From the IMG/VR virus record IMGVR_UViG_3300032223_003290: a DNA stretch of 64,000 nt; one strand, given 5' to 3'. The notes beneath the pieces were generated by a model that searched no databases, had not been told where the DNA came from, and worked only from the letters and a program-made list of their open reading frames with translations. The position numbers and the translations under genes were made by a program. Positions 1 to 64,000 of the stretch are shown here, piece by piece (the first letter of the stretch is position 1; every line of letters starts with the position of its first letter). This DNA is from an uncultured virus (IMG/VR IMGVR_UViG_3300032223_003290) (Duplodnaviria; Heunggongvirae; Uroviricota; Caudoviricetes).

Positions 1-801
1 GTTTGTTCCAATACCAACTCTACCACCTACAATTAATGAAGCACCAATACCAACTCCACCTAATACAACTTCAGCGCCTGTGGTACTTGATATTGAAGCA
101 GTTGTATGTGAATTATATAAAACACCAGTAGTTGGGTTATATGTAACTCCAGTAGCACCACCAACTGTGTTTCCAGTAGCTCCATAAAATGCTAATTGAC
201 CAAGAGTTCCAGAATATACTGTACCACCAGAAGATGATGAAGCAGTCATTGGAACCCAAGTCATGATACCAGATGTATCTGATTGTAAAACCGAAGTTCC
301 AGTTGATGGGTAAGTTACAGGAAGTGTGTAAAGTGTATTAGCTAAAGTAGAACCAGCTTTAAACCCAGTGTAATAAGTATATGCTGTCCCTGCACCATAC
401 AATAATAAACTTTGTCCAATGGAGGCATTGCCAGAAATTGCAATGCCTCCATTGAATCTAGCAGAACCAGATAACAAACTTGATGATATGGTAGAATCAG
501 CAACTAATAATGTCCCAGAAAGATTCGCATTTGACGAAAATGTATTCCATCTTAATGTGGCTGAACCTAAATTGAAACCAGTAGTGCCTGGTACTAAAGC
601 ATCAGTTCCTGAGTTGTCATTAAAAGTAACAAGAGTTGTAGTTCCGCCAACTGATGAGCCTGGAGAAAAAGAAGCACTATATCCTGTAACAGATATAGCG
701 TTTAATGCATCTCCTTTTATTGAAATTGATTGTGGACTACCTGTACCATCATTCCAATAAATTTGACCTGTACTTGGGTCTATAATAACATCTGCTGGCA
801 T
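1..801 (-). CDS. Tail fibre-like protein, 3' end beyond window start (absent from ORF track)
   Basis: Translated by hand from ATG at 801: MPADVIIDPSTGQIYWNDG...YTLPVTYPSTGTSVLQSDTSGIMTWVPMT...GGVGIGASLIVGGRVGIGTN, open to base 1; shares the YTLP..P.TG.SVLQS...G.MSWVPM module with the fibres at 11317, 15521 and 29248. Confidence 0.85.
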   Translation of the reverse strand, partial: MPADVIIDPSTGQIYWNDGTGSPQSISIKGDALNAISVTGYSASFSPGSSVGGTTTLVTFNDNSGTDALVPGTTGFNLGSATLRWNTFSSNANLSGTLLVADSTISSSLLSGSARFNGGIAISGNASIGQSLLLYGAGTAYTYYTGFKAGSTLANTLYTLPVTYPSTGTSVLQSDTSGIMTWVPMTASSSSGGTVYSGTLGQLAFYGATGNTVGGATGVTYNPTTGVLYNSHTTASISSTTGAEVVLGGVGIGASLIVGGRVGIGTN

Positions 802-812
802 TTAATTACCAA

Positions 813-1070
813 TTACTCCTGGACGATTATGCAGCCTATAGTTTCTAATAAAAGCTCTATAATAGCAATTCTTGTATCTTTTCCACTAATGCCAATTTTT
901 GAAAAGTCATCACCATTGATGAGAAAAACTCTTCTGTCAATGGTGATATCATCCTCATTGAGGATGGCATACATAAATCTGATACCAGTTTCAATATTTA
1001 TGTTGCCTTCCTCAATAATTATCCAAGCTATATTTGGATTTTTTTCTGAAAATACTCTGAATTTATGCAT
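813..1070 (-). CDS. Small hypothetical protein (possible fibre assembly factor)
   Basis: 85 aa; start overlaps the stop of the 1775-aa fibre gene (TAATG) and fills the gap to the next fibre gene. Confidence 0.6.
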   Translation of the reverse strand: MHKFRVFSEKNPNIAWIIIEEGNINIETGIRFMYAILNEDDITIDRRVFLINGDDFSKIGISGKDTRIAIIELLLETIGCIIVQE

Positions 1071-4000
1071 TATTGTTCTATATCAAGTGGTGCGTCAATT
1101 CTTGAACCGTGGACAATATAGTCAACTTTTATATTCTTGAATTTTCTAGAAATTGCATCACCAACTAATTGTATTGTAAAGTAGTTTTCTGTTTTAGAAC
1201 CAATACCTACATTGTAATTACCCCAAGGAGTTAATTGAATTGTGTATTGATTTCCAACAAGTTTGTGCCAGTAATCAGGTAAATCAACTTGTACTATGCC
1301 TTTACCTTCAACGGTACCTCTATGATAAACACCATGTTCAGGGCCTTCAAGAACACCATATACAAGTCTGAATCCTTCCTTAGTTGGGTGAGGAATGTCA
1401 AAGCTTTTGGTTGTTGCTCTCAAGTTTCCAGCAGTGTCAATTGAGAAGTATCTTGTAGTAGCTGATCCACCAGTAGACATACCTCTTATAAAATATCTGT
1501 CAGTCTTATTATCATCAGTTGCAATAGACTGTAAGGTCAAGAGGGATGAAGTAGTTGTAATTGAATTGGCAGATGAGATTGTCATACCAACTCCAGAAGG
1601 TGATTCTGTTAAGTTGGCATATGTCAAACCAGTGCCAGTTGACCATTTAGCTACTTTATCTGCTACACCTGCGCCTGAAACACTACCTACAAGCAAGTCA
1701 AAGTTGGTATTATCAGATTTTCTGAAGTAAAGGTTTGTACCATTGAACCAAAGGTCTCCAGTAAATCCAAGACCAGCTCCTGGGGTAGCATTAGTATTGC
1801 CAAAGTTGAGAGAAGCATAGTTGGAATTTACTGGTGCTAAGACTGTTCTACCACCAACTATCACCAATGCTGTGTTTCCAGTAGCAGTATGAGTGGCCAT
1901 ACCCTTCCAGTCAACACCAAATCTTTGTGTGCCATTTACATCAGCATCAATCAAGTTTCCTGCAGTCATTGCGACAGGAGTATCTATTTTGAAAATATTT
2001 CCAGTTGTAGAGTTGATATTGATTGACAAACCATTACCGGAAACAGCGGTAGGAGAGAATATTAGACCAGTACTTCCAGTCAATTCTCTATTTGCATTGT
2101 AATAAGCAACTTGAGTTACAGAACCAGTACCAGTGATACCAGTTCCTGGATAGTTTAGAATTACAGACTGTCCACTTGTGGAAAGATAAGAAGTCCCACC
2201 ATTTGATGACGCACTATTGACTGTAACCGCACCATACAAGCCTGCGATACTTGATACAACGGAGTTTCCACCAATAAAGAATCCACCTGATGAGTTGATC
2301 GTTCCAACTACCGAGATACCAACACCACTTGTGATTGTGGTTCCAGTTGCAGTTGCTAAACTACTACCATTATATATTACAGCGCCATTGGTGTTAGTAA
2401 ATGAACTCGCATTTGTTCCACCATATGTAATTCCAAGAGGACCATTTGACCAAGCGACTGAAGTAGGAGTTGCTGCTATCAATACACTGTTATTTGCTGT
2501 TGGCAATGCAATTGAAGAAATTGCTGAACCAGATGAATTGTATTGAGCAATTTGGTAAGAAACTGCAGTACCAGCAATTGTGTTACTGGTTCCTCCACCA
2601 GCAAGTGAAAGTACTGACCAGGATGGAGCAGCATTGGCACCTGAGACTAATGCTAAACCAGCTGTTGCAGTGCCTGAAAGAATTGCAAATGCTGAAGCAG
2701 TTGAATAAACAACTCCACCATTAGATGCTGTCAGGTTAGCATTTGTACCACCATTTGAAAGACCAAGTATTCCAGAAACATAGTCAGAACTTGCTAGAGC
2801 AATTGTTCCCCAAACAGGAACAGTTGCGTTTCTAATTAATACAGAAGCACCAGTTCCACCTAATGCTAATCTTGCTAAACTGGTATATGCTGTGCCGGAG
2901 CCATAATAGATATCACCTACTCCAAAAGTTGTTTGGTTAGTACTTAATACATATTGTGCTTGACCATTTTGTACTAAATATTGAGTAGTATTAGCTGTGT
3001 ATCCAGATGCCGAGGCTGATTGGAATGTGATATTGGAAGATCCTTGAGCAACTGTCAAAGTATTGCCATTCAAACTCAAAACAGCATTCGAGCTTAAGGT
3101 TAATCCGAAACCACCACCGTTGAGAAGAATATTACCACCAATTACAGTTAATGTTCTGGAAGTTTGACCACCCGAATGTGTCCAACCATCAGTGTTGCCA
3201 GTAATTGTATTAGCAAAGTTAAGACCACGTAAAGATAACGGAACTGAAGTACCTGCGGTTTCTCCACCAGCTAAAGTAAATCCAGCGTTATCTACAGTTA
3301 GTGTAGCTGATCCGTAAGTTGAATTGGATCCAGTAAATGTAAATGTATCATAAGAGCTTGAACCAACTGAACCTGTTCTTGCTCCTCCAATGCTAAATCC
3401 TTTTGAAAGGTTAGTTACAATTGCATCTGCTGTTGTGATATTGTAATTTACTGCAAGTGTATTACCTATTCTTGATAAACCTTGTGATACATTGAGTGAA
3501 CCTGCACCTGAGAAAGGAGACCAAGTAATTTGAGTATTACCAAAGCCGATAGGGCCTAATGATGTTGTATCATTGGTGTCTACAAAACCTGTATCAGCAT
3601 AGTTTGTACCTTCTTCAACGAATGTGAATGTACCACCAGTAAGCTGAGTATTATTATATGTATCTGATGCTCTAGTTAATATCCAGTTAGAAGTTGCAGA
3701 ACCGGCTGTTGTAATTGTGTAAATTCCATTAGCGATATAACTTGCACCAAAGGATCCAAAGGTTGTCGTGAAAGCAGAAGCTGGAGAGAAAGTGCCGGAA
3801 CCAGTTAATGCAATACCACCATTGATACCATACCAAACTAAAACTCTTTGCCCAGCTGTAAGAGCTGTGCCAGATACTGTGTCAAAGCCTGGATCAGCGC
3901 TAATCAGACCAGCAGCAGTAGATATAATGTAGCCATCTGCAGCTGTAGAAGTACCTGCTACACCTGCTTGGCGATAAGAACCAGCAATTCCAGCTATTGT

Positions 4001-6397
4001 TGCAACTCTTACAGAAGCATGAGGATCCAAACCAGCTGAAATTGAATCTGCATATGATTTATTTACTAAATCAGTTGGATTTGATGGAGTTACGTTTGAT
4101 GTTGCTGCTACTGTATTGAAAGCAACTCCACCAGTAAATGTAAGTGCAGCAGCAGAGGTATTAGTGAATGTTGGTGCTGCTTGAGAACCTCCAGAGACTA
4201 ATAAATATCCTGATGTTGCGTTATCTATTAATGAAGATGCATATGATCCTGTATTTCCAGTAACGATGATTCTATTACTGTTTCCAACCGAAGCTCCAGG
4301 CCCTAAATTGCTACCAGTTCCACCATAGGTAAGACCGATAGAAGCAGCATTCCAGTTTCCTCCAGTAATCTGACCAACAGTTGCAAGTGATGATGCAGAA
4401 GTTATGTTTGGCTGTGTTGCAGTTAAAATTGTACCAGTAAGGTTTGTAGCAGTGAATGCTGTTCCAGTGATAAATGGTACTTTAAATTGTTGGGTGCCTG
4501 GGTTATATGTTAACTGAGAAGCTTGGTTTGAAATTGATAAACCAACTCCTCCTGTGTTGTATGTGAATGTTATATAATTATCTGCGTTAACTGTGTTTGC
4601 AGTAATATTTAATAAACCTACACTTACGCCAGAACCAGCAACATATTGCGGAGCAGCGCTTGTACCATTGGAAATTAGGAAAGATCCTGCTGCAGCTGCA
4701 GCTAATCTTGACCATGTAGTCAAACTATTGGCATACAATAGATCTCCAACTACAAATGGTGTTTGTAATCCTGTTCCACCATATTGTGCAGTGATTGCAG
4801 TAGCTGACCAAGATCCACTTGTAATTACACTAGAAGAAACGGTAACACCAAATACTTGTGTAGAAGATAATACTTGGGTTCCATTAATTCTATAAACATT
4901 TCCAGATCCTACATTAGCATCACCACTTACATCTAAAGCATATGTCGATGGAGTTTTATTAATACCAACTAAGTTATTTGTGCTATCAACAACTAAAATA
5001 TTAGTACCATCAGCTTTTTGTAATGCAATCGCTGTGGTTGCATTTGCTCCTGGCTTAATAGCCAAACTTGTAGAACCAGTATATGTTGGAGAAGATACAG
5101 CAGTTCCGACATAGAAACTACCTGATCCATATTTCAAAAGATTCAAACCTGGATCTACACTAAAATCAATGTCAGTGGAAACTGCAGATCCAGCACCAGC
5201 AGCATTATTCAATAATGGATATAATACAGTTGAACCAGCACCCGCTGCATTAACAGACACAGTGTTTGCAGCAATTGTGTTAGTCCATGCCGGAACTCCA
5301 CCTACTGTGGTCAAATACTGACTGTTGCCTTGAACAGACAATCTTGCTAAAGTTGTATGACCAGAACCAGCAGCATAGAAGATATCACCAAGGCTAAATG
5401 ATGGTGCTTGAGCTGAAAGAACATAAATATTCGAAGTTTGAGCAGTTCCCCCTGGGTAAAATACAGATTGTGCGCCTCCAGCAAAAGCTTGAGAAGACAT
5501 ACCAAGTTGAAGAGTATCAGTAGCAGTAGAATTAGAAACTGTCAATGAAGAAAGGAATTTTACAGTATTGATTTGAGTACTGTTAGCAGCACCAGCAATT
5601 ATCAATCCACCAGAGTTTCCAATACCACCAAAAGTAACTGCAAAACCACTTGTTGGGAAAGCTCCAGGAACAGCAGAATTATAACCAGTTAATGTAAATG
5701 ATCTTGTAGGATAATCTGCATTAATTCCAAGGTCATTAAAAAGAGAAGCATAAATTGTAGAAGTAGCTGGCTTGAAATAGATAATTTGACCAAAACCTCT
5801 ATCAGGGTTTGTTGAAGCACCTACTCCAGAACCTTGTGAACCACCAATACCCCATTGAGACGTTGGAGTATAAGATACACCGCCCCAAGCACCACCAAGA
5901 CCAAGAACAGGGGTATCAAAAGTATTACCAGTAATTCTTTCACCCCAGTTATAAAATGAAGATTTGACTTCGTTTGGATCAATAACTCCATAGGCATTTG
6001 GGTTTGAAATGATCTTAAAATCGATTTGCGAAAGAGTATTGATCGAAGTAGCAGTACCAGCAGTTGGAATGATCAAAATATCTTTATTCATTACACTTTG
6101 AGCAATACCACCACCAGAATATGAACCACCAGGACCTCCAGCGGTATTCTGGTAAAATGCAGCAAAATCAGCACTTTGAGCAGTGAATTGTTGGTTTTCT
6201 GCAGCTAATTGTCTTGAAACATCTTGAAGAACTAATTTCATTTCTTCAGGCGACATAGGACGTGATTCTTGAGCAGCTACGTTTTGTGCTTCCTCTACGA
6301 TTGCCTGTTGTGTTGCTTCTTGTGATATATCAACTGCAAGGTTTTTAGCTTTTAATGCTTGTAAAACCTTATTTCTAAAATCATCTTGGTATGCCAT
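1070..6397 (-). CDS. Giant tail fibre protein (1775 aa) with C-terminal KSF.I.HP...LEGPE..VY.RG module
   Basis: G/S/T/A-rich; recurring W....I...YGGTG motifs; internal NKSYAD...SVRVAT...QRVLV...NGIY...LTRASD tail-fibre repeat; C-terminal domain shared with 6416..7168. Confidence 0.85.
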   Translation of the reverse strand: MAYQDDFRNKVLQALKAKNLAVDISQEATQQAIVEEAQNVAAQESRPMSPEEMKLVLQDVSRQLAAENQQFTAQSADFAAFYQNTAGGPGGSYSGGGIAQSVMNKDILIIPTAGTATSINTLSQIDFKIISNPNAYGVIDPNEVKSSFYNWGERITGNTFDTPVLGLGGAWGGVSYTPTSQWGIGGSQGSGVGASTNPDRGFGQIIYFKPATSTIYASLFNDLGINADYPTRSFTLTGYNSAVPGAFPTSGFAVTFGGIGNSGGLIIAGAANSTQINTVKFLSSLTVSNSTATDTLQLGMSSQAFAGGAQSVFYPGGTAQTSNIYVLSAQAPSFSLGDIFYAAGSGHTTLARLSVQGNSQYLTTVGGVPAWTNTIAANTVSVNAAGAGSTVLYPLLNNAAGAGSAVSTDIDFSVDPGLNLLKYGSGSFYVGTAVSSPTYTGSTSLAIKPGANATTAIALQKADGTNILVVDSTNNLVGINKTPSTYALDVSGDANVGSGNVYRINGTQVLSSTQVFGVTVSSSVITSGSWSATAITAQYGGTGLQTPFVVGDLLYANSLTTWSRLAAAAAGSFLISNGTSAAPQYVAGSGVSVGLLNITANTVNADNYITFTYNTGGVGLSISNQASQLTYNPGTQQFKVPFITGTAFTATNLTGTILTATQPNITSASSLATVGQITGGNWNAASIGLTYGGTGSNLGPGASVGNSNRIIVTGNTGSYASSLIDNATSGYLLVSGGSQAAPTFTNTSAAALTFTGGVAFNTVAATSNVTPSNPTDLVNKSYADSISAGLDPHASVRVATIAGIAGSYRQAGVAGTSTAADGYIISTAAGLISADPGFDTVSGTALTAGQRVLVWYGINGGIALTGSGTFSPASAFTTTFGSFGASYIANGIYTITTAGSATSNWILTRASDTYNNTQLTGGTFTFVEEGTNYADTGFVDTNDTTSLGPIGFGNTQITWSPFSGAGSLNVSQGLSRIGNTLAVNYNITTADAIVTNLSKGFSIGGARTGSVGSSSYDTFTFTGSNSTYGSATLTVDNAGFTLAGGETAGTSVPLSLRGLNFANTITGNTDGWTHSGGQTSRTLTVIGGNILLNGGGFGLTLSSNAVLSLNGNTLTVAQGSSNITFQSASASGYTANTTQYLVQNGQAQYVLSTNQTTFGVGDIYYGSGTAYTSLARLALGGTGASVLIRNATVPVWGTIALASSDYVSGILGLSNGGTNANLTASNGGVVYSTASAFAILSGTATAGLALVSGANAAPSWSVLSLAGGGTSNTIAGTAVSYQIAQYNSSGSAISSIALPTANNSVLIAATPTSVAWSNGPLGITYGGTNASSFTNTNGAVIYNGSSLATATGTTITSGVGISVVGTINSSGGFFIGGNSVVSSIAGLYGAVTVNSASSNGGTSYLSTSGQSVILNYPGTGITGTGSVTQVAYYNANRELTGSTGLIFSPTAVSGNGLSININSTTGNIFKIDTPVAMTAGNLIDADVNGTQRFGVDWKGMATHTATGNTALVIVGGRTVLAPVNSNYASLNFGNTNATPGAGLGFTGDLWFNGTNLYFRKSDNTNFDLLVGSVSGAGVADKVAKWSTGTGLTYANLTESPSGVGMTISSANSITTTSSLLTLQSIATDDNKTDRYFIRGMSTGGSATTRYFSIDTAGNLRATTKSFDIPHPTKEGFRLVYGVLEGPEHGVYHRGTVEGKGIVQVDLPDYWHKLVGNQYTIQLTPWGNYNVGIGSKTENYFTIQLVGDAISRKFKNIKVDYIVHGSRIDAPLDIEQ

Positions 6398-6415
6398 AAT
6401 TAGATTTCCCTATAT

Positions 6416-7168
6416 TTACCTATGTTGGATTAGTGTAATTTTGGTGTCTCTTCTTTCACCAATAACTAAATAGTCAAACTCTATTATTGAATTACTAAAT
6501 AAATCTACTCCGCACCTTCTGACAGTAAAACCAGAAGATGACTGTGAGTAAACAAAAAGAGGATATTTACATTTAGAAGTGATGTGAACTGTGTAATTAT
6601 CTTCTATGAGTGGTTGCCAATAATCCGGGAAAATTATTTCAACTTGTTTTTTTCCTGAAGCTGATCCCCTCAAATATGCACCGTGTTCTGGGCCTTCCAG
6701 AGATCCATGTTCTAATAATTTATTATCTGGATCTAGTGGGTGTGGAATTAAGAAGCTTTTTGTTTGTGCTTTAAAATTTCCAGCTGCATTGATAACTGTT
6801 CCATTTTGTGATATCAATGAGTTTGTAAGTGCAGTTCCTCCAGCAGTCCAGAGTGGAACATATGCTGAAGTACCTGTGCCAATTAATGTACCTGTAGCTG
6901 ATGAAGTGAAAGTTACTGAACTAGAATCTATAGAAAATGAAATTCCTGAACCAGCAATAAATGCTCTGTATGTTAAACCTGTTCCACCAGAATTTGATGA
7001 AAGAAAAGCATTACCAGCATTTATATCAGTAAGGCCAGTACCACCATTAATAATTCCAGCTACATTTAAAGTTCTCCAAGCAATGCCGTCAAATTTCCAG
7101 GTTTTTCCGTGTGATGTAAAAATCTGGTTTGTTGAAGGTGATGTGGGAAAGTCGAGTGGTGATGCCAT
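6416..7168 (-). CDS. Short tail fibre-like protein (250 aa)
   Basis: N-terminal LDFPTSP..NQIFT..GKTWKFDG..W motif shared with 11317..15507 and 17801..24808; C-terminal TKSFLIPHP...LEGPEHGAYLRG domain shared with 1070..6397. Confidence 0.8.
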   Translation of the reverse strand: MASPLDFPTSPSTNQIFTSHGKTWKFDGIAWRTLNVAGIINGGTGLTDINAGNAFLSSNSGGTGLTYRAFIAGSGISFSIDSSSVTFTSSATGTLIGTGTSAYVPLWTAGGTALTNSLISQNGTVINAAGNFKAQTKSFLIPHPLDPDNKLLEHGSLEGPEHGAYLRGSASGKKQVEIIFPDYWQPLIEDNYTVHITSKCKYPLFVYSQSSSGFTVRRCGVDLFSNSIIEFDYLVIGERRDTKITLIQHR

Positions 7169-7227
7169 TAATATCTCAAATTAGGGGAACTATTTTATTA
7201 TTCTGCATTTTTCTTATAAAATATTTC

Positions 7228-7902
7228 TTATAATCCATATCTTCGTTTAGCTGCATTATAATTTTGAAGAATTTCTGTGGCTGTGAGAGCTCTGTTGTAA
7301 ATTTTTGCTAAACTTATATCACCTTGCAAATATTCAGTGGTGACAGTTTTTGCTAATTGTATTGTTGTTGAAGTTACGTTATGGCTACTTGGTGTGTCAG
7401 AAGCTAGCAATACATTGTTAGCATAAATTTTTCTTGTAGTACCATCAAAAGAAACACCTGCATAAAACCAAACATTATTTTGTATATTTCCATTATTATT
7501 ATTTGTGGATAAATCATTTGCCCACCAATAATGAATCATGTATCCTAAATTAGAAGTATCTGTTCTAAAAGCATTACTCTGATTAGTTACTGAATAATTA
7601 CCAATAGACATAAAGCCTCTATTGGTTGTCCAAGAAGAAAGTCTTGCAAATAAAAGCATTGTGTAATTGCTATTGCCTGTAGGAATTGATGAAGTTCCAG
7701 CACCAGTAAAATAACCTGTGCTGCCTGTTGAAAAATAACCTGATGAATTAAATGTTGGTGAATTTGTCAAGGTAAGATTATTTTTATTAGGTGTCAAATC
7801 GTACCAAGTATTTCCTGAACCTGCATAACTTCTTGGATTTGCTGCGTCCCAATATCCCACCAATCCATCTGTAGTAATAATTGAATTATAATCAATGCCC
7901 AT
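7228..7902 (-). CDS. LamG/concanavalin A-like lectin domain virion protein (array copy 6)
   Basis: DGLV.YWDAANPRSY.GSG..WYDL N-terminus; WFY....FDG..RKIY.N core; IYNRALTATEILQNYNA C-terminus. Confidence 0.85.
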   Translation of the reverse strand: MGIDYNSIITTDGLVGYWDAANPRSYAGSGNTWYDLTPNKNNLTLTNSPTFNSSGYFSTGSTGYFTGAGTSSIPTGNSNYTMLLFARLSSWTTNRGFMSIGNYSVTNQSNAFRTDTSNLGYMIHYWWANDLSTNNNNGNIQNNVWFYAGVSFDGTTRKIYANNVLLASDTPSSHNVTSTTIQLAKTVTTEYLQGDISLAKIYNRALTATEILQNYNAAKRRYGL

Positions 7903-8564
7903 TAAAGTCCATACCTTTTTTTAGTAGCATTGTAATTTTGTACTATTTCTGTAGCAGATAATGCTCTGTTGTAGATTTGAACATTTGCGATTTTGCCAGT
8001 AAAATTATTACCACCTGCATATGCCCCGATAACAATTTCTTGATTTCCAGAAAATGTGGTAGTGTTTGCACTTGTCCCATCTTCCACGCCATTGAGATAA
8101 AGTTTCCAGCCTGTTGAATTGCTATATGTAACTGCGCCAAAATACCAAGTGTTTAAAGAAAGCGTGGTATTCCCAGTAACTGTACTCCAAGCACCATTAT
8201 GTCCAGCATACAATCTATTAACACCTTGGAGCCAAAATGCGTGTGCTCCTGAAAATCCACCACTAATCATATTGTTTGATGTGGTAAAATTTGATACATT
8301 AAAGTAAAGAATTTTAGTATATGCTGTGTATGATAATATGTTTGCTAGAGAATTTACATTTATATAATCATTTGTTCCATCTAATACAAATGTGCCTAAA
8401 TTAGATGATAAATATGTTGGTCCATTAGTAAGAGCAGATGTATTTCCCAATCCACTTAAATCGTAAACTGTAATTCCTGATCCTGAATAACTTCTACTAT
8501 TTGCTGCATCTAAATATAATAACAATCCATCTGTTACAATTATAGGAGAATGATCAAGTCCCAT
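7902..8564 (-). CDS. LamG/concanavalin A-like lectin domain virion protein (array copy 5)
   Basis: GLLLYLDAANSRSYSGSG; LDGTNDY; WYFGAVTY...LYLNG; IYNRALSATEIVQNYNATKKRYGL. Confidence 0.85.
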   Translation of the reverse strand: MGLDHSPIIVTDGLLLYLDAANSRSYSGSGITVYDLSGLGNTSALTNGPTYLSSNLGTFVLDGTNDYINVNSLANILSYTAYTKILYFNVSNFTTSNNMISGGFSGAHAFWLQGVNRLYAGHNGAWSTVTGNTTLSLNTWYFGAVTYSNSTGWKLYLNGVEDGTSANTTTFSGNQEIVIGAYAGGNNFTGKIANVQIYNRALSATEIVQNYNATKKRYGL

Positions 8565-9256
8565 TATCTATATCTCCCTTTTGTGGCATTGTAATTTTGA
8601 AGAATTTCTGTTGCAGATAATGCTCGGTTATATACAGAAAAATAGGAAAACATTCCCTTCCAATAGGCATTTGTTCCCATGTTAGAACTATCTGAAGCGC
8701 CAATTGTATAATAAATTGCACTTCCATTTCTTTGTCTTGTCAAAGTAGTTGTTCCTACAGAATTGCCATTTACATATCCAATTAATGTAGTTCCATCGTA
8801 AGTCCAGCCAATGTAGTACCAAGAATTAAATGATAAGGAACTTGAAACAACTTTATTTGTCAAACCTCCGTGCCAAACAGACATAGATACATTTCCAGAA
8901 CCGTTAATTTCAATATTGCTATCATGCCAGCCAGAGTCCTTAACAGCTTGACCTAATTCACTTACAATATTTCCAGCACCTACAGAATATGCCCAAATAA
9001 ACATAGAAGTTGAAGAATTTGGAAATTGACTATAAAGATTTGTATCAGTCAATGTGTATGAATTCACAGCAGACAAAGAAATAGCTAATCCAGCACCGCT
9101 TCCTTTAGTTGAATATCCGTTGATGATTGACATTGATGAAGCAGTAGATATACTATTGAGAGTATTTCCAGATCCAGAAAAAGACCTTGTGTTTGAAGTG
9201 TCGTACCAGTATACCAATCCATCAGTAACCTCAATAGGTCCAATATCAATGCCCAT
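8564..9256 (-). CDS. LamG/concanavalin A-like lectin domain virion protein (array copy 4)
   Basis: GLVYWYD..N.RSFSGSG; WYYIGWTYDG..LIGYVNG; VYNRALSATEILQNYNATK. Confidence 0.85.
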   Translation of the reverse strand: MGIDIGPIEVTDGLVYWYDTSNTRSFSGSGNTLNSISTASSMSIINGYSTKGSGAGLAISLSAVNSYTLTDTNLYSQFPNSSTSMFIWAYSVGAGNIVSELGQAVKDSGWHDSNIEINGSGNVSMSVWHGGLTNKVVSSSLSFNSWYYIGWTYDGTTLIGYVNGNSVGTTTLTRQRNGSAIYYTIGASDSSNMGTNAYWKGMFSYFSVYNRALSATEILQNYNATKGRYR

Positions 9257-9939
9257 CAGAGACCATACCTCTTCTTTGTAGCATTATAATTTTGAAGAAT
9301 TTCTTGGGCTGATAAAGCACGATTGTATACTTTGAATTGGGAAAGATCCATAGATTGGTTGTAACCAGTATCATTTAACCATCCACTAATTCTTCCATTA
9401 CCACTATTGAAATTTCTATTAGCTGCACTTTCTGTACCACTTATTTGTGAAAGAGTTTGTATTTCTCCATTTACATAAATCTTATTATTTGTGTAAGATA
9501 CGTCAGATCTCATTTCAAATATATAATGTTTCCATTGATTTAATAATCCTAAATTTGTAACTTGCGTTGATGTTAAGCCATACATATCATTAGCACTGGC
9601 AGTATTATAACCAATAGCTCCACTAAATACATAAACATCATATCTATTAAATCCAAAGGGCATTGAAATAGCAAATGATTTCATTTTCATCCATATTTCA
9701 ACTGAGATAATATTGCTAAAATTTGTTATAGTGAATTGGGTAGTATCATTAGTCCCATCAAAAATAAAACTTCCATTATTTGATGAAGTAAATCCAACGC
9801 CATTTACAAGAGTTCCACCAGTTCCACTAATCAATTCATTATAAGTGAGACCAGATCCGCTATAACATCTTGAATTAGCAGCATCAATATCAAGAACTAA
9901 TCCTTCTTTGACAATTCTTGGTCCAGCTTTAACTCCCAT
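9256..9939 (-). CDS. LamG/concanavalin A-like lectin domain virion protein (array copy 3)
   Basis: GLVLDIDAAN.RCYSGSG; FDGTND; WKHY...IYVNG; VYNRALSAQEILQNYNATKKRYGL. Confidence 0.85.
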   Translation of the reverse strand: MGVKAGPRIVKEGLVLDIDAANSRCYSGSGLTYNELISGTGGTLVNGVGFTSSNNGSFIFDGTNDTTQFTITNFSNIISVEIWMKMKSFAISMPFGFNRYDVYVFSGAIGYNTASANDMYGLTSTQVTNLGLLNQWKHYIFEMRSDVSYTNNKIYVNGEIQTLSQISGTESAANRNFNSGNGRISGWLNDTGYNQSMDLSQFKVYNRALSAQEILQNYNATKKRYGL

Positions 9940-10631
9940 TACAGATACCTCTTTTTAGTGGCATTGTAATTCTGTAAAACTTCTTGGGCTGATAACGCTC
10001 TATTGTATACTGCAATATTTGAAAATTGATTTTGTTTTGAATCACCAGTAGAAGGGGACGCACCAGTATTTTCCCATCTACTATTGAAAACAAAAGGTTT
10101 AGTTATAGAAACATCTGCAATAGAACCATTTGCTACTTGAACACCATTTATGTAAATAAATGAGTCAGAACCAGAGGGATTTTTAACAAAAGCATAATGA
10201 TTAAAATTTGCTGAAATAAGAGCTGCATTGGCATAAGCAATCCCTATTCCATCTCCTCCTCTGGAAAATCTTATTGTTGTTGCTGATTCTAACCTTGCAA
10301 CATATCCTGTTCCACTATTCCATACCTCATTCCCAAATAAACCTGACCAATAAGATGTTGTTTGTCTTTTAAACCACATTAATACAGTAAAAGATGTGCC
10401 ACTTGCTAATGTGTAATCGGATAAAATATAATTATTATCTGCTGTGGCTGTAAATGTTTGTGGGTTTATGGAAGTATATGAAATTCCAGCACTTATTGTG
10501 CCACCAATTGCACTTGATAGAGCAAGATTAAATACTGTATTTCCACTTCCACTATAACTTCTGGTATTAGCTGCATCCAAATACATAACTAACCCATTTG
10601 TCACTACCCTTGGATGATGTTTGAGACCCAT
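9939..10631 (-). CDS. LamG/concanavalin A-like lectin domain virion protein (array copy 2)
   Basis: GLVMYLDAANTRSYSGSG; FTVLMWFK; NHYAFV...IYING; VYNRALSAQEVLQNYNATKKRY. Confidence 0.85.
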   Translation of the reverse strand: MGLKHHPRVVTNGLVMYLDAANTRSYSGSGNTVFNLALSSAIGGTISAGISYTSINPQTFTATADNNYILSDYTLASGTSFTVLMWFKRQTTSYWSGLFGNEVWNSGTGYVARLESATTIRFSRGGDGIGIAYANAALISANFNHYAFVKNPSGSDSFIYINGVQVANGSIADVSITKPFVFNSRWENTGASPSTGDSKQNQFSNIAVYNRALSAQEVLQNYNATKKRYL

Positions 10632-11317
10632 TACAATCCGTACCTCTTCTTTGTGGCATTGTAATTTTGTTGTACTTCAGCTAATGACAAAGCTCTATTG
10701 TAAATTTTAACTGTACTTAAATGACCGCCCCAATATTCAGCATTGTCCCATCTACGCATTAATCTGATTCCACCAGTGTTTGATGTTGGTGTTGATACTT
10801 TTGCTGTAGTAATCTGATTCACTCCATTTATATACAATCGTAAGTTAGCACCGTCATAAGTACCTACTATGTGATACCAGTTTCCAGCAGTCAAAGCATA
10901 TAGGGCTGATTCTTGCCAACCACCATTAAAAAAAGCAATTCTTAAGTCTGAACTTGTAGTGGTTGCTCCAAGATTATAATTAATTTGACTTGTTGAGCCA
11001 GGGTACAACTCTGTCACAATACAAGGTGAAGTTCCTGTGTTGGCACCAGTGTAATAATGCCAAACCTCAACACTAAATCTTGTCATTACAGAAAGACTTG
11101 TTGAAGATGATGCATAATGAGCACTAGCAGCAGTAAAACCAATACTTCCACCAGCAGAATTGGCAAGAAATGGTGGACTGTTTTGAAGAGCAAAATTTTT
11201 ACTGCCTTTTAAATCATACCAAGTATTTCCAGTGCCAGGATATGATCTTGGATTAGCAGCATCCAAATAAACCATCAATCCATTTCTAACTACACTTGGA
11301 TTATATTTGGTTCCCAT
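10631..11317 (-). CDS. LamG/concanavalin A-like lectin domain virion protein (array copy 1)
   Basis: GLMVYLDAANPRSYPGTG; FSVEVW; WYHIVGTYDG..LRLYING; IYNRALSLAEVQQNYNATKKRYGL. Confidence 0.85.
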   Translation of the reverse strand: MGTKYNPSVVRNGLMVYLDAANPRSYPGTGNTWYDLKGSKNFALQNSPPFLANSAGGSIGFTAASAHYASSSTSLSVMTRFSVEVWHYYTGANTGTSPCIVTELYPGSTSQINYNLGATTTSSDLRIAFFNGGWQESALYALTAGNWYHIVGTYDGANLRLYINGVNQITTAKVSTPTSNTGGIRLMRRWDNAEYWGGHLSTVKIYNRALSLAEVQQNYNATKKRYGL

Positions 11318-14300
11318 TATCTGCCAATTTCCTGAATTCGCATATAGCCAGAAGTAGAAGATCCATAAACTCTTATAGCATCATCAGCAGATCCCCATCT
11401 TGCTTGAACAGTTATAGCAATTCCAGAAGTTGAAGAATTTGTATATCTTCCAGAAATTGGGAATATTACTCCTGATCTTGTACCACCACCAACTTGACCT
11501 ACCATTATTTGATTTCTTTCGGAAATAACTGAACCTGCTACTGTAATTCTGGAGAAGAAGTCATCAGTAGTCGTTCCATTGCTGTAATCATAATTTGCAT
11601 CAAATTCAATCCATAAATGAGATGTAGAAGACTTTGGTGTGTAGGTTATCACTGCTATATTAGTATAAGTTGTGCTGTTAATTGTTGTAGTTGCACTCAT
11701 TCCAAGATCAGAATTATTGTATACTCTTGTATTGATTACTTCTCCAACATCCCAAGCAGAACGAGTTACAACACCAGTTCTGTCAATACTCCAAAGTTCA
11801 GATCCACCAGATTCATTTAAATCTTTAACAATTCTATATCTTGTTGACCCAGTACCAGTTGCGAATACGTCAGTACCAAAGTTAGTATTATTCTTGTAAT
11901 AATACAAAATACCAGGTGTATCATTTGCATTATTATCGAGAAGAATATCGCCTTGAGCTTGACCTGATTTTGTAAAATTGTTTCCGCCAGAGTAGAAACA
12001 GTTTGCATTTGATATGCTTCCACCAACAAATAATGTTTGACCAATACCAGCTCCACCAGATACAGTCAAAGCTCCAGATGAGGTTGAGGTAGAAGCAGTG
12101 GTATTTGTGATAGATGTTGTTCCGCCAATAAATGCGTTTCCAGTGATACCCAAACCACCTTTGACTTGTAATGCGCCAGAAGTTGTGGATGTAGAGTTTG
12201 TGCCATAGTATATTGTTGCAGCAGTTCCGCCAACTACAACAGCATCAGAAGTGCCATTATTATAGAAAAATCTGATTGGGTTAGCAGTAAGAGAACCAAT
12301 TGCAAGATCACCAGAATTAGATGCTAAATAAACTGCATTTGCTGTATTGAATGCAGATGTTGTAGCAGCCCAACCAGATGAATTCATACCGAAATCACCA
12401 TAGTAAGTGGTATCTGTTGTACTATCATTACTGACAACAAAGTCAGATGAAGCATTATTGCCAGCGTTATGATTGTGAACTATAACTTGATTGTACGAAT
12501 TAACATTTCCAGCAAAGAAAGAAACATTTCCAGAAGCATTATAGTCAAGAGTTCCACCAACTCCCAACTGTCCTCCAATGTATACTGAGCCCCCAATTCC
12601 TACTCCACCAGATACTACTAATGCACCAGATGTTGTGGATCCATAACCTGGCAAAGTTGAATTACTGATAAGAACTGTTCCACCAAAGTTTGCATTACCT
12701 GTCATTCCCAATCCACCAGCAATAACAACAGCACCAGTAGAAGTTGAAGATGAATTTATAGTTCCATTACCAAATTGTGTATATCCGCCAAATTCATTAA
12801 TATTTACTGTTTGGCCAGCAGAAGCACTAATAATTGGTAAACCAGATATATCACTTACAGCAAATATTTCGCCAGACGACAAATTACTGTCAATAGAGAA
12901 TACTGATCCTTGTGAACCTTCAAAGTTAATAGAATTATCAGTAAGAACAGTAAGTGTTATTGGTGAACTGGATGTGTTGCCAATGAATGACATGCTAGGA
13001 TTTGAAGTTATGCCTGTATATCCTAATGAAGCCTGTGCAAATGTTAGTTGACCAGAAATTCCAACTCCACCACCAACTAAAAGTGCTCCAGTCCAAGTAT
13101 TTGTAGAAGCAGTAGAAGCAAATATTTTAGCAGTTCCACCAACATTGATTGTTCCAGCAAATCCAGCGCCACCAGAAACAACTAATGAACCTGTTGACGT
13201 ACTTGTAGATGTTGTTGTACTTGTGGCATTAATTGATTCTCCTACGAAAATAGCACCAGTAATTCCAACACCACCCTTAATTTGAACAGCACCAGAAGTA
13301 GTTGAAGTGGAGTTAGTACCAATATTTTGAATTACTGCACCAGTGTTATCAATTTTGAATTTTGAAACAGCATTCACTTCAAGATTCATCAAATCTCCAG
13401 CAAATCCAGTAGGGGCATTTACTGCAATATAAGTTCCATTAACACTGCCATTGAAAGAACCTATTGTTGATTCTAATTTCAAGACAGCATCAGTAGAAGA
13501 AGGTGTATTACCTCCTGGAAAACCTGAAATTCTTAAACCAAGTAATGCTGTATCAAAAAATAAGCTAGACGTTGCTCCTAATCCTGATCCAACTTTGTAT
13601 TGAACCATGCCATCAGTTCCACCTGAAACTGCAACTCCACCACTAGCAGTTAAAGGAACCCAACTCAAAACACCCGCAGCAGTTGATTGCAATACCGAAC
13701 TTCCTGTAGCTGGTGAAGTGGCTGGTAATGTATAAACTGTATTTCCTGTTGCCGAAGATACAAAAGCAGTGTAATTAGCACCGTTGAATAATTGTAATCT
13801 TCCTCCTACACTTACAGACTGACCAATTCCAACCCCTCCTGTAGCAATAAAAGATCCTGTTGTTGTAGAAGTTGATGCTGTAGAAGAGGTAATTGAAATT
13901 CCTGAAGTTGAAAGAGTAAATGTAGATGGATTGTATGATAAAGTGGTATTTGTTGAAGTAGCAAGTCCAGAACCAGTAGCTGACGGACTAAAATGTATGA
14001 AATGAGCAGAGTTAGAAGTTGCATCAGCCACATTGATATTTTGTGCTGTTGTTGCTGTACCAGTAAGTGAACCAGTAATTATTCCATTATTGATTGTAAT
14101 TCCAGATATGGCAGTAGCAGAAGCAACATATAAACTACCACCAATACCAACTCCACCCGCAACAGTAAGCGATCCTGTAGATGCAGATGTAGATGCAGCA
14201 GTAGGAACAATATTTATATTATTTGTGGTTACTTGAATTTTGTTGCTATTACTTATATTGAAATAAACTCCACCTGTGCCATTAAAATTAACGGCAGCTC

Positions 14301-15507
14301 CATCTGTAATCATCGTGTAATTAGTTGCACTTGGTGTTATCCCAGTAGAATAAATTGCACCATAGTTGCCACCAACCAATTTTTGCAACAATAATCCTGA
14401 AGTGCCAGAGTTTACACTAATTGTTGTTCCTACAAATAATGTGCCACCAATGCCAACGCCACCTGTTACAATTAATGCTCCTGAAGATGTTGAAGTAGAA
14501 GAAGTACCTGCTGTTACTGCTAATCCAGAAGTTGATAAAATATTTGTTGAAGGATTGAATGAAATAGCAGTATTAGAAGATAAAGCAACACCTGAACCTG
14601 AAGACGATGGACTGAAAATTATTGGATGCGATGTGTTAGTAATTGCACTAACAAGGTTTACATTTGCAGCGGTTGTAGCAAAACCAGCAGTAGTTGCAGT
14701 ACCAGAAATATCTCCAATGATAGTTGAAGTGAATGTTTTTTGACCAGAAACAGTTTGAGATGCTGTTGTAATTAATCCTGTTGAACCTGATCCAGCTATT
14801 GGAATATTGAAAGTATGAGTTGAACCTGAAGAACTAATGTTGAATCCACTTCCAGAAGTTCCTACAGAGAAATATTGAATTCCAGAAGTAAGTGTATTAA
14901 GAGTTGTAAAACCAGATGCAGCCCCAGTAGCAGTCATAGGTACCCAACTCATTACACCAGCGGAAGTGGATTGTAAAACTGAAGTGCCTGTCGCTGGGGA
15001 TGATGAAGGTAATGTGTAAACTGTATTGCCTGAAGCAGATGAAACAAATGATGAATAACTACTGCCATTCCAAAAGTTCAATCTTCCAGCTACGTTTATT
15101 GAATCACCGAAAGCAGCACCACCAGTAATTGTGAGTGCTCCACTTGTTGTATTGGTAGAAGCAGTTGAAGAAGAAACTACTAAATCAGATGAAAATGTCT
15201 TGGATCCAGCTATAGTTTGTGATGCTGTTGTAATCAAACCAGTAGAAGCAGAACCAGCAAATGGAATATTGAATGTGTGAGAACTACCTACAGACGAAAT
15301 ATTAAATCCACTACCTGAAACACCAACAAAGAAATCTTGGGCAGAATTTGTAAGACTATTTAATGATGTGATTGCACTTCCAGAGGTTATAGTAATTAGA
15401 CTTAATGATACATATCGCCATTTTGAACCATCGTATTTGAATGTTCTACTATTAAACGTATATGTATCGTTTACTTGTGGATTTAAGGGAAAATTTAAGT
15501 CTGCCAT
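11317..15507 (-). CDS. Modular tail fibre protein (1396 aa)
   Basis: LNFP..P..N..YT.N..F.YDG..W N-terminus; about a dozen ST.TTGAL.V.GG.GI repeats; HTFNIP.AG modules; distinct C-terminal beta-rich domain. Confidence 0.85.
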   Translation of the reverse strand: MADLNFPLNPQVNDTYTFNSRTFKYDGSKWRYVSLSLITITSGSAITSLNSLTNSAQDFFVGVSGSGFNISSVGSSHTFNIPFAGSASTGLITTASQTIAGSKTFSSDLVVSSSTASTNTTSGALTITGGAAFGDSINVAGRLNFWNGSSYSSFVSSASGNTVYTLPSSSPATGTSVLQSTSAGVMSWVPMTATGAASGFTTLNTLTSGIQYFSVGTSGSGFNISSSGSTHTFNIPIAGSGSTGLITTASQTVSGQKTFTSTIIGDISGTATTAGFATTAANVNLVSAITNTSHPIIFSPSSSGSGVALSSNTAISFNPSTNILSTSGLAVTAGTSSTSTSSGALIVTGGVGIGGTLFVGTTISVNSGTSGLLLQKLVGGNYGAIYSTGITPSATNYTMITDGAAVNFNGTGGVYFNISNSNKIQVTTNNINIVPTAASTSASTGSLTVAGGVGIGGSLYVASATAISGITINNGIITGSLTGTATTAQNINVADATSNSAHFIHFSPSATGSGLATSTNTTLSYNPSTFTLSTSGISITSSTASTSTTTGSFIATGGVGIGQSVSVGGRLQLFNGANYTAFVSSATGNTVYTLPATSPATGSSVLQSTAAGVLSWVPLTASGGVAVSGGTDGMVQYKVGSGLGATSSLFFDTALLGLRISGFPGGNTPSSTDAVLKLESTIGSFNGSVNGTYIAVNAPTGFAGDLMNLEVNAVSKFKIDNTGAVIQNIGTNSTSTTSGAVQIKGGVGITGAIFVGESINATSTTTSTSTSTGSLVVSGGAGFAGTINVGGTAKIFASTASTNTWTGALLVGGGVGISGQLTFAQASLGYTGITSNPSMSFIGNTSSSPITLTVLTDNSINFEGSQGSVFSIDSNLSSGEIFAVSDISGLPIISASAGQTVNINEFGGYTQFGNGTINSSSTSTGAVVIAGGLGMTGNANFGGTVLISNSTLPGYGSTTSGALVVSGGVGIGGSVYIGGQLGVGGTLDYNASGNVSFFAGNVNSYNQVIVHNHNAGNNASSDFVVSNDSTTDTTYYGDFGMNSSGWAATTSAFNTANAVYLASNSGDLAIGSLTANPIRFFYNNGTSDAVVVGGTAATIYYGTNSTSTTSGALQVKGGLGITGNAFIGGTTSITNTTASTSTSSGALTVSGGAGIGQTLFVGGSISNANCFYSGGNNFTKSGQAQGDILLDNNANDTPGILYYYKNNTNFGTDVFATGTGSTRYRIVKDLNESGGSELWSIDRTGVVTRSAWDVGEVINTRVYNNSDLGMSATTTINSTTYTNIAVITYTPKSSTSHLWIEFDANYDYSNGTTTDDFFSRITVAGSVISERNQIMVGQVGGGTRSGVIFPISGRYTNSSTSGIAITVQARWGSADDAIRVYGSSTSGYMRIQEIGR

Positions 15508-15520
15508 TTTTTCTCTCTAT

Positions 15521-17797
15521 TTATAATACTTTTGTCACTGTAAATATGACACTTGGTGTTGCTGGTCTTGTTGGTCCTGTTCCTGCTGCGGTGGCTTCTA
15601 AAATAAATTTATCATTATCTGAATTCATCATCAATTCAAAATATTGTCCAGCAGAAAAAGTAGATACAAAATTCAAGGAAAAAATATGCTGATTGTCCTG
15701 ACCCAGAATAGTTTGTTTACTATTTGACCAAGGAACATCAGTGCCATTAATTCTGAACCAAAAATCTCCTACTTTTGGTTGTGCTCCTGATGATAAATTC
15801 ATTTGACAAGATAATTGAATATTATAAACACCACCATATAACATTCTAATTCTTGATGATGTTCCAGCTCCACCATATATTTCTATATTTGCTGCTTCAT
15901 ATGTGCTATTTAGTGTGACTGGTGTGATAGTATTAGCGCCCAAAACAGGTTGAGTAACTGTGCTGTAAAAGCACCCATAATTAGTGGAAATTGGTGAGTT
16001 AATTGATAAATCTGTCCAACCTAATCCAGAAGCAGAAGTGGCGGAATAACCTAGTACTTGATGGGATGCTCCAATTCCAACTTTGATGAAAGTACCACCA
16101 GCGCCAACGATCAAATCACCTTTAGTGTAAGTTGTATATCCAGTACCACCATATCTTCCAGTTATAGCATTTCCAGCCCAAGATCCAGATAAGACTGTTC
16201 CACCAAGATAAATGTCTTTACTAACACCAATTCCACCATCTACAATTAAGGCACCAGTTGAAGTTGAAGTTGAATTTATTGTAGACGTGATATGAAGAGT
16301 GCTATTGAAATGCGAAGATCCACCAACTCCAACACCTCCAGATACAATTAATGCACCAGTGGAAGAAGATGTAGAATTAGTTGTTGCTGTAATTGCCAAT
16401 CCTGAAACACTTAATATATCAGTAGAAGGATTATAAACTAACGTATAGTTTGAAGATACAGCAACTCCAGAAGCAGAACCAGAAGTTGGAGTAAATAATA
16501 ATTGATGACTTGCACTTGTGGAAGCCAAAACAACATTGATATTTTGTGCAGTTATAGCAGTTCCAGAAGTTAATCCATACCCAGATTGATAACTATAAGA
16601 AGAAGTTGTTGCAAATCCAGAAGTTATTGCGTATCCTGATTGATGTGAATATGTTGCAGTGGTAGCAGTTCCAGTTAGATTTGCTGTAATGGTTCCAGCA
16701 GAAAAATTACCTGAACCATCTCTCAAAACAATAGACGAAACTGTGTTTGAAGCAGTTGCAGATGAATAAATTGTATAGGCTGTGCTATCATCTGCGTTTG
16801 ATGCTGTTGCTGTAATTCCAGATCCTGATATACTTACAGCAGAAGCATATTGACCTGTTGTATCAGTACCTAAAGCAACAGAATTAGCAACTATTGTAGC
16901 AGTAAGAGTTGTATCTCCTGAACCTGACCAAATAACACTTCCAGATAAATCTCCAGATAAATTTAATGTTCTAGGTGTTGCCCAAGCTACAGAAGACCCT
17001 GACGTAATTGCATATCCTGAAGTAATTGCATATCCTGATTGATGTGAATATGTTGCAGTTGTTGCTAAACCAGCTGTAATTCCATAACCTGACTGATGAC
17101 TATAAGTGGCTGTTGAAGCAGTCGCAGAAGAACCTGATGTTATAGCGTATCCAGCTTGATGGCTATATGTAGAGGTGGTAGCCAATCCTGCTGTAATTCC
17201 ATATCCTGATTGATAACTATAAGAAGCCGTAGTAGCAAACCCTGATGTTGTTGCAGTTCCTGTAAGATCACCTAAAATTGCAGAAGTAAAAGTTTTTTGT
17301 CCAGCAATTGTTTGAGACTGTGTAGTAATCAAACCTGTTGAACCAGAACCAGCAATTGGAATATTGAATGTATGCGTAGATCCTGATGAACTAATATTGA
17401 ATCCACTTCCAGAAGTTCCAGTAGAGAAATATTGTATTCCTGAAGTTAATGTATTTAATGTTGTAAATCCTGAAGCAGCTCCAGAAGTTGCCATAGGAAC
17501 CCAACTCATTAAACCTGCAGAAGTTGATTGCAGAACAGAACTTCCTGTAGCTGGTGAAGATGCTGGTAAAGTATATAATGTATTTCCAGAAGCAGATGAT
17601 ACAAAAGCAGTGTAATTAGCACCGTTGAATAATTGTAATCGGCCACCAATACTGATAGAATTTCCTACACCAACACCGCCTCTGGATACAATAGCGCCAT
17701 TAGAAGGTGTTGTTGATTGAATTACACCAAAAGTTTCAATGTAGTCAACACTCATACCTATGCCAACAGGAAGTCTAAAGTTTCTAATTATTGCCAT
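15521..17797 (-). CDS. Tail fibre protein (758 aa) with C-terminal C1q/TNF-like (BclA-CTD-like) domain
   Basis: Shared fibre modules and 18-aa repeats; C-terminus YGCFYST.TQ...GVYNIQLS.Q...WFRINGTDVP.SNS...GQYFEL resembles jelly-roll trimer tips. Confidence 0.75.
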   Translation of the reverse strand: MAIIRNFRLPVGIGMSVDYIETFGVIQSTTPSNGAIVSRGGVGVGNSISIGGRLQLFNGANYTAFVSSASGNTLYTLPASSPATGSSVLQSTSAGLMSWVPMATSGAASGFTTLNTLTSGIQYFSTGTSGSGFNISSSGSTHTFNIPIAGSGSTGLITTQSQTIAGQKTFTSAILGDLTGTATTSGFATTASYSYQSGYGITAGLATTSTYSHQAGYAITSGSSATASTATYSHQSGYGITAGLATTATYSHQSGYAITSGYAITSGSSVAWATPRTLNLSGDLSGSVIWSGSGDTTLTATIVANSVALGTDTTGQYASAVSISGSGITATASNADDSTAYTIYSSATASNTVSSIVLRDGSGNFSAGTITANLTGTATTATYSHQSGYAITSGFATTSSYSYQSGYGLTSGTAITAQNINVVLASTSASHQLLFTPTSGSASGVAVSSNYTLVYNPSTDILSVSGLAITATTNSTSSSTGALIVSGGVGVGGSSHFNSTLHITSTINSTSTSTGALIVDGGIGVSKDIYLGGTVLSGSWAGNAITGRYGGTGYTTYTKGDLIVGAGGTFIKVGIGASHQVLGYSATSASGLGWTDLSINSPISTNYGCFYSTVTQPVLGANTITPVTLNSTYEAANIEIYGGAGTSSRIRMLYGGVYNIQLSCQMNLSSGAQPKVGDFWFRINGTDVPWSNSKQTILGQDNQHIFSLNFVSTFSAGQYFELMMNSDNDKFILEATAAGTGPTRPATPSVIFTVTKVL

Positions 17798-17800
17798 TTT

Positions 17801-20800
17801 TTACACTCTCACCGCTGTTCCATATATTTTAAAAGTTGTATTGGTATAACTTGGTGAAACTAATAGTCTCATATTTCCACTATCCAAATCTGCGTCATAA
17901 GTTGTTAAAACAAGATTATTTCCAGACAATAATTGAGCATATTGGGTTAAATATGTATCAACAGAATCGTGAAGAAGTAAAATTTCTTGAACTTGATAAT
18001 CTGTACCGTGAGTTACTTGCACCATAAATTTAACAGATCTATAAATAGAAGCATCCAAAGTGTAAATAACTTGTCCAGCTCCAGTACCAGTTAATGTTAT
18101 GCTTGTTCCAACAACATCATAAGTTCCATTGATTACAAGTGATGATGTATGTAATGCGCCTAGAACGCCCACTCCACCATCTACAATTAATGCACCTGTA
18201 GAAGTTGAAGTTGATGCAGTGTTATTTGTTATATGTACTGGTTGTGTTAAATCAACCCCACTACCAAGAGCGATTTCTACCCATTGAGATGTGTCAATGT
18301 CTTGATAATAGACTAATAAACTGCCATCATAAGAATTGAACCAAAGATCAGCATTTTTTGGACTTGATGGTGCTGTAGCTGAAACTGTTAAGGCTGAAAC
18401 AGAGGTCCAGCCAACTCCAGATGGTCTAGATGAATCAGCGCCTAAAACGTAACCATTTATACCTACTGGAAGTTGAATAAATGTAGAACCAGCGCCTACT
18501 AAAATATCTCCAAGAGTATATCCAGTATAACCAGTTCCTCCATATTTTGCAGTTATTGCTGTAGCTGACCAACTTCCAGAAGTAATGACACCATTATTTA
18601 AGACTACTCCAGAAATACTGTCAGCAGAAGTAGTTGCAGTATAAAGGCTTCCTCCAATTCCAACACCACCAGATACTGTCAAGGCACCTGAAGTAGTAGA
18701 TGTTGAAGGCGCAGTGTAAAGTATTGAAATTCCAGTGCCAACATTTGTAAAGCTAGCTGAACCTGTTATTCCTATACCATTAGCATTATAATATGGAATG
18801 TTATATGAATTGCCATAATAAACATTGCCAGTAAAAGCTCCAGCTACTTCTACCCATTGAGAAGTATCACCATCATTATAATAAACACTTAAACTTCCAT
18901 CTGTAGTGTCATACCAAAAATCACCAGATAGTGGATTGGATGGAGCTGTTGAAGTAGTGGCGGTGGCTGAACTTGCTGTTCTCCAAGTTAATCCTGAACC
19001 TGAAGCAGAATTCGCTCCAAGAACATAATTATTTGTACCAACACCAAACTTGATAAATGTATTGCCAGCACCGACAAGAACATCACCCTTTGTATATGAG
19101 TTATATCCTGTGCCACCGTAATATGCAGTGATTGTACTTCCAGCCCAAGCTCCAGTAGTAATTACACCATTGTTTAAGACTACACCAGAAATGCTATCCG
19201 CTGTTGAAGTTCCTGTAAATAAACTGCCACCAATACCTACTCCTCCAGTTACTGTCAATGCGCCAGTAGAAGTAGAAGTAGAAACTGTATTTGAAGAAAT
19301 TACAATATCATTAGTGAAAGTTTTAATTCCAGCAAATGATTGAGCAAGAGTTGAAACTAAACCAGTTGATCCAGTTCCAGCTATAGGTATATTGAAAGTG
19401 TGAGTAGATCCAGAAGATGCAATATTGAATCCACTTCCAGATGTTCCAGTAGAGAAGTATTGAATTGAGGCAGTAAGAGAATTTATTGTTGTTACACCAG
19501 TAGATGCAGCAACAGACCATTTTACTCCACCAGGAGCAGTACTATCAGCTGTAAGAACATATGCATTAGTCCCAACAGGCAATTTGTATAAAGTAGATCC
19601 TGCTCCAACCAGCAAATCACCAATTGCGTATGAGTTGTAACCAGTTCCACCATAATATGCTGTGATTGCAGTTGCTGACCAAACACCAGTGGTAATTGTT
19701 CCTAAAGCTGTAAGGTAAGAATTTGTAACTCCGGTACCAAGTGAAGTTGCAGAAAGAACACTATTTCCACCAATACTGTAAGATTGACCAGAAATGATGT
19801 TTACAGAAGTTGCACCAAAAGCTCCAGTTGCTGCATTGAATGAGAAGAAACCATTTACAGATGCACCAATACCACTTGCTGAAGATGATGTGCTTGAAAG
19901 TACAGGGAAAAAAGTTCCAGAAGCAGCATTTGCAACATTTATATTTGAAGATGTTGTTGCAAAACCTGAAGTAATACCATAACCTGATTGATAGGAATAT
20001 GAAGCGGTTGTAGCAAACCCTGATGTTATTCCATAACCTGATTGATAGGAATATGAAGCCGTAGTTGCAAATCCAGCAGTAATTCCATAGCCAGATTGAT
20101 ATGAATAAGAAGCCGTTGTCGCAAAGCCAGCAGTAATACCATATCCTGATTGATAGGCATAATTAGCTGTAGTGGCAAAACCTGAAGTTATACCATAACC
20201 AGATTGGTAAGAGTATGAAGCTGTCGTGGCAAAGCCAGCAGTAATTCCATAACCTGACTGATAAGCGTAAGAAGCGGTTGTAGCAAAACCTGCTGTAATT
20301 CCATAGCCAGATTGATAAGAATATGTGGCTGTTGTAGCAAGTCCAGCAGTAATACCGTAACCTGCTTGATATGAATAAGAAGCAGTGGTTGCAAATCCAG
20401 ATGTTGCTCCATATCCTGATTGATAAGAATAAGAAGCTGTTGAAGCAAATCCTACTGACAATGTTGAAGGTGCAACATATGTTGGAGTAGCGCCTGAACC
20501 TGCAGAAGTTAAGACATATCCGGCATTTGAATTTGCTGCTAATCTTCCCCAAGTACTTGAAGTATTTGCGTAAAGAATATCACCAACTGCAAACGATGGA
20601 ACTAAGCCAGTTCCACCATACAAAGCAGTAATAGCTGTAGCAGACCAAGTACCTGATGTAATTATTCCCGCAGTTTGAATTGAAGAGAAAATTACTCCTG
20701 TTCCTAAAGTATTGCTTGAAAGAACAGTAGTACCATTGATCTTATATGTGTTTCCTGAAGCTAAATTCCAGCTTTCAGAAGAAGACCAACCTACTCCAGA

Positions 20801-23800
20801 ATACCAGTTTATAGATTTATCTGTTGCACCACGTAAAGTAATTCCACCACCTTGAGCAGTTAAATCTGTAGGACTAGATACAACACCTAATTCAATATTT
20901 TTATCTGCAACTGTGATTGTAGTGGAATTTATTGTGGTGAAAGTGCCTTGGATATTAAGATCACCCTGGACATTAAGAGTTCCACCAATTCCTACACCGC
21001 CAGTTACAACCAATGCTCCCGCTGTATATGAACCTGAGCCTGTATTATCTGTAATTGAAACAGCATTAGTGAAAGTTTTGATTCCAGCAAAACTTTGTGC
21101 TTGTGTTGATACTAAGCCTGTAGATCCAGTTCCAGCTAATGGAATATTTAATGTGTGAGTAGATCCAGAAGAAGAAAATGCTGGTACAGTTCCAGAATAT
21201 CCAAATGCTAGATCTTGCTTCGAAGCAGTAAGGCCATTTAAGTTGGTAATTGCTATGCCAGCTGCACTAGCCCATTTAATGCCTCCTGGGACAGTACTGT
21301 CAGCAACTAAAATAAAATTATTACTTCCAACAGTTATTTTAGTTAATGTTGATCCTGCGCCAACAAGTAAATCACCAGTGCTATAAGTTTGGAAACCAGT
21401 ACCACCATAGTACGATGTGATAGTATTTCCTGCCCAAGAACCTGTATGTAAAGTAGCATTTAATCTACCTGTTGAAGGATTGTAATATAAATTGCTATTA
21501 GTTGATAAAGCTGTGCCACTTAAAAATGGAATATTGTAATCAGTATTCGCATTAGTGCTTGTGGAAGAAATTGTAAGTGCTAAGGTTGCAGTTGTGGCTA
21601 AACCAGAAGTTGTTGCATAACCAGATTGATAAGAATAACTTGAAGTAGTAGCAAATCCTGATGTAATTGCATATCCTGCTTGATATGAATAACTAGCTGT
21701 TGTAGCAAATCCAGCAGTTGTTGCTGTGCCGGTGAGATCGCCAATAATTGGGCTTGTAAATGTTTTTTGACCAGCTATAGTTTGTGCTTGTGTTGAAATT
21801 AAACCAGTTGCGCCAGAACCAGCTATTGGTATATTTAATGTATGCGTTGAACCTGATGACGAAAATGCAGGGACAGCACCTGTGTATCCTATTGCAAAAT
21901 ATTGAATTCCTACATTTAAGCCATTTAATGTAGTCAATCCAGTTGCAGCAGTTGGGGACCAAGTCAAACCTGTTGCTGAAGCTGAATTGGCAGTAAGTAC
22001 ATAACTATCAGTCCCTACTCCAAGTTTGATAAAAGTACTACCTGCACCGACTAATATATCACCTTTGGTATATGAATTATATCCAGTACCACCATAGAAC
22101 GCTGTAATTGCTGTAGCAGCCCAAACACCAGTTGACAGTGTTCCCACTGCAGTTAATGAAGAGTTAGTTACACCTGTCCCAAGAGATGTTGAAGAAAGAA
22201 CTTGGGTGCCATTAATTCTATAAACATATCCAGATGATAAATTTGTATCACCAACAACATGTAATTTATAAGATGGATTTGAAAGCCCAATACCCACATT
22301 AGCTGTAAATTCAGCCATTGCAATAGTTCCATCAGCATTTGCACGGATTATTGGAAGACCAGATATATCTCCAACATTAAATATCCATCCTGATGAAAGA
22401 TTATTGTTTATGCCAAATAATTTTCCAGATGTACCTTCCCATATGAGTGAATTATCTGAAAGAACTGTAAGAGTTATTGGAGCAGCAGTTGTACTTCCAA
22501 TAAAGGCTATAGAAGGATTAGAAGCACCTGTGTATCCTAAAGCAGCTTGATTAAATGATAATTGTCCAGAAACGCCCAATCCACCATAAACAGTTAATGC
22601 GCCAGTGTTATATGCAGTAGAACCAGTTGTTGAACTAATTATTACATCATTAGTGAAAGTTTTAATTCCAGCAAAAGATTGAGCAAGAGTTGAAACTAAA
22701 CCTGTAGCACCTGTTCCTGCAATTGGGATATTGAAAGTATGGGTAGATCCTGAAGATACAATGTTGAATCCAGATCCAGATGTTCCTGTGGCAAAATATT
22801 GGTATGAAGCATTTACTCCATTTATTGAAGTAATCGAGATGCCTGAAACATTAGTCCACTTTACGCCTCCAGGAGAAGCAGTATCAGCAGTTAAGACATA
22901 ATTATCAGTGCCTACATTTAATTTGATAAAAGTATTACCAGCACCAACTAAAATATCACCCTTAGTATATGAATTATATCCAGTACCACCATAATATCCA
23001 GTAATTAAAGATCCAGCCCATGAACCACTAGTAATAGTTCCAAGTGCAGTTAATGAGGAATTGGTAACTCCAGTTCCTAGCGATGTAGCAGAAAGAACGC
23101 TATTTCCACCTACACTATAAGATTGGCCAGATAATATATTGATAGATGTAGCGCCAAATGATCCCGTAGCTGCATTGAATGAAAAGAAATTATTTACAGA
23201 TGCTGCAATTCCAGAAGCTGAAGATGAAGTGTTTGAAAGAACTGGATAGAATGTTCCAGACAATGCGTTGGCGACATTTAAGTTTGCTGCTGTTGTTGCT
23301 AATCCAGAAGTAGTGGCATAACCTGAAGTGTTTGAACTTCCAGATGTAATTGCATATCCTGATTGGTAAGCATAAGTTGCAGTTGTAGCAAATCCGGATG
23401 TTATTCCATATCCTGATTGATATGAATAAGAGGCAGTGGTTGCAAAGCCTGCAGTAATTCCATAGCCAGATTGATATGAATAAGAAGCCGTTGTAGCAAA
23501 ACCAGCAGTAATTCCATAACCTGCCTGATATGAATACGAAGCAGTTGTAGCGAAACCAGCTGTTATCCCATATCCTGATTGATAAGCATATGAAGCAGTA
23601 GTGGCAAGACCAGCAGTGATTCCATATCCTGATTGGTAAGCATAATTAGCAGTTGTGGCAAAGCCAGAAGTGATTCCATAACCAGATTGATAAGAATAAG
23701 AAGCTGTAGTTGCAAAACCAGATGTTATTCCATAACCTGATTGATAAGCATAATTTGCTGTAGATGCAAATCCTGCAGTGGTTGCTGTACCTGTAAGATC

Positions 23801-24808
23801 GCCAATAATAGCAGATGTGAAAGTTTTTTGACCTGCTATTGTTTGGGCTTGAGTTGAAATTAATCCAGTAGATCCAGTTCCAGCTAAAGGTATATTTAAT
23901 GTATGTGTAGATCCAGATGATGAAAATACTGGAATACTACCAGAATACCCAAATGCAAAATATTGAATTCCTACATTTAATCCATTTAATGTAGTCAATC
24001 CGGTAGCTGCAGTAGGAGACCAAGTTAAACCTGTTGCAGTAGAAGAAGATGCTGTAAGAACATAGCTGTCAGTGCCTACATTTAACTTAATAAATGTATT
24101 TCCAGCGCCAACTAAAATATCGCCCTTATTATATGAATTATATCCAGTTCCACCATAATAGGCTGTAATTGTACTACCAGCCCAACTTCCAGCAGTTATT
24201 ACACCATTGTTAACTACTATTCCAGAAAGACTAGATGGAACTGAGGTAGTAAGGAATAAGCTTCCTCCAATTCCAACTCCTCCTGAAATAGTTAATGCGC
24301 CAGTTGAAGTAGAAGTTGAAACTGTAGAGCTTGAAACGATTAAATCATTAGTGAAAGTTTTAATTCCAGCAAATGATTGTGCTAAAGTTGATACTAAACC
24401 AGTAGCACCAATTCCAGCAATAGGTATGTTGAATGTATGAGTGGACCCAGATGATGAAACACTTGGGAAATTACCAGAATAACCAATTGAAAAATATTGA
24501 GTCGTAGCAGTTAAGGAATTTAATGTTGTTATTCCAGTGGCTGCAGTAGATCTCCAAGTTACTCCGAAAGCAGCAGAATTATCTGCAGTAAGAACAAAAT
24601 TATTTGATCCTACAGGAAGAGGATATAATGATGTACCAGCACCAACAAGAATATCTCCTAAATTATAAAAGGAGTTTCCAGTACCTCCACCTTGAACATT
24701 TAATATGTAATAAGTCTTCCAACTAGTGCCGTCAAATCTCCAAGATTTTCCATTTGCTGTGTAAATCTGATTTGTCGATGGTGAAGGGGGAAAATTAAGT
24801 GCTGCCAT
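17801..24808 (-). CDS. Giant modular tail fibre protein (2335 aa)
   Basis: LNFPPSP N-terminus; many YYGGTGYNSY.KGD.LVG and HT.NIP.AG modules; two 18-aa tandem repeat blocks; GD.W...DG.L.VYY.D.DTSQWVE modules; C-terminal YRSVKFMVQV...EILLLHD domain. Confidence 0.85.
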   Translation of the reverse strand: MAALNFPPSPSTNQIYTANGKSWRFDGTSWKTYYILNVQGGGTGNSFYNLGDILVGAGTSLYPLPVGSNNFVLTADNSAAFGVTWRSTAATGITTLNSLTATTQYFSIGYSGNFPSVSSSGSTHTFNIPIAGIGATGLVSTLAQSFAGIKTFTNDLIVSSSTVSTSTSTGALTISGGVGIGGSLFLTTSVPSSLSGIVVNNGVITAGSWAGSTITAYYGGTGYNSYNKGDILVGAGNTFIKLNVGTDSYVLTASSSTATGLTWSPTAATGLTTLNGLNVGIQYFAFGYSGSIPVFSSSGSTHTLNIPLAGTGSTGLISTQAQTIAGQKTFTSAIIGDLTGTATTAGFASTANYAYQSGYGITSGFATTASYSYQSGYGITSGFATTANYAYQSGYGITAGLATTASYAYQSGYGITAGFATTASYSYQAGYGITAGFATTASYSYQSGYGITAGFATTASYSYQSGYGITSGFATTATYAYQSGYAITSGSSNTSGYATTSGLATTAANLNVANALSGTFYPVLSNTSSSASGIAASVNNFFSFNAATGSFGATSINILSGQSYSVGGNSVLSATSLGTGVTNSSLTALGTITSGSWAGSLITGYYGGTGYNSYTKGDILVGAGNTFIKLNVGTDNYVLTADTASPGGVKWTNVSGISITSINGVNASYQYFATGTSGSGFNIVSSGSTHTFNIPIAGTGATGLVSTLAQSFAGIKTFTNDVIISSTTGSTAYNTGALTVYGGLGVSGQLSFNQAALGYTGASNPSIAFIGSTTAAPITLTVLSDNSLIWEGTSGKLFGINNNLSSGWIFNVGDISGLPIIRANADGTIAMAEFTANVGIGLSNPSYKLHVVGDTNLSSGYVYRINGTQVLSSTSLGTGVTNSSLTAVGTLSTGVWAATAITAFYGGTGYNSYTKGDILVGAGSTFIKLGVGTDSYVLTANSASATGLTWSPTAATGLTTLNGLNVGIQYFAIGYTGAVPAFSSSGSTHTLNIPIAGSGATGLISTQAQTIAGQKTFTSPIIGDLTGTATTAGFATTASYSYQAGYAITSGFATTSSYSYQSGYATTSGLATTATLALTISSTSTNANTDYNIPFLSGTALSTNSNLYYNPSTGRLNATLHTGSWAGNTITSYYGGTGFQTYSTGDLLVGAGSTLTKITVGSNNFILVADSTVPGGIKWASAAGIAITNLNGLTASKQDLAFGYSGTVPAFSSSGSTHTLNIPLAGTGSTGLVSTQAQSFAGIKTFTNAVSITDNTGSGSYTAGALVVTGGVGIGGTLNVQGDLNIQGTFTTINSTTITVADKNIELGVVSSPTDLTAQGGGITLRGATDKSINWYSGVGWSSSESWNLASGNTYKINGTTVLSSNTLGTGVIFSSIQTAGIITSGTWSATAITALYGGTGLVPSFAVGDILYANTSSTWGRLAANSNAGYVLTSAGSGATPTYVAPSTLSVGFASTASYSYQSGYGATSGFATTASYSYQAGYGITAGLATTATYSYQSGYGITAGFATTASYAYQSGYGITAGFATTASYSYQSGYGITSGFATTANYAYQSGYGITAGFATTASYSYQSGYGITAGFATTASYSYQSGYGITSGFATTASYSYQSGYGITSGFATTSSNINVANAASGTFFPVLSSTSSSASGIGASVNGFFSFNAATGAFGATSVNIISGQSYSIGGNSVLSATSLGTGVTNSYLTALGTITTGVWSATAITAYYGGTGYNSYAIGDLLVGAGSTLYKLPVGTNAYVLTADSTAPGGVKWSVAASTGVTTINSLTASIQYFSTGTSGSGFNIASSGSTHTFNIPIAGTGSTGLVSTLAQSFAGIKTFTNDIVISSNTVSTSTSTGALTVTGGVGIGGSLFTGTSTADSISGVVLNNGVITTGAWAGSTITAYYGGTGYNSYTKGDVLVGAGNTFIKFGVGTNNYVLGANSASGSGLTWRTASSATATTSTAPSNPLSGDFWYDTTDGSLSVYYNDGDTSQWVEVAGAFTGNVYYGNSYNIPYYNANGIGITGSASFTNVGTGISILYTAPSTSTTSGALTVSGGVGIGGSLYTATTSADSISGVVLNNGVITSGSWSATAITAKYGGTGYTGYTLGDILVGAGSTFIQLPVGINGYVLGADSSRPSGVGWTSVSALTVSATAPSSPKNADLWFNSYDGSLLVYYQDIDTSQWVEIALGSGVDLTQPVHITNNTASTSTSTGALIVDGGVGVLGALHTSSLVINGTYDVVGTSITLTGTGAGQVIYTLDASIYRSVKFMVQVTHGTDYQVQEILLLHDSVDTYLTQYAQLLSGNNLVLTTYDADLDSGNMRLLVSPSYTNTTFKIYGTAVRV
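19967..20452 (-). repeat. 54-bp tandem repeat, 9 copies (GFATTASYSYQSGYGIT[AS])
   Basis: Nine 18-aa units counted in the translation; 54-nt periodicity with divergent third codon positions. Confidence 0.9.
23342..23773 (-). repeat. 54-bp tandem repeat, 8 copies (GFATTASYSYQSGYGIT[AS])
   Basis: Eight 18-aa units counted in the translation; same unit as 19967..20452. Confidence 0.9.
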
Positions 24809-24891
24809 TATTTATCCGAAATTTTGGGAATGCTTATTAAATATTCTTGATTTAACATAATTTCTATTTCTTTTTTTATAAATGAATCTAA

Positions 24892-25566
24892 CTAAATTCC
24901 ATATCTGAACTTAAAAGCATAATAATTTTGTAATATTTCTGCTTGAGATAAGGCTCTGTTGTATATTAAGGCTTGAGCAATTTTGCCATTGAGCAAATTA
25001 CTGCCGTCAGTGTGAGCTGCAATATGTATAGTTGCATTTCCAGAAGCAAACATAGATGTATCACCACTACCTGCTTCTAAATTTTGATTAAGATATAAAT
25101 TGTAGCCTGTGGTATTGGAAAAACTAACTGCGCCAAAATACCACTTGTTGATTGTTAAAGAGGTTGTTGTTTGAACTCTTGTAAAACTACCGCCACCTCT
25201 ATTATTATGTCCAGCAGCTAACTTATTCCCACCTGCCATCCAAAGCACATGTTGGTATGTTGCATCTCCTCCAATTATGACATTTGGAGCTGATGTATTA
25301 TATAATTGAAAAATTGCTATTTTTGTATATTGTGTTCTGTTTAAAAAAGTAGCGCATTCTGTATATTCATCAGTTCCATTAAAAGTAAAACAAGATGTAT
25401 ATCCGGTAGATGCATAACCTGGCGAATTGTTAAGTGCAAATGTACTTCCAGTTCCACTTAAGTCATAAGCAGTATTGCCTGACCCAGAATAACATCTAGG
25501 ATTCAAAGCATCCATATAAGCTTGCAATCCCAATGTAATAATTGATGGATTTTGTACTATAGCCAT
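24892..25566 (-). CDS. LamG/concanavalin A-like lectin domain virion protein (solitary copy)
   Basis: GLQAYMDA.NPRCYSGSG; FNGTDEY; YTKI; WYFGAVSFSN; IYNRALSQAEILQNY. Core most like 7902..8564. Confidence 0.85.
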   Translation of the reverse strand: MAIVQNPSIITLGLQAYMDALNPRCYSGSGNTAYDLSGTGSTFALNNSPGYASTGYTSCFTFNGTDEYTECATFLNRTQYTKIAIFQLYNTSAPNVIIGGDATYQHVLWMAGGNKLAAGHNNRGGGSFTRVQTTTSLTINKWYFGAVSFSNTTGYNLYLNQNLEAGSGDTSMFASGNATIHIAAHTDGSNLLNGKIAQALIYNRALSQAEILQNYYAFKFRYGI

Positions 25567-28500
25567 TATGAATAACCTTTCTTTATTTCAGATAAATAAT
25601 TAGTTCCATCATAAAAAACATTAATTATATCTATTGCATTTCCAGCAGTTGATAATGTATTTACACCACCAAGAAATTTATAAGCACCATTAGGAGATAA
25701 AATTCTATTACCAGAAACATCTTGAGTAATAACTAGCTTCATTGAGGATCCAGTTGGCATAGATGTTGGTGCATTTAATGTCAAATTATTATTTAATGTC
25801 ATAGTTTGTGTACTACCATTATTCCAATTTGGTGTTATAGAACCAGATGTAGTGCCGAAGCCATAAACAGTTTCAATGAATCCTTTAGAAGCTTTAGATG
25901 TTGTGGAATAAACATCGCCAACTACTTGTAATTTGTATGCAGGATTTGAAAGACCGATTCCAACATTACTTCCAAATTCTGCCATTGTTAGTGTTGAATC
26001 TGATTTTGCTCTTATAATTGGCAAACCTGAAACATCGTTTACACTATATATATAATCAGCTAACAAATCATTAGAAATTTTGAACAATTGACCTGAAGCA
26101 CTGTCAAACGAAAGTGAATTGTCAGGCAATACACTCAAGGTTATAGGATTATTTGTTTGTCCAATAAATGCAATTAATGGAGAAGTTGTAATTCCAGCAG
26201 TTCCAATTGTTGCAGTAGTGAAATTAAGCATTCCAGAAACAACAACATCATTTTGGAAAGTTTTATTTCCTGAAAAAGTTTGTGCAATTCCAGACATCAA
26301 ACCAGTTAATCCAGATCCAGCCAATGGTATTTGTATTGTGTGTGTATTCGAGGAAGATAAAACATAAAAACTATTTCCAGCACCGACATTTAAATATTGT
26401 GTGCTATCATATAAACCATTAATATAGTAAATACCAGATATAGTACTTGTGCCTACACTAGAAGATGGAGCATTTCCAACCTCAACCCATTGAGCTGTAC
26501 TATCAATATCTACAAAATAAACGCTTAAGGAACCATCGACAGAATTCCACCACAAATCACCAGATACTGCAGGAGTAGGTGCAGTTTCAGAAACATTTAC
26601 ATTGGATAAATGTGTCCAGCCTAATCCACTAGGTAAAGACGAGTTGGATTGTAGTACATAACCATTTGTTCCTACAGAAAGACTTACAATTGATGTACCT
26701 GAGCCAACTAAAATATCTCCTACGCTATAATTAGTTTTCCCAGTGCCTCCATATAAGGCAGATAAAGGCTGACTTGGCAATGATAAACTACCGTAAATAG
26801 TAACTCCATTGCCTGAAATCAATCCATTTTGAAAAGTTTTTATTCCACCAAAAGTTTGAGCAAATCCAGAAACTAAACCTGTAATTCCAACTCCAGCAAT
26901 AGGAATATTAAATGTGTGAGAGTTGCCTATTGAAGAAATATTGAAAGTATTACCAGCAAATCCAGCGTATAAAAATTGAGATGAAGAAGCAATGTTATTT
27001 ATTTGTGTGATGCCAATGCCGAAATTAGCTGGAGTATCGACTCCTCCGAAATAGCTATTGATTTCAACCCATTGAGAAGTATCAACATCTACATAATAAA
27101 TATTTAATGCACCGTTGCCAGAATTCCACCACAGATCTCCAGCATTTGAAGACCAAGGTGGCGGATTTTCTCCAATAAAGACAGATGCGCCAGTTCCTCC
27201 TCCACCACCTCCACTGTTGACTACCCATTTTAAACCAGATGGAGTTGTATTATCGGCTGCTAGTATATAATTGTCTGAACCAACTGGAAGCTTGATGAAT
27301 GTTGAGCCATAACCTACAAGTAAATCACCTTTATTGTAAGAATTGAATCCAGTTCCACCATATAAACCAGTTATCAGGTTCCCTGCCCAAGAACCGCTTG
27401 TTATAACACCATTATTGAGAATTACACCAGAAATACTGTCAGCTGTTGATGTTCCAGTATAAAGACTTCCTCCAATTCCAACGCCACCTGAGACTGTCAA
27501 CGCTCCGTTAGAAATTGAAGTTGATGCTGTGTTATCAGTTATTGAAACAGCATTTGTAAATGTTTTGATACCCGCAAAAGATTGAGCTTGTGTTGAAACT
27601 AAACCTGTTGCACCTATGCCTGCTATTGGTATATTTAAAGTATGTGTAGATCCGAAAGATGTAAATCCTGGAACTGTTCCTGAATACCCAAAAGATAGAT
27701 ATTGGATTCCTGCAGTTAATCCATTTAATGTAGTAAAGCCAGTTGCAGCAGCTGCGGAAGTTGGCAACCAAGATAATCCAGTAGCTGAAGCAGATGAAGC
27801 TGTAAGAACATAATTATCTGTACCAACATTTAACTTGATAAATGTGTTGCCTGCACCTACTAAAATATCACCTTTAGTATATGAATTGTATCCAGTACCA
27901 CCATAATATGCTGTAATTGCAGTGGCAGACCATGTACCTGTGGTGATTATTCCTAATGCAGTAAGAGAAGAATTAGTTACTCCTGTACCTAATGATGTTG
28001 CAGAAAGAACACTGTTTCCGCCAATACTATATGACTGATCGGCAAAAATATTTACAGATGTTGCACCAAATGCCCCGTTAGATGCATTGAAGGAAAACAA
28101 ACCATTTACGGATGCGCCAACACCACTTGTTGAAGCAAATGTGTTAGAAAGAATTGGATATAACGTGCCTGTAGATGCATTTACAATATTAAGATTTGTA
28201 GCAGTAATAGCAAATCCAGATGAAGTTGCAAATCCAGTTTGATATGCATAATTCGAAGTAAATGCAAACCCAGCCGAGGTTGCCGTGCCAACAAGATCAC
28301 CAATGATAGCAGATGTGAAAGTTTTTGTACCTTCAATAGTTTGCGCTATACCAGTGATTAGACCAGTAACTCCAACACCAGCGATAGGAATATTGAACGT
28401 GTGAGTTGAACCAGATGAGGATATATTAAATCCTGTACCTGAAGTACCTGTTGCAAAATATTGCTGACCATCAGTTAAATTGTTTAGATAAGATATACCT

Positions 28501-29246
28501 GAACCGCCACCACCAGAATTTGCAACCCATTTAAGTCCAGATGGTGTTGATGAGTCAACAGATAAAATATAATTGTTTGTACCTGCAGGTAATTTAATAA
28601 CTGTTGATCCAGCACCTACAAACAAATCTCCTAAACTATAAGAGGTATAACCTAAGCCACCATAAGATGCTGGGATAATACCTTTTGGACCAATGTATCT
28701 CCAGCCAACAATCCTAAAAGGACCACTTGTTGAAATAAGGGTGCTAATACTTGTGGCATCATTATTAAAAACTAATATGCCAGTTTGATAATCAAAAAGC
28801 CAGTTTGAATTATCAGATTTAGTGATCAGATTGTCATTTCTATCATAAACCTTGATTTCGTATCCAGCACCAGGGACTGTACCAAAAGCATCATATTTAT
28901 CGGATATCCAATCTCCTAATCTTTGTGCTTCTGAAGCGGCAGTACCATCATTAGCTGCAGTTGTATTAGCCCATCCAGATGTTGCGAACCAAGTAAGGTT
29001 TCCGGGTACAGATGTGTCTACTACTAAAGTTTGCCCAAATGCAGCTGTGGGTCCGTGATAATATAAATAGCCTGATGCTCCAAAACCAGCATAGCCTGTG
29101 CCTGGAATTAATCCAGTTTTAATATCAGGTAAGTAAAGTTCAAGAGTTGATGCACCTTTTTCTTCTGGCAGACCTTTTCCAGTGCTAGTAGTAATTCTTT
29201 TATTACTAAGCTTCTTGAAACTTAAATCTGTTTGTGTCCAGGACAT
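25566..29246 (-). CDS. Modular virion/tail fibre protein (1226 aa)
   Basis: Globular N-terminus (WLFDYQTGILVF), shared fibre modules, two GDLWWNS..G.L..Y.VD.D...QWVE modules, C-terminal WNNG..QTMTL...LVITQD.SG.R domain. Confidence 0.8.
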   Translation of the reverse strand: MSWTQTDLSFKKLSNKRITTSTGKGLPEEKGASTLELYLPDIKTGLIPGTGYAGFGASGYLYYHGPTAAFGQTLVVDTSVPGNLTWFATSGWANTTAANDGTAASEAQRLGDWISDKYDAFGTVPGAGYEIKVYDRNDNLITKSDNSNWLFDYQTGILVFNNDATSISTLISTSGPFRIVGWRYIGPKGIIPASYGGLGYTSYSLGDLFVGAGSTVIKLPAGTNNYILSVDSSTPSGLKWVANSGGGGSGISYLNNLTDGQQYFATGTSGTGFNISSSGSTHTFNIPIAGVGVTGLITGIAQTIEGTKTFTSAIIGDLVGTATSAGFAFTSNYAYQTGFATSSGFAITATNLNIVNASTGTLYPILSNTFASTSGVGASVNGLFSFNASNGAFGATSVNIFADQSYSIGGNSVLSATSLGTGVTNSSLTALGIITTGTWSATAITAYYGGTGYNSYTKGDILVGAGNTFIKLNVGTDNYVLTASSASATGLSWLPTSAAAATGFTTLNGLTAGIQYLSFGYSGTVPGFTSFGSTHTLNIPIAGIGATGLVSTQAQSFAGIKTFTNAVSITDNTASTSISNGALTVSGGVGIGGSLYTGTSTADSISGVILNNGVITSGSWAGNLITGLYGGTGFNSYNKGDLLVGYGSTFIKLPVGSDNYILAADNTTPSGLKWVVNSGGGGGGTGASVFIGENPPPWSSNAGDLWWNSGNGALNIYYVDVDTSQWVEINSYFGGVDTPANFGIGITQINNIASSSQFLYAGFAGNTFNISSIGNSHTFNIPIAGVGITGLVSGFAQTFGGIKTFQNGLISGNGVTIYGSLSLPSQPLSALYGGTGKTNYSVGDILVGSGTSIVSLSVGTNGYVLQSNSSLPSGLGWTHLSNVNVSETAPTPAVSGDLWWNSVDGSLSVYFVDIDSTAQWVEVGNAPSSSVGTSTISGIYYINGLYDSTQYLNVGAGNSFYVLSSSNTHTIQIPLAGSGLTGLMSGIAQTFSGNKTFQNDVVVSGMLNFTTATIGTAGITTSPLIAFIGQTNNPITLSVLPDNSLSFDSASGQLFKISNDLLADYIYSVNDVSGLPIIRAKSDSTLTMAEFGSNVGIGLSNPAYKLQVVGDVYSTTSKASKGFIETVYGFGTTSGSITPNWNNGSTQTMTLNNNLTLNAPTSMPTGSSMKLVITQDVSGNRILSPNGAYKFLGGVNTLSTAGNAIDIINVFYDGTNYLSEIKKGYS

Positions 29247-29247
29247 A

Positions 29248-32238
29248 TTATGAACTCGTTATGCTTGTCATGCTATAAGTATTATTTCTAAAAATTACCA
29301 CTACTCTATATCTTGCAGAATTTCCAGCACCAGAAACTCCAGTAGTTTTAGTACCAATAGACCATCCTAATGCTCCACCCGATGCTGACGTCTTAGCAGA
29401 AATTGCAGCAGATCTCGAAGAGCCATTATTTGAGTTTGAACCTTGCAAAACACCTAAATCAAACCAAAGTGCATCTCCATCTAGATATATCAAAGCGTTT
29501 ATATTTCCAGTGCCATAAGGTGCAATATTTGATGCTGTGAAACCTGTAAATGTCAAGGTTCCCGTACTTGCTGATGTTTTATAAAAATATCTTTGATATT
29601 CCTGATCTCCTGTGAAAGAGTGAGTTCCACCCCATTGAGTATCATAATCGGAAGCCAATGGATACTGTAAAGTTCCTGATCTTACTTGAGCATTTCCATT
29701 AGCCATATCTATGGTAGAAGTAAATGCTATACCTGAGCCTATAACCAATCTTCTTGCCTCATCTTGAAAACCTTCATAAGTGTCTGTTGATACTGTCCCA
29801 TAGGTGTTAATTGCTTTGGCTATAGTTGCGTTGGAAGCTGCAGTTGTACCATGAGCTTTGTAAATGGTTACAGTCAAATATTTATTGAAAGAAGACTGAC
29901 TTGCTACTGACAATGAAACTCTAACATGATTAGAACCTGATTTATCTAATTCGTCAGTATATAAAGGAGGACTTGCTGGCAAACCAGTTGCAGTATTTAA
30001 TCCTGTTGCTGAAATTGCATAAACTTGTGTTACGTTGTAAGCACAACTATAAATGCCAGCAGCACCCTTGAAATAAACGCTAAATCCGGTACCTGATGCA
30101 TAATATGAAATTCCTGAAAGCCATTTATCTGATTGACTATATGTTGAGGCGGTTGCAGACTGTGAAAAAACTGGATTACCGTTTGTAGCTGACCAAGGAT
30201 CTTTCCACATTTCATAAGTGTTTGTTAATTGACTGTTTTCAGTGTGAGAAATATATACTCCCTCATATCCTGGGTATGGTTGAGTATAAGTTAAGATTTG
30301 AGCATTTGCCTTAGTCCATATACTGTTATAGGTTCCCAAAGCAGTCAATTTAAGATTATTGTTTGTATATCCAACAGCATAGTTGACAGTCAAATCAATA
30401 GTCCCAACTCCACCACCTGAAGGAGTTAGATAATTGTATCTATTGAAATATATTGTGCCATAAGTTGAAGTGGTCAAACTACCTGCTGAAAATGTTGTAG
30501 TGGTGTTTGCTGTATTTAATGTATGAGCACCAGATAAATAATATTTGCTAGTAATTTGACTTCCAGTGCCATAACCAGCTTGATACCATTCAGTGCCTAG
30601 ACCAGCAGATATCTTAACTGTATAGTAAGTTGGAACACTGCTTGCTACTAATGATGTGCCTGTCAAATAATTTGGTCTTGCAGGTGCTAATAATGCCAAC
30701 AATTCATTTATATCATCAACGGCATTGGCTATTGTAGTATTATTCGTCCAAGTTGAAAAGAAACCGTCAGTATAAGTACCATCTGTTGGGGTGCCTATTG
30801 TTGAAGTACCGGAACCACCAGATGCTGTCATAGGAACCCAAGAAAGGTTTCCTGCAGTATCTGAACTTAAAACAGATGTACCAGTTGCTGGAGTAGTAGG
30901 CGGCAGTATGTAAGTAGTAGAGGCTGTAGCTCCTGATCTAAACCCTGTGTAATAACTACCATTCCAAAAATTCAAACTACCAAATAAATTAATTGTTTGT
31001 CCTACACCAACTCCACCAGCAATTGTTAATGCTCCAGTAGATGTTGTTGTTGATGCAGTAGAGCTAGAAACTATTAAATTATTTGTGAAAGTTTTATTGC
31101 CAGCAAAAGATTGGTCTAAAGTTGAAACAAGGCCAGTAGCACCGATCCCAGCTATTGGTATGTTAAATGTGTGTGTTGAACCTGATGAAACAATATTGAA
31201 AACAGATCCACTTACACCTGTAGCAAAATATTGAGTTGAACTAGTTAGATTGTTTAAATAGGATATTCCACTAATTCCAACTGAGCTTAAACTAGAAAAT
31301 GTTAATGTTCCAGCATCATAAGATATTGCTATGCCAGGACCAGCTGCTAAACTATGCCACTCTACATCTCCGCCACAATTTGAAACAGATAAAACTTGAT
31401 TTGATGTTCCTAGTGGTAATCTTGCCCAACTTGTACCATCAAAATGTAAAATATCGCCCTTAACTTCATAAGGTATTGTTAATTTACTCGCATCGAATAA
31501 TTGTGATGAAGCAAATGTTATAGCTTGTGTGTAAGTATGGGTTCCAGTCCAGTTAAAGTTGTAAGATTGATCAACAGAAACAGTACCAAATGTAGTGATT
31601 GGATTATTTGATAATGTAATTCCATTACCAGCATTTAATTGGGTAATTCCACTACCCACAGGAACCCAAGAACTACCATTATATAAATCTAATCTATTTG
31701 TATCAGTATTGAAATAAACTTGACCAGCAGTTCCTGCAGCTACTCTTGTGGTTAAATTTGCAAGTCTAAGGAATTGACTTCCCATAGAAATTGCTGCAGA
31801 AGGGACATTGCCGCCATCAAGTCTTAAATATCTTGAATCAGCAAATGATTGCGTTATTCCAGAAGTGCCAGTGGAAGCAATTTCGTTCCAAGTAGTGCCA
31901 TTGTAAACTTTAAGAACACCATATGTAGTGTTGAAGTATAAAGCACCACTGACACCAATTCCAGGATCAGCTGCCCCAGAACCAACAGCCAAACCATATT
32001 TGCCTGGGTCTGGTTGAAAAATAATGTTTGAAGGGACAATGTCTCCAGATTTCTTTATATAAAAATCTGGTTGAATAGATAAATTGAAAACACCACTATT
32101 GATATTTAAGGTTAAGCCAGTATCAGGCGAGACCTTAAATGACAAATCACCTTTTAAAGTATTTAAAGAAGTGACTACATTAGATCTTTGCAGCGATCCA
32201 ACTATTAATCTGGGTGGGACAATGTAAAAATCTGACAT
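29248..32238 (-). CDS. Virion structural protein (996 aa), first gene of the leftward fibre block
   Basis: G.LYFNT...L.VYNG..W repeats; HTFNIPIAG module; GTPTDGTYTDG...NAVDDINELL segment. Confidence 0.75.
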   Translation of the reverse strand: MSDFYIVPPRLIVGSLQRSNVVTSLNTLKGDLSFKVSPDTGLTLNINSGVFNLSIQPDFYIKKSGDIVPSNIIFQPDPGKYGLAVGSGAADPGIGVSGALYFNTTYGVLKVYNGTTWNEIASTGTSGITQSFADSRYLRLDGGNVPSAAISMGSQFLRLANLTTRVAAGTAGQVYFNTDTNRLDLYNGSSWVPVGSGITQLNAGNGITLSNNPITTFGTVSVDQSYNFNWTGTHTYTQAITFASSQLFDASKLTIPYEVKGDILHFDGTSWARLPLGTSNQVLSVSNCGGDVEWHSLAAGPGIAISYDAGTLTFSSLSSVGISGISYLNNLTSSTQYFATGVSGSVFNIVSSGSTHTFNIPIAGIGATGLVSTLDQSFAGNKTFTNNLIVSSSTASTTTSTGALTIAGGVGVGQTINLFGSLNFWNGSYYTGFRSGATASTTYILPPTTPATGTSVLSSDTAGNLSWVPMTASGGSGTSTIGTPTDGTYTDGFFSTWTNNTTIANAVDDINELLALLAPARPNYLTGTSLVASSVPTYYTVKISAGLGTEWYQAGYGTGSQITSKYYLSGAHTLNTANTTTTFSAGSLTTSTYGTIYFNRYNYLTPSGGGVGTIDLTVNYAVGYTNNNLKLTALGTYNSIWTKANAQILTYTQPYPGYEGVYISHTENSQLTNTYEMWKDPWSATNGNPVFSQSATASTYSQSDKWLSGISYYASGTGFSVYFKGAAGIYSCAYNVTQVYAISATGLNTATGLPASPPLYTDELDKSGSNHVRVSLSVASQSSFNKYLTVTIYKAHGTTAASNATIAKAINTYGTVSTDTYEGFQDEARRLVIGSGIAFTSTIDMANGNAQVRSGTLQYPLASDYDTQWGGTHSFTGDQEYQRYFYKTSASTGTLTFTGFTASNIAPYGTGNINALIYLDGDALWFDLGVLQGSNSNNGSSRSAAISAKTSASGGALGWSIGTKTTGVSGAGNSARYRVVVIFRNNTYSMTSITSS

Positions 32239-32407
32239 AAAAATATAGAAAAAACGGGCTGCAATATTATCTGCTGTATTTTTTTTACAGCATTAGGAGA
32301 TTCATACTTTTTATATTCATTATTTGGCAAAGAAATAACTACAAATTTCTAGAGGAGGCGCAGCTAGTTTTTTATAAAATAAAAATAATTGCCCAAAACA
32401 TGGGTTG

Positions 32408-32435
32408 AAGGTGAAAAATAAAAAGTAATAGAAAT
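32408..32435 (+). promoter_or_regulatory. Candidate phage late promoter AAGG-N18-AGAAAT
   Basis: Copy of the recurring motif, intergenic, oriented towards 32518. Confidence 0.5.
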
Positions 32436-32517
32436 AACAAATTGAAAACAAAAAAATATAATTTGTTTTAGTTTATGTTTCTTCGAAGAAATAGATAAGG
32501 TATAAGGAGTACTTAAT

Positions 32518-33033
32518 ATGCCAACATATCCATCAAGTTTATACAAAGGTACAGCTAGATCAGCCAATGGTACTACCAACGATCCAGGTTCCTACCTTTG
32601 GAACAACTTAACAACATACCAAGAGCTTAAAGATACTGTCATTGGTTATGGAACCGGCCCAAATGACACAACTACAGTAACATTTAACTCTGCAGCAAAA
32701 TATCCAACTGACGTTAAATTTGGTGTAACTGGTTTAGGAACATCAACATACGCTGACTTTGATCTTGCACAAGCTAACTTGTCAACATTGATTTCAGCTT
32801 ATACAACTGCTGTCACATCAATTACAGCTACAGAGAAAACAATTGCTGTTGCATTCTCTGGAATTTCATACAACAATCTTCAATCCAAGATGGAAAAGGT
32901 TGCTTATGAATTGAATAGATTGATCGGCGATGTTACATTGGTTAATGCTGGTACTGCAGGTGGTGCAACAACTGCTGTAGGAAGATATCCATCTTCTTGG
33001 AACAGATACACCAACACTGCTGGTGGTTTATAA
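32518..33033 (+). CDS. Hypothetical protein, probably an abundant virion protein
   Basis: 171 aa, T/G/A-rich; AAGGAG RBS; followed by a strong terminator; codon style (TAC, AAC, GGT) like 58963..59985. Confidence 0.75.
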   Translation: MPTYPSSLYKGTARSANGTTNDPGSYLWNNLTTYQELKDTVIGYGTGPNDTTTVTFNSAAKYPTDVKFGVTGLGTSTYADFDLAQANLSTLISAYTTAVTSITATEKTIAVAFSGISYNNLQSKMEKVAYELNRLIGDVTLVNAGTAGGATTAVGRYPSSWNRYTNTAGGL

Positions 33034-33053
33034 TTAGATTTTCTAATTACAAC

Positions 33054-33088
33054 AAAAAAGAGGGGAGAAATATTCTCCCCTCTTTTTT
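33054..33088. terminator. Bidirectional intrinsic terminator
   Basis: AAAAAAGAGGGGAGAA-ATA-TTCTCCCCTCTTTTTT perfect inverted repeat between convergent genes. Confidence 0.9.
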
Positions 33089-33705
33089 TATCTCCAAATT
33101 GGCCCTTTTTTCAGTTTAGCCTTTAAAGCATCTATAGAAAGATGTTCTAATCTGGTTTGAACTAGCAATGTTTTTACAGAGTATCTATTTTTCATATAAG
33201 ATCCATTGTACGATCTATACATATTCCTATATGCTAATCTAGTGGGTAATTTACCTCTAGAATAACGTTTTAAGTGAACTGATAACTCTTTAGTACCAAT
33301 TGCTATATTCCCATCAACAGTACGTGGATTATAAACTCTTTTGGGGTCATAATACCTAATTGATGGTCTGACTAGCTGCATCATACCAATACAGGGTCTA
33401 CTAGTCATCTTGAACTCGCTCTCAACATATGCGGTAGAAGCTAACACATATGGGTCTACTTTGAATTTTGCAGAATACTTCATGATAGCATCTGTAATCT
33501 TCTTTATGTAGGATTGCGAATATCTCGGTTGAACAAGTTTGATAAATTTAGAAATTTTTTCTTTTTTATCAAGTTTATCCTTTGAGTTTGATACGGAAAT
33601 TTTCGCATCTTGACGGTATGGTTTCGGTGAATGAATAACTCCAATGTTTAATAACAAAAGAATTATGGAAACAATCACCTGACTGATTACCTCAATCATT
33701 GTCAT
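33088..33705 (-). CDS. Lytic transglycosylase (SLT domain) with N-terminal membrane anchor
   Basis: VDPYVLASTAYVES (catalytic Glu), GMMQL, NIAIG, YNG motifs; hydrophobic N-terminus; AAGGAG RBS. Confidence 0.85.
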   Translation of the reverse strand: MTMIEVISQVIVSIILLLLNIGVIHSPKPYRQDAKISVSNSKDKLDKKEKISKFIKLVQPRYSQSYIKKITDAIMKYSAKFKVDPYVLASTAYVESEFKMTSRPCIGMMQLVRPSIRYYDPKRVYNPRTVDGNIAIGTKELSVHLKRYSRGKLPTRLAYRNMYRSYNGSYMKNRYSVKTLLVQTRLEHLSIDALKAKLKKGPIWR

Positions 33706-33753
33706 CTCCTTTTCATTTCAAGCAGGAAATCACTTGAAATCTTTTATATAGTA

Positions 33754-33782
33754 ATTATAGTGTTTAATTTTTGGAAATACAA
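33754..33782 (-). promoter_or_regulatory. Sigma70-like promoter for the SLT gene
   Basis: Minus strand TTGTAT-N17-TATAAT upstream of 33705. Confidence 0.5.
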
Positions 33783-34085
33783 ATGAACCCAATCGACTCA
33801 ATGAAATCTTATCATGCAGCTCCACAAAATGCACCTAAGCAAAAAATCAATCTTATGCGTCAGTGCGAGGTTTGTATGAGTCAAGTACCTATGAATAGTG
33901 GCTTGTTTTTCTACTTACCACAATACGCAGAATACGCTGATTGGCAAAAAGACCGTGTGGGCAAAAAAGTTTGTATTTCGTGTTTACCTCCTCAAATTCA
34001 AAAACAACTTACTGAAAAAACAGTCAACGCTTCAAAGAATGATTATATTGACAATCTTTTCGCAGAGATCTTTAAGGCAGACTAA
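33783..34085 (+). CDS. Small CxxC/CxxC zinc-finger-like protein
   Basis: CEVC...CISC; ATG at 33783 preferred to TTG at 33771; stop overlaps next start (TAATG). Confidence 0.65.
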   Translation: MNPIDSMKSYHAAPQNAPKQKINLMRQCEVCMSQVPMNSGLFFYLPQYAEYADWQKDRVGKKVCISCLPPQIQKQLTEKTVNASKNDYIDNLFAEIFKAD

Positions 34086-34360
34086 TGAATTATAGCAAAT
34101 TAGCTCAATTAGTGCAAGATTTAGAACAAAATGGGTTCGAAGATGAAGCCACAAATCTTGCTGACGCTATGGAAACAGAAGCTAGCCCAGATGTAATCTT
34201 TTCAAATGCAGATATTATTTCTGAAATGGACGATATTATAGGTGGAGTTTTGTATCATTTAAATATTGATAACAACCTAAAATTTGTCGGAAATAATTTA
34301 TCACCACAAAGTATAAACGATATCCAAAATAGTTTGGCAGGAATAGTTAAATCAGCTTAA
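34085..34360 (+). CDS. Small acidic protein with KLAQ/LE..G...EA motif (candidate head-internal protein)
   Basis: MNYSKLAQLVQDLEQNGFEDEATNLADAME; motif shared with 36166 and 50958. Confidence 0.7.
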   Translation: MNYSKLAQLVQDLEQNGFEDEATNLADAMETEASPDVIFSNADIISEMDDIIGGVLYHLNIDNNLKFVGNNLSPQSINDIQNSLAGIVKSA

Positions 34361-34587
34361 TGCCATTTTTGCTTTTTATAATCTTCTAAACAAGATTCTG
34401 GAACTTCCTTTATTCTACAATCTTCACAATTGGTAGAAAGATGCATAACATAATCATCCCAGGTTTTTAATTCTTTCTTTTCTGGACGGGTAAATTGAAA
34501 TCTATGTTTCAAACCAGGCAAATATAATTCATCTTTTAAGAAAAAACTTTGCCCACACTTTTCACAATAACAAGATACAGTTGGCAT
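34357..34587 (-). CDS. Small zinc-finger-like protein (76 aa)
   Basis: MPTVSCYCEKCG...CEDC; start moved to ATG 34587, which overlaps the upstream stop (TAATG). Confidence 0.65.
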   Translation of the reverse strand: MPTVSCYCEKCGQSFFLKDELYLPGLKHRFQFTRPEKKELKTWDDYVMHLSTNCEDCRIKEVPESCLEDYKKQKWH

Positions 34588-35042
34588 TACTTTACAAAAT
34601 CCGTGAGTGCTTTTCCGGTAAATAACTGAACTATAGTAAGAAAAGCAATAACACCACCAAGAGTCCACATAATTTTATTGATTGTATTCTTAACATCCCA
34701 ATAAATCTTTTTCATACTCTTGATATCTTCTTTAACTTCAGCAATATCAGAGCCAAAATCAGATATTTGAGCAGTGTATTCTAGGGTTGCTTCTTCGATA
34801 TCAGCATCCCTTTTAACTTGAGCTGATTGGAAATTTTCAAACAATTTTTCTAAAACTGCATAGTCTTTGGACAATTTTTTAAATTCATCTTCGGATAATA
34901 TTTTTAAGGATTCTACACGAGTCAATATTTCTTTTTGATTAGTTAAAATATTGATAAGAGCCATATTAAAATCTAAATATGCCTCTGTCTGTGCTTTATA
35001 AACGCTCTTAAGTTGTTCTAATCCGACTTCGTTTTCTTGCAT
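34587..35042 (-). CDS. Coiled-coil protein with C-terminal transmembrane helix
   Basis: Heptad-rich body, then IMWTLGGVIAFLTIVQLF; GGAGG RBS favours ATG at 35042. Confidence 0.7.
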   Translation of the reverse strand: MQENEVGLEQLKSVYKAQTEAYLDFNMALINILTNQKEILTRVESLKILSEDEFKKLSKDYAVLEKLFENFQSAQVKRDADIEEATLEYTAQISDFGSDIAEVKEDIKSMKKIYWDVKNTINKIMWTLGGVIAFLTIVQLFTGKALTDFVK

Positions 35043-35054
35043 TTCACCCTCCAA

Positions 35055-35381
35055 TTAAAGAGCAGAGAGAACTTGTCGTAATTTCTTTGAGGATTCGGAA
35101 AGTTTTGTAATTGTATCGTCAACAGCTTCAAGAATAAATAATTTGCTTTTTGTCCCGTGATTTATATCTTTTTGCTTCAAACTGTATCTTTGGTCTCTGA
35201 ATTGAATATATGATGCTGATAAATAATTTTTGATATCAAGGCCTTTAATATGTAGTTCTTTTGCCTTGTCATTCATTATTAAATTTTTATCATCATCCAA
35301 AATATAAGCTGCACAACTAAAAGTATCAAGTAGACCACAAAGTAACATTGATGGGTTCTTACACTCTACATTTTGCTCCAT
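35055..35381 (-). CDS. Hypothetical protein (weak PAS-like N-terminus)
   Basis: LLDTFSCAAYILDDDKNLIMNDKAKEL resembles the start of a PAS fold; sits in an operon. Confidence 0.6.
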   Translation of the reverse strand: MEQNVECKNPSMLLCGLLDTFSCAAYILDDDKNLIMNDKAKELHIKGLDIKNYLSASYIQFRDQRYSLKQKDINHGTKSKLFILEAVDDTITKLSESSKKLRQVLSAL

Positions 35382-35391
35382 TGTTTATGCC

Positions 35392-36159
35392 TCAAAGAAA
35401 TATTCTATTGTAATATTCTTCAAAAACTTGGTAGCTTTCCTCGTCTTCCATTACAATAAAAATGTTTTTAATATTTGAATCTTTTGCTGATTGAAGGTAA
35501 GTTTTGATAGCTGCTAATTGTACTCTTGCTGTGTCATTAATATCATGAGTTCCACAATCTGCAGGAATCACAACTACATTTCTAGCCTGCTCTTCATCTG
35601 CTAATAATAAAGCTTTTCTCATTGCAGACTTTAGATCAACCTCATTCACAAGTCTACTTTCTCCAGCTACTGTAGCATGATAAACCTTTTGAGCTTTAAC
35701 TTTTGAATTTTCTCCGCCATTTGAGGTTATATAAACTGTACCCATATTGATTGGTTTTTGAAATTGATCTAATTCGTTTTGAATAATGCCACGAGACATT
35801 CTATTCAATAATGGATCATCAATAGTTAGACTTATATTTGTTGGGTGAATTAATACATCAGCTTTGACAAGATATGGATTGTCTATTTTATGAATACTAA
35901 TTTTTGTTTTAGGCTCAGGTATAGGATCTGGTTCTGGAATTGGTTCAGGTTCAGGTTCAGGTGTAGATTGTTCCACTTTTTGTTTAAAAGTGCATAAATT
36001 AGGATTGCCTTGACAATCATTTCCCCAAGATTCTACTACAACATCAAGTTGAACTTTGGTGAGAAATGAAGATAATCTTGGATTAGATAATACTTTTACT
36101 AAACAATCACCAGACGATAAATAAACAGGGCATAATTCTGACATATTGTTTTTATACAA
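35392..36159 (-). CDS. Macrodomain protein (divergent) with Cys-rich N-terminus and Pro-Glu linker
   Basis: KADVLIHPTN, GTVYIT..G, KVYHATV, ALLLAD....RNVVVIPADCGT, IKNIFIV pattern follows the macro fold. Confidence 0.75.
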   Translation of the reverse strand: MYKNNMSELCPVYLSSGDCLVKVLSNPRLSSFLTKVQLDVVVESWGNDCQGNPNLCTFKQKVEQSTPEPEPEPIPEPDPIPEPKTKISIHKIDNPYLVKADVLIHPTNISLTIDDPLLNRMSRGIIQNELDQFQKPINMGTVYITSNGGENSKVKAQKVYHATVAGESRLVNEVDLKSAMRKALLLADEEQARNVVVIPADCGTHDINDTARVQLAAIKTYLQSAKDSNIKNIFIVMEDEESYQVFEEYYNRIFL

Positions 36160-36165
36160 TATGGC

Positions 36166-36924
36166 TTATTTCACATTATATTTGGTAGAAAAATCTTTAT
36201 ATTTAGGATCTTTGACAATTTTAGAATAGCTATCTGGATCTTGGTATTTTAAATTTTGTATTGCTGACTTAACTGCAGAATTTATCATTGATTTTAATTG
36301 TGAAGAATAATCGGGAACTGAATTTGCTATTTGAAAAAATTCATTCAATCTTGGTTCCCATTCATAAATCGGTCGTCTTGTCAGTAAATTGGCAACTTGA
36401 GCAGTAATTGTTCCGGGTAAAACATTATTTACGAACTCAGATTTACGTTCATCTGATACTCCAGGAGCTAAATTTTGAGCTATTAATTTTCCAAAACTTG
36501 CAAAACCAACATTCGAAAGGTTCATAAAATTAGAAGCTTGTAATCCTGCAGATAATTGCATTTCAGCTAAATATTTTCTACCCTTTTCAGTTTTACTAAG
36601 TTCAGCAAATTGAGCTGGAGTTAATGTTGGCAAAATACCTGGACCTGTTGGACCAATATCTGATCTAAAAGGAGCATTTTTATCATACATATCACCACCA
36701 GCAAACATTGAACCAGCAGCTGTATCACTCATATTTGAATACATAGCATCAATAAGAGGATTACCAGTTCTAGGCTGCCCAGTAGGTTCATAGTCTCCTG
36801 GCAATGTTGGAAGCATGTTTTGAGATGTTTTTATTAAATTATCAAGCTTATCAGATAAAGCATATTTGCCTTTCTGATCAAGTAATTGTGCAATTTTAAA
36901 TAATTTATTTAGGTTGGATGCCAT
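36166..36924 (-). CDS. Hypothetical protein with KIAQLLDQKG...SDKLD motif (candidate head-internal protein)
   Basis: 252 aa; N-terminal motif shared with 34085 and 50958. Confidence 0.75.
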   Translation of the reverse strand: MASNLNKLFKIAQLLDQKGKYALSDKLDNLIKTSQNMLPTLPGDYEPTGQPRTGNPLIDAMYSNMSDTAAGSMFAGGDMYDKNAPFRSDIGPTGPGILPTLTPAQFAELSKTEKGRKYLAEMQLSAGLQASNFMNLSNVGFASFGKLIAQNLAPGVSDERKSEFVNNVLPGTITAQVANLLTRRPIYEWEPRLNEFFQIANSVPDYSSQLKSMINSAVKSAIQNLKYQDPDSYSKIVKDPKYKDFSTKYNVK

Positions 36925-37579
36925 TTTTTTCCAAGTATTGACTTAATGGTGCAATTGATTTCTCGTATTGGGATAAGATATTTGTCATTTGAAGTTGCTT
37001 TTCTGCATTAGGTAAGTCTTTTTTAGAAGCAACTTTTGCCATATCTGCTAAAACATCTTCTATTGTCCATTTAGGAATAATTTTTATCAATTCATCTGCA
37101 TCTTTTTTATCAGATGTTTTTATAAATCTTGAAGTTGAATTTGCAGTTGATGGATTGAGTTTTTCTCTCATTGATTGATATCTATTTGAAGATTCTGGAA
37201 CAGATATATTTTGAACCCCAGACACAGGCTCACCACTTACTAAATCTTTTAAATTTTTAGGAGGATTTTTCTTAAAATCTTCTATAGCTTTAAGTAGTTT
37301 AGGATCTGTCATTTCAAAAGCACCTTGCGAGTGCTTTGTATCGTTGTATCCTCTATTTTTATCCGTTTCTAAAGCATGATAAAAGGCTGATGGACTATAT
37401 CTATCAGTCCAACCTGCAAGCAATGAAGCTAAATAACTTAAATTTTGCTTCATATTAGCTTGATTGAAAATATCATCACTTGAGTCACCAGATATCAATT
37501 TCATGATATTTCTTACATCACCAAGATTTTCCCAAGGAAATTTTACTGGTGTAGCGGCTACTTTTCTAAATTTACTCAT
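36905..37579 (-). CDS. Hypothetical protein (candidate head-internal protein)
   Basis: 224 aa; begins MSKFRKVAA; coupled to neighbours. Confidence 0.7.
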   Translation of the reverse strand: MSKFRKVAATPVKFPWENLGDVRNIMKLISGDSSDDIFNQANMKQNLSYLASLLAGWTDRYSPSAFYHALETDKNRGYNDTKHSQGAFEMTDPKLLKAIEDFKKNPPKNLKDLVSGEPVSGVQNISVPESSNRYQSMREKLNPSTANSTSRFIKTSDKKDADELIKIIPKWTIEDVLADMAKVASKKDLPNAEKQLQMTNILSQYEKSIAPLSQYLEKNGIQPK

Positions 37580-38499
37580 CTAGCCAATCCTCTCATTATT
37601 GCTGAAAAAAAGTTCCATGTATCCTTGTCTCTTTCATATTGATCATCTATTTCTTTTTGCTGAAATTTATCCATATCTTCTTGTTCATATTGTTTGTGAT
37701 ATTTATGTGATTTTGCTTTATCAACAATAGATTGTAAATCTTTCTCAATCAATTTTTCAGGAAAATCATCTAAATCTATGTCTGAATGAGAAATAATATC
37801 ATATAGTGAATATAAGCTTATACCAAAAGTTTTAATTTCAAATTTTGTTGGTACAAATGTCTCAGGATCTTTGTCTTTATCTAAGATATATTTTTGTAAA
37901 GGAGCATTTCCATACAAATAAGCATATTTTTTTTTCAATATTGGTTCAATTTCTTTATCCAAAGATATCATTTTGATGATCCAATCCATCAAAGAACCAT
38001 TGAACCATCCGGCAAATACCTTATATTTTTCAGATGGCAATAATGTTTCATTAATCAATTTTTGATATTCATTAGTACTATCAATAGAATGAGAAGTAGC
38101 TGTAGGAGTTCTGCTATCAGCTCTGTCAAAGCCCTTATCAGAACCAGCATATGGATTATAATCAGTAAGCCAAGTGTTCAATCCAGTTGGAGAATGTTCA
38201 ACTCGCCATTTTGCACGTTTAGAAATTTCATTAAAAAATGTTGGGTCTACATCACTAAACTGTAAATTACCGCTTGTTCTAAAAGGGCTTACAACGACAT
38301 TGCTAAAACCTGCAGTAGTAAATTGATTCATCCAATCATCTGCAGTTTCTGGACCTGCAACAGTAATAAAAGTATCCTCAGATCCTAAAGAATCTTTAGC
38401 TTTAATCATAAAAGCTTGATTACGAGCTGCTTGTTTGTAAATAGTGTTATTTTCTTCAGTTAATTTTACTGCAAGCTTTATGATATCTTTATTTTCCAT
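37576..38499 (-). CDS. Hypothetical protein (candidate head-internal protein)
   Basis: 307 aa; begins MENKDIIKLA...YKQAA; preceded by the candidate late promoter. Confidence 0.7.
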   Translation of the reverse strand: MENKDIIKLAVKLTEENNTIYKQAARNQAFMIKAKDSLGSEDTFITVAGPETADDWMNQFTTAGFSNVVVSPFRTSGNLQFSDVDPTFFNEISKRAKWRVEHSPTGLNTWLTDYNPYAGSDKGFDRADSRTPTATSHSIDSTNEYQKLINETLLPSEKYKVFAGWFNGSLMDWIIKMISLDKEIEPILKKKYAYLYGNAPLQKYILDKDKDPETFVPTKFEIKTFGISLYSLYDIISHSDIDLDDFPEKLIEKDLQSIVDKAKSHKYHKQYEQEDMDKFQQKEIDDQYERDKDTWNFFSAIMRGLAR

Positions 38500-38507
38500 A
38501 AATATAA

Positions 38508-38535
38508 ATTACTGAATATAATTTCTTACACCCTC
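38508..38535 (-). promoter_or_regulatory. Candidate phage late promoter GAGG-N18-AGTAAT
   Basis: Motif copy just upstream of ATG 38499. Confidence 0.45.
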
Positions 38536-39887
38536 TATTCAACTACATAAGCATTAGGGTTTGAAACACAATCTTTGCCAATAAATACTTTCTTAACTTC
38601 AGGGTGATTCAATCCCAATAATTCAAATGCAGCCCCGGATAAAGAAGCTTTAACAATTGAATTCAAAGCTCTTGTCCCTGTTCCTGACTTGATGGCTTTT
38701 TCAACTACTTCATCAAAATAATTTTCATCAAATTCTAATTTCACATTTGATTCAGCAAACATAATTTGATTCTTGATAATTGGGGAATCTTCAAGCTCTA
38801 AAAGGCAATATAGCATTTGTTCTTTTGACAATGGAACTAATGGTACAATTGACTGTATTCTGCCCACAAATTCTGTTGACATTCCATATTCAATCAAGCT
38901 TTCAGCTAATATTTCATGGGATGCCTGATTATAAATTTCATAATTTTTTACTTGTGCTTCATAATCAACTGTTTTGGTATTTCTAAAACCAATTGTGCCT
39001 TCAGTTAAGCCTAATTTTTTGGCAACAATTTTTTCCAAACCATTAAAAGCACCACCGAAACAAAATAAAATACTAGATGTGTCAACTATTACAGGAGGAG
39101 ATCCTTGCTCGCCAATTGCATTAGAACTAACTTTGACTTTTTTGCCTTCAATCAACTTAAGCAGAGTGCTTTGTGTCGAATAATGAAAACTCTCAAGTCT
39201 GGTGGCAGAACTCATGTTTGATGCTAATTTGTCAATTTCATCAATAAAAACAACACCTTTTTCAGCTAGAGTTGACTCTCCATTTGCTTTGATCAATAAA
39301 TCAGTAATACAAGAATCAGCATCAGACCCTTGAAATCCAGTAGGGGAAAATGAAGTGGCATCTCCAGCAACATACGGTACATCAAGATAGTTTGAAATTG
39401 TATTTACAATTAAGGTTTTACCACTACCAGATGGACCAAGAAATAATATATTTTGTTTATCATTCAAACGGTGATGAACAATATTTCGCATATGTTCGAA
39501 TACTGCTATGCTAATTCGCTTTTTGGCATTATCTTGACCAACAACTTTTTGATTTAGATTTTGATAAAGGTCTTGTGGGGTAACTTTTTTGAAGCTTGAA
39601 TATTTTCTTTCAAACAAGAATTTTTTTGAAAGAGGAGCAACTTCAGCTAATTTTTCTTTCAAGCTTATTACTGGAGCCTCATCTTCTGCATTAATAATCA
39701 AAGACATAATGTTTTGATGTATTTGAAGCTGTCCGAACTTATTTCCAGTTTTATAACTTTTATAACATTGATCACAAAGATAAATTTTTGCTATTCTCTG
39801 CTCAAATATTTCTAATTCACCCAGAACATCTTTAGTAGCAGGTCTATCGCAAAAATTACAGGTGTGAACTAATGTCTTCTTATTCAT
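38535..39887 (-). CDS. clpX: ATP-dependent Clp protease ATP-binding subunit ClpX (divergent)
   Basis: N-terminal CNFC...CDQC zinc domain; VVGQDNAKK; Walker A GPSGSGKT; Walker B FIDEIDKL; LLKLIEG; IGF loop; EFVGR; AGGAGG RBS. Confidence 0.92.
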   Translation of the reverse strand: MNKKTLVHTCNFCDRPATKDVLGELEIFEQRIAKIYLCDQCYKSYKTGNKFGQLQIHQNIMSLIINAEDEAPVISLKEKLAEVAPLSKKFLFERKYSSFKKVTPQDLYQNLNQKVVGQDNAKKRISIAVFEHMRNIVHHRLNDKQNILFLGPSGSGKTLIVNTISNYLDVPYVAGDATSFSPTGFQGSDADSCITDLLIKANGESTLAEKGVVFIDEIDKLASNMSSATRLESFHYSTQSTLLKLIEGKKVKVSSNAIGEQGSPPVIVDTSSILFCFGGAFNGLEKIVAKKLGLTEGTIGFRNTKTVDYEAQVKNYEIYNQASHEILAESLIEYGMSTEFVGRIQSIVPLVPLSKEQMLYCLLELEDSPIIKNQIMFAESNVKLEFDENYFDEVVEKAIKSGTGTRALNSIVKASLSGAAFELLGLNHPEVKKVFIGKDCVSNPNAYVVE

Positions 39888-39918
39888 AAATTTCCCTCCT
39901 AAATATTATACAGATAGG

Positions 39919-39946
39919 TAGGATATATGCTAGTCCGCAAATAATA
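39919..39946 (+). promoter_or_regulatory. Candidate phage late promoter TAGG-N18-ATAATA
   Basis: Motif copy upstream of 39972; a divergent TATAAT (minus strand, 39905-39910) faces clpX. Confidence 0.45.
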
Positions 39947-39971
39947 TTATAATCGCTTTGGAGGAAAAAAT

Positions 39972-40205
39972 ATGGCAACAGTTGATAACAATTCACAAAA
40001 TAGAGGCAATGGAAAGTGGAAAATTCAAACCTACAATCCATCCGCACTTATAGGACCAATCGAGGGTGTTCTTATAGTGAATAAAGATTTCTACACTATT
40101 TACAAAGATGAAAAAATGGTGATATGTTTATTCAATGTTCCTAGCCAGAATGTAGCTTTTGCATATAACGAAATTCACGTACAAAATTTAGATATAAGTA
40201 AATAA
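39972..40205 (+). CDS. Hypothetical protein
   Basis: 77 aa; GGAGG RBS. Confidence 0.7.
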   Translation: MATVDNNSQNRGNGKWKIQTYNPSALIGPIEGVLIVNKDFYTIYKDEKMVICLFNVPSQNVAFAYNEIHVQNLDISK

Positions 40206-40206
40206 T

Positions 40207-40470
40207 ATGAGCCAAGAACCTGACAAGCAAAATCCAACATACGAAATGAAGATCATAAAGATTGATGGCGAAAATGCTATCAGGAGACTTCTTGCTCTTC
40301 AAAAAAACTACAACCCAACTGACGTGGAAGTTGATAGAAAATTGAAAAGATTATTTAAGTATTTGGAAGAAAGCTACGGTTCTATAGCCAACGTGAGATT
40401 ATATTCAAAAGGAATGAGTTTACAGCCAATCATAACTGAAGCTGTCTATCATTTATTTGGCAAAAAATAA
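40207..40470 (+). CDS. Hypothetical protein
   Basis: 87 aa; abuts the previous gene. Confidence 0.7.
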   Translation: MSQEPDKQNPTYEMKIIKIDGENAIRRLLALQKNYNPTDVEVDRKLKRLFKYLEESYGSIANVRLYSKGMSLQPIITEAVYHLFGKK

Positions 40471-40476
40471 TGAGAG

Positions 40477-41076
40477 TTGAATACATTACTTGAAATTTCC
40501 AATAAAATAACTCAATGCTCTCAAAATGATCGATTGGAAATAATCTTCAGTTTGAGAGCTTTTTTATTTGACAACCCAGTTTATTATTGGATTGATTTTA
40601 CATATTCAGAAAACTACGAAAAAGACCTAATAAACTGTCAAATCTTAAATCCAAATCTATCTAAAAAGATCAATGAAGATAACATAAAAAAGATTGGGAT
40701 AAAACCTATTGATTTATATTTATTACCTAAAAATAAAAAACTAGTCTTAATAAATCAAATTGAAGATATTTTTGAAGATTTACAACTAAGCGTAGTATAT
40801 GACATGGTGCGTCTTAACCCATTCTATGAAGATGTTCTTTACAATTTCATAAAAGATCATCAAGAAGAATTTTCAAAAAATATAATTAGTACTTATAAGA
40901 CAAGAAATAAAGATGTAATTTGTTTATTAGAAGAAGCAAATATAGAACATCAAATTTATGAAACTTGTTTTTTAATTGCTAGAAAAAACAAAATTATAGA
41001 TTATTGGACAAACATTTGGGGTCAGTCTACAAATTACAAAGATCCAACATTAATTGAACACCTTATCATAAAATGA
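40477..41076 (+). CDS. Hypothetical protein
   Basis: 199 aa; TTG start; ATGA overlap with the next gene. Confidence 0.65.
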   Translation: MNTLLEISNKITQCSQNDRLEIIFSLRAFLFDNPVYYWIDFTYSENYEKDLINCQILNPNLSKKINEDNIKKIGIKPIDLYLLPKNKKLVLINQIEDIFEDLQLSVVYDMVRLNPFYEDVLYNFIKDHQEEFSKNIISTYKTRNKDVICLLEEANIEHQIYETCFLIARKNKIIDYWTNIWGQSTNYKDPTLIEHLIIK

Positions 41077-41645
41077 AAGCATATTTAACATTTGCTAGAA
41101 GAAAAGAAGATGATGTGCATATGTTAGGTATTGAAAATCCATCCAACATTTGCGACATCTTGTTCGTGGGCCTTAGATCTGGACAACCTATTATTCCAGT
41201 AATTTCAAATAATAAAATTGTAGCTTTTTATATACTAGATATAGAAGGTAATTTATATCAAATAGTGGGCGATATTGATTACTTATTTGAACTAAATCAA
41301 TTGACAGATTTATCTTTAAAAAATTTACAAAAATATAATTTAATAAAATATTTCGTCTCTCATGTATTCGAATGTTTATCTATACAAGAGGCAAAATATA
41401 ATGCTGAAATCTTTGAATTATTAGAAGAAAAAATTTTTTATAATTTATTGCATATTGAAATCGAATTATTTAAGATAAAACAAGCAATAATAAAAGAAAT
41501 TAAAAAATCAGATCTATCAAATGCGTTGAAAGATAGATTATTATTTTGCTTGAAACAAACTAAGAATCCTAATAATAAGATACTGAATAAAAAAATTGAT
41601 GTAGATTTATCAGGGTATTCTATTTACATCAACACCCTTATTTAA
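41073..41645 (+). CDS. Hypothetical protein
   Basis: 190 aa; very AT-rich; coupled to the previous gene. Confidence 0.65.
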   Translation: MKAYLTFARRKEDDVHMLGIENPSNICDILFVGLRSGQPIIPVISNNKIVAFYILDIEGNLYQIVGDIDYLFELNQLTDLSLKNLQKYNLIKYFVSHVFECLSIQEAKYNAEIFELLEEKIFYNLLHIEIELFKIKQAIIKEIKKSDLSNALKDRLLFCLKQTKNPNNKILNKKIDVDLSGYSIYINTLI

Positions 41646-42107
41646 TAATCTCTGTACTTCTGCTTCATTAAATCTTTGGGCGGTTTCATTACATTTAGGA
41701 CAACAATTTTCACTCTTCTGCCACACTCTCTTCCCATCTCTTATTCCGGGCATTGAAAGAATAGGTAAGGTTTCAATTACACAATGACATCTATCGTGGA
41801 GTGGTGGTAATTGAATCAATGCTGTGGGATCATTTTCAATTTTCTGCACATTATCTTGTAAATCTTCAGGTGTAAAATTATCATCCCCAGAAGGATCATC
41901 TATAGTAATTTCAAGAGGATTAGGAGGACCAGATTCATCTCCCATCTGTTCATCTCTTTCTTCAGGCAAATCTTCTTCTGGTAATTCTAATGGAGTTTCA
42001 GCTGTTTGGGTCTCATCTGCATCTTCATCAGCAAATAAGTTGAATTTACGATCTCCAGAAATAGGAAGACCAAACATATTATATTTTTTAGCAAGTCGAT
42101 ACCACAT
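41610..42107 (-). CDS. MuF/SPP1 gp7-like minor head protein fragment with acidic N-terminus
   Basis: PPLHDRCHC resembles the PPxHPxCRC MuF signature; W.....CCPKC follows; begins MWYRLAK. Confidence 0.6.
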   Translation of the reverse strand: MWYRLAKKYNMFGLPISGDRKFNLFADEDADETQTAETPLELPEEDLPEERDEQMGDESGPPNPLEITIDDPSGDDNFTPEDLQDNVQKIENDPTALIQLPPLHDRCHCVIETLPILSMPGIRDGKRVWQKSENCCPKCNETAQRFNEAEVQRLLNKGVDVNRIP

Positions 42108-42115
42108 AAATCTTT

Positions 42116-42143
42116 TATTCTCTTTTTCTTTTATAACAGCCTT
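42116..42143 (-). promoter_or_regulatory. Candidate phage late promoter AAGG-N18-AGAATA
   Basis: Best-consensus copy, 8 nt upstream of ATG 42107. Confidence 0.55.
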
Positions 42144-43133
42144 ATGACAAATGAATTTGATCCTAAAAAAATTATTGATTTTGATAAAGATTATTATGAA
42201 ATTTTAGGATTGCAAAAACTTGATTTTCCTATTGGTAAATCAAGAGCAGATGTTATAAAAACTTCTGAAATCCTTGAAAAAGCATTCCGTGTTAAAGCGA
42301 GAAAATGCCATCCTGATTTTGGTGGATCTAATGAAGCCTTCTTAGATATTGTTAGAGCAAGAAGAATCTTAGAAGATCCATTGCTCAGAAAAATCTATGA
42401 TCAGGGTTTTTTTGAAGAATATACCCTTGTAGATGAAAATGATAGTTTTAAAGTAGATTGGGCTAAAATTGGTACATATCGCAAAGGTACACCAGAAGAT
42501 ACTATTGGTTTTAGTTTATTCTTACAATTGTGCGACGAGAAAAAAGATTTAGGATTAGTGCCAGCCTTTTTCCCAACAACAAATGAACATAACTACGAAT
42601 GGGATTTTGTAATTGAAGGGCAAGAAAAAACAAAATTAGTGATTTCTATTGTAAATGATGAAAATGAGGTATTGCGTTTAACATCAAACGAAGATGTAGA
42701 AAAAGCATTACCATTTAAAATTTACATATGTATTCCTAAAGCCAATCTAGTTTTTGTAAGAGAAGAAAATTCTGTTTTGTCTCCTGATGGTAAAACACTA
42801 GTAAATGGAAATATTACTAAAGCAGAATACAACGATTTAGATTTACTTGAAACAACAAATTTAGATACAGCAAATGATTATATTAAAAATAAATTAAAAG
42901 CAGATTTGACCAAGTTTCACAATGGGGAATTAAAACCAACAATCAAAGCAAACCAAGCTAAGATGATGGACAGTGAAGAGATGAAAAAATTTGACAAAGA
43001 TAAGCTTTCTGAAATATTAAATATTAGAAAATTTATTTTTGATAATGATGATAAAGCTGCTGAATTTTTAGAAAATATAGACAATAAAAGACCTGTTTTT
43101 AAGAAATCAGCAAAGCCTGAATTACCTTTTTAG
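42144..43133 (+). CDS. J-domain (DnaJ-type) protein with unrelated C-terminal domain
   Basis: DYYEILGL...KAFRVKARKCHPDFGG...ILEDPLLRKIYD; HPD motif intact; no G/F region or zinc finger. Confidence 0.88.
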   Translation: MTNEFDPKKIIDFDKDYYEILGLQKLDFPIGKSRADVIKTSEILEKAFRVKARKCHPDFGGSNEAFLDIVRARRILEDPLLRKIYDQGFFEEYTLVDENDSFKVDWAKIGTYRKGTPEDTIGFSLFLQLCDEKKDLGLVPAFFPTTNEHNYEWDFVIEGQEKTKLVISIVNDENEVLRLTSNEDVEKALPFKIYICIPKANLVFVREENSVLSPDGKTLVNGNITKAEYNDLDLLETTNLDTANDYIKNKLKADLTKFHNGELKPTIKANQAKMMDSEEMKKFDKDKLSEILNIRKFIFDNDDKAAEFLENIDNKRPVFKKSAKPELPF

Positions 43134-43161
43134 TAGGGCTGAAGAAGCATAAAAAAGAAAA
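43134..43161 (+). promoter_or_regulatory. Candidate phage late promoter TAGG-N18-AGAAAA
   Basis: Motif copy upstream of phoH and the 1941-aa virion gene. Confidence 0.4.
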
Positions 43162-43208
43162 CAATACTGTGATCATAAAATCAACAAAAATGCGAGGAGA
43201 CCAATAAT

Positions 43209-44576
43209 TTGGCAAAGCATATTTACATCATCGACACTTGTGTCTTACTTCACGATCCCCTTGCTCTTTATAAATTCGGTGACAATGATATTTATATCCC
43301 ATTAGCTGTCATCGATGATTTGGACGACATCAAGACAAGAAAAGAAAATGTTGGATGGTCAGCCAGACAAGTATTTAGAAATTTAGAGAATTATTCACTT
43401 CAAGATCTTCTTAAAGGCGTAAAAATAAACGAACTTGGTGGAAGATTGTTTGTCTACAATACAGAGTCTCCTTTACAAAAAAACGAAAGACCTAATATTG
43501 TCAAAGTACATTCAGACAACGCTATTATTGAGTGTTGTTTAGCCCTAAAATCTGCAAATCCTAGAAAGAAAGTAGCCATTATTACAAAGGATACTGGACT
43601 TCGTATTCGTGCTATAACTTGGGGTTGTGCAGCTGAAAACTATAGAGCTGATCAACTTAGCGATGAAATCTATACAGGTATTAGAAAGTTTGAATTAAAT
43701 AATGAAGCAGACTGGGCCTTACTTTGGTCTGATTATGAAATTGAACTAAAGAAATTATCTGAAGAAACGCTCACTAAACTTGGCGATATTTGTCCTAACG
43801 AATTTATTTTATTTCATTACGGAGATAAAATCTGTCCAGCTATTTACAGAAGAGGCATTTTAAAAGTTCTTAAAGAAAAATCAAATGCTAAAGAAGTAAA
43901 GGGATATTCTGGTGTTCAAGGAAAAAATTTAGAGCAAAAATGTGCTTTAGAAATTCTTGCTGATCTTACTATTCCTCTTGTAACTCTTTCGGGTCCAGCA
44001 GGTACAGGTAAATCTTTCTTAGCTCTTGCAGCTGCTTTACAACTTATTAATGAAGGTATATACGACAAGATTGTTGTTATGAAGCCTCTTATTGCTGTGG
44101 GTGGAAAAGACATTGGTGCTCTTCCTGGTGATAAGTTTGACAAAATCTCTGCTTGGTTAGGTCCAATTAAAGACAATATTGATCAAATCTTAGGTTCTAA
44201 ATCACTTTCTGCTAACAATATGTTTGAAGAAATGGTTAGAGATGGAATTATTGAAGTGGAAGCTATGGCCTTTATTCAAGGTAGATCCATTCCTAGATCT
44301 ATCATTATTCTTGATGAAGCTGAAAACATTTCACCTAGAGAAGCAAGGATGGTAGTAGAAAGATGCGGAAAAGACAGTAAAGTCATCCTTCTTGGCGATC
44401 TTTCTCAGGTCGAAAATCCTTATCTTGATGCAAAATCCAATGGTCTTTCCCATGCTATATCTGGTGGAAAGAAAAGTGATTTAGTCGCTTCTGTAACATT
44501 AAGTAAAGTCGAAAGATCTGAATTGGCTGCTGTGGCTAGTGAAATTTTCAATAGACCAGAAGCAAGAAGAAATTAG
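43209..44576 (+). CDS. phoH: PhoH-family ATPase with N-terminal PIN domain
   Basis: IIDTCVLLHDP (PIN), TKD..LR; Walker A GPAGTGKS; IGALPG; GRS; IILDEAEN; GD.SQ; TTG start with GAGGAG RBS. Confidence 0.92.
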   Translation: MAKHIYIIDTCVLLHDPLALYKFGDNDIYIPLAVIDDLDDIKTRKENVGWSARQVFRNLENYSLQDLLKGVKINELGGRLFVYNTESPLQKNERPNIVKVHSDNAIIECCLALKSANPRKKVAIITKDTGLRIRAITWGCAAENYRADQLSDEIYTGIRKFELNNEADWALLWSDYEIELKKLSEETLTKLGDICPNEFILFHYGDKICPAIYRRGILKVLKEKSNAKEVKGYSGVQGKNLEQKCALEILADLTIPLVTLSGPAGTGKSFLALAAALQLINEGIYDKIVVMKPLIAVGGKDIGALPGDKFDKISAWLGPIKDNIDQILGSKSLSANNMFEEMVRDGIIEVEAMAFIQGRSIPRSIIILDEAENISPREARMVVERCGKDSKVILLGDLSQVENPYLDAKSNGLSHAISGGKKSDLVASVTLSKVERSELAAVASEIFNRPEARRN

Positions 44577-44590
44577 TATTGGTAGTATAA

Positions 44591-47500
44591 ATGTCCCACG
44601 CTTTCATTTGGTCTGAAGTAAACGCTGATAATTCACAATCTGAAATTTATAGAGAAATTTCAAGTGCTGGATTTGGTACTAACATATCTGGCACTTGGAA
44701 TAAGAAGTTATTCAGATTAAAATGGATCAATACAAATGTCGATGATATCAGACTTTGGATTGATAATGAATTTGCGGACATTTATACTAACCAACATTAC
44801 CCAGTAATTAAAAATACCGACAATATAAAATTATTACAAAATTTAGGTTTTGACATTAGATTCACATTATTTGATTCTTTTGTAATTAATAAATTAAATG
44901 CAGATGTTGCTACTAGTTCTAATTTATCTGCAGCCACAATAGGCGGAACTAGTATAATTTACGCTCCAACTTACATAGATGGCGTAAAGCTAGATACCAC
45001 AAAAGTTGTTCTTGTCAAATCTCAAACATCAGCTTTTCAAAATGGACTTTATAGAGTTTCATCACAAACAAATAGTGGGGCAATTGGAGCTGTTGTAGCT
45101 GAAGATATCTTAACAGCAGCCAAAATTGCATCAGTTGGAAGTTCATCATTTTACCTATATAGTCCTTATCTTAATCCTTTTGAAAGTGCTGCTGCTGGGT
45201 CAACTACTTTTATATGGGTTGATAGAACAAACAGATATGCATTGACTGCTGTTCAATGTGCAACTATAGAAAATTTACAATCATCGGGAACTGGATTAAC
45301 AAATTCATCTATTGTATTAGATAATCATACTCTTACTGTGAATGATAGAGTTTTAGTAAAAGATCAAACTACTAAAGCACAAAATGGGATTTATTATGTT
45401 TCTAGTTTGACTAAACCAAATGCATCTTCATTATTTAATCCATACACTAGCACTGATACTGCTGATGATTATTGGAAGACAGCAGTAAACTATATAAATG
45501 CAAATGTCCCTGTCAGTGTTCAATTTATCAATGCTGGTGTAGCAAAAAGTGGTGGATATTTTAGATATTATTCTGCAACAGGAATTACAGGCGGAATAGC
45601 ATCTACAGCTACAATGAAGTGGGCTGATGCAACCTATAATTATGGACACACAAATGTTGATTATTATTATGAAATTACATCAGGAAGTGCCATAGGATTT
45701 AGTTATGACTTTGGAGCTAACACTGGTACATTAACAAGTACTCCAAGAACTATTACAAATTATTCTGGTGTTGCTACAACTTTATCAACTTCTAATAGAA
45801 TTTTAGTAAAACACTATAATCCAAGCTATAGTGGTATTTATTCAGTATCTAATGTTGGATTTGGTGCTACAGGATTGTGGGTAAGAGCCACTGATTTTGA
45901 TACTGCTGCTGAAATCAATCAAACTGTTGTTTATGCCTCAAATTCACATAACTCGTTAGGTGGCAATATATGGTATTTGGGAAAAACAACAACATATAAT
46001 TCCAATTTTGCATTGAATCTTGACAATATTAATATTCAAGAAAGATTTTATCCATACACTTATGAGCCTGTTACTAATCTTGTCCTAAATAATCAAAGCG
46101 ATTTGACAAGTGTAAGCACAGCGGATTTTATTAATTCTGGTATTGCAATTTCACAAAGAGTTCTTGTTGCTGGTCAAACTACATATCCGGCACAAAATGG
46201 AATTTACAAAGTTGCTTCAGTTTGTGCAACAGTTTATAGTTTGCAATTTTCCACTGATTATTCTGTCTTAAGAGGCAGTATAGCAGCAGTTACTCATGGA
46301 ACAACAGGAGCTGGAACAACTTATTTCCTTTATGCTCCAGGAACTGTTACTGCTGCAGGAGCAGTTGGTGTTACATGGGTTAATATTACCAATCAAAATA
46401 ATCTTTTTGTAACTGCATCAACAACAGTTGATAAATTTAGCTCAACTTATTTATCACCCAATGATTTTGATGTTCCGGTATCCATTGGAACATCTGTTTT
46501 GGTAAATACAAGTAATCAATTAATAAATGGTGTTTATTCTGTTTCAGCAATTGGTGCTTCAACTAAACAAGTTTTCAAATATTCTGACAGTCTTTCTTCT
46601 TGGACACAAAATATTTTCTCTAATATTTTATCTAGCAACGGAAATGGAACTTATGCTATATCTCCAAACTTGAAAAAACAAATTTCAGGAGTTATGCAAG
46701 TTGCTTCTATTGCATCAACTCATTACGGAGAAATATTTGTTCCTGAAATCTTATTTCCATCTTTTCAAAATTATGAAAGCTACTTTACGACTGAAGGTAA
46801 AGGCAGCTCAATATTACAAGAATTGGACTTTGATTGGTATGAACAAGATTATCAAAAATACAATGTTAAAGCAGTATTATTTGTAAACTCGGCCACTTCA
46901 TTGCCAACAACTTCAGGAACTGCAATTTCCAGTTTAATAAGAGCAACAACTGGAACTGGAAGAACTGTATTACAAGCCAATGATAGCATATTAGTATTTG
47001 TAGGTTCAGGTTATTCTTCTTCCAGTATTTCAAATGGAATTTACAGACCATCTTTCACAGGTATAGGAAGTGTTTATTTCACCCCTCATGAAGATTTTTA
47101 CTTCAATACTAAATTTACTCTAGGATCAGATCAAAAATCATTAGCATCCCCATACGAAAGACCTACTTTAGTAAAAATTGATTATGGCTATATGGGAGCT
47201 GGTACAACTTTTTCTTATGATAAAGTTTATATGCAATCTGAAGTAGGTGTAAGGCAAGGAACTTTTGGAAGCGATTATGCCTCAGCAGATTTGGATAAAT
47301 ATTTACATACGGGCTCTGAAGTTTATTATCAAGATTCTGAAATAAGATTAAGCGCCAATTCATTAGATTTATCCAAATTCCCAAGATTAGCACCAATTCA
47401 ACACATTTTAGCTGCTGATACAACATTAGATACTATAAGTCAAGATATCTTGACCGTTAGAAGAAATGGCACACAACTTTATAGCACTAGATCAGGTGAT

Positions 47501-50416
47501 TCAATTCAATATCCTTATGAAATTAATGATAGAGTTTTTTATTATTCTGCAAATGAAGATGCTTACAATTCTACTGTAAGAAAATCAACAAGTGGAATTT
47601 ATCAAATAGTTTACATCGACAGCAACTATAATTATTACTTAAGAAAAGTAAAATATAATGCTGTAAATGGCCATTTAGATTATGCCAAAAGATTAGTAAG
47701 TCATTCATCTTCTGCTGGAAATACAATTTATTTAGCAAGACCAGAATCATCAACATCAATATTCACTTGGTCTTCTTCAAATTATCCTAATTCTTTGATG
47801 GATGTATATGTTGTTTCAACTGGCGGAACTGTTATATCTAAAACTTACAGTACAGATTACACTGTAGATGCATCTTCAGGAAAATTAAATATTTCTGGTT
47901 CTAGTTGGACAGGAACACTGTATGCATATCTTTACAAAGATTCAACTGTTCCTAAATATAATCAAGAACCTAAACAAACTTTAAACAGATATCATTACAT
48001 CCCTCAAGTTTTAAAAGATAAAGCATTTATTGCTTCTCCTTCTGCCAAATTATCTGCAACTTGGACTGTAGATTCTGAAAATTTCCAAGTTGTGAACGTA
48101 ATTGGAACTGCAACTACAACTGAAATAAAATATAACAGAGATAGAAGTTCATGGCTATCAACTTATAATTCGAGTAAGAATTATTCTGCATATGCAAATG
48201 TAATTGTAGAAAACAATTCTACAACAAGTTATTTCTTCACAGACAGACTATCGCAAGACGGGTATTACATACAAACTGGCGTTGCAAATAGCTCAACATT
48301 TAGTGGTAGTTTTGTTGACCCTGTAACTCTGAATCCTATTGGTTTATTTTCTGGAGATGTTTATTTAGAAAAAGCTTATCAGCCATCTGGATTTGCTTTA
48401 ACTTCTTGGTACTCTGGGTTAGGATTGTCAGCAAATACTAATGTCCTTGTCCTTAAAAACAAAACAACTCTTGATTATTCTGATGTTACAATTGACACAG
48501 CTTTCACAAGCACTTATTATGATGACATAAATAGATTAGTAACACATAATAAAGCTGGTAAAAGAGATCAAAAGTTATATACTTTCAAAAGATCAGAAGT
48601 CCAAGAAGTTACTTTAAATTATAGTTCTGCTTTTGGCTCATCTTTATATCCAACTACAGTAAGATTATCTAATTCTGCTGGTTTTGGAACTTATTGTTTG
48701 TATTTTGATCCAGCAAGCACTAATATCAACACTTCTGCTAGATCTTGGATTGATGTAAGTACAAGAACTACTTTTGTTGCCGCTGTAGGAAATACTGGAA
48801 ATATTCCTAATTTCAATGATATCACTTATATTCCAGTTATTGGTCCTATGTCAGCTCCAACAGGAACTGCAAGTACAGCCTCACTCGATGGATATACAAT
48901 ACAAGCTGGGGATAAAATCCTAATAAAAAATCAAACTGATAGCACAAAGAATGGTATTTACACAGCAACACCTGTCAACAAATATACATTATCCAGAGCA
49001 TCAGATTTAGATGCAACCAATGAATTGTATGAATTAGGAAGAGTAGTTTACAATAATACTACTTATGAATTGAATTTACCTGATGATTCTTCTGCTTATA
49101 ATTTAGGTGCTTCAGCTTCAAATACACCACTTTATTGGAAGAGTATAGGAGCCGAATATACAATTGATGTTGTAGGTGTAGGGCATACAAACTTCTCTAA
49201 CTTAAATGCTTTACCTGATAATATTAATGGAATAGCCACAACTCAAGGCGATAAAATTTTATTTATAGCTCAAACTACAAGCTCTGAAAATATTGTTGCA
49301 AGAATTAATAAAACATATCAACCAAATTTAATTAGAGTTTCTAGTGGTTCAGCAGCAACTCAATTCCAAATTACTAGTTTATATGTAAATGATGCTAATA
49401 GAAATTTAAATTATGAGCTTTATTACAATCCTTCAAACACAACAGTAGGATCAGACTCAATACAATGGTTCCAACAAGGACTTATTGCTGATTACACAAG
49501 TTGTTCATTTGCAAGCACAACTAATTTATCACTTTCGTCTAGCTTGAATATTGCTGGAGCTAAAAAAGGCGATAGATTATTAGTAAAAGATCAAACAAAT
49601 AAATTGCAAAATGGCATTTATTCTATTGATGATATAATTACAAATTACTTAAATAGACACGATGCTTTAGATAGTTCTGCAGAAATAACAATAAATCAAA
49701 GAGTTAATGTGTTGAGTGGAACAGCATCTAGTGGAGTTTATGCATTGGTGTATGACGAAAGTACCACACCAGCTATTGATAGTACAAATATTTATTGGGT
49801 AAAAGTTAATAATAATCCATATCTGACTAACGCAAAAGTTGCCACTGTATCTTCTGTATCCCTTACTAACCCTCCAAGTTCTGTTGATAATGTTGTATTA
49901 CAAAAATACGATAGAGTTTTAGTCAAAAATCAAACTGATAAAACTACTAATGGAGTGTATGTAGTCTCTTCCATAGGTGCTTCTAATGTTTGGACCAGAG
50001 CAACAGACCTTGATGCGAGTAGTGAATTATTACCTCAATTATCAATACAAGTAGGTTATGGTACGACAAATGTTGATAAAACATTCAGAATTAAATTACC
50101 TACACCAAGAACCATAACCCCTACTCAAACTACTGCATATATATTGGGAACTGACAATATAGATTGGATAGACACTGTTAGTAATCAATTATATAATTCT
50201 TCTCCAGATACTTGGCAATCATTAGGCTCTGGATATAATAATGCTATGTATCTTGGCGGAGCTAGATTGGGTGTGGATCAAACAGCAAAAAGTAGAAGTT
50301 TTGGAATTGCTATAAAAACTCCTAGTTCAACTGTTCTTTCAGCCAACAATATTACTGCTAATGGGCAGGTAAGAAATATGAAATTCAAAGTAGAATACAT
50401 AATAGCAAAAGATTAG
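44591..50416 (+). CDS. Large virion/tail protein (1941 aa) with roughly 10-12 DRVLVKxQT...NGIY repeats
   Basis: Repeated phage tail-fibre-type module (ATxxNL...IDG..L...DRVLVK.QT....NG.Y...W.RATD); same module inside 1070..6397. Confidence 0.8.
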   Translation: MSHAFIWSEVNADNSQSEIYREISSAGFGTNISGTWNKKLFRLKWINTNVDDIRLWIDNEFADIYTNQHYPVIKNTDNIKLLQNLGFDIRFTLFDSFVINKLNADVATSSNLSAATIGGTSIIYAPTYIDGVKLDTTKVVLVKSQTSAFQNGLYRVSSQTNSGAIGAVVAEDILTAAKIASVGSSSFYLYSPYLNPFESAAAGSTTFIWVDRTNRYALTAVQCATIENLQSSGTGLTNSSIVLDNHTLTVNDRVLVKDQTTKAQNGIYYVSSLTKPNASSLFNPYTSTDTADDYWKTAVNYINANVPVSVQFINAGVAKSGGYFRYYSATGITGGIASTATMKWADATYNYGHTNVDYYYEITSGSAIGFSYDFGANTGTLTSTPRTITNYSGVATTLSTSNRILVKHYNPSYSGIYSVSNVGFGATGLWVRATDFDTAAEINQTVVYASNSHNSLGGNIWYLGKTTTYNSNFALNLDNINIQERFYPYTYEPVTNLVLNNQSDLTSVSTADFINSGIAISQRVLVAGQTTYPAQNGIYKVASVCATVYSLQFSTDYSVLRGSIAAVTHGTTGAGTTYFLYAPGTVTAAGAVGVTWVNITNQNNLFVTASTTVDKFSSTYLSPNDFDVPVSIGTSVLVNTSNQLINGVYSVSAIGASTKQVFKYSDSLSSWTQNIFSNILSSNGNGTYAISPNLKKQISGVMQVASIASTHYGEIFVPEILFPSFQNYESYFTTEGKGSSILQELDFDWYEQDYQKYNVKAVLFVNSATSLPTTSGTAISSLIRATTGTGRTVLQANDSILVFVGSGYSSSSISNGIYRPSFTGIGSVYFTPHEDFYFNTKFTLGSDQKSLASPYERPTLVKIDYGYMGAGTTFSYDKVYMQSEVGVRQGTFGSDYASADLDKYLHTGSEVYYQDSEIRLSANSLDLSKFPRLAPIQHILAADTTLDTISQDILTVRRNGTQLYSTRSGDSIQYPYEINDRVFYYSANEDAYNSTVRKSTSGIYQIVYIDSNYNYYLRKVKYNAVNGHLDYAKRLVSHSSSAGNTIYLARPESSTSIFTWSSSNYPNSLMDVYVVSTGGTVISKTYSTDYTVDASSGKLNISGSSWTGTLYAYLYKDSTVPKYNQEPKQTLNRYHYIPQVLKDKAFIASPSAKLSATWTVDSENFQVVNVIGTATTTEIKYNRDRSSWLSTYNSSKNYSAYANVIVENNSTTSYFFTDRLSQDGYYIQTGVANSSTFSGSFVDPVTLNPIGLFSGDVYLEKAYQPSGFALTSWYSGLGLSANTNVLVLKNKTTLDYSDVTIDTAFTSTYYDDINRLVTHNKAGKRDQKLYTFKRSEVQEVTLNYSSAFGSSLYPTTVRLSNSAGFGTYCLYFDPASTNINTSARSWIDVSTRTTFVAAVGNTGNIPNFNDITYIPVIGPMSAPTGTASTASLDGYTIQAGDKILIKNQTDSTKNGIYTATPVNKYTLSRASDLDATNELYELGRVVYNNTTYELNLPDDSSAYNLGASASNTPLYWKSIGAEYTIDVVGVGHTNFSNLNALPDNINGIATTQGDKILFIAQTTSSENIVARINKTYQPNLIRVSSGSAATQFQITSLYVNDANRNLNYELYYNPSNTTVGSDSIQWFQQGLIADYTSCSFASTTNLSLSSSLNIAGAKKGDRLLVKDQTNKLQNGIYSIDDIITNYLNRHDALDSSAEITINQRVNVLSGTASSGVYALVYDESTTPAIDSTNIYWVKVNNNPYLTNAKVATVSSVSLTNPPSSVDNVVLQKYDRVLVKNQTDKTTNGVYVVSSIGASNVWTRATDLDASSELLPQLSIQVGYGTTNVDKTFRIKLPTPRTITPTQTTAYILGTDNIDWIDTVSNQLYNSSPDTWQSLGSGYNNAMYLGGARLGVDQTAKSRSFGIAIKTPSSTVLSANNITANGQVRNMKFKVEYIIAKD

Positions 50417-50418
50417 TA

Positions 50419-50446
50419 AAGGTATAACCCTTAGCTATTTAAAAAT
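50419..50446 (+). promoter_or_regulatory. Candidate phage late promoter AAGG-N18-AAAAAT
   Basis: Motif copy upstream of 50480. Confidence 0.45.
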
Positions 50447-50479
50447 ATAGTATTAACAATTTATCAAGAGAGATAAAAT

Positions 50480-50956
50480 ATGCAAAATTTAGAGTCCCAG
50501 CTACATACACTTTTAGAAGATATTGCACCCGATGTTCATTCACACGAAGAGCAGGCTAAAATTATTGCCTTAGCTTCAGCAACTATTTCTAAAAAATTCA
50601 ATGCAAGACGTTTTGCAAAATCTGATGGCAGAGTTGTAGAATCACAAATGACTGATGCAATTTTAGTTGCTATGTCTACATTATCTTCTTGGGACAATGA
50701 AGATGATGAAATTTTTGATGCTAGAGGACTTTCACATTCACAATTGATCAGAAGAGTAGCAAATACTGCAAAGCCAAATTGGGGACAAATGGATATCTTA
50801 AATCCTGATGCAATTGAAGAAACATTCTCTTTTGAAGAAGAAGATGAACCAGATTCTGAAACTAAAATAGAAAATGCACAACAAACCTCAGAAGCATTTA
50901 ATACTCCAGGAAGAGGCAGACATAGATCTGATTTTATTTCAGCTCCAATAAGATAA
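50480..50956 (+). CDS. Acidic hypothetical protein (candidate head-internal protein)
   Basis: 158 aa; contains FNARRFAK and IRRVAN; GAGAG upstream. Confidence 0.72.
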   Translation: MQNLESQLHTLLEDIAPDVHSHEEQAKIIALASATISKKFNARRFAKSDGRVVESQMTDAILVAMSTLSSWDNEDDEIFDARGLSHSQLIRRVANTAKPNWGQMDILNPDAIEETFSFEEEDEPDSETKIENAQQTSEAFNTPGRGRHRSDFISAPIR

Positions 50957-50957
50957 T

Positions 50958-51539
50958 ATGAAATACGTAAAATTAGCTCAAATGCCACCAATGGATCCTA
51001 TGGCTGGAATGGGAATGCCAGCTGCTCCTGCAGCTATGCCTGGCCCTCCACCTGAACCTGCTTCTGGTCAGAAACAAATTACAGTGCCACTTGCTAATTT
51101 AGGTTTAATTTTAGCTGATTCAGAAATTGAAAAAAGATTACTTGAAGAGCTTGAAGACAATGAGCAAAAAATTGCAAACAAAATTTGGCTTCAATATGGT
51201 GGAACTGAAGACGGTGGTGTTGATGAAGCAAAACGTGGCAAAAGAAAAGATAGCGAAGAAGCCACTCCCGAAGAAATCAAAGCCACTGACAAAACTAGAT
51301 GGGAAAGATTGCCTGAAGGTCAAAATTTAAATGATCTTGAAATTTCTCTTGATGATATGGCAAATGCGGTAAAATTCTTATCATTCGGATTTGCTAAAAA
51401 CAAAGGAAAAGAACAAGGTGGTGGAGCTCCTGGTGGTGGAATGCCTGGTATGGCTTCAAGAAAACTTGATAATATGGTCAAATTAGCCCAAAATTTGGAT
51501 TTATTAGGTATGTATAGTGTAGCGGATCGTATCTTCTAA
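50958..51539 (+). CDS. Hypothetical protein with KLAQ motifs at both ends and Met/Pro/Gly-rich tracts
   Basis: MKYVKLAQMPPMDPMAGMGMP...; C-terminal VKLAQNLDLLGMYSVADRI. Confidence 0.75.
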   Translation: MKYVKLAQMPPMDPMAGMGMPAAPAAMPGPPPEPASGQKQITVPLANLGLILADSEIEKRLLEELEDNEQKIANKIWLQYGGTEDGGVDEAKRGKRKDSEEATPEEIKATDKTRWERLPEGQNLNDLEISLDDMANAVKFLSFGFAKNKGKEQGGGAPGGGMPGMASRKLDNMVKLAQNLDLLGMYSVADRIF

Positions 51540-51543
51540 AAAA

Positions 51544-51572
51544 TAGCCAATTTCGCTTGTTTTCGGTATAAT
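51544..51572 (+). promoter_or_regulatory. Sigma70-like promoter for gyrB-gyrA
   Basis: TAGCCA-N17-TATAAT. Confidence 0.6.
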
Positions 51573-51603
51573 GCTGTGGTATCTTAAATCACAGCATTTT
51601 TTT
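51570..51603 (+). terminator. Intrinsic terminator after 50958..51539
   Basis: AATGCTGTGGT-atcttaa-ATCACAGCATT stem (one G-U pair) running into a T-tract. Confidence 0.75.
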
Positions 51604-51637
51604 ATGCCTGTATTCGGAATTAAACGAAGGAAAGCAA

Positions 51638-53764
51638 ATGGCAAATCAATACAACGAAAACTCCATTCAGATTTTGGAGAGCCAGGAAGCAGTACGTACA
51701 CGTCCTGCAATGTATATTGGTGATACTGGTAAAAAGGGACTTCACCACCTTGTTTGGGAAATTTTGGACAACTCTGTTGATGAGCATATGGCTGGTCATT
51801 GTTCAAAAATTGATGTAATTGTTTCAAAAGACAATCGCACTCTTACTGTAATTGATAATGGTCGTGGCATTCCTGTAGCAATAAAGCAAGAAGATCCAAA
51901 AAAACGTTCTACTCTTGAAATTGTACTTACTGAACTTCACGCTGGTGGAAAGTTTGGTGATGATGGGTCTGGCTATGAAGCATCTGGCGGTCTTCACGGT
52001 GTTGGAGCTTCCTGTGTAAACTTCCTTTCAATTAATCTTGATGCTGAAGTTTCCCGTGATAAAAAGAAATATCAATTATCTTTCGAGCGTGGTATTCCGG
52101 TAAATTCTGTCAAAGAAATAGGAACATCAAATTCTACTGGAACAAAGATTTCTTTTACGCCTGACTATAATATTTTTGGTCAGTTTGCAGTTGAAGATGC
52201 TTTCCGTGAAGTGCTTGTTGATGATTTTGAAATTGATGAAGTATTTGCTGAATGCTCTGGTAAATGGCGAAAGGCTTTAATCAATGGTCCAGTTGATGGC
52301 AATATTTTCTTTGATATTTTTAAGTCAACTAAAGTAAATCAACAAACATTAGATGTCATTTATAAAATTTGGGATAAAAAATCTAATGACAATATTCAAT
52401 TCGACGAGACTGTTTTAGTTCGTCGCTTGAAAGAAACTGCCTATCTAAATGGCGGACTCAAGATTGTTTACAAGAACGAGCATACTGGAACCAAAGAAGA
52501 ATTCTACTTTGAAGGTGGAATTGCTGACTATGTAAGTTATCTTGCGTCTACCCGTTCGAATCCTTATCCATCAAAGCCATTTTATTTTGAAAATAAATCA
52601 GGCAAAGTAAATGTTCAAGTTGCATTCCAATACGCAGAGGATGATGATGAAACAACCTATGCTTATGCAAACAACATCAATACTGCTGATGGTGGAACTC
52701 ATCTTAGTGGCTTCAAAACATCTATCACAAGAGTAGTAAATCAATTCTCTCGCTCTTTGGGTGTCATCAAGGAAAAAGAACCAAATTTGACTGGTGAAGA
52801 TATCCGTGAAGGTATTGTTGCCATCATTTCTGTTCGCCTTCCACAACCTCAATTTGAAGGACAGACAAAGGGTAAACTTGGCTCTCCTGAAGTTGAAGGT
52901 GTTGTAAATAGACTTTTTTCTGAAGCACTCACTGAATATTTTGAAAAGAATCCATCAATTCTTAAGATGATTGCTGAACGTGCTTTACGTGCTGCTCGTG
53001 CAAGAGCTGCAGCAAAGAAGGCTTCTGAATCTATCAAACGTCAAGGTTTTCTTGGCAAGTCAGGTTCATTGCCAGGAAAATTGTCTGACTGTGATACTGA
53101 AGATGTAGCTATTTCAGAATTATTCTTGGTTGAGGGTGATTCTGCTGCTGGATCTTCAAAGGGTGGTCGAAATCCTATAACCCAAGCTATTCTTCCTATT
53201 CGTGGAAAAATCATTAATCCAGAAAAGAATGAACTTGCTAAACTTCTTGCAAATGAAGAAGTTTCAGCACTCATTTCAGCTATTGGAACTGGAATTCGTG
53301 ATGATTTCAAGATTGAAGATTTGCGTTATGGCAAGATTATCATTATGACTGACGCTGATGATGATGGCGCCCATATTGCTGCTCTCTTAATGACATTCTT
53401 CTATCGTTTTATGCGTCCTTTGGTTTTAAAAGGTCATTTATACCTGGCAAAACCACCTCTATATCGTGTGACTGTAAAGAATGTTCACAATTACATTCAC
53501 ACTGAAGAAGAGCTAAATTCCTATCGTGCCAAGTATGGTGATAAAATAGACGTGACACGATTCAAGGGATTAGGCGAAATGGATGCTGAAGAACTTGGGC
53601 ACACAACTATGGAAATTGGCACTCGTCAATTGATCAAAATTGGTGTTGAAGATGCAGAAGAAGCTTCAAATATGCTCAGCGTTTTGATGGGTAATGAAGT
53701 TGGTCCACGTAAGGCTCATATCATTAAGAAGTCTTTTGATCGTAGTAAGGAAGTAGAAAACTAA
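51638..53764 (+). CDS. gyrB: DNA gyrase subunit B
   Basis: VRTRPAMYIG, EILDNSVDE, DNGRGIP, LHAGGKF, GGLHGVG, PQFEGQTK, EGDSAAG, PIRGK, MTDADDDG, RFKGLGEM; AAGGA RBS. Confidence 0.97.
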   Translation: MANQYNENSIQILESQEAVRTRPAMYIGDTGKKGLHHLVWEILDNSVDEHMAGHCSKIDVIVSKDNRTLTVIDNGRGIPVAIKQEDPKKRSTLEIVLTELHAGGKFGDDGSGYEASGGLHGVGASCVNFLSINLDAEVSRDKKKYQLSFERGIPVNSVKEIGTSNSTGTKISFTPDYNIFGQFAVEDAFREVLVDDFEIDEVFAECSGKWRKALINGPVDGNIFFDIFKSTKVNQQTLDVIYKIWDKKSNDNIQFDETVLVRRLKETAYLNGGLKIVYKNEHTGTKEEFYFEGGIADYVSYLASTRSNPYPSKPFYFENKSGKVNVQVAFQYAEDDDETTYAYANNINTADGGTHLSGFKTSITRVVNQFSRSLGVIKEKEPNLTGEDIREGIVAIISVRLPQPQFEGQTKGKLGSPEVEGVVNRLFSEALTEYFEKNPSILKMIAERALRAARARAAAKKASESIKRQGFLGKSGSLPGKLSDCDTEDVAISELFLVEGDSAAGSSKGGRNPITQAILPIRGKIINPEKNELAKLLANEEVSALISAIGTGIRDDFKIEDLRYGKIIIMTDADDDGAHIAALLMTFFYRFMRPLVLKGHLYLAKPPLYRVTVKNVHNYIHTEEELNSYRAKYGDKIDVTRFKGLGEMDAEELGHTTMEIGTRQLIKIGVEDAEEASNMLSVLMGNEVGPRKAHIIKKSFDRSKEVEN

Positions 53765-56283
53765 TGGCAAGAAATCTCAAAGTCAAGAATGTTGCTGAAG
53801 TATCAAACTTGACAGATACAATTCTTGAGAAGAATTTTGTTGATCTTATTGATGAACGATTTACCAACTATGCTTTTGCAGTTATGGAAGATCGTGCATT
53901 GCCAGATGCTCGTGATGGCCTAAAGCCATCACAGCGTCGAACCCTTGTTGCTATGGATGATCTTAAACTCCGTGCATCAGGTAAAACTAAGAAATGTGCA
54001 AAAATTTGTGGTGATGTTTCTGGAAATTATCACCCACACGGAGAAGCAGTAGTTTATCCTACCCTTGTTCGTATGGCTCAATCTTGGTCATTGCGTTATC
54101 CACTTATCACCCCTCAGGGTAACTTTGGTTCTCCTGCTCCTGAAGATAAGCCAGCTGCAATGCGTTATACAGAGGCTAAACTTTCATCTTTTGGTGATTT
54201 GATGGTTAATGAATTATCTGATCAGGTAGTTCGTTATCAAGCAAACTACAACGATGAAATGATGGAGCCTACTGTTCTTCCATCACTATTCCCTAACTTA
54301 ATTGTTAATGGATGTAGTGGAATTGCAGTTGGATGGGCTACAAATATGGCACCTCACAATTTACGTGAAGTTGCTAAGTTGATTGATGCCTATATCAAAA
54401 ATCCAGATATCACAACTGACGAAGCATTGCAGATTGTCCCAGGTCCAGACTTTCCAATTCGTTGTAAAGTTTTAGGCTTGGATGGGATTCGTTCATATTT
54501 CACCAATGGACGTGGAACTGTTCAACTTGAAGGTTATTACGACATTGTTCAAGAGCGAAATCAGGAAATTATCAAGGTAAGTGAATTGCCTTATGGTAGT
54601 AGTGCTGAAAGCTTCTGTCGTGAAATCAAAGACCTTGTTGAAAGTAAGAAGATTGAAGGTATCACTGGCCTCAAGAACCTAACAAGCAAGAAGGGTATGG
54701 ATGTTCGTATCTGGCTTCATAAGAGTGCTAGTTCTCAAGTTGTATTGAATCAATTGCTGAAGCGTACATCTCTTCGAACAAGTTTTTCTGTCAATTCCAC
54801 TGTACTTTTGGATGGCAAGAAGGTTGTTGAAAATGTATCTATTCTTCAATTAGTAAAGGCATTTGTAGATCATCGTAAAGAAGTTCTGACAAATAAATTT
54901 ACTGCTGAACACGCAAAGAATAGCTCACGTATCCATATTCTTGAGGGTCTTCTTGGTATCACTGACAAGATTGATGCAGTTATTAAGCTTGTTCGTAATG
55001 CTGACAATAAAGAAGAAGCAGCAAAAGAACTTATTGCTCAAAAATTTGTTTCATCCCAAGAACAGGCTGATGCAGTATTACGAATTACTCTTGGAAACCT
55101 TACTAAACTTGATACCCGTGCATTACAGGATGAGTTTGATAAGTTGACAAAGCGCAATGAATGGTTGGCTGCACAATTAGCTTCAGAAAAGAAAATGCTC
55201 AATCTTATTTCCAAAGAACAGCTTGACCTTGCAGAAAAGTTTGGAGATGATCGACGTTCTGAAATTCTTGCTCTTGAAGATGAAATTTCCTACGAAGATT
55301 TGATCAAAGAAGAAGATATCATTGTTTCCCTCACAAAAGATGGATATATCAAGCGTGTTCCTCTTGATACATTCAGAACCCAAAACCGTGGTGGTAAGGG
55401 TGTAATTGGAGTCAAGGGACGTGAAGAAGATGAAGCATCTGATATCTTCAGCGGAACAACACATGACTTATTCTTGTTCTTTACAAATCAAGGTAATTTG
55501 TTAAAGAAGAAAGGTTATGAAATTCCTCTTGCTTCTCGTACTTCAAAGGGCACACACCTTAATAATCTCTTGAATTTGACTGAAGGTGAGACTGTATCTT
55601 CAACAATTACACTCAAGTCTTTGGATGTTGATGGCTACTTCATTATGGTCACCAATAAGGGATTAATTAAGCGTTCTGAAATCCGTGAATACAATACAAG
55701 TTTGCGTAAACGTGGATTGAAGGCAATTACTCTCACTGAAGGCGATAACTTAAACTTTGTGATGACTACTGATGGAAACAAGGATGTAATGCTTGTAACT
55801 TCATTGGGTATGGCTGTTCGATACAATGAAACATTAGTTCGTTGCATTGGAAAGAATGGTCAAGGCAGTCGTTCAATGCTTCTAAGACCTGAAGATAGTA
55901 TTGCAGCTATGCTTGCTATAGATGCAGAGTCTGATCCTTCTGTACTGGTAATCACTGAATTGGGCAAGGGTAAGAAGACTTGGGCATCAGAATACCGTTC
56001 AACTGCTGGACGCTCTGTAAAAGGCCAAAGAACTATCAACCAAACAAAGCGTGAACAAACAGGAAAAATTGTTTCTGCACTTGCCATCAATGACAGTGAT
56101 GACATTTTGGTTTTGACAAGCAAAGGCAAAATGATGCGTTGTAATTTGGATAGTTTACGCAACAAATCCAAGGCGACTCAAGCCACTACAATTGTTGCTT
56201 TAGATGATAATGATTCGGTACAAACTGCAGTAGTTGTTCCTAATGTAGGCGAATCAGAGTCAGAAGAAGAATTTACAGAATAA
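53764..56283 (+). CDS. gyrA: DNA gyrase subunit A
   Basis: RALPDARDGLKP, YHPHG, AAMRYTE active site, GIAVGWATN, GyrA-box QNRGGKG, C-terminal pinwheel repeats, acidic tail; TAATG overlap with gyrB. Confidence 0.97.
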   Translation: MARNLKVKNVAEVSNLTDTILEKNFVDLIDERFTNYAFAVMEDRALPDARDGLKPSQRRTLVAMDDLKLRASGKTKKCAKICGDVSGNYHPHGEAVVYPTLVRMAQSWSLRYPLITPQGNFGSPAPEDKPAAMRYTEAKLSSFGDLMVNELSDQVVRYQANYNDEMMEPTVLPSLFPNLIVNGCSGIAVGWATNMAPHNLREVAKLIDAYIKNPDITTDEALQIVPGPDFPIRCKVLGLDGIRSYFTNGRGTVQLEGYYDIVQERNQEIIKVSELPYGSSAESFCREIKDLVESKKIEGITGLKNLTSKKGMDVRIWLHKSASSQVVLNQLLKRTSLRTSFSVNSTVLLDGKKVVENVSILQLVKAFVDHRKEVLTNKFTAEHAKNSSRIHILEGLLGITDKIDAVIKLVRNADNKEEAAKELIAQKFVSSQEQADAVLRITLGNLTKLDTRALQDEFDKLTKRNEWLAAQLASEKKMLNLISKEQLDLAEKFGDDRRSEILALEDEISYEDLIKEEDIIVSLTKDGYIKRVPLDTFRTQNRGGKGVIGVKGREEDEASDIFSGTTHDLFLFFTNQGNLLKKKGYEIPLASRTSKGTHLNNLLNLTEGETVSSTITLKSLDVDGYFIMVTNKGLIKRSEIREYNTSLRKRGLKAITLTEGDNLNFVMTTDGNKDVMLVTSLGMAVRYNETLVRCIGKNGQGSRSMLLRPEDSIAAMLAIDAESDPSVLVITELGKGKKTWASEYRSTAGRSVKGQRTINQTKREQTGKIVSALAINDSDDILVLTSKGKMMRCNLDSLRNKSKATQATTIVALDDNDSVQTAVVVPNVGESESEEEFTE
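56246..56273 (+). promoter_or_regulatory. Candidate phage late promoter TAGG-N18-AGAATT inside the gyrA 3' end
   Basis: Motif copy ending 22 nt upstream of the structural gene at 56296. Confidence 0.45.
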
Positions 56284-56295
56284 TAGGTGTAAATT

Positions 56296-56682
56296 ATGGC
56301 TAACGCATTGTTTGATAGTGGAAGAGATGGTTTTTTAAATGGTCAATTCAATTGGTCGGCAGATAACTTTAAAGTAATTTTGCTTTCAAATCAATATACT
56401 GTTGACTTAATCAACCATACCACGACAGCAAACATTGGCGGAACAGTAGCTATATCAGGAGTTATGACTACCATAACTCCTGGTAAGGGCGTGGCAGATG
56501 CAAACGACTTAACTATATCTGGTGTTGCTGGAACTACTGTAACTCAATACATAATTTTCCATGATACGTCAAAAAAACTAATTGCTTATTTTGACACATC
56601 ATCAAATCTTCCAGTAACTCCCAATGGAGGGAACATTACCCTTCAATGGAGTAATACAGATAACAGAATTTTCAAGCTCTAG
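56296..56682 (+). CDS. Phage minor tail/structural protein
   Basis: MANALFD.GR..FL.G..NW..D.FKV.L...GVADA.D...LIAYFD...LPVTPNGGNI...W....RIFKL pattern typical of small tail-region proteins. Confidence 0.75.
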   Translation: MANALFDSGRDGFLNGQFNWSADNFKVILLSNQYTVDLINHTTTANIGGTVAISGVMTTITPGKGVADANDLTISGVAGTTVTQYIIFHDTSKKLIAYFDTSSNLPVTPNGGNITLQWSNTDNRIFKL

Positions 56683-56702
56683 ATTTTCTAGAGCTTTTTT
56701 TA

Positions 56703-56731
56703 TAGGTAAAAGTGGTCTTGAAAAGAGAATT
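56703..56731 (+). promoter_or_regulatory. Candidate phage late promoter TAGG-N19-AGAATT
   Basis: Motif copy with a 19-nt spacer upstream of 56752. Confidence 0.4.
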
Positions 56732-56751
56732 TTAACAATTGAGACCACAAT

Positions 56752-57591
56752 ATGAACAACGCAACCATCAAAACTTGGATCAATAGAGCATATTTTATAG
56801 AAGCTAGTCATGTGAATGTTTTTGTAGCTTCTTCCACTGGTGGAACTGGTGGAACAGGCGGTACTGGTGGAACAGGCGGTACTGGTGGTACAGGGGGAAC
56901 AGGAGGCACAGGTGGGACTGGTGCTGGATCAGGTTCTACTGTGCTTTATTTCTCAGTTCCAAATTCCTCTTCATATCCAGGGACAGGATATACCATTTAT
57001 GACTTAAGCTCCTATGGAAATAATGGATATCTTTATAATGGTACAAATTATGTAGACAATGGTAATGGAGACTATTTATTCTTTGATGGAACAAATAACT
57101 ATGTAGGAATAAATACAACAGTAACTTCAAACACTGGAAATGTAAATATTACTGCTTGGGTAAATTCTTCAGTCGTTTCTCAATCAGGTCAAATGATTGT
57201 GTATGTTGGAAGTGAACAAAATCTCAATGGTTATGGATTAGCAATTAACAAAGAATATGTTACTTCTGGAAATGTTTACATCAGGTATGGAAATGTTAGA
57301 TGGTACAACTCTGGAATAGCACTCAGTTCAAATAGCTGGAATCATTTATCAGTCAATATAAACAGTGATACTTCGAACGATCTTTATGTAAATGGAATAT
57401 TAAGATACTCTGGGCCTATTTCTGCAATTAATACTCCTACTTTGCATACTGAAATTGGCAGAAGTGATTATACCACTTACGCTTATCCAAGATATTTGAA
57501 TGGGAAAGTGTCAGAAGTAATCATTTCAAGTGGCATTCTTACAACAAGCCAAATTTTGTCACACTATAACTCTACAAAGAACAACTACTAA
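56752..57591 (+). CDS. LamG-like lectin domain protein with (GGT)9 linker
   Basis: SYPGTG..IYDLS.YGN, FDGTNNY, WNHL...LYVNG, LTTSQILSHYNSTK; Gly-Gly-Thr x9 after a 27-aa leader. Confidence 0.82.
   Translation: MNNATIKTWINRAYFIEASHVNVFVASSTGGTGGTGGTGGTGGTGGTGGTGGTGGTGAGSGSTVLYFSVPNSSSYPGTGYTIYDLSSYGNNGYLYNGTNYVDNGNGDYLFFDGTNNYVGINTTVTSNTGNVNITAWVNSSVVSQSGQMIVYVGSEQNLNGYGLAINKEYVTSGNVYIRYGNVRWYNSGIALSSNSWNHLSVNINSDTSNDLYVNGILRYSGPISAINTPTLHTEIGRSDYTTYAYPRYLNGKVSEVIISSGILTTSQILSHYNSTKNNY
56839..56919 (+). repeat. 9-bp tandem repeat encoding (Gly-Gly-Thr)9
   Basis: GGNGGNACW x9 counted in the DNA. Confidence 0.9.
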
Positions 57592-57604
57592 ATGGGAATT
57601 CACT

Positions 57605-57922
57605 ATGCTTAATAATGTATATTTATCAGAAACAACTTTAAAAATTTATGCTCACTTAAAAGATGAAAGTGGCAGTGGTGTTACTGCAGATAGTTTGACA
57701 TTTTATATCACTGAGCCTGGTGGAATTGGCTATACATATTATTACGGTGTTGGTTCAGGAAGTGGAAATTCCCAACCTGTTCAATCTACAGACACAGTTG
57801 GTATTTATTATAAACAATGGACACCTTCTAGAGTAGGCACATATAAATATTCTTGGAAGGCTTCGGGATCGATAAACACAACTTCTAAAAGTTTTTTTGA
57901 AGTTAAAGATTATAGGTGGTAA
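57605..57922 (+). CDS. Small beta-rich (Ig-like) structural protein
   Basis: MLNNVYL...GIYYKQWTPSRVGTYKYSW.ASG; start moved to ATG 57605 to avoid a long overlap. Confidence 0.65.
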   Translation: MLNNVYLSETTLKIYAHLKDESGSGVTADSLTFYITEPGGIGYTYYYGVGSGSGNSQPVQSTDTVGIYYKQWTPSRVGTYKYSWKASGSINTTSKSFFEVKDYRW

Positions 57923-58873
57923 ATGGCTTTCCCAGGCATACTTACTAGGGGTGAATTTTCAACAGGACTTAATACAAAAAGTATCTGTGTCAATGGAAAT
58001 TACCTCATTGTTGAAGAGTGTAATATAAATCAAGTTCAAGATCACAATTTGAACAATTATATTCAAGGTGGCCCAGCTTATGCAATTTATAATCTTGGAG
58101 CAAAAAAATATGAAGGTTCAATCTCTTTTCCATTAAGAATTGATCAAGAAGGAAATATAGAAACCGCAGCTAAAATTTTGCTACAATATGCAGCCAAGCC
58201 TATGTCTACATTGACAATTGACACTCATCATTTACTTTCTAGCAAAACTACAACGGTTCTAGATCCAGGAACAGACAATAATAAGAATCTTTCGTTAGAT
58301 TCTGTTGTGATAAGTAATTTGACCATATCTTGCAGTGAAAATAATAAAGTTATTGTCAGATTAGATGTAACAGGAATGGTTGATCAAGAAAAAGAGTCTG
58401 AATTTAATTTTAGCACAGATTTTATTTTAGGAAGAGCTTTGACTTGGGCAGACTGTAATGCTAGTAGAAAAGAATCATCCATGAGAACAACTTCGAGTAT
58501 AGAAGTTAAAATTGAAAATGAATTAATAACTCCTGTGTTCTTAATGCCTTACTTATCATATCCTGGTGCTGGAGTAACTGAATCTAAAGATCAAATAGAA
58601 TTGATTGGAGTTCAGTCTACAAAATGGAGTGGCACTTTTGCAGAAGTTATCAGAAATGGAGCTGATTTGAATACGTTTATTCATGGTGGTCTTATGCATG
58701 ATTCTAATTTAGTGCTTCAATTTGGTCCTGTTTCAGCTACATTTCCAAACCCAGTTTTCAAAATTGGGCAAACTCCATTGACAGCTCAGATAATAAGGAG
58801 AACTACAGAATGGGCTGGAATAAATAAACCTGATGCTTCTATGAACGATAATGGATTATTCACTTTTATTTAA
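57923..58873 (+). CDS. Tail tube-like protein (paralogue 1)
   Basis: Beta-rich 316 aa; IVE...N....IQG.P....G....GSISFP segment aligns by eye with 58963..59985. Confidence 0.55.
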   Translation: MAFPGILTRGEFSTGLNTKSICVNGNYLIVEECNINQVQDHNLNNYIQGGPAYAIYNLGAKKYEGSISFPLRIDQEGNIETAAKILLQYAAKPMSTLTIDTHHLLSSKTTTVLDPGTDNNKNLSLDSVVISNLTISCSENNKVIVRLDVTGMVDQEKESEFNFSTDFILGRALTWADCNASRKESSMRTTSSIEVKIENELITPVFLMPYLSYPGAGVTESKDQIELIGVQSTKWSGTFAEVIRNGADLNTFIHGGLMHDSNLVLQFGPVSATFPNPVFKIGQTPLTAQIIRRTTEWAGINKPDASMNDNGLFTFI

Positions 58874-58874
58874 A

Positions 58875-58902
58875 AAGGTAAGCATCAATAAAATAAAGAA
58901 TA
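58875..58902 (+). promoter_or_regulatory. Candidate phage late promoter AAGG-N18-AGAATA
   Basis: Best-consensus copy upstream of 58963. Confidence 0.55.
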
Positions 58903-58962
58903 TTTTGAATAACCTAAAAAAACAAAAGAAGTTAATAAATCTTTTGAAAGTGAGTTGATAAA

Positions 58963-59985
58963 ATGCCTATTAATAATGATATCCTTGGTATTTACAAATC
59001 AGTATATATCACAATTGCTGGTGGAACTGCTAAATCATATATTGTTGAAAGTGCCAGCAGAAACGTTACCATTGACGCATCACCTAAAGTATTGATGCAA
59101 GGAAGCCCGAAAACTAGAATTATGGACATTGGTGGAGTTTCTGAAACCATTTCCATTCAAGCTCCTATCTTAATTGGTGGTGGTGCAGCAGCTGATGGTA
59201 GAGCCATTGCCACACAAAAAATCAATGAGATTCTCGATCCTACTACCGCATCTTTACCAATCCTCAAATCTGCTTCATATAGCATTAATGAGGGTGGCGG
59301 ATCTGTTTCATTAACTCTTGAGAGTGACGGCGATTCTGGTGTTGGTACTTCCGCATTCTATGTTGTAAATTCCAACGTTCCACACCCATCTTTGAACCCT
59401 GTTGGAACTGGTGGATCAAACACCACAGCTTATGGTCCTACAAGAGTTGCACGTTTCTATGACTTTAGAGCACAAATCGGTGACAGAAAATACTTCATCC
59501 AAGAAGCTAGCGTTGATGTAAACGTAGAGACCCAAAAAACCTACTTCATCAACCCTTACGACTTCAATGATCCTAACGCAGGATACACATTGAGTGGTGG
59601 TGGTGGTACATCATTACCTTCAGCATTGTCTGGTAATGGTATCTCCTACAAGTATGGTACTCAATTCCCACATATCGGTGTCAATGGTTTGACCATTTCC
59701 GGTAAGGGTAAAGGTGCTGTTGTTGTTGGTTCAACATATGCTTCTGAAACAACCGCTGGTGTTACTACTCAATCTGCTGGTACAACAGTTCTTGCTAGTG
59801 CAGGAAGTGTAACCTTTGCACTTGAAATTGCTCAACAAACCGGCTTTAATATGTCAGCTGCTCCTACATGGGGAAGCTTGATCCCTGGTATTGGATTATC
59901 AAAGGCAGTTATCAATGCTACCAACTTCTCTGTAAGTACTGGTATCTTGACTGTTGACTTTGACTTTATGTGCTACGTTGTCTAA
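58963..59985 (+). CDS. Tail tube-like major structural protein (paralogue 2)
   Basis: 340 aa, beta-rich, internally duplicated (KSYIVESASRNVTID / RKYFIQEASVDVNVE); codon bias (TAC, AAC, ATC, GGT) suggests high expression. Confidence 0.6.
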   Translation: MPINNDILGIYKSVYITIAGGTAKSYIVESASRNVTIDASPKVLMQGSPKTRIMDIGGVSETISIQAPILIGGGAAADGRAIATQKINEILDPTTASLPILKSASYSINEGGGSVSLTLESDGDSGVGTSAFYVVNSNVPHPSLNPVGTGGSNTTAYGPTRVARFYDFRAQIGDRKYFIQEASVDVNVETQKTYFINPYDFNDPNAGYTLSGGGGTSLPSALSGNGISYKYGTQFPHIGVNGLTISGKGKGAVVVGSTYASETTAGVTTQSAGTTVLASAGSVTFALEIAQQTGFNMSAAPTWGSLIPGIGLSKAVINATNFSVSTGILTVDFDFMCYVV

Positions 59986-59990
59986 TTAGA

Positions 59991-60482
59991 TTAGTCTTCA
60001 TCGTACATAAAATTTTCATAATCCCAGTCTTCATCTAGTGGTTCCATATTATCCCAGACATCAAAAACAATTTTCAAATTGGTCTGGGATAATATGGACA
60101 AGATGATCCCATCACATAAAGACATTATTAAATAAAAATTATTTAATTTTTTATCAATAAATTTCACTGATGTATAAACTACATCACCAACCTTGTTTTC
60201 TATCTCAACACTCTCAACATCAGATTTATAAACATCTAATAATTTCATAAAAGCCTGATGTATAGTCTGTATATGAGAATTCTTATGATAATCTTTGGCT
60301 ACAAAAGTTAGCATTCCTGATTCAAAAGAATTCATTTCAACAGCAGATTTTTTGTCCCCATCACTTAAAACAACAAAAGATCTTCCTTCGGGGTTTACAA
60401 CAACACTTTCAACTAAGATAGGTATTAGCTCATAACGATTACTGTTGTCAAGCGAATGCCTATCTATTTTTTTATCACTCAT
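59991..60482 (-). CDS. Bifunctional nuclease (DUF151/BFN)-like protein, divergent
   Basis: FVVL.DG....FE...T.H...LL....VESVEI....DVVY....DGIIL layout matches DUF151; the RPSDA motif is replaced by SLCDG. Confidence 0.65.
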   Translation of the reverse strand: MSDKKIDRHSLDNSNRYELIPILVESVVVNPEGRSFVVLSDGDKKSAVEMNSFESGMLTFVAKDYHKNSHIQTIHQAFMKLLDVYKSDVESVEIENKVGDVVYTSVKFIDKKLNNFYLIMSLCDGIILSILSQTNLKIVFDVWDNMEPLDEDWDYENFMYDED

Positions 60483-60871
60483 TTTTTTATCTCACAGGTT
60501 TTACAATGCTTGCACATGTTGTCATTCATTAAAGAAGACAAAGCCATCAATATACCACCTAAAATCATAAATATATTAAATAAATCGAATTGAAATCCTA
60601 TATGATGATTGTGATGATGCAGTAATCTTCCAATAACAAATAAGAACAATCCTAAAGCTAATACTGCTAAAGCCTTATTAGACTTATGTTGTCTATAACC
60701 AAAACAAACATTTGTAATATTAAACAACAATGAAAATGCCAACAATATATATTCGAATGTTTCATTGATAAATAAATAAATACCTGTTGTTGGAATTAAT
60801 ATAGCAAGTAAGGGCAAAATAGTACAATGAATTGCACAAACTACAGATGCCCACATTCCAACATTTTTCAT
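60479..60871 (-). CDS. merC: MerC-family membrane protein with His-rich loop
   Basis: GMWASVVCAIHCTILPLL, GYRQHK, four hydrophobic segments, HHHNHH loop, C-terminal CKHCKTC. Confidence 0.75.
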   Translation of the reverse strand: MKNVGMWASVVCAIHCTILPLLAILIPTTGIYLFINETFEYILLAFSLLFNITNVCFGYRQHKSNKALAVLALGLFLFVIGRLLHHHNHHIGFQFDLFNIFMILGGILMALSSLMNDNMCKHCKTCEIKK

Positions 60872-62559
60872 TTCATTTTCTCTTTTGCAAATTCATGAAC
60901 TGATAAAGACTTTTCTTTTATTGTTTCTTTTGCGGATTCCAATAAACTTGAAAGAAGTTCTATATTTTGACTCTTTCCATCTTCTTTGATAGAATATTTC
61001 AAGTCTAACAAATCATTAGTATCATTTTTACTTAGTACATTTGTTCTAAGTAATTCTTCAATTTGAATTTCACAATCATAAAGAAGATCGTGCATATTTG
61101 TAATCTTTCTAAAATATTCATCTTCATCTTTGTGTTTTTGTGCATCGTTAATAATTTTTGATATCTCTTCATTTGATAACGATGCTTGCCCAGTAATCTC
61201 AATATCTTTATTGACTCCAGTGTCTAAATCTTGAGCCTTGACTGAAAGTATACCATTTGCATCAATTTCAAAAGCAACCTCAATCTTTGGCACTCCTCTT
61301 GGCTTCTTATCTATACCATCAAGCTTAAATTCACCAAGGCATAAATTATCAACCGTCTTTGGTCTCTCACCTTGGTAAATCTTAACATCTACAGAAGTTT
61401 GGTCATCATATGCAGTTGTAAAGATTTCCTTAATAACTGCTGGAACTTGAGTATTTCTTGGAATTAACACACTCATAATTCCACCTTGAGTTTCTACACC
61501 CAAAGATAATGGACAAACATCTAAAAGAAACACTTCTCTGCTTGATTTTCCTGTCAAAACCGATGCTTGAATTGCTGCACCTATCGAAACGGCTTCATCA
61601 GGATTAATTGACTTATTTGGCTTTTTTCCGAACTTTTCTTCAATAACTTTTTCAATGAGTGGAATTCTTGTACTTCCACCAACAAAAACAACTTCATCAA
61701 TTTGATTTGTTCTTACATTTCCATCTCTTAAAGCATCATTTACACAAGCCATAGTTTTGTCAATATAATGCCTAATAGAATCTTCAAATTCTTCACGAGT
61801 GATTTTTGTTGAACTTTTAGCAACCATCACATTTGCAACTGTCATATGAGAAAGCATTTTTTTAACTTTTTCAGATATGTTTCTTAACTCAGCAGGTTCT
61901 AATGTATTTGGAGTTTTATCGCATATAATTTTACTTATAGCAGAATCAAAATCTACACCACCAAGAGATGTATTTCCTGATGTAGATTGAACATGAAAAT
62001 CAACACCATCCATAAGTTTGAGTAATGTAACATCAAATGTTCCACCACCCAAATCATAAACAAGAATAGTGGCATCATTTTTCTTATCTAAACCATATGC
62101 CAAAGATGCTGCTGTAGGTTCGTTGATAATTCGGAGTACTTTAAGTCCTGCCAATTCTCCAGCTGTTTTTGTTGATTGTCTTTGGTCGTTATTGAAATAT
62201 GCAGGGACAGTGATAACAGCTTCAGTGACTTCAGAGCCCAAATGTCTTTCTGCACAATTTTTAAGATATTTAAGTATATAAGATGAAATTTCTTCTGGGC
62301 TGTATGATTTATCTCCGATGATAAATCTCTTATTAGTACCCATATGTCTTTTAACAACACGTATAGTATGAGAAAAGGGCAAATGCTGCTCCATATCAAC
62401 AGCATATTGCCCTACATATACTTCATCTCCAAATGATACAACACTTGGAGTAATTCTTTCGCCTAAATCATTTGGAATAACTTCTGCTTGATCGTTCTCA
62501 TTTACATAAGAAACAACACTAAAAGTACTTCCTAAATCAATTCCAATAGCATAACTCAT
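60868..62559 (-). CDS. dnaK: Hsp70 chaperone DnaK (short lid)
   Basis: GIDLGST.S, TPSVV, KRHMG, TVPAYFN..QR, IINEPTAA, DLGGGTFDV, VGGSTRIP, NPDEAV, LLDVCPLSLG, IDANGIL. Confidence 0.95.
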   Translation of the reverse strand: MSYAIGIDLGSTFSVVSYVNENDQAEVIPNDLGERITPSVVSFGDEVYVGQYAVDMEQHLPFSHTIRVVKRHMGTNKRFIIGDKSYSPEEISSYILKYLKNCAERHLGSEVTEAVITVPAYFNNDQRQSTKTAGELAGLKVLRIINEPTAASLAYGLDKKNDATILVYDLGGGTFDVTLLKLMDGVDFHVQSTSGNTSLGGVDFDSAISKIICDKTPNTLEPAELRNISEKVKKMLSHMTVANVMVAKSSTKITREEFEDSIRHYIDKTMACVNDALRDGNVRTNQIDEVVFVGGSTRIPLIEKVIEEKFGKKPNKSINPDEAVSIGAAIQASVLTGKSSREVFLLDVCPLSLGVETQGGIMSVLIPRNTQVPAVIKEIFTTAYDDQTSVDVKIYQGERPKTVDNLCLGEFKLDGIDKKPRGVPKIEVAFEIDANGILSVKAQDLDTGVNKDIEITGQASLSNEEISKIINDAQKHKDEDEYFRKITNMHDLLYDCEIQIEELLRTNVLSKNDTNDLLDLKYSIKEDGKSQNIELLSSLLESAKETIKEKSLSVHEFAKEKMK

Positions 62560-62574
62560 AAGAATAATTGTACA

Positions 62575-62928
62575 TTATTCTGATTCGTCAGGTAAAACCG
62601 TGCCTCCAGGAACATATCCTTCCATTAATTCTTTTAAAGAATCTTTATTTTCCAGCTTTTTCTTAAAGTCCAATGTTTCTTTTTTTGTTATTGGCCCATT
62701 AGGAGATAATTTACTCTCGTCTTTTGGCAAATCTGATCTATAATCGTGAGCCATAGACATAAGTTGTGTCACCGCAAATGTGTCTTTACATTTTGAGCAT
62801 CTCATAATTGCATATACTTCAACTTCTGATTTAGGAAGCCAACCAAGATGAGAAGCTTTTGTAAATTGTGTTTTGCAATTACGATTAAGACAACATTTGG
62901 GTTTGCCGACGATGGTTTGATGAAACAT
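62575..62928 (-). CDS. Zinc-ribbon-like protein
   Basis: CCLNRNC...CSKC; GGAGGTG RBS places the start at ATG 62928 (MFHQ...). Confidence 0.7.
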   Translation of the reverse strand: MFHQTIVGKPKCCLNRNCKTQFTKASHLGWLPKSEVEVYAIMRCSKCKDTFAVTQLMSMAHDYRSDLPKDESKLSPNGPITKKETLDFKKKLENKDSLKELMEGYVPGGTVLPDESE

Positions 62929-63037
62929 AGCACACCTCCAATGCGCAATAAGCACTTTATTATTCCTTGCAAAACATATCCCAACTTTTATTAAGAAGCC
63001 TTAATAGGATAAGAAACCCTCCATGCTGTATACTATT

Positions 63038-63080
63038 ATAGTCCACTGGCGGATAAATTCAGGCCAGTGGACTATTTTTT
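63038..63080 (+). terminator. 13-bp perfect hairpin with T-tract
   Basis: ATAGTCCACTGGC-12 nt-GCCAGTGGACTAT then TTTTT. Confidence 0.75.
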
Positions 63081-63097
63081 GTGTAAGGAGGTTAATT

Positions 63098-63169
63098 ATG
63101 AAAATATTTGAACAATTAGAAGAAATGATGAATCAAGTTATTTCAGCTTTATTCAATGTAGAATTGTAA
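63098..63169 (+). CDS. 23-aa small ORF MKIFEQLEEMMNQVISALFNVEL
   Basis: Perfect AAGGAGGT RBS 5 nt before the ATG; lies in otherwise non-coding space; below the ORF track cutoff. Confidence 0.55.
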   Translation: MKIFEQLEEMMNQVISALFNVEL

Positions 63170-63197
63170 GGTAACTTATAATCTACAACGACGTAGA

Positions 63198-64000
63198 TTA
63201 TTTCAACTCATACATCTTCCAAGCACGTTCATTTTTATATACTTTTTTCCTCATATTTACGTGAGATCTTAAATTCTTATGACTTGAAGCAAAATCAATA
63301 ATAATAGCTTCAGGTTTTCCGTTTTTAATAGAGTCCTCAACATTTTTACCAACACATCTGAGCACTCTACCCACTTGCTGATAAGTAGTAACTGGTGATG
63401 AACTTGTACCAGCCAATATCAAGCAAGCAATTTTTGGAGCATCAACACCAACATTTGCCCATTGAGTTGCTATCAAGACAATTTCATTATTTTCAACAGC
63501 ATTAAGCATTCTTCTGCGGTAATTTTTTTCCTCATCTGATGGGTCTGTTTCGCCTTTATCACCACCAGGAACAAAAACAGCATCTTCAATCATTCCCTCA
63601 AGAATATTGCCATGTTCCATTCTTTCAACAAGGATAAGAGTGGGAATACCTTTTGCTTTCATACCTTCAGCAAATTGCTTAATTCTAAAGTTTCTTTCCC
63701 AGCAGTTAACAATATTCAAATTATAAACTTCATGATAAGTTTGACCAGGTTCTACAGTGTTGATATTTACTACAAAAATCTTGGGTGGTACTAAAAAACC
63801 ACGTTCGACAAGATCACTAGCACTTACTTCACAGACCTTGCCACCTAACGTACCTTCAATTCTAATTTCTTGATTGTCTGTGCGAAATGGTGTAGCACTC
63901 AAACCTAGCCTATAATATGCGTTTTTTGCCTGATTACCTATTTCTTCAGTAACAACAGCAGCTAAGTGTGCTTCATCAATAATCAAAGCATTACAGCATT
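63198..64000 (-). CDS. Superfamily 2 DEAH helicase (UvsW/XPB-like), 5' end beyond window
   Basis: IIDEAH (motif II), GLSATP.R (III), GVD.P (V), QQVGRVLR (VI); frame stays open to the window edge. Confidence 0.9.
   Translation of the reverse strand, partial: CCNALIIDEAHLAAVVTEEIGNQAKNAYYRLGLSATPFRTDNQEIRIEGTLGGKVCEVSASDLVERGFLVPPKIFVVNINTVEPGQTYHEVYNLNIVNCWERNFRIKQFAEGMKAKGIPTLILVERMEHGNILEGMIEDAVFVPGGDKGETDPSDEEKNYRRRMLNAVENNEIVLIATQWANVGVDAPKIACLILAGTSSSPVTTYQQVGRVLRCVGKNVEDSIKNGKPEAIIIDFASSHKNLRSHVNMRKKVYKNERAWKMYELK

What the first reader, a model, noticed from the sequence alone, without database searches (positions are those of the whole stretch)
32408..58902. Recurrent AGG-N18-A(G)AAT motif: candidate new late-promoter class
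Seen, each oriented towards a nearby start: AAGG-18-AGAAAT (32408,+), GAGG-18-AGTAAT (38535,-), TAGG-18-ATAATA (39919,+), AAGG-18-AGAATA (42143,-), TAGG-18-AGAAAA (43134,+), AAGG-18-AAAAAT (50419,+), TAGG-18-AGAATT (56246,+, inside the gyrA end), TAGG-19-AGAATT (56703,+), AAGG-18-AGAATA (58875,+). Most precede structural or candidate head genes, whereas gyrB, clpX and the SLT gene have TATAAT boxes. Established: this is neither sigma70 TTGACA/TATAAT nor the T4 gp55 TATAAATA box. Inference: a bipartite promoter read by a phage-encoded sigma factor or RNA polymerase located outside the window.
Basis: partly seen in the sequence, partly recalled or inferred. Interest (0 to 1): 0.75.

Follow-up and report, generated by a model that had tools for sequence, protein, structure and literature searches.

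The report
Jumbo-phage SigH-type promoter class
This uncultured giant phage places a fixed two-box signal (AGG, 19 bases, GAA) in front of many genes, head and tail genes among them; it matches the promoters read by bacterial sigma-H and is likely read by the phage family's own sigma-H-like factor, probably later in infection, so it is a known kind of switch built from an unusual part.

Summary
The strict form AGG-N18-AGAA[AT] (= AGG-N19-GAA) is enriched in non-coding DNA before genes. It occurs in 4 of 17 such window segments against 0.14 in shuffles, and in 6-14 segments against 0.3-1.2 in each of five relatives, always peaking at 18. Orthologous upstream regions keep both boxes while the spacer drifts. 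Eight sites hold (56703 as a one-base-longer variant); 56246 inside gyrA does not. It is not a new class: it matches published C. difficile SigH promoters (AGG-N18/19-GAA(A)T). All five relatives encode a 227-233 aa SigH-like sigma; the 75-kb own contig has no sigma. Sites precede the prohead-protease gene and, two to three genes upstream, the capsid gene in all five relatives, and a tail-tube-fold gene here. Replication genes mostly carry sigma-A-type or no sites. 'Late' and the identity of the sigma are inferred; nothing was measured. Many transcripts should be leaderless. The host may be Armatimonadota. The scan found this class before on other DNA.

The parts
32409..32435 (+). SigH-type promoter motif AGG-18-AGAAAT, AGG at -109 from the 171-aa gene 32518-33033 (function unassigned)
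   Evidence: (9.9 bits; kept in 1 of 2 orthologue stretches, the other was cut short); one search finds an H-type site directly before the orthologue in G001, G002, G003, G005
38508..38534 (-). SigH-type motif AGG-18-AGTAAT, AGG at -35 from ATG of gene 37576-38499: predicted leaderless transcript
   Evidence: 7.7 bits; kept at -35/-37 in 2 of 2 orthologues at 52% and 31% protein identity
39920..39946 (+). SigH-type motif AGG-18-ATAATA, AGG at -52 from gene 39972-40205, which has its own GGAGG ribosome site; overlaps the divergent clpX TATAAT promoter
   Evidence: 8.8 bits; 8 of 9 orthologues
42116..42142 (-). SigH-type motif AGG-18-AGAATA, AGG at -35 from ATG of gene 41610-42107: predicted leaderless transcript
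   Evidence: 9.6 bits; 5 of 9 best hits, some of which are likely paralogues in other contexts
43135..43161 (+). SigH-type motif AGG-18-AGAAAA, AGG at -74 from the PIN-PhoH (PhoH2-like) gene 43209-44576, which is followed by a 1941-aa gene
   Evidence: 7.9 bits; 8 of 10 orthologues
50420..50446 (+). SigH-type motif AGG-18-AAAAAT, AGG at -60 from gene 50480-50956 (unassigned)
   Evidence: 10.7 bits; 11 of 11 orthologues down to 42% protein identity
56247..56273 (+). match inside the 3' end of gyrA; probably a chance product of the acidic coding tail, not counted as a member
   Evidence: 5.8 bits; 0 of 4 orthologues reach 6 bits; absent in L005
56704..56731 (+). one-base-longer variant AGG-N20-GAAT just after a terminator-like hairpin and T run, AGG at -48 from gene 56752-57591 (PHROG virion structural protein hit)
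   Evidence: 6.0 bits here; 8.6-11.5 bits in 4 of 4 orthologues
58876..58902 (+). best-scoring SigH-type motif AGG-18-AGAATA, AGG at -87 from gene 58963-59985
   Evidence: 14.2 bits; 5 of 5 orthologues
58963..59985 (+). gene directly behind the best site; predicted tail-tube fold (T5 tail tube/pb6-like)
   Evidence: pLDDT 66.6, pTM 0.69; Foldseek E 4.7e-8 to T5 tail tube 9iny_A, TM-score about 0.4
   Evidence: (10.7 bits; 5 of 5 orthologues)
32283..32309 (-). extra weaker candidate: AAG-18-GTAAAA at -71 from gene 29248-32238, head of the long leftward cluster of large genes
   Evidence: (9.8 bits; the G001 orthologue has a 10.1-bit site)
51567..51572 (+). contrasting sigma-A-type -10 box (GGTATAAT) before gyrB
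   Evidence: (11.3 bits on the sigma-A matrix)

Best explanation
The motif is a conserved two-box element (AGG, 19 bases, GAA then an A/T-rich run) of the sigma-H promoter type, likely read by host RNA polymerase carrying the phage family's own SigH-like sigma factor, and it probably drives the non-early genes, head and tail genes among them. Shown by sequence: fixed spacing, strand bias, conservation, the match to SigH promoters, and the SigH-like gene in five relatives. Inferred mechanism: early and replication genes use host sigma-A-type promoters (TTGc...TGnTATAAT). The SigH-like gene lies among the clamp-loader, sliding-clamp and purZ-like genes and is made during that phase. The sigma then redirects RNA polymerase: region 4.2 would read AGG and region 2 would read GAA. 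Transcription would start about 33-35 nt after the A of AGG, so sites at -34/-35 would give leaderless mRNAs (38534 and 42142 here).
For: Enrichment over shuffles and antisense, with a sharp peak at 18, in the window and in five relatives (G002 14 of 241 vs 1.15; G001 12 of 180 vs 1.05). De novo EM on G001, G003 and G004 without the window recovers two classes, TTGc-TGgTAtaaT and aAGG-18-agAA; seeds with 15-22 nt spacers give a consensus at the same spacing. Boxes are kept while the spacer drifts (31 ortholog pairs: spacer 37% identical, GAA columns 81%). C. difficile SigH promoters are AGG-N18/19-GAA(A)T (counted by eye). The SigH-like sigma is present in 5 of 5 relatives: best NCBIfam hits are SigH models at E 1e-30 to 1e-33, the only PDB hit is a sigma-H (3mzy), and the region 4.2 helix K-x-[IV]-D-N-A-L-x-R is shared with Listeria SigH. 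H-type sites precede the prohead protease and the capsid operon in all five; structural cells 26 H / 4 A / 3 none of 33, replication-type cells 11 H / 29 A / 27 none of 67. AGG peaks at -34/-35 from ATG, and only 14 of 64 such genes have a ribosome-site-like word. Bacillus phage G has a 48% identical capsid but no SigH-like sigma, and shows the pattern in 1 of 35 upstream regions.
Against: No transcript, TSS or timing data were obtained. A second sigma (184-196 aa) is also present in 5 of 5 relatives, and three of them carry one or two more, so the reader of the motif is not uniquely fixed. The SigH-like proteins score about 105-117 bits against SigH equivalog cut-offs of 208-295 and carry a one-residue insertion in region 2.3. 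The window's own contig has no sigma gene; the link rests on relatives (G005: 51 orthologues, median 90% identity). H-type sites also precede non-structural genes: PhoH2 here, nrdB and primase in G001, and the sigma genes in G002. The -10 box is degenerate (GAA 60, TAA 19, AAA 17 of 118 non-hairpin sites). Terminator hairpins (AGG..CCT-AAAA) give false hits (6 of 124). The cells are not independent (shared operons, related genomes), and the box-conservation figure is partly circular because sites were picked by the matrix. Phage G is a single outgroup.
Confidence: 0.72

Rival explanations
1. The sites are promoters, but they are read by a host sigma-H (or another host alternative sigma), tying phage gene expression to the host's transition phase; the phage copy is a booster.
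For: The motif matches Bacillota SigH promoters closely, so any host SigH could read it. The GyrB search returned mostly Bacillota at 37-49% identity, though that list is not diagnostic of the host.
Against: The phage family keeps its own SigH-like gene in 5 of 5 relatives and in 39 IMG/VR loci. The spacer is rigid at 19, whereas host SigH promoters mix 18 and 19. The host hint points to Armatimonadota. The F. ginsengisoli supplement has no 'sigH' or 'sporulation' label, which is weak, label-only evidence.
Confidence: 0.1
2. The sites are read by the second conserved phage sigma (184-196 aa, unassigned sigma-70 family), which lies near the terminase gene, and the SigH-like protein does something else.
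For: The second sigma is present in 5 of 5 relatives. No third bipartite class appeared in 188 residual upstream regions of G001, G003, G004 and G005, so this sigma has no promoter class of its own yet.
Against: It does not resemble SigH, whereas the motif is SigH-type and a SigH-like protein with the conserved region 4.2 helix is at hand.
Confidence: 0.1
3. The sites are a real SigH-type class but a general 'non-early' (middle plus late) class, not a late class. This is compatible with the best explanation except on timing.
For: Sites also lie before PhoH2, nrdB, primase, HNH nucleases and the sigma genes of G002.
Against: Structural genes are dominated by H-type sites and replication genes by sigma-A-type or no sites.
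Confidence: 0.4
4. Chance or by-product: AGG comes from stop codons (TAG-G) or ribosome-site remnants, and the second box from AT-rich DNA.
For: No excess over whole sequences. Several window sites start at a stop codon; 29 of 56 strict sites lie at or within 5 nt of the previous gene end. Site 56246 does look like chance.
Against: Single-spacing peak in six genomes, sense bias, and excess over shuffles. Conservation with a drifting spacer. AGG lies 35-109 nt from the start, with separate ribosome sites where there is a leader. 27 of 56 strict sites lie further than 5 nt from the previous gene.
Confidence: 0.03

Closest known systems
SigH (Spo0H)-dependent promoters of Bacillota (C. difficile set in PMC7438776, Table 3)
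   Same: AGG upstream box, GAA(A/T)T downstream box, 18-19 nt between AGG and GAA. The A of AGG lies about 32-35 nt before the last base of the listed promoters, which I take to be the TSS; this matches the phage peak at -34/-35 from ATG.
   Different: On a lytic jumbo phage; spacer rigid at 19; A after AGG weaker (A 47%, T 38%); -10 box more degenerate; often leaderless; SigH dependence untested.
Bacillota SigH sigma factor (TIGR02859, PRK08295; PDB 3mzy)
   Same: Best-matching family for the 227-233 aa phage protein; 31-34% identity to a Listeria SigH, with the region 4.2 helix and R-x3-[ST]-A of region 2.4 kept.
   Different: Below the equivalog cut-offs. It has a one-residue insertion in region 2.3, shared with unnamed metagenomic proteins that mostly group apart from the cellular-type ones in a quick tree. 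It is phage-borne, beside clamp-loader and sliding-clamp genes.
Phage-encoded sigma cascades: SPO1 gp28 (middle) and gp34 (late), T4 gp55
   Same: A phage sigma re-aims host RNA polymerase to a second promoter class before non-early genes. The roles are as stated in passages of bioRxiv 10.1101/2021.11.12.468384.
   Different: Those sigmas belong to other groups and read other boxes (recalled). Here the sigma is SigH-like and the boxes are SigH-like.
Bacillus phage G (Donellivirus)
   Same: Related capsid (47.5%), portal and prohead protease; also carries sigma genes.
   Different: No SigH-like sigma; pattern in 1 of 35 upstream regions of its first 50 kb.

Membership tests
SigH (Spo0H)-type promoter | -35 box AGG(A) | tested here: met
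   matrix A96 G72 G82, next base A47/T38; C. difficile table
SigH (Spo0H)-type promoter | -10 box GAA(A/T)T | tested here: met
   matrix a61 G50 A79 A91; GAA in 60 of 118 non-hairpin sites, so degenerate
SigH (Spo0H)-type promoter | 18-19 nt between AGG and GAA | tested here: met
   peak at 19 in six genomes; of the first 13 rows of Table 3, 12 fit: 6 at 18 and 6 at 19, counted by eye
SigH (Spo0H)-type promoter | transcription start about 33-35 nt after the A of AGG | tested here: inconclusive
   indirect only: AGG peaks at -34/-35 from ATG in genes mostly without a ribosome site; no TSS data
SigH (Spo0H)-type promoter | transcription depends on a SigH protein | not testable with these tools
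   needs in vitro transcription or genetics
Bacillota SigH protein (equivalog TIGR02859/PRK08295) | score above the curated cut-off | tested here: not met
   about 105-117 bits vs 208-295: SigH-like, not filed as SigH
Bacillota SigH protein (equivalog TIGR02859/PRK08295) | SigH is the nearest sigma family, with the region 4.2 recognition helix conserved | tested here: met
Phage late promoter class | lies before virion genes rather than replication genes | tested here: met
   26 of 33 structural vs 11 of 67 replication-type cells, not independent; tail-tube fold; exceptions listed
Phage late promoter class | active only late in infection | not testable with these tools
   no time course available
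sigma70/sigma-A promoter | TTGACA-like and TATAAT boxes | tested here: not met
   a separate class recovered by EM; the upstream segments holding the eight intergenic sites score 6.9 bits or less on the sigma-A matrix
T4 gp55 late promoter | single TATAAATA box without a -35 box (consensus recalled) | tested here: not met
   two boxes at fixed spacing
Actinobacterial SigH/SigR (ECF) promoter | GGAA -35 with GTT -10 (consensus recalled) | tested here: not met
   downstream box is GAA, not GTT

The most novel reading that the evidence does not exclude
A widespread jumbo-phage family that infects Armatimonadota, not spore-formers, runs its virion programme with an old, phage-specific lineage of SigH-like sigma factors. 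The lineage is marked by a region-2 insertion and reads a rigid AGG-N19-GAA promoter, often into leaderless mRNAs. A factor known as the sporulation-entry sigma of Bacillota would thus serve as a phage late sigma far outside that phylum.
Probability: 0.4. Interest if true: 0.62.

Novelty: new variant of a known kind. Interest (0 to 1): 0.4.

Why it matters
It gives a readable gene-expression programme for a family of uncultured 260-380 kb phages: sigma-A-type promoters for early and replication genes, and SigH-type promoters for head, tail and other non-early genes, with a named candidate sigma. The sigma-promoter pair can be tested in vitro without culturing the phage. It also widens where SigH-like factors act, if the Armatimonadota host holds. 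The principle (a phage sigma re-aiming host polymerase) is textbook, and the scan has met this class several times, so the gain is moderate.

Tried and rejected
RBS-remnant and stop-codon origins of AGG were rejected. Whole-sequence counts show no excess and are uninformative. Site 56246 was rejected as a member. No sigma gene was found in the own contig (21% complete). No match for the 316-aa gene in cultured phages. No cultured phage with a close SigH-like protein: 9 unannotated records at 26-34%. No RNA holder listed. Cluster look-ups of 20 SigH-like representatives gave an organism name for one cluster only (Priestia SigH), so whether Armatimonadota have SigH stays open. The single-sequence fold of the 316-aa protein failed (pLDDT 31). 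The Atlas gave only viral hypothetical clusters and weak tail-family leads for the 340-aa protein. A search for a third promoter class in 188 residual regions gave only terminator-like words. De novo EM on G002 alone was taken over by another motif, so the SigH-type class in G002 rests on the pattern test. A first gene caller biased by long structural genes was replaced. The tree is the quick version, on 124 of 150 representatives (180-270 aa kept) plus 6 own rows, and is used only loosely. The B. subtilis SigH R96/T100 genetics is recalled and was not found in the library, so it is not used as evidence.


Full report
Setting. The window is bases 1-64000 of a 75,237-base virus record, 35% GC, without tRNAs, estimated 21% complete. 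It holds very large leftward genes, Laminin-G-domain genes, SLT, ClpX-like, DnaJ, PhoH2, GyrB/GyrA, DnaK and others. Relatives found with two window proteins are IMG/VR contigs of up to 379 kb. I read five of them whole (G001-G005, 169-379 kb). G005 shares 51 genes with the own contig at a median 90% identity, G001 52 at 61%, G003 48 at 53%, G004 47 at 46% and G002 29 at 45%.

Observation. All nine sites are present as stated. I tested genes with at least 30 nt of upstream non-coding DNA (gene calls by my own script). The strict pattern AGG-18-AGAA[AT] occurs in 4 of 17 window segments, 6 of 53 in G005, 12 of 180 in G001, 6 of 137 in G003, 6 of 89 in G004 and 14 of 241 in G002. Shuffle means are 0.14, 0.30, 1.05, 0.65, 0.53 and 1.15, and antisense counts are 1, 1, 3, 2, 1 and 2. 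Among spacings 12-24 the peak is at 18 in every genome. Over whole sequences there is no excess.

De novo EM on 381 upstream segments of G001, G003 and G004, without the window, returned a sigma-A-like class first and aAGG-18-agAA second. Orthologous upstream regions keep the boxes while the spacer changes. In 31 pairs at up to 85% protein identity, the spacer is 37% identical and the GAA columns 81%; this figure is partly circular, as sites were chosen by the matrix. Seven sites are good members, 56703 is a one-base-longer variant, and 56246 inside gyrA is probably chance. Two more candidates with AAG lie at 62961-62987 and 32283-32309. One more, outside the window before the subtilase gene, is degenerate here but clear in 4 of 5 orthologues.

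What it is. AGG-N18-AGAAT is AGG-N19-GAAT. I read passages and section 17 of PMC7438776. Its Table 3 lists C. difficile SigH promoters; of the first 13 rows, 12 read AGG-N18/19-GAA(A)T, six at each spacing (counted by eye). In four rows that I counted, the A of AGG lies 32-35 nt before the last base, which I take to be the TSS. In the phages AGG peaks at -34/-35 from ATG. Of 64 genes with AGG at -33 to -37, only 14 have a ribosome-site-like word, so these transcripts should begin at or next to the start codon. Leaderless sigma-A-type -10 boxes are also common in this family (TAnnnT peak at -12), so the host probably translates such mRNAs.

The candidate reader. Each of the five relatives encodes two to four sigma-70-family proteins. 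One, of 227-233 aa, is present in all five; its best NCBIfam matches are SigH models (E 1e-30 to 1e-33), at about 105-117 bits against cut-offs of 208-295. Its only PDB match is a sigma-H (3mzy). It is 31-34% identical to a Listeria SigH, keeps the region 4.2 helix and R-x3-[ST]-A, and has one extra residue in region 2.3. It recurs in 39 IMG/VR loci and 211 protein clusters. It lies directly beside the DnaX-like gene, with DnaN-, HolA- and PurZ-like genes nearby in G001. A second sigma of 184-196 aa is also in all five and has no promoter class assigned. The own contig has no sigma gene. Bacillus phage G, whose capsid is 47.5% identical, has no SigH-like sigma and shows the pattern in 1 of 35 upstream regions.

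Which genes. Capsid, portal, prohead protease and terminase were identified in G001. An H-type site lies directly before the protease in all five relatives, and two to three genes before the capsid gene. Over G001-G004, 11 structural and 19 replication-type labels were set by me, the latter including the two sigma genes; the uncertain 171-aa gene was counted apart. The nearest upstream class was H in 26, A in 4 and none in 3 of 33 structural cells, and H in 11, A in 29 and none in 27 of 67 replication-type cells. These cells share operons and ancestry, so no p-value is given. In the window the best site precedes a gene with a predicted tail-tube fold and another precedes a PHROG virion protein hit. 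One site precedes PhoH2 and five precede unassigned genes. 'Late' is therefore likely for part of the class; 'non-early' is safer.

Host. G001 encodes a prepilin-type DUF1559 protein. Among its 120 best hits, the four that name an organism are all Armatimonadota, and homologues occur in 4 of 5 relatives. This is one gene family and only a hint. GyrB did not settle the host. I saw passages of PMC4072686 and PMC4959169 and 31 of 52 'sigma' places in the supplement of the former. No SigH label was found there, which does not show absence. PMC4959169 states that C. calidirosea cannot sporulate.

Prior knowledge. Ten library searches (listings and abstract starts only) showed no paper describing a phage SigH-like sigma with this promoter class; subscription journals and bioRxiv supplements were not visible. 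Passages of bioRxiv 10.1101/2021.11.12.468384 and PMC7162821 cover phage sigma factors in general. I reached the SigH reading. The scan's own notes, read later, report the same class on other phage DNA; they agree but are not independent support.

Verdict. The feature is real. It is a SigH-type promoter class, likely read by a phage SigH-like sigma (0.72), and enriched before virion genes. It is a new variant of a known kind, interest 0.4.

Noticed in passing
G002:C1:1934-59503 (loci L063-L066): A further promoter-like class only in G002: AA[AT]TCCCC-N19-GGATAT, 28 copies (spacer 19 in 25 of 28), none in G000, G003, G004 or G005 and 2 in G001. GGATAT lies at -13 from ATG in 16 of 21 gene-linked copies (predicted leaderless). 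G002 also has an extra 232-aa sigma (G002:302715-303413) that is a candidate reader.
   Followed up: partly
window 60868-62559 (dnaK) upstream; G000 63198-64964 (UvsW-like) and 65692-66675 (dnaJ) upstream: TATAAT/TACAAT/TATACT boxes 6-7 nt before ATG with no ribosome site, kept in orthologues: leaderless sigma-A-type promoters. Family-wide TAnnnT peaks at -12 (87 of 1531 genes).
   Followed up: partly
G001:C1:142193-143086 (L050:12693-13586, -): Prepilin-type DUF1559/H-X9-DG protein whose four organism-named hits are Armatimonadota; homologues in 4 of 5 relatives: host hint.
   Followed up: partly
window 39888-39971 and 42108-42143: Divergent promoters overlap within 36-84 nt: the SigH-type site for one gene sits on top of the TATAAT-type promoter of the opposite gene (clpX; DnaJ-domain gene), which could let one polymerase block the other.
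   Followed up: no
G001:C1:155000-179000 (L051-L052): Small-gene region with strong sigma-A-type promoters, each preceded about 85-110 nt upstream by a hairpin AGG..CCT followed by an A run (terminator-like); these hairpins mimic the SigH-type motif.
   Followed up: no
G001 L054:6448-6978, L054:11476-12975, L054:2880-3461, L055:13247-13909; window 60479-60871: Host-like genes: NusG above its cut-off, GroEL, ClpP, superoxide dismutase and a PurZ-like gene in G001; a MerC-family gene next to dnaK in the window.
   Followed up: no
G001:C1:133441 and 137268 (L050): Two HNH endonuclease genes carry SigH-type sites (13.3 and 10.6 bits), while a third HNH gene has a sigma-A-type site.
   Followed up: no
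window 7228-11317 and 24892-25566: A run of six tandem 220-230 aa genes plus one more copy; the two scanned carry a Laminin-G/concanavalin domain.
   Followed up: no
G003:C1 near 17000-17500 (L083): A palindrome TGGGGTGAT-N-ATCACCCCA before a small HTH gene; the same palindrome surfaced as a strong EM motif in the G001/G003/G004 set, perhaps a repressor operator.
   Followed up: no
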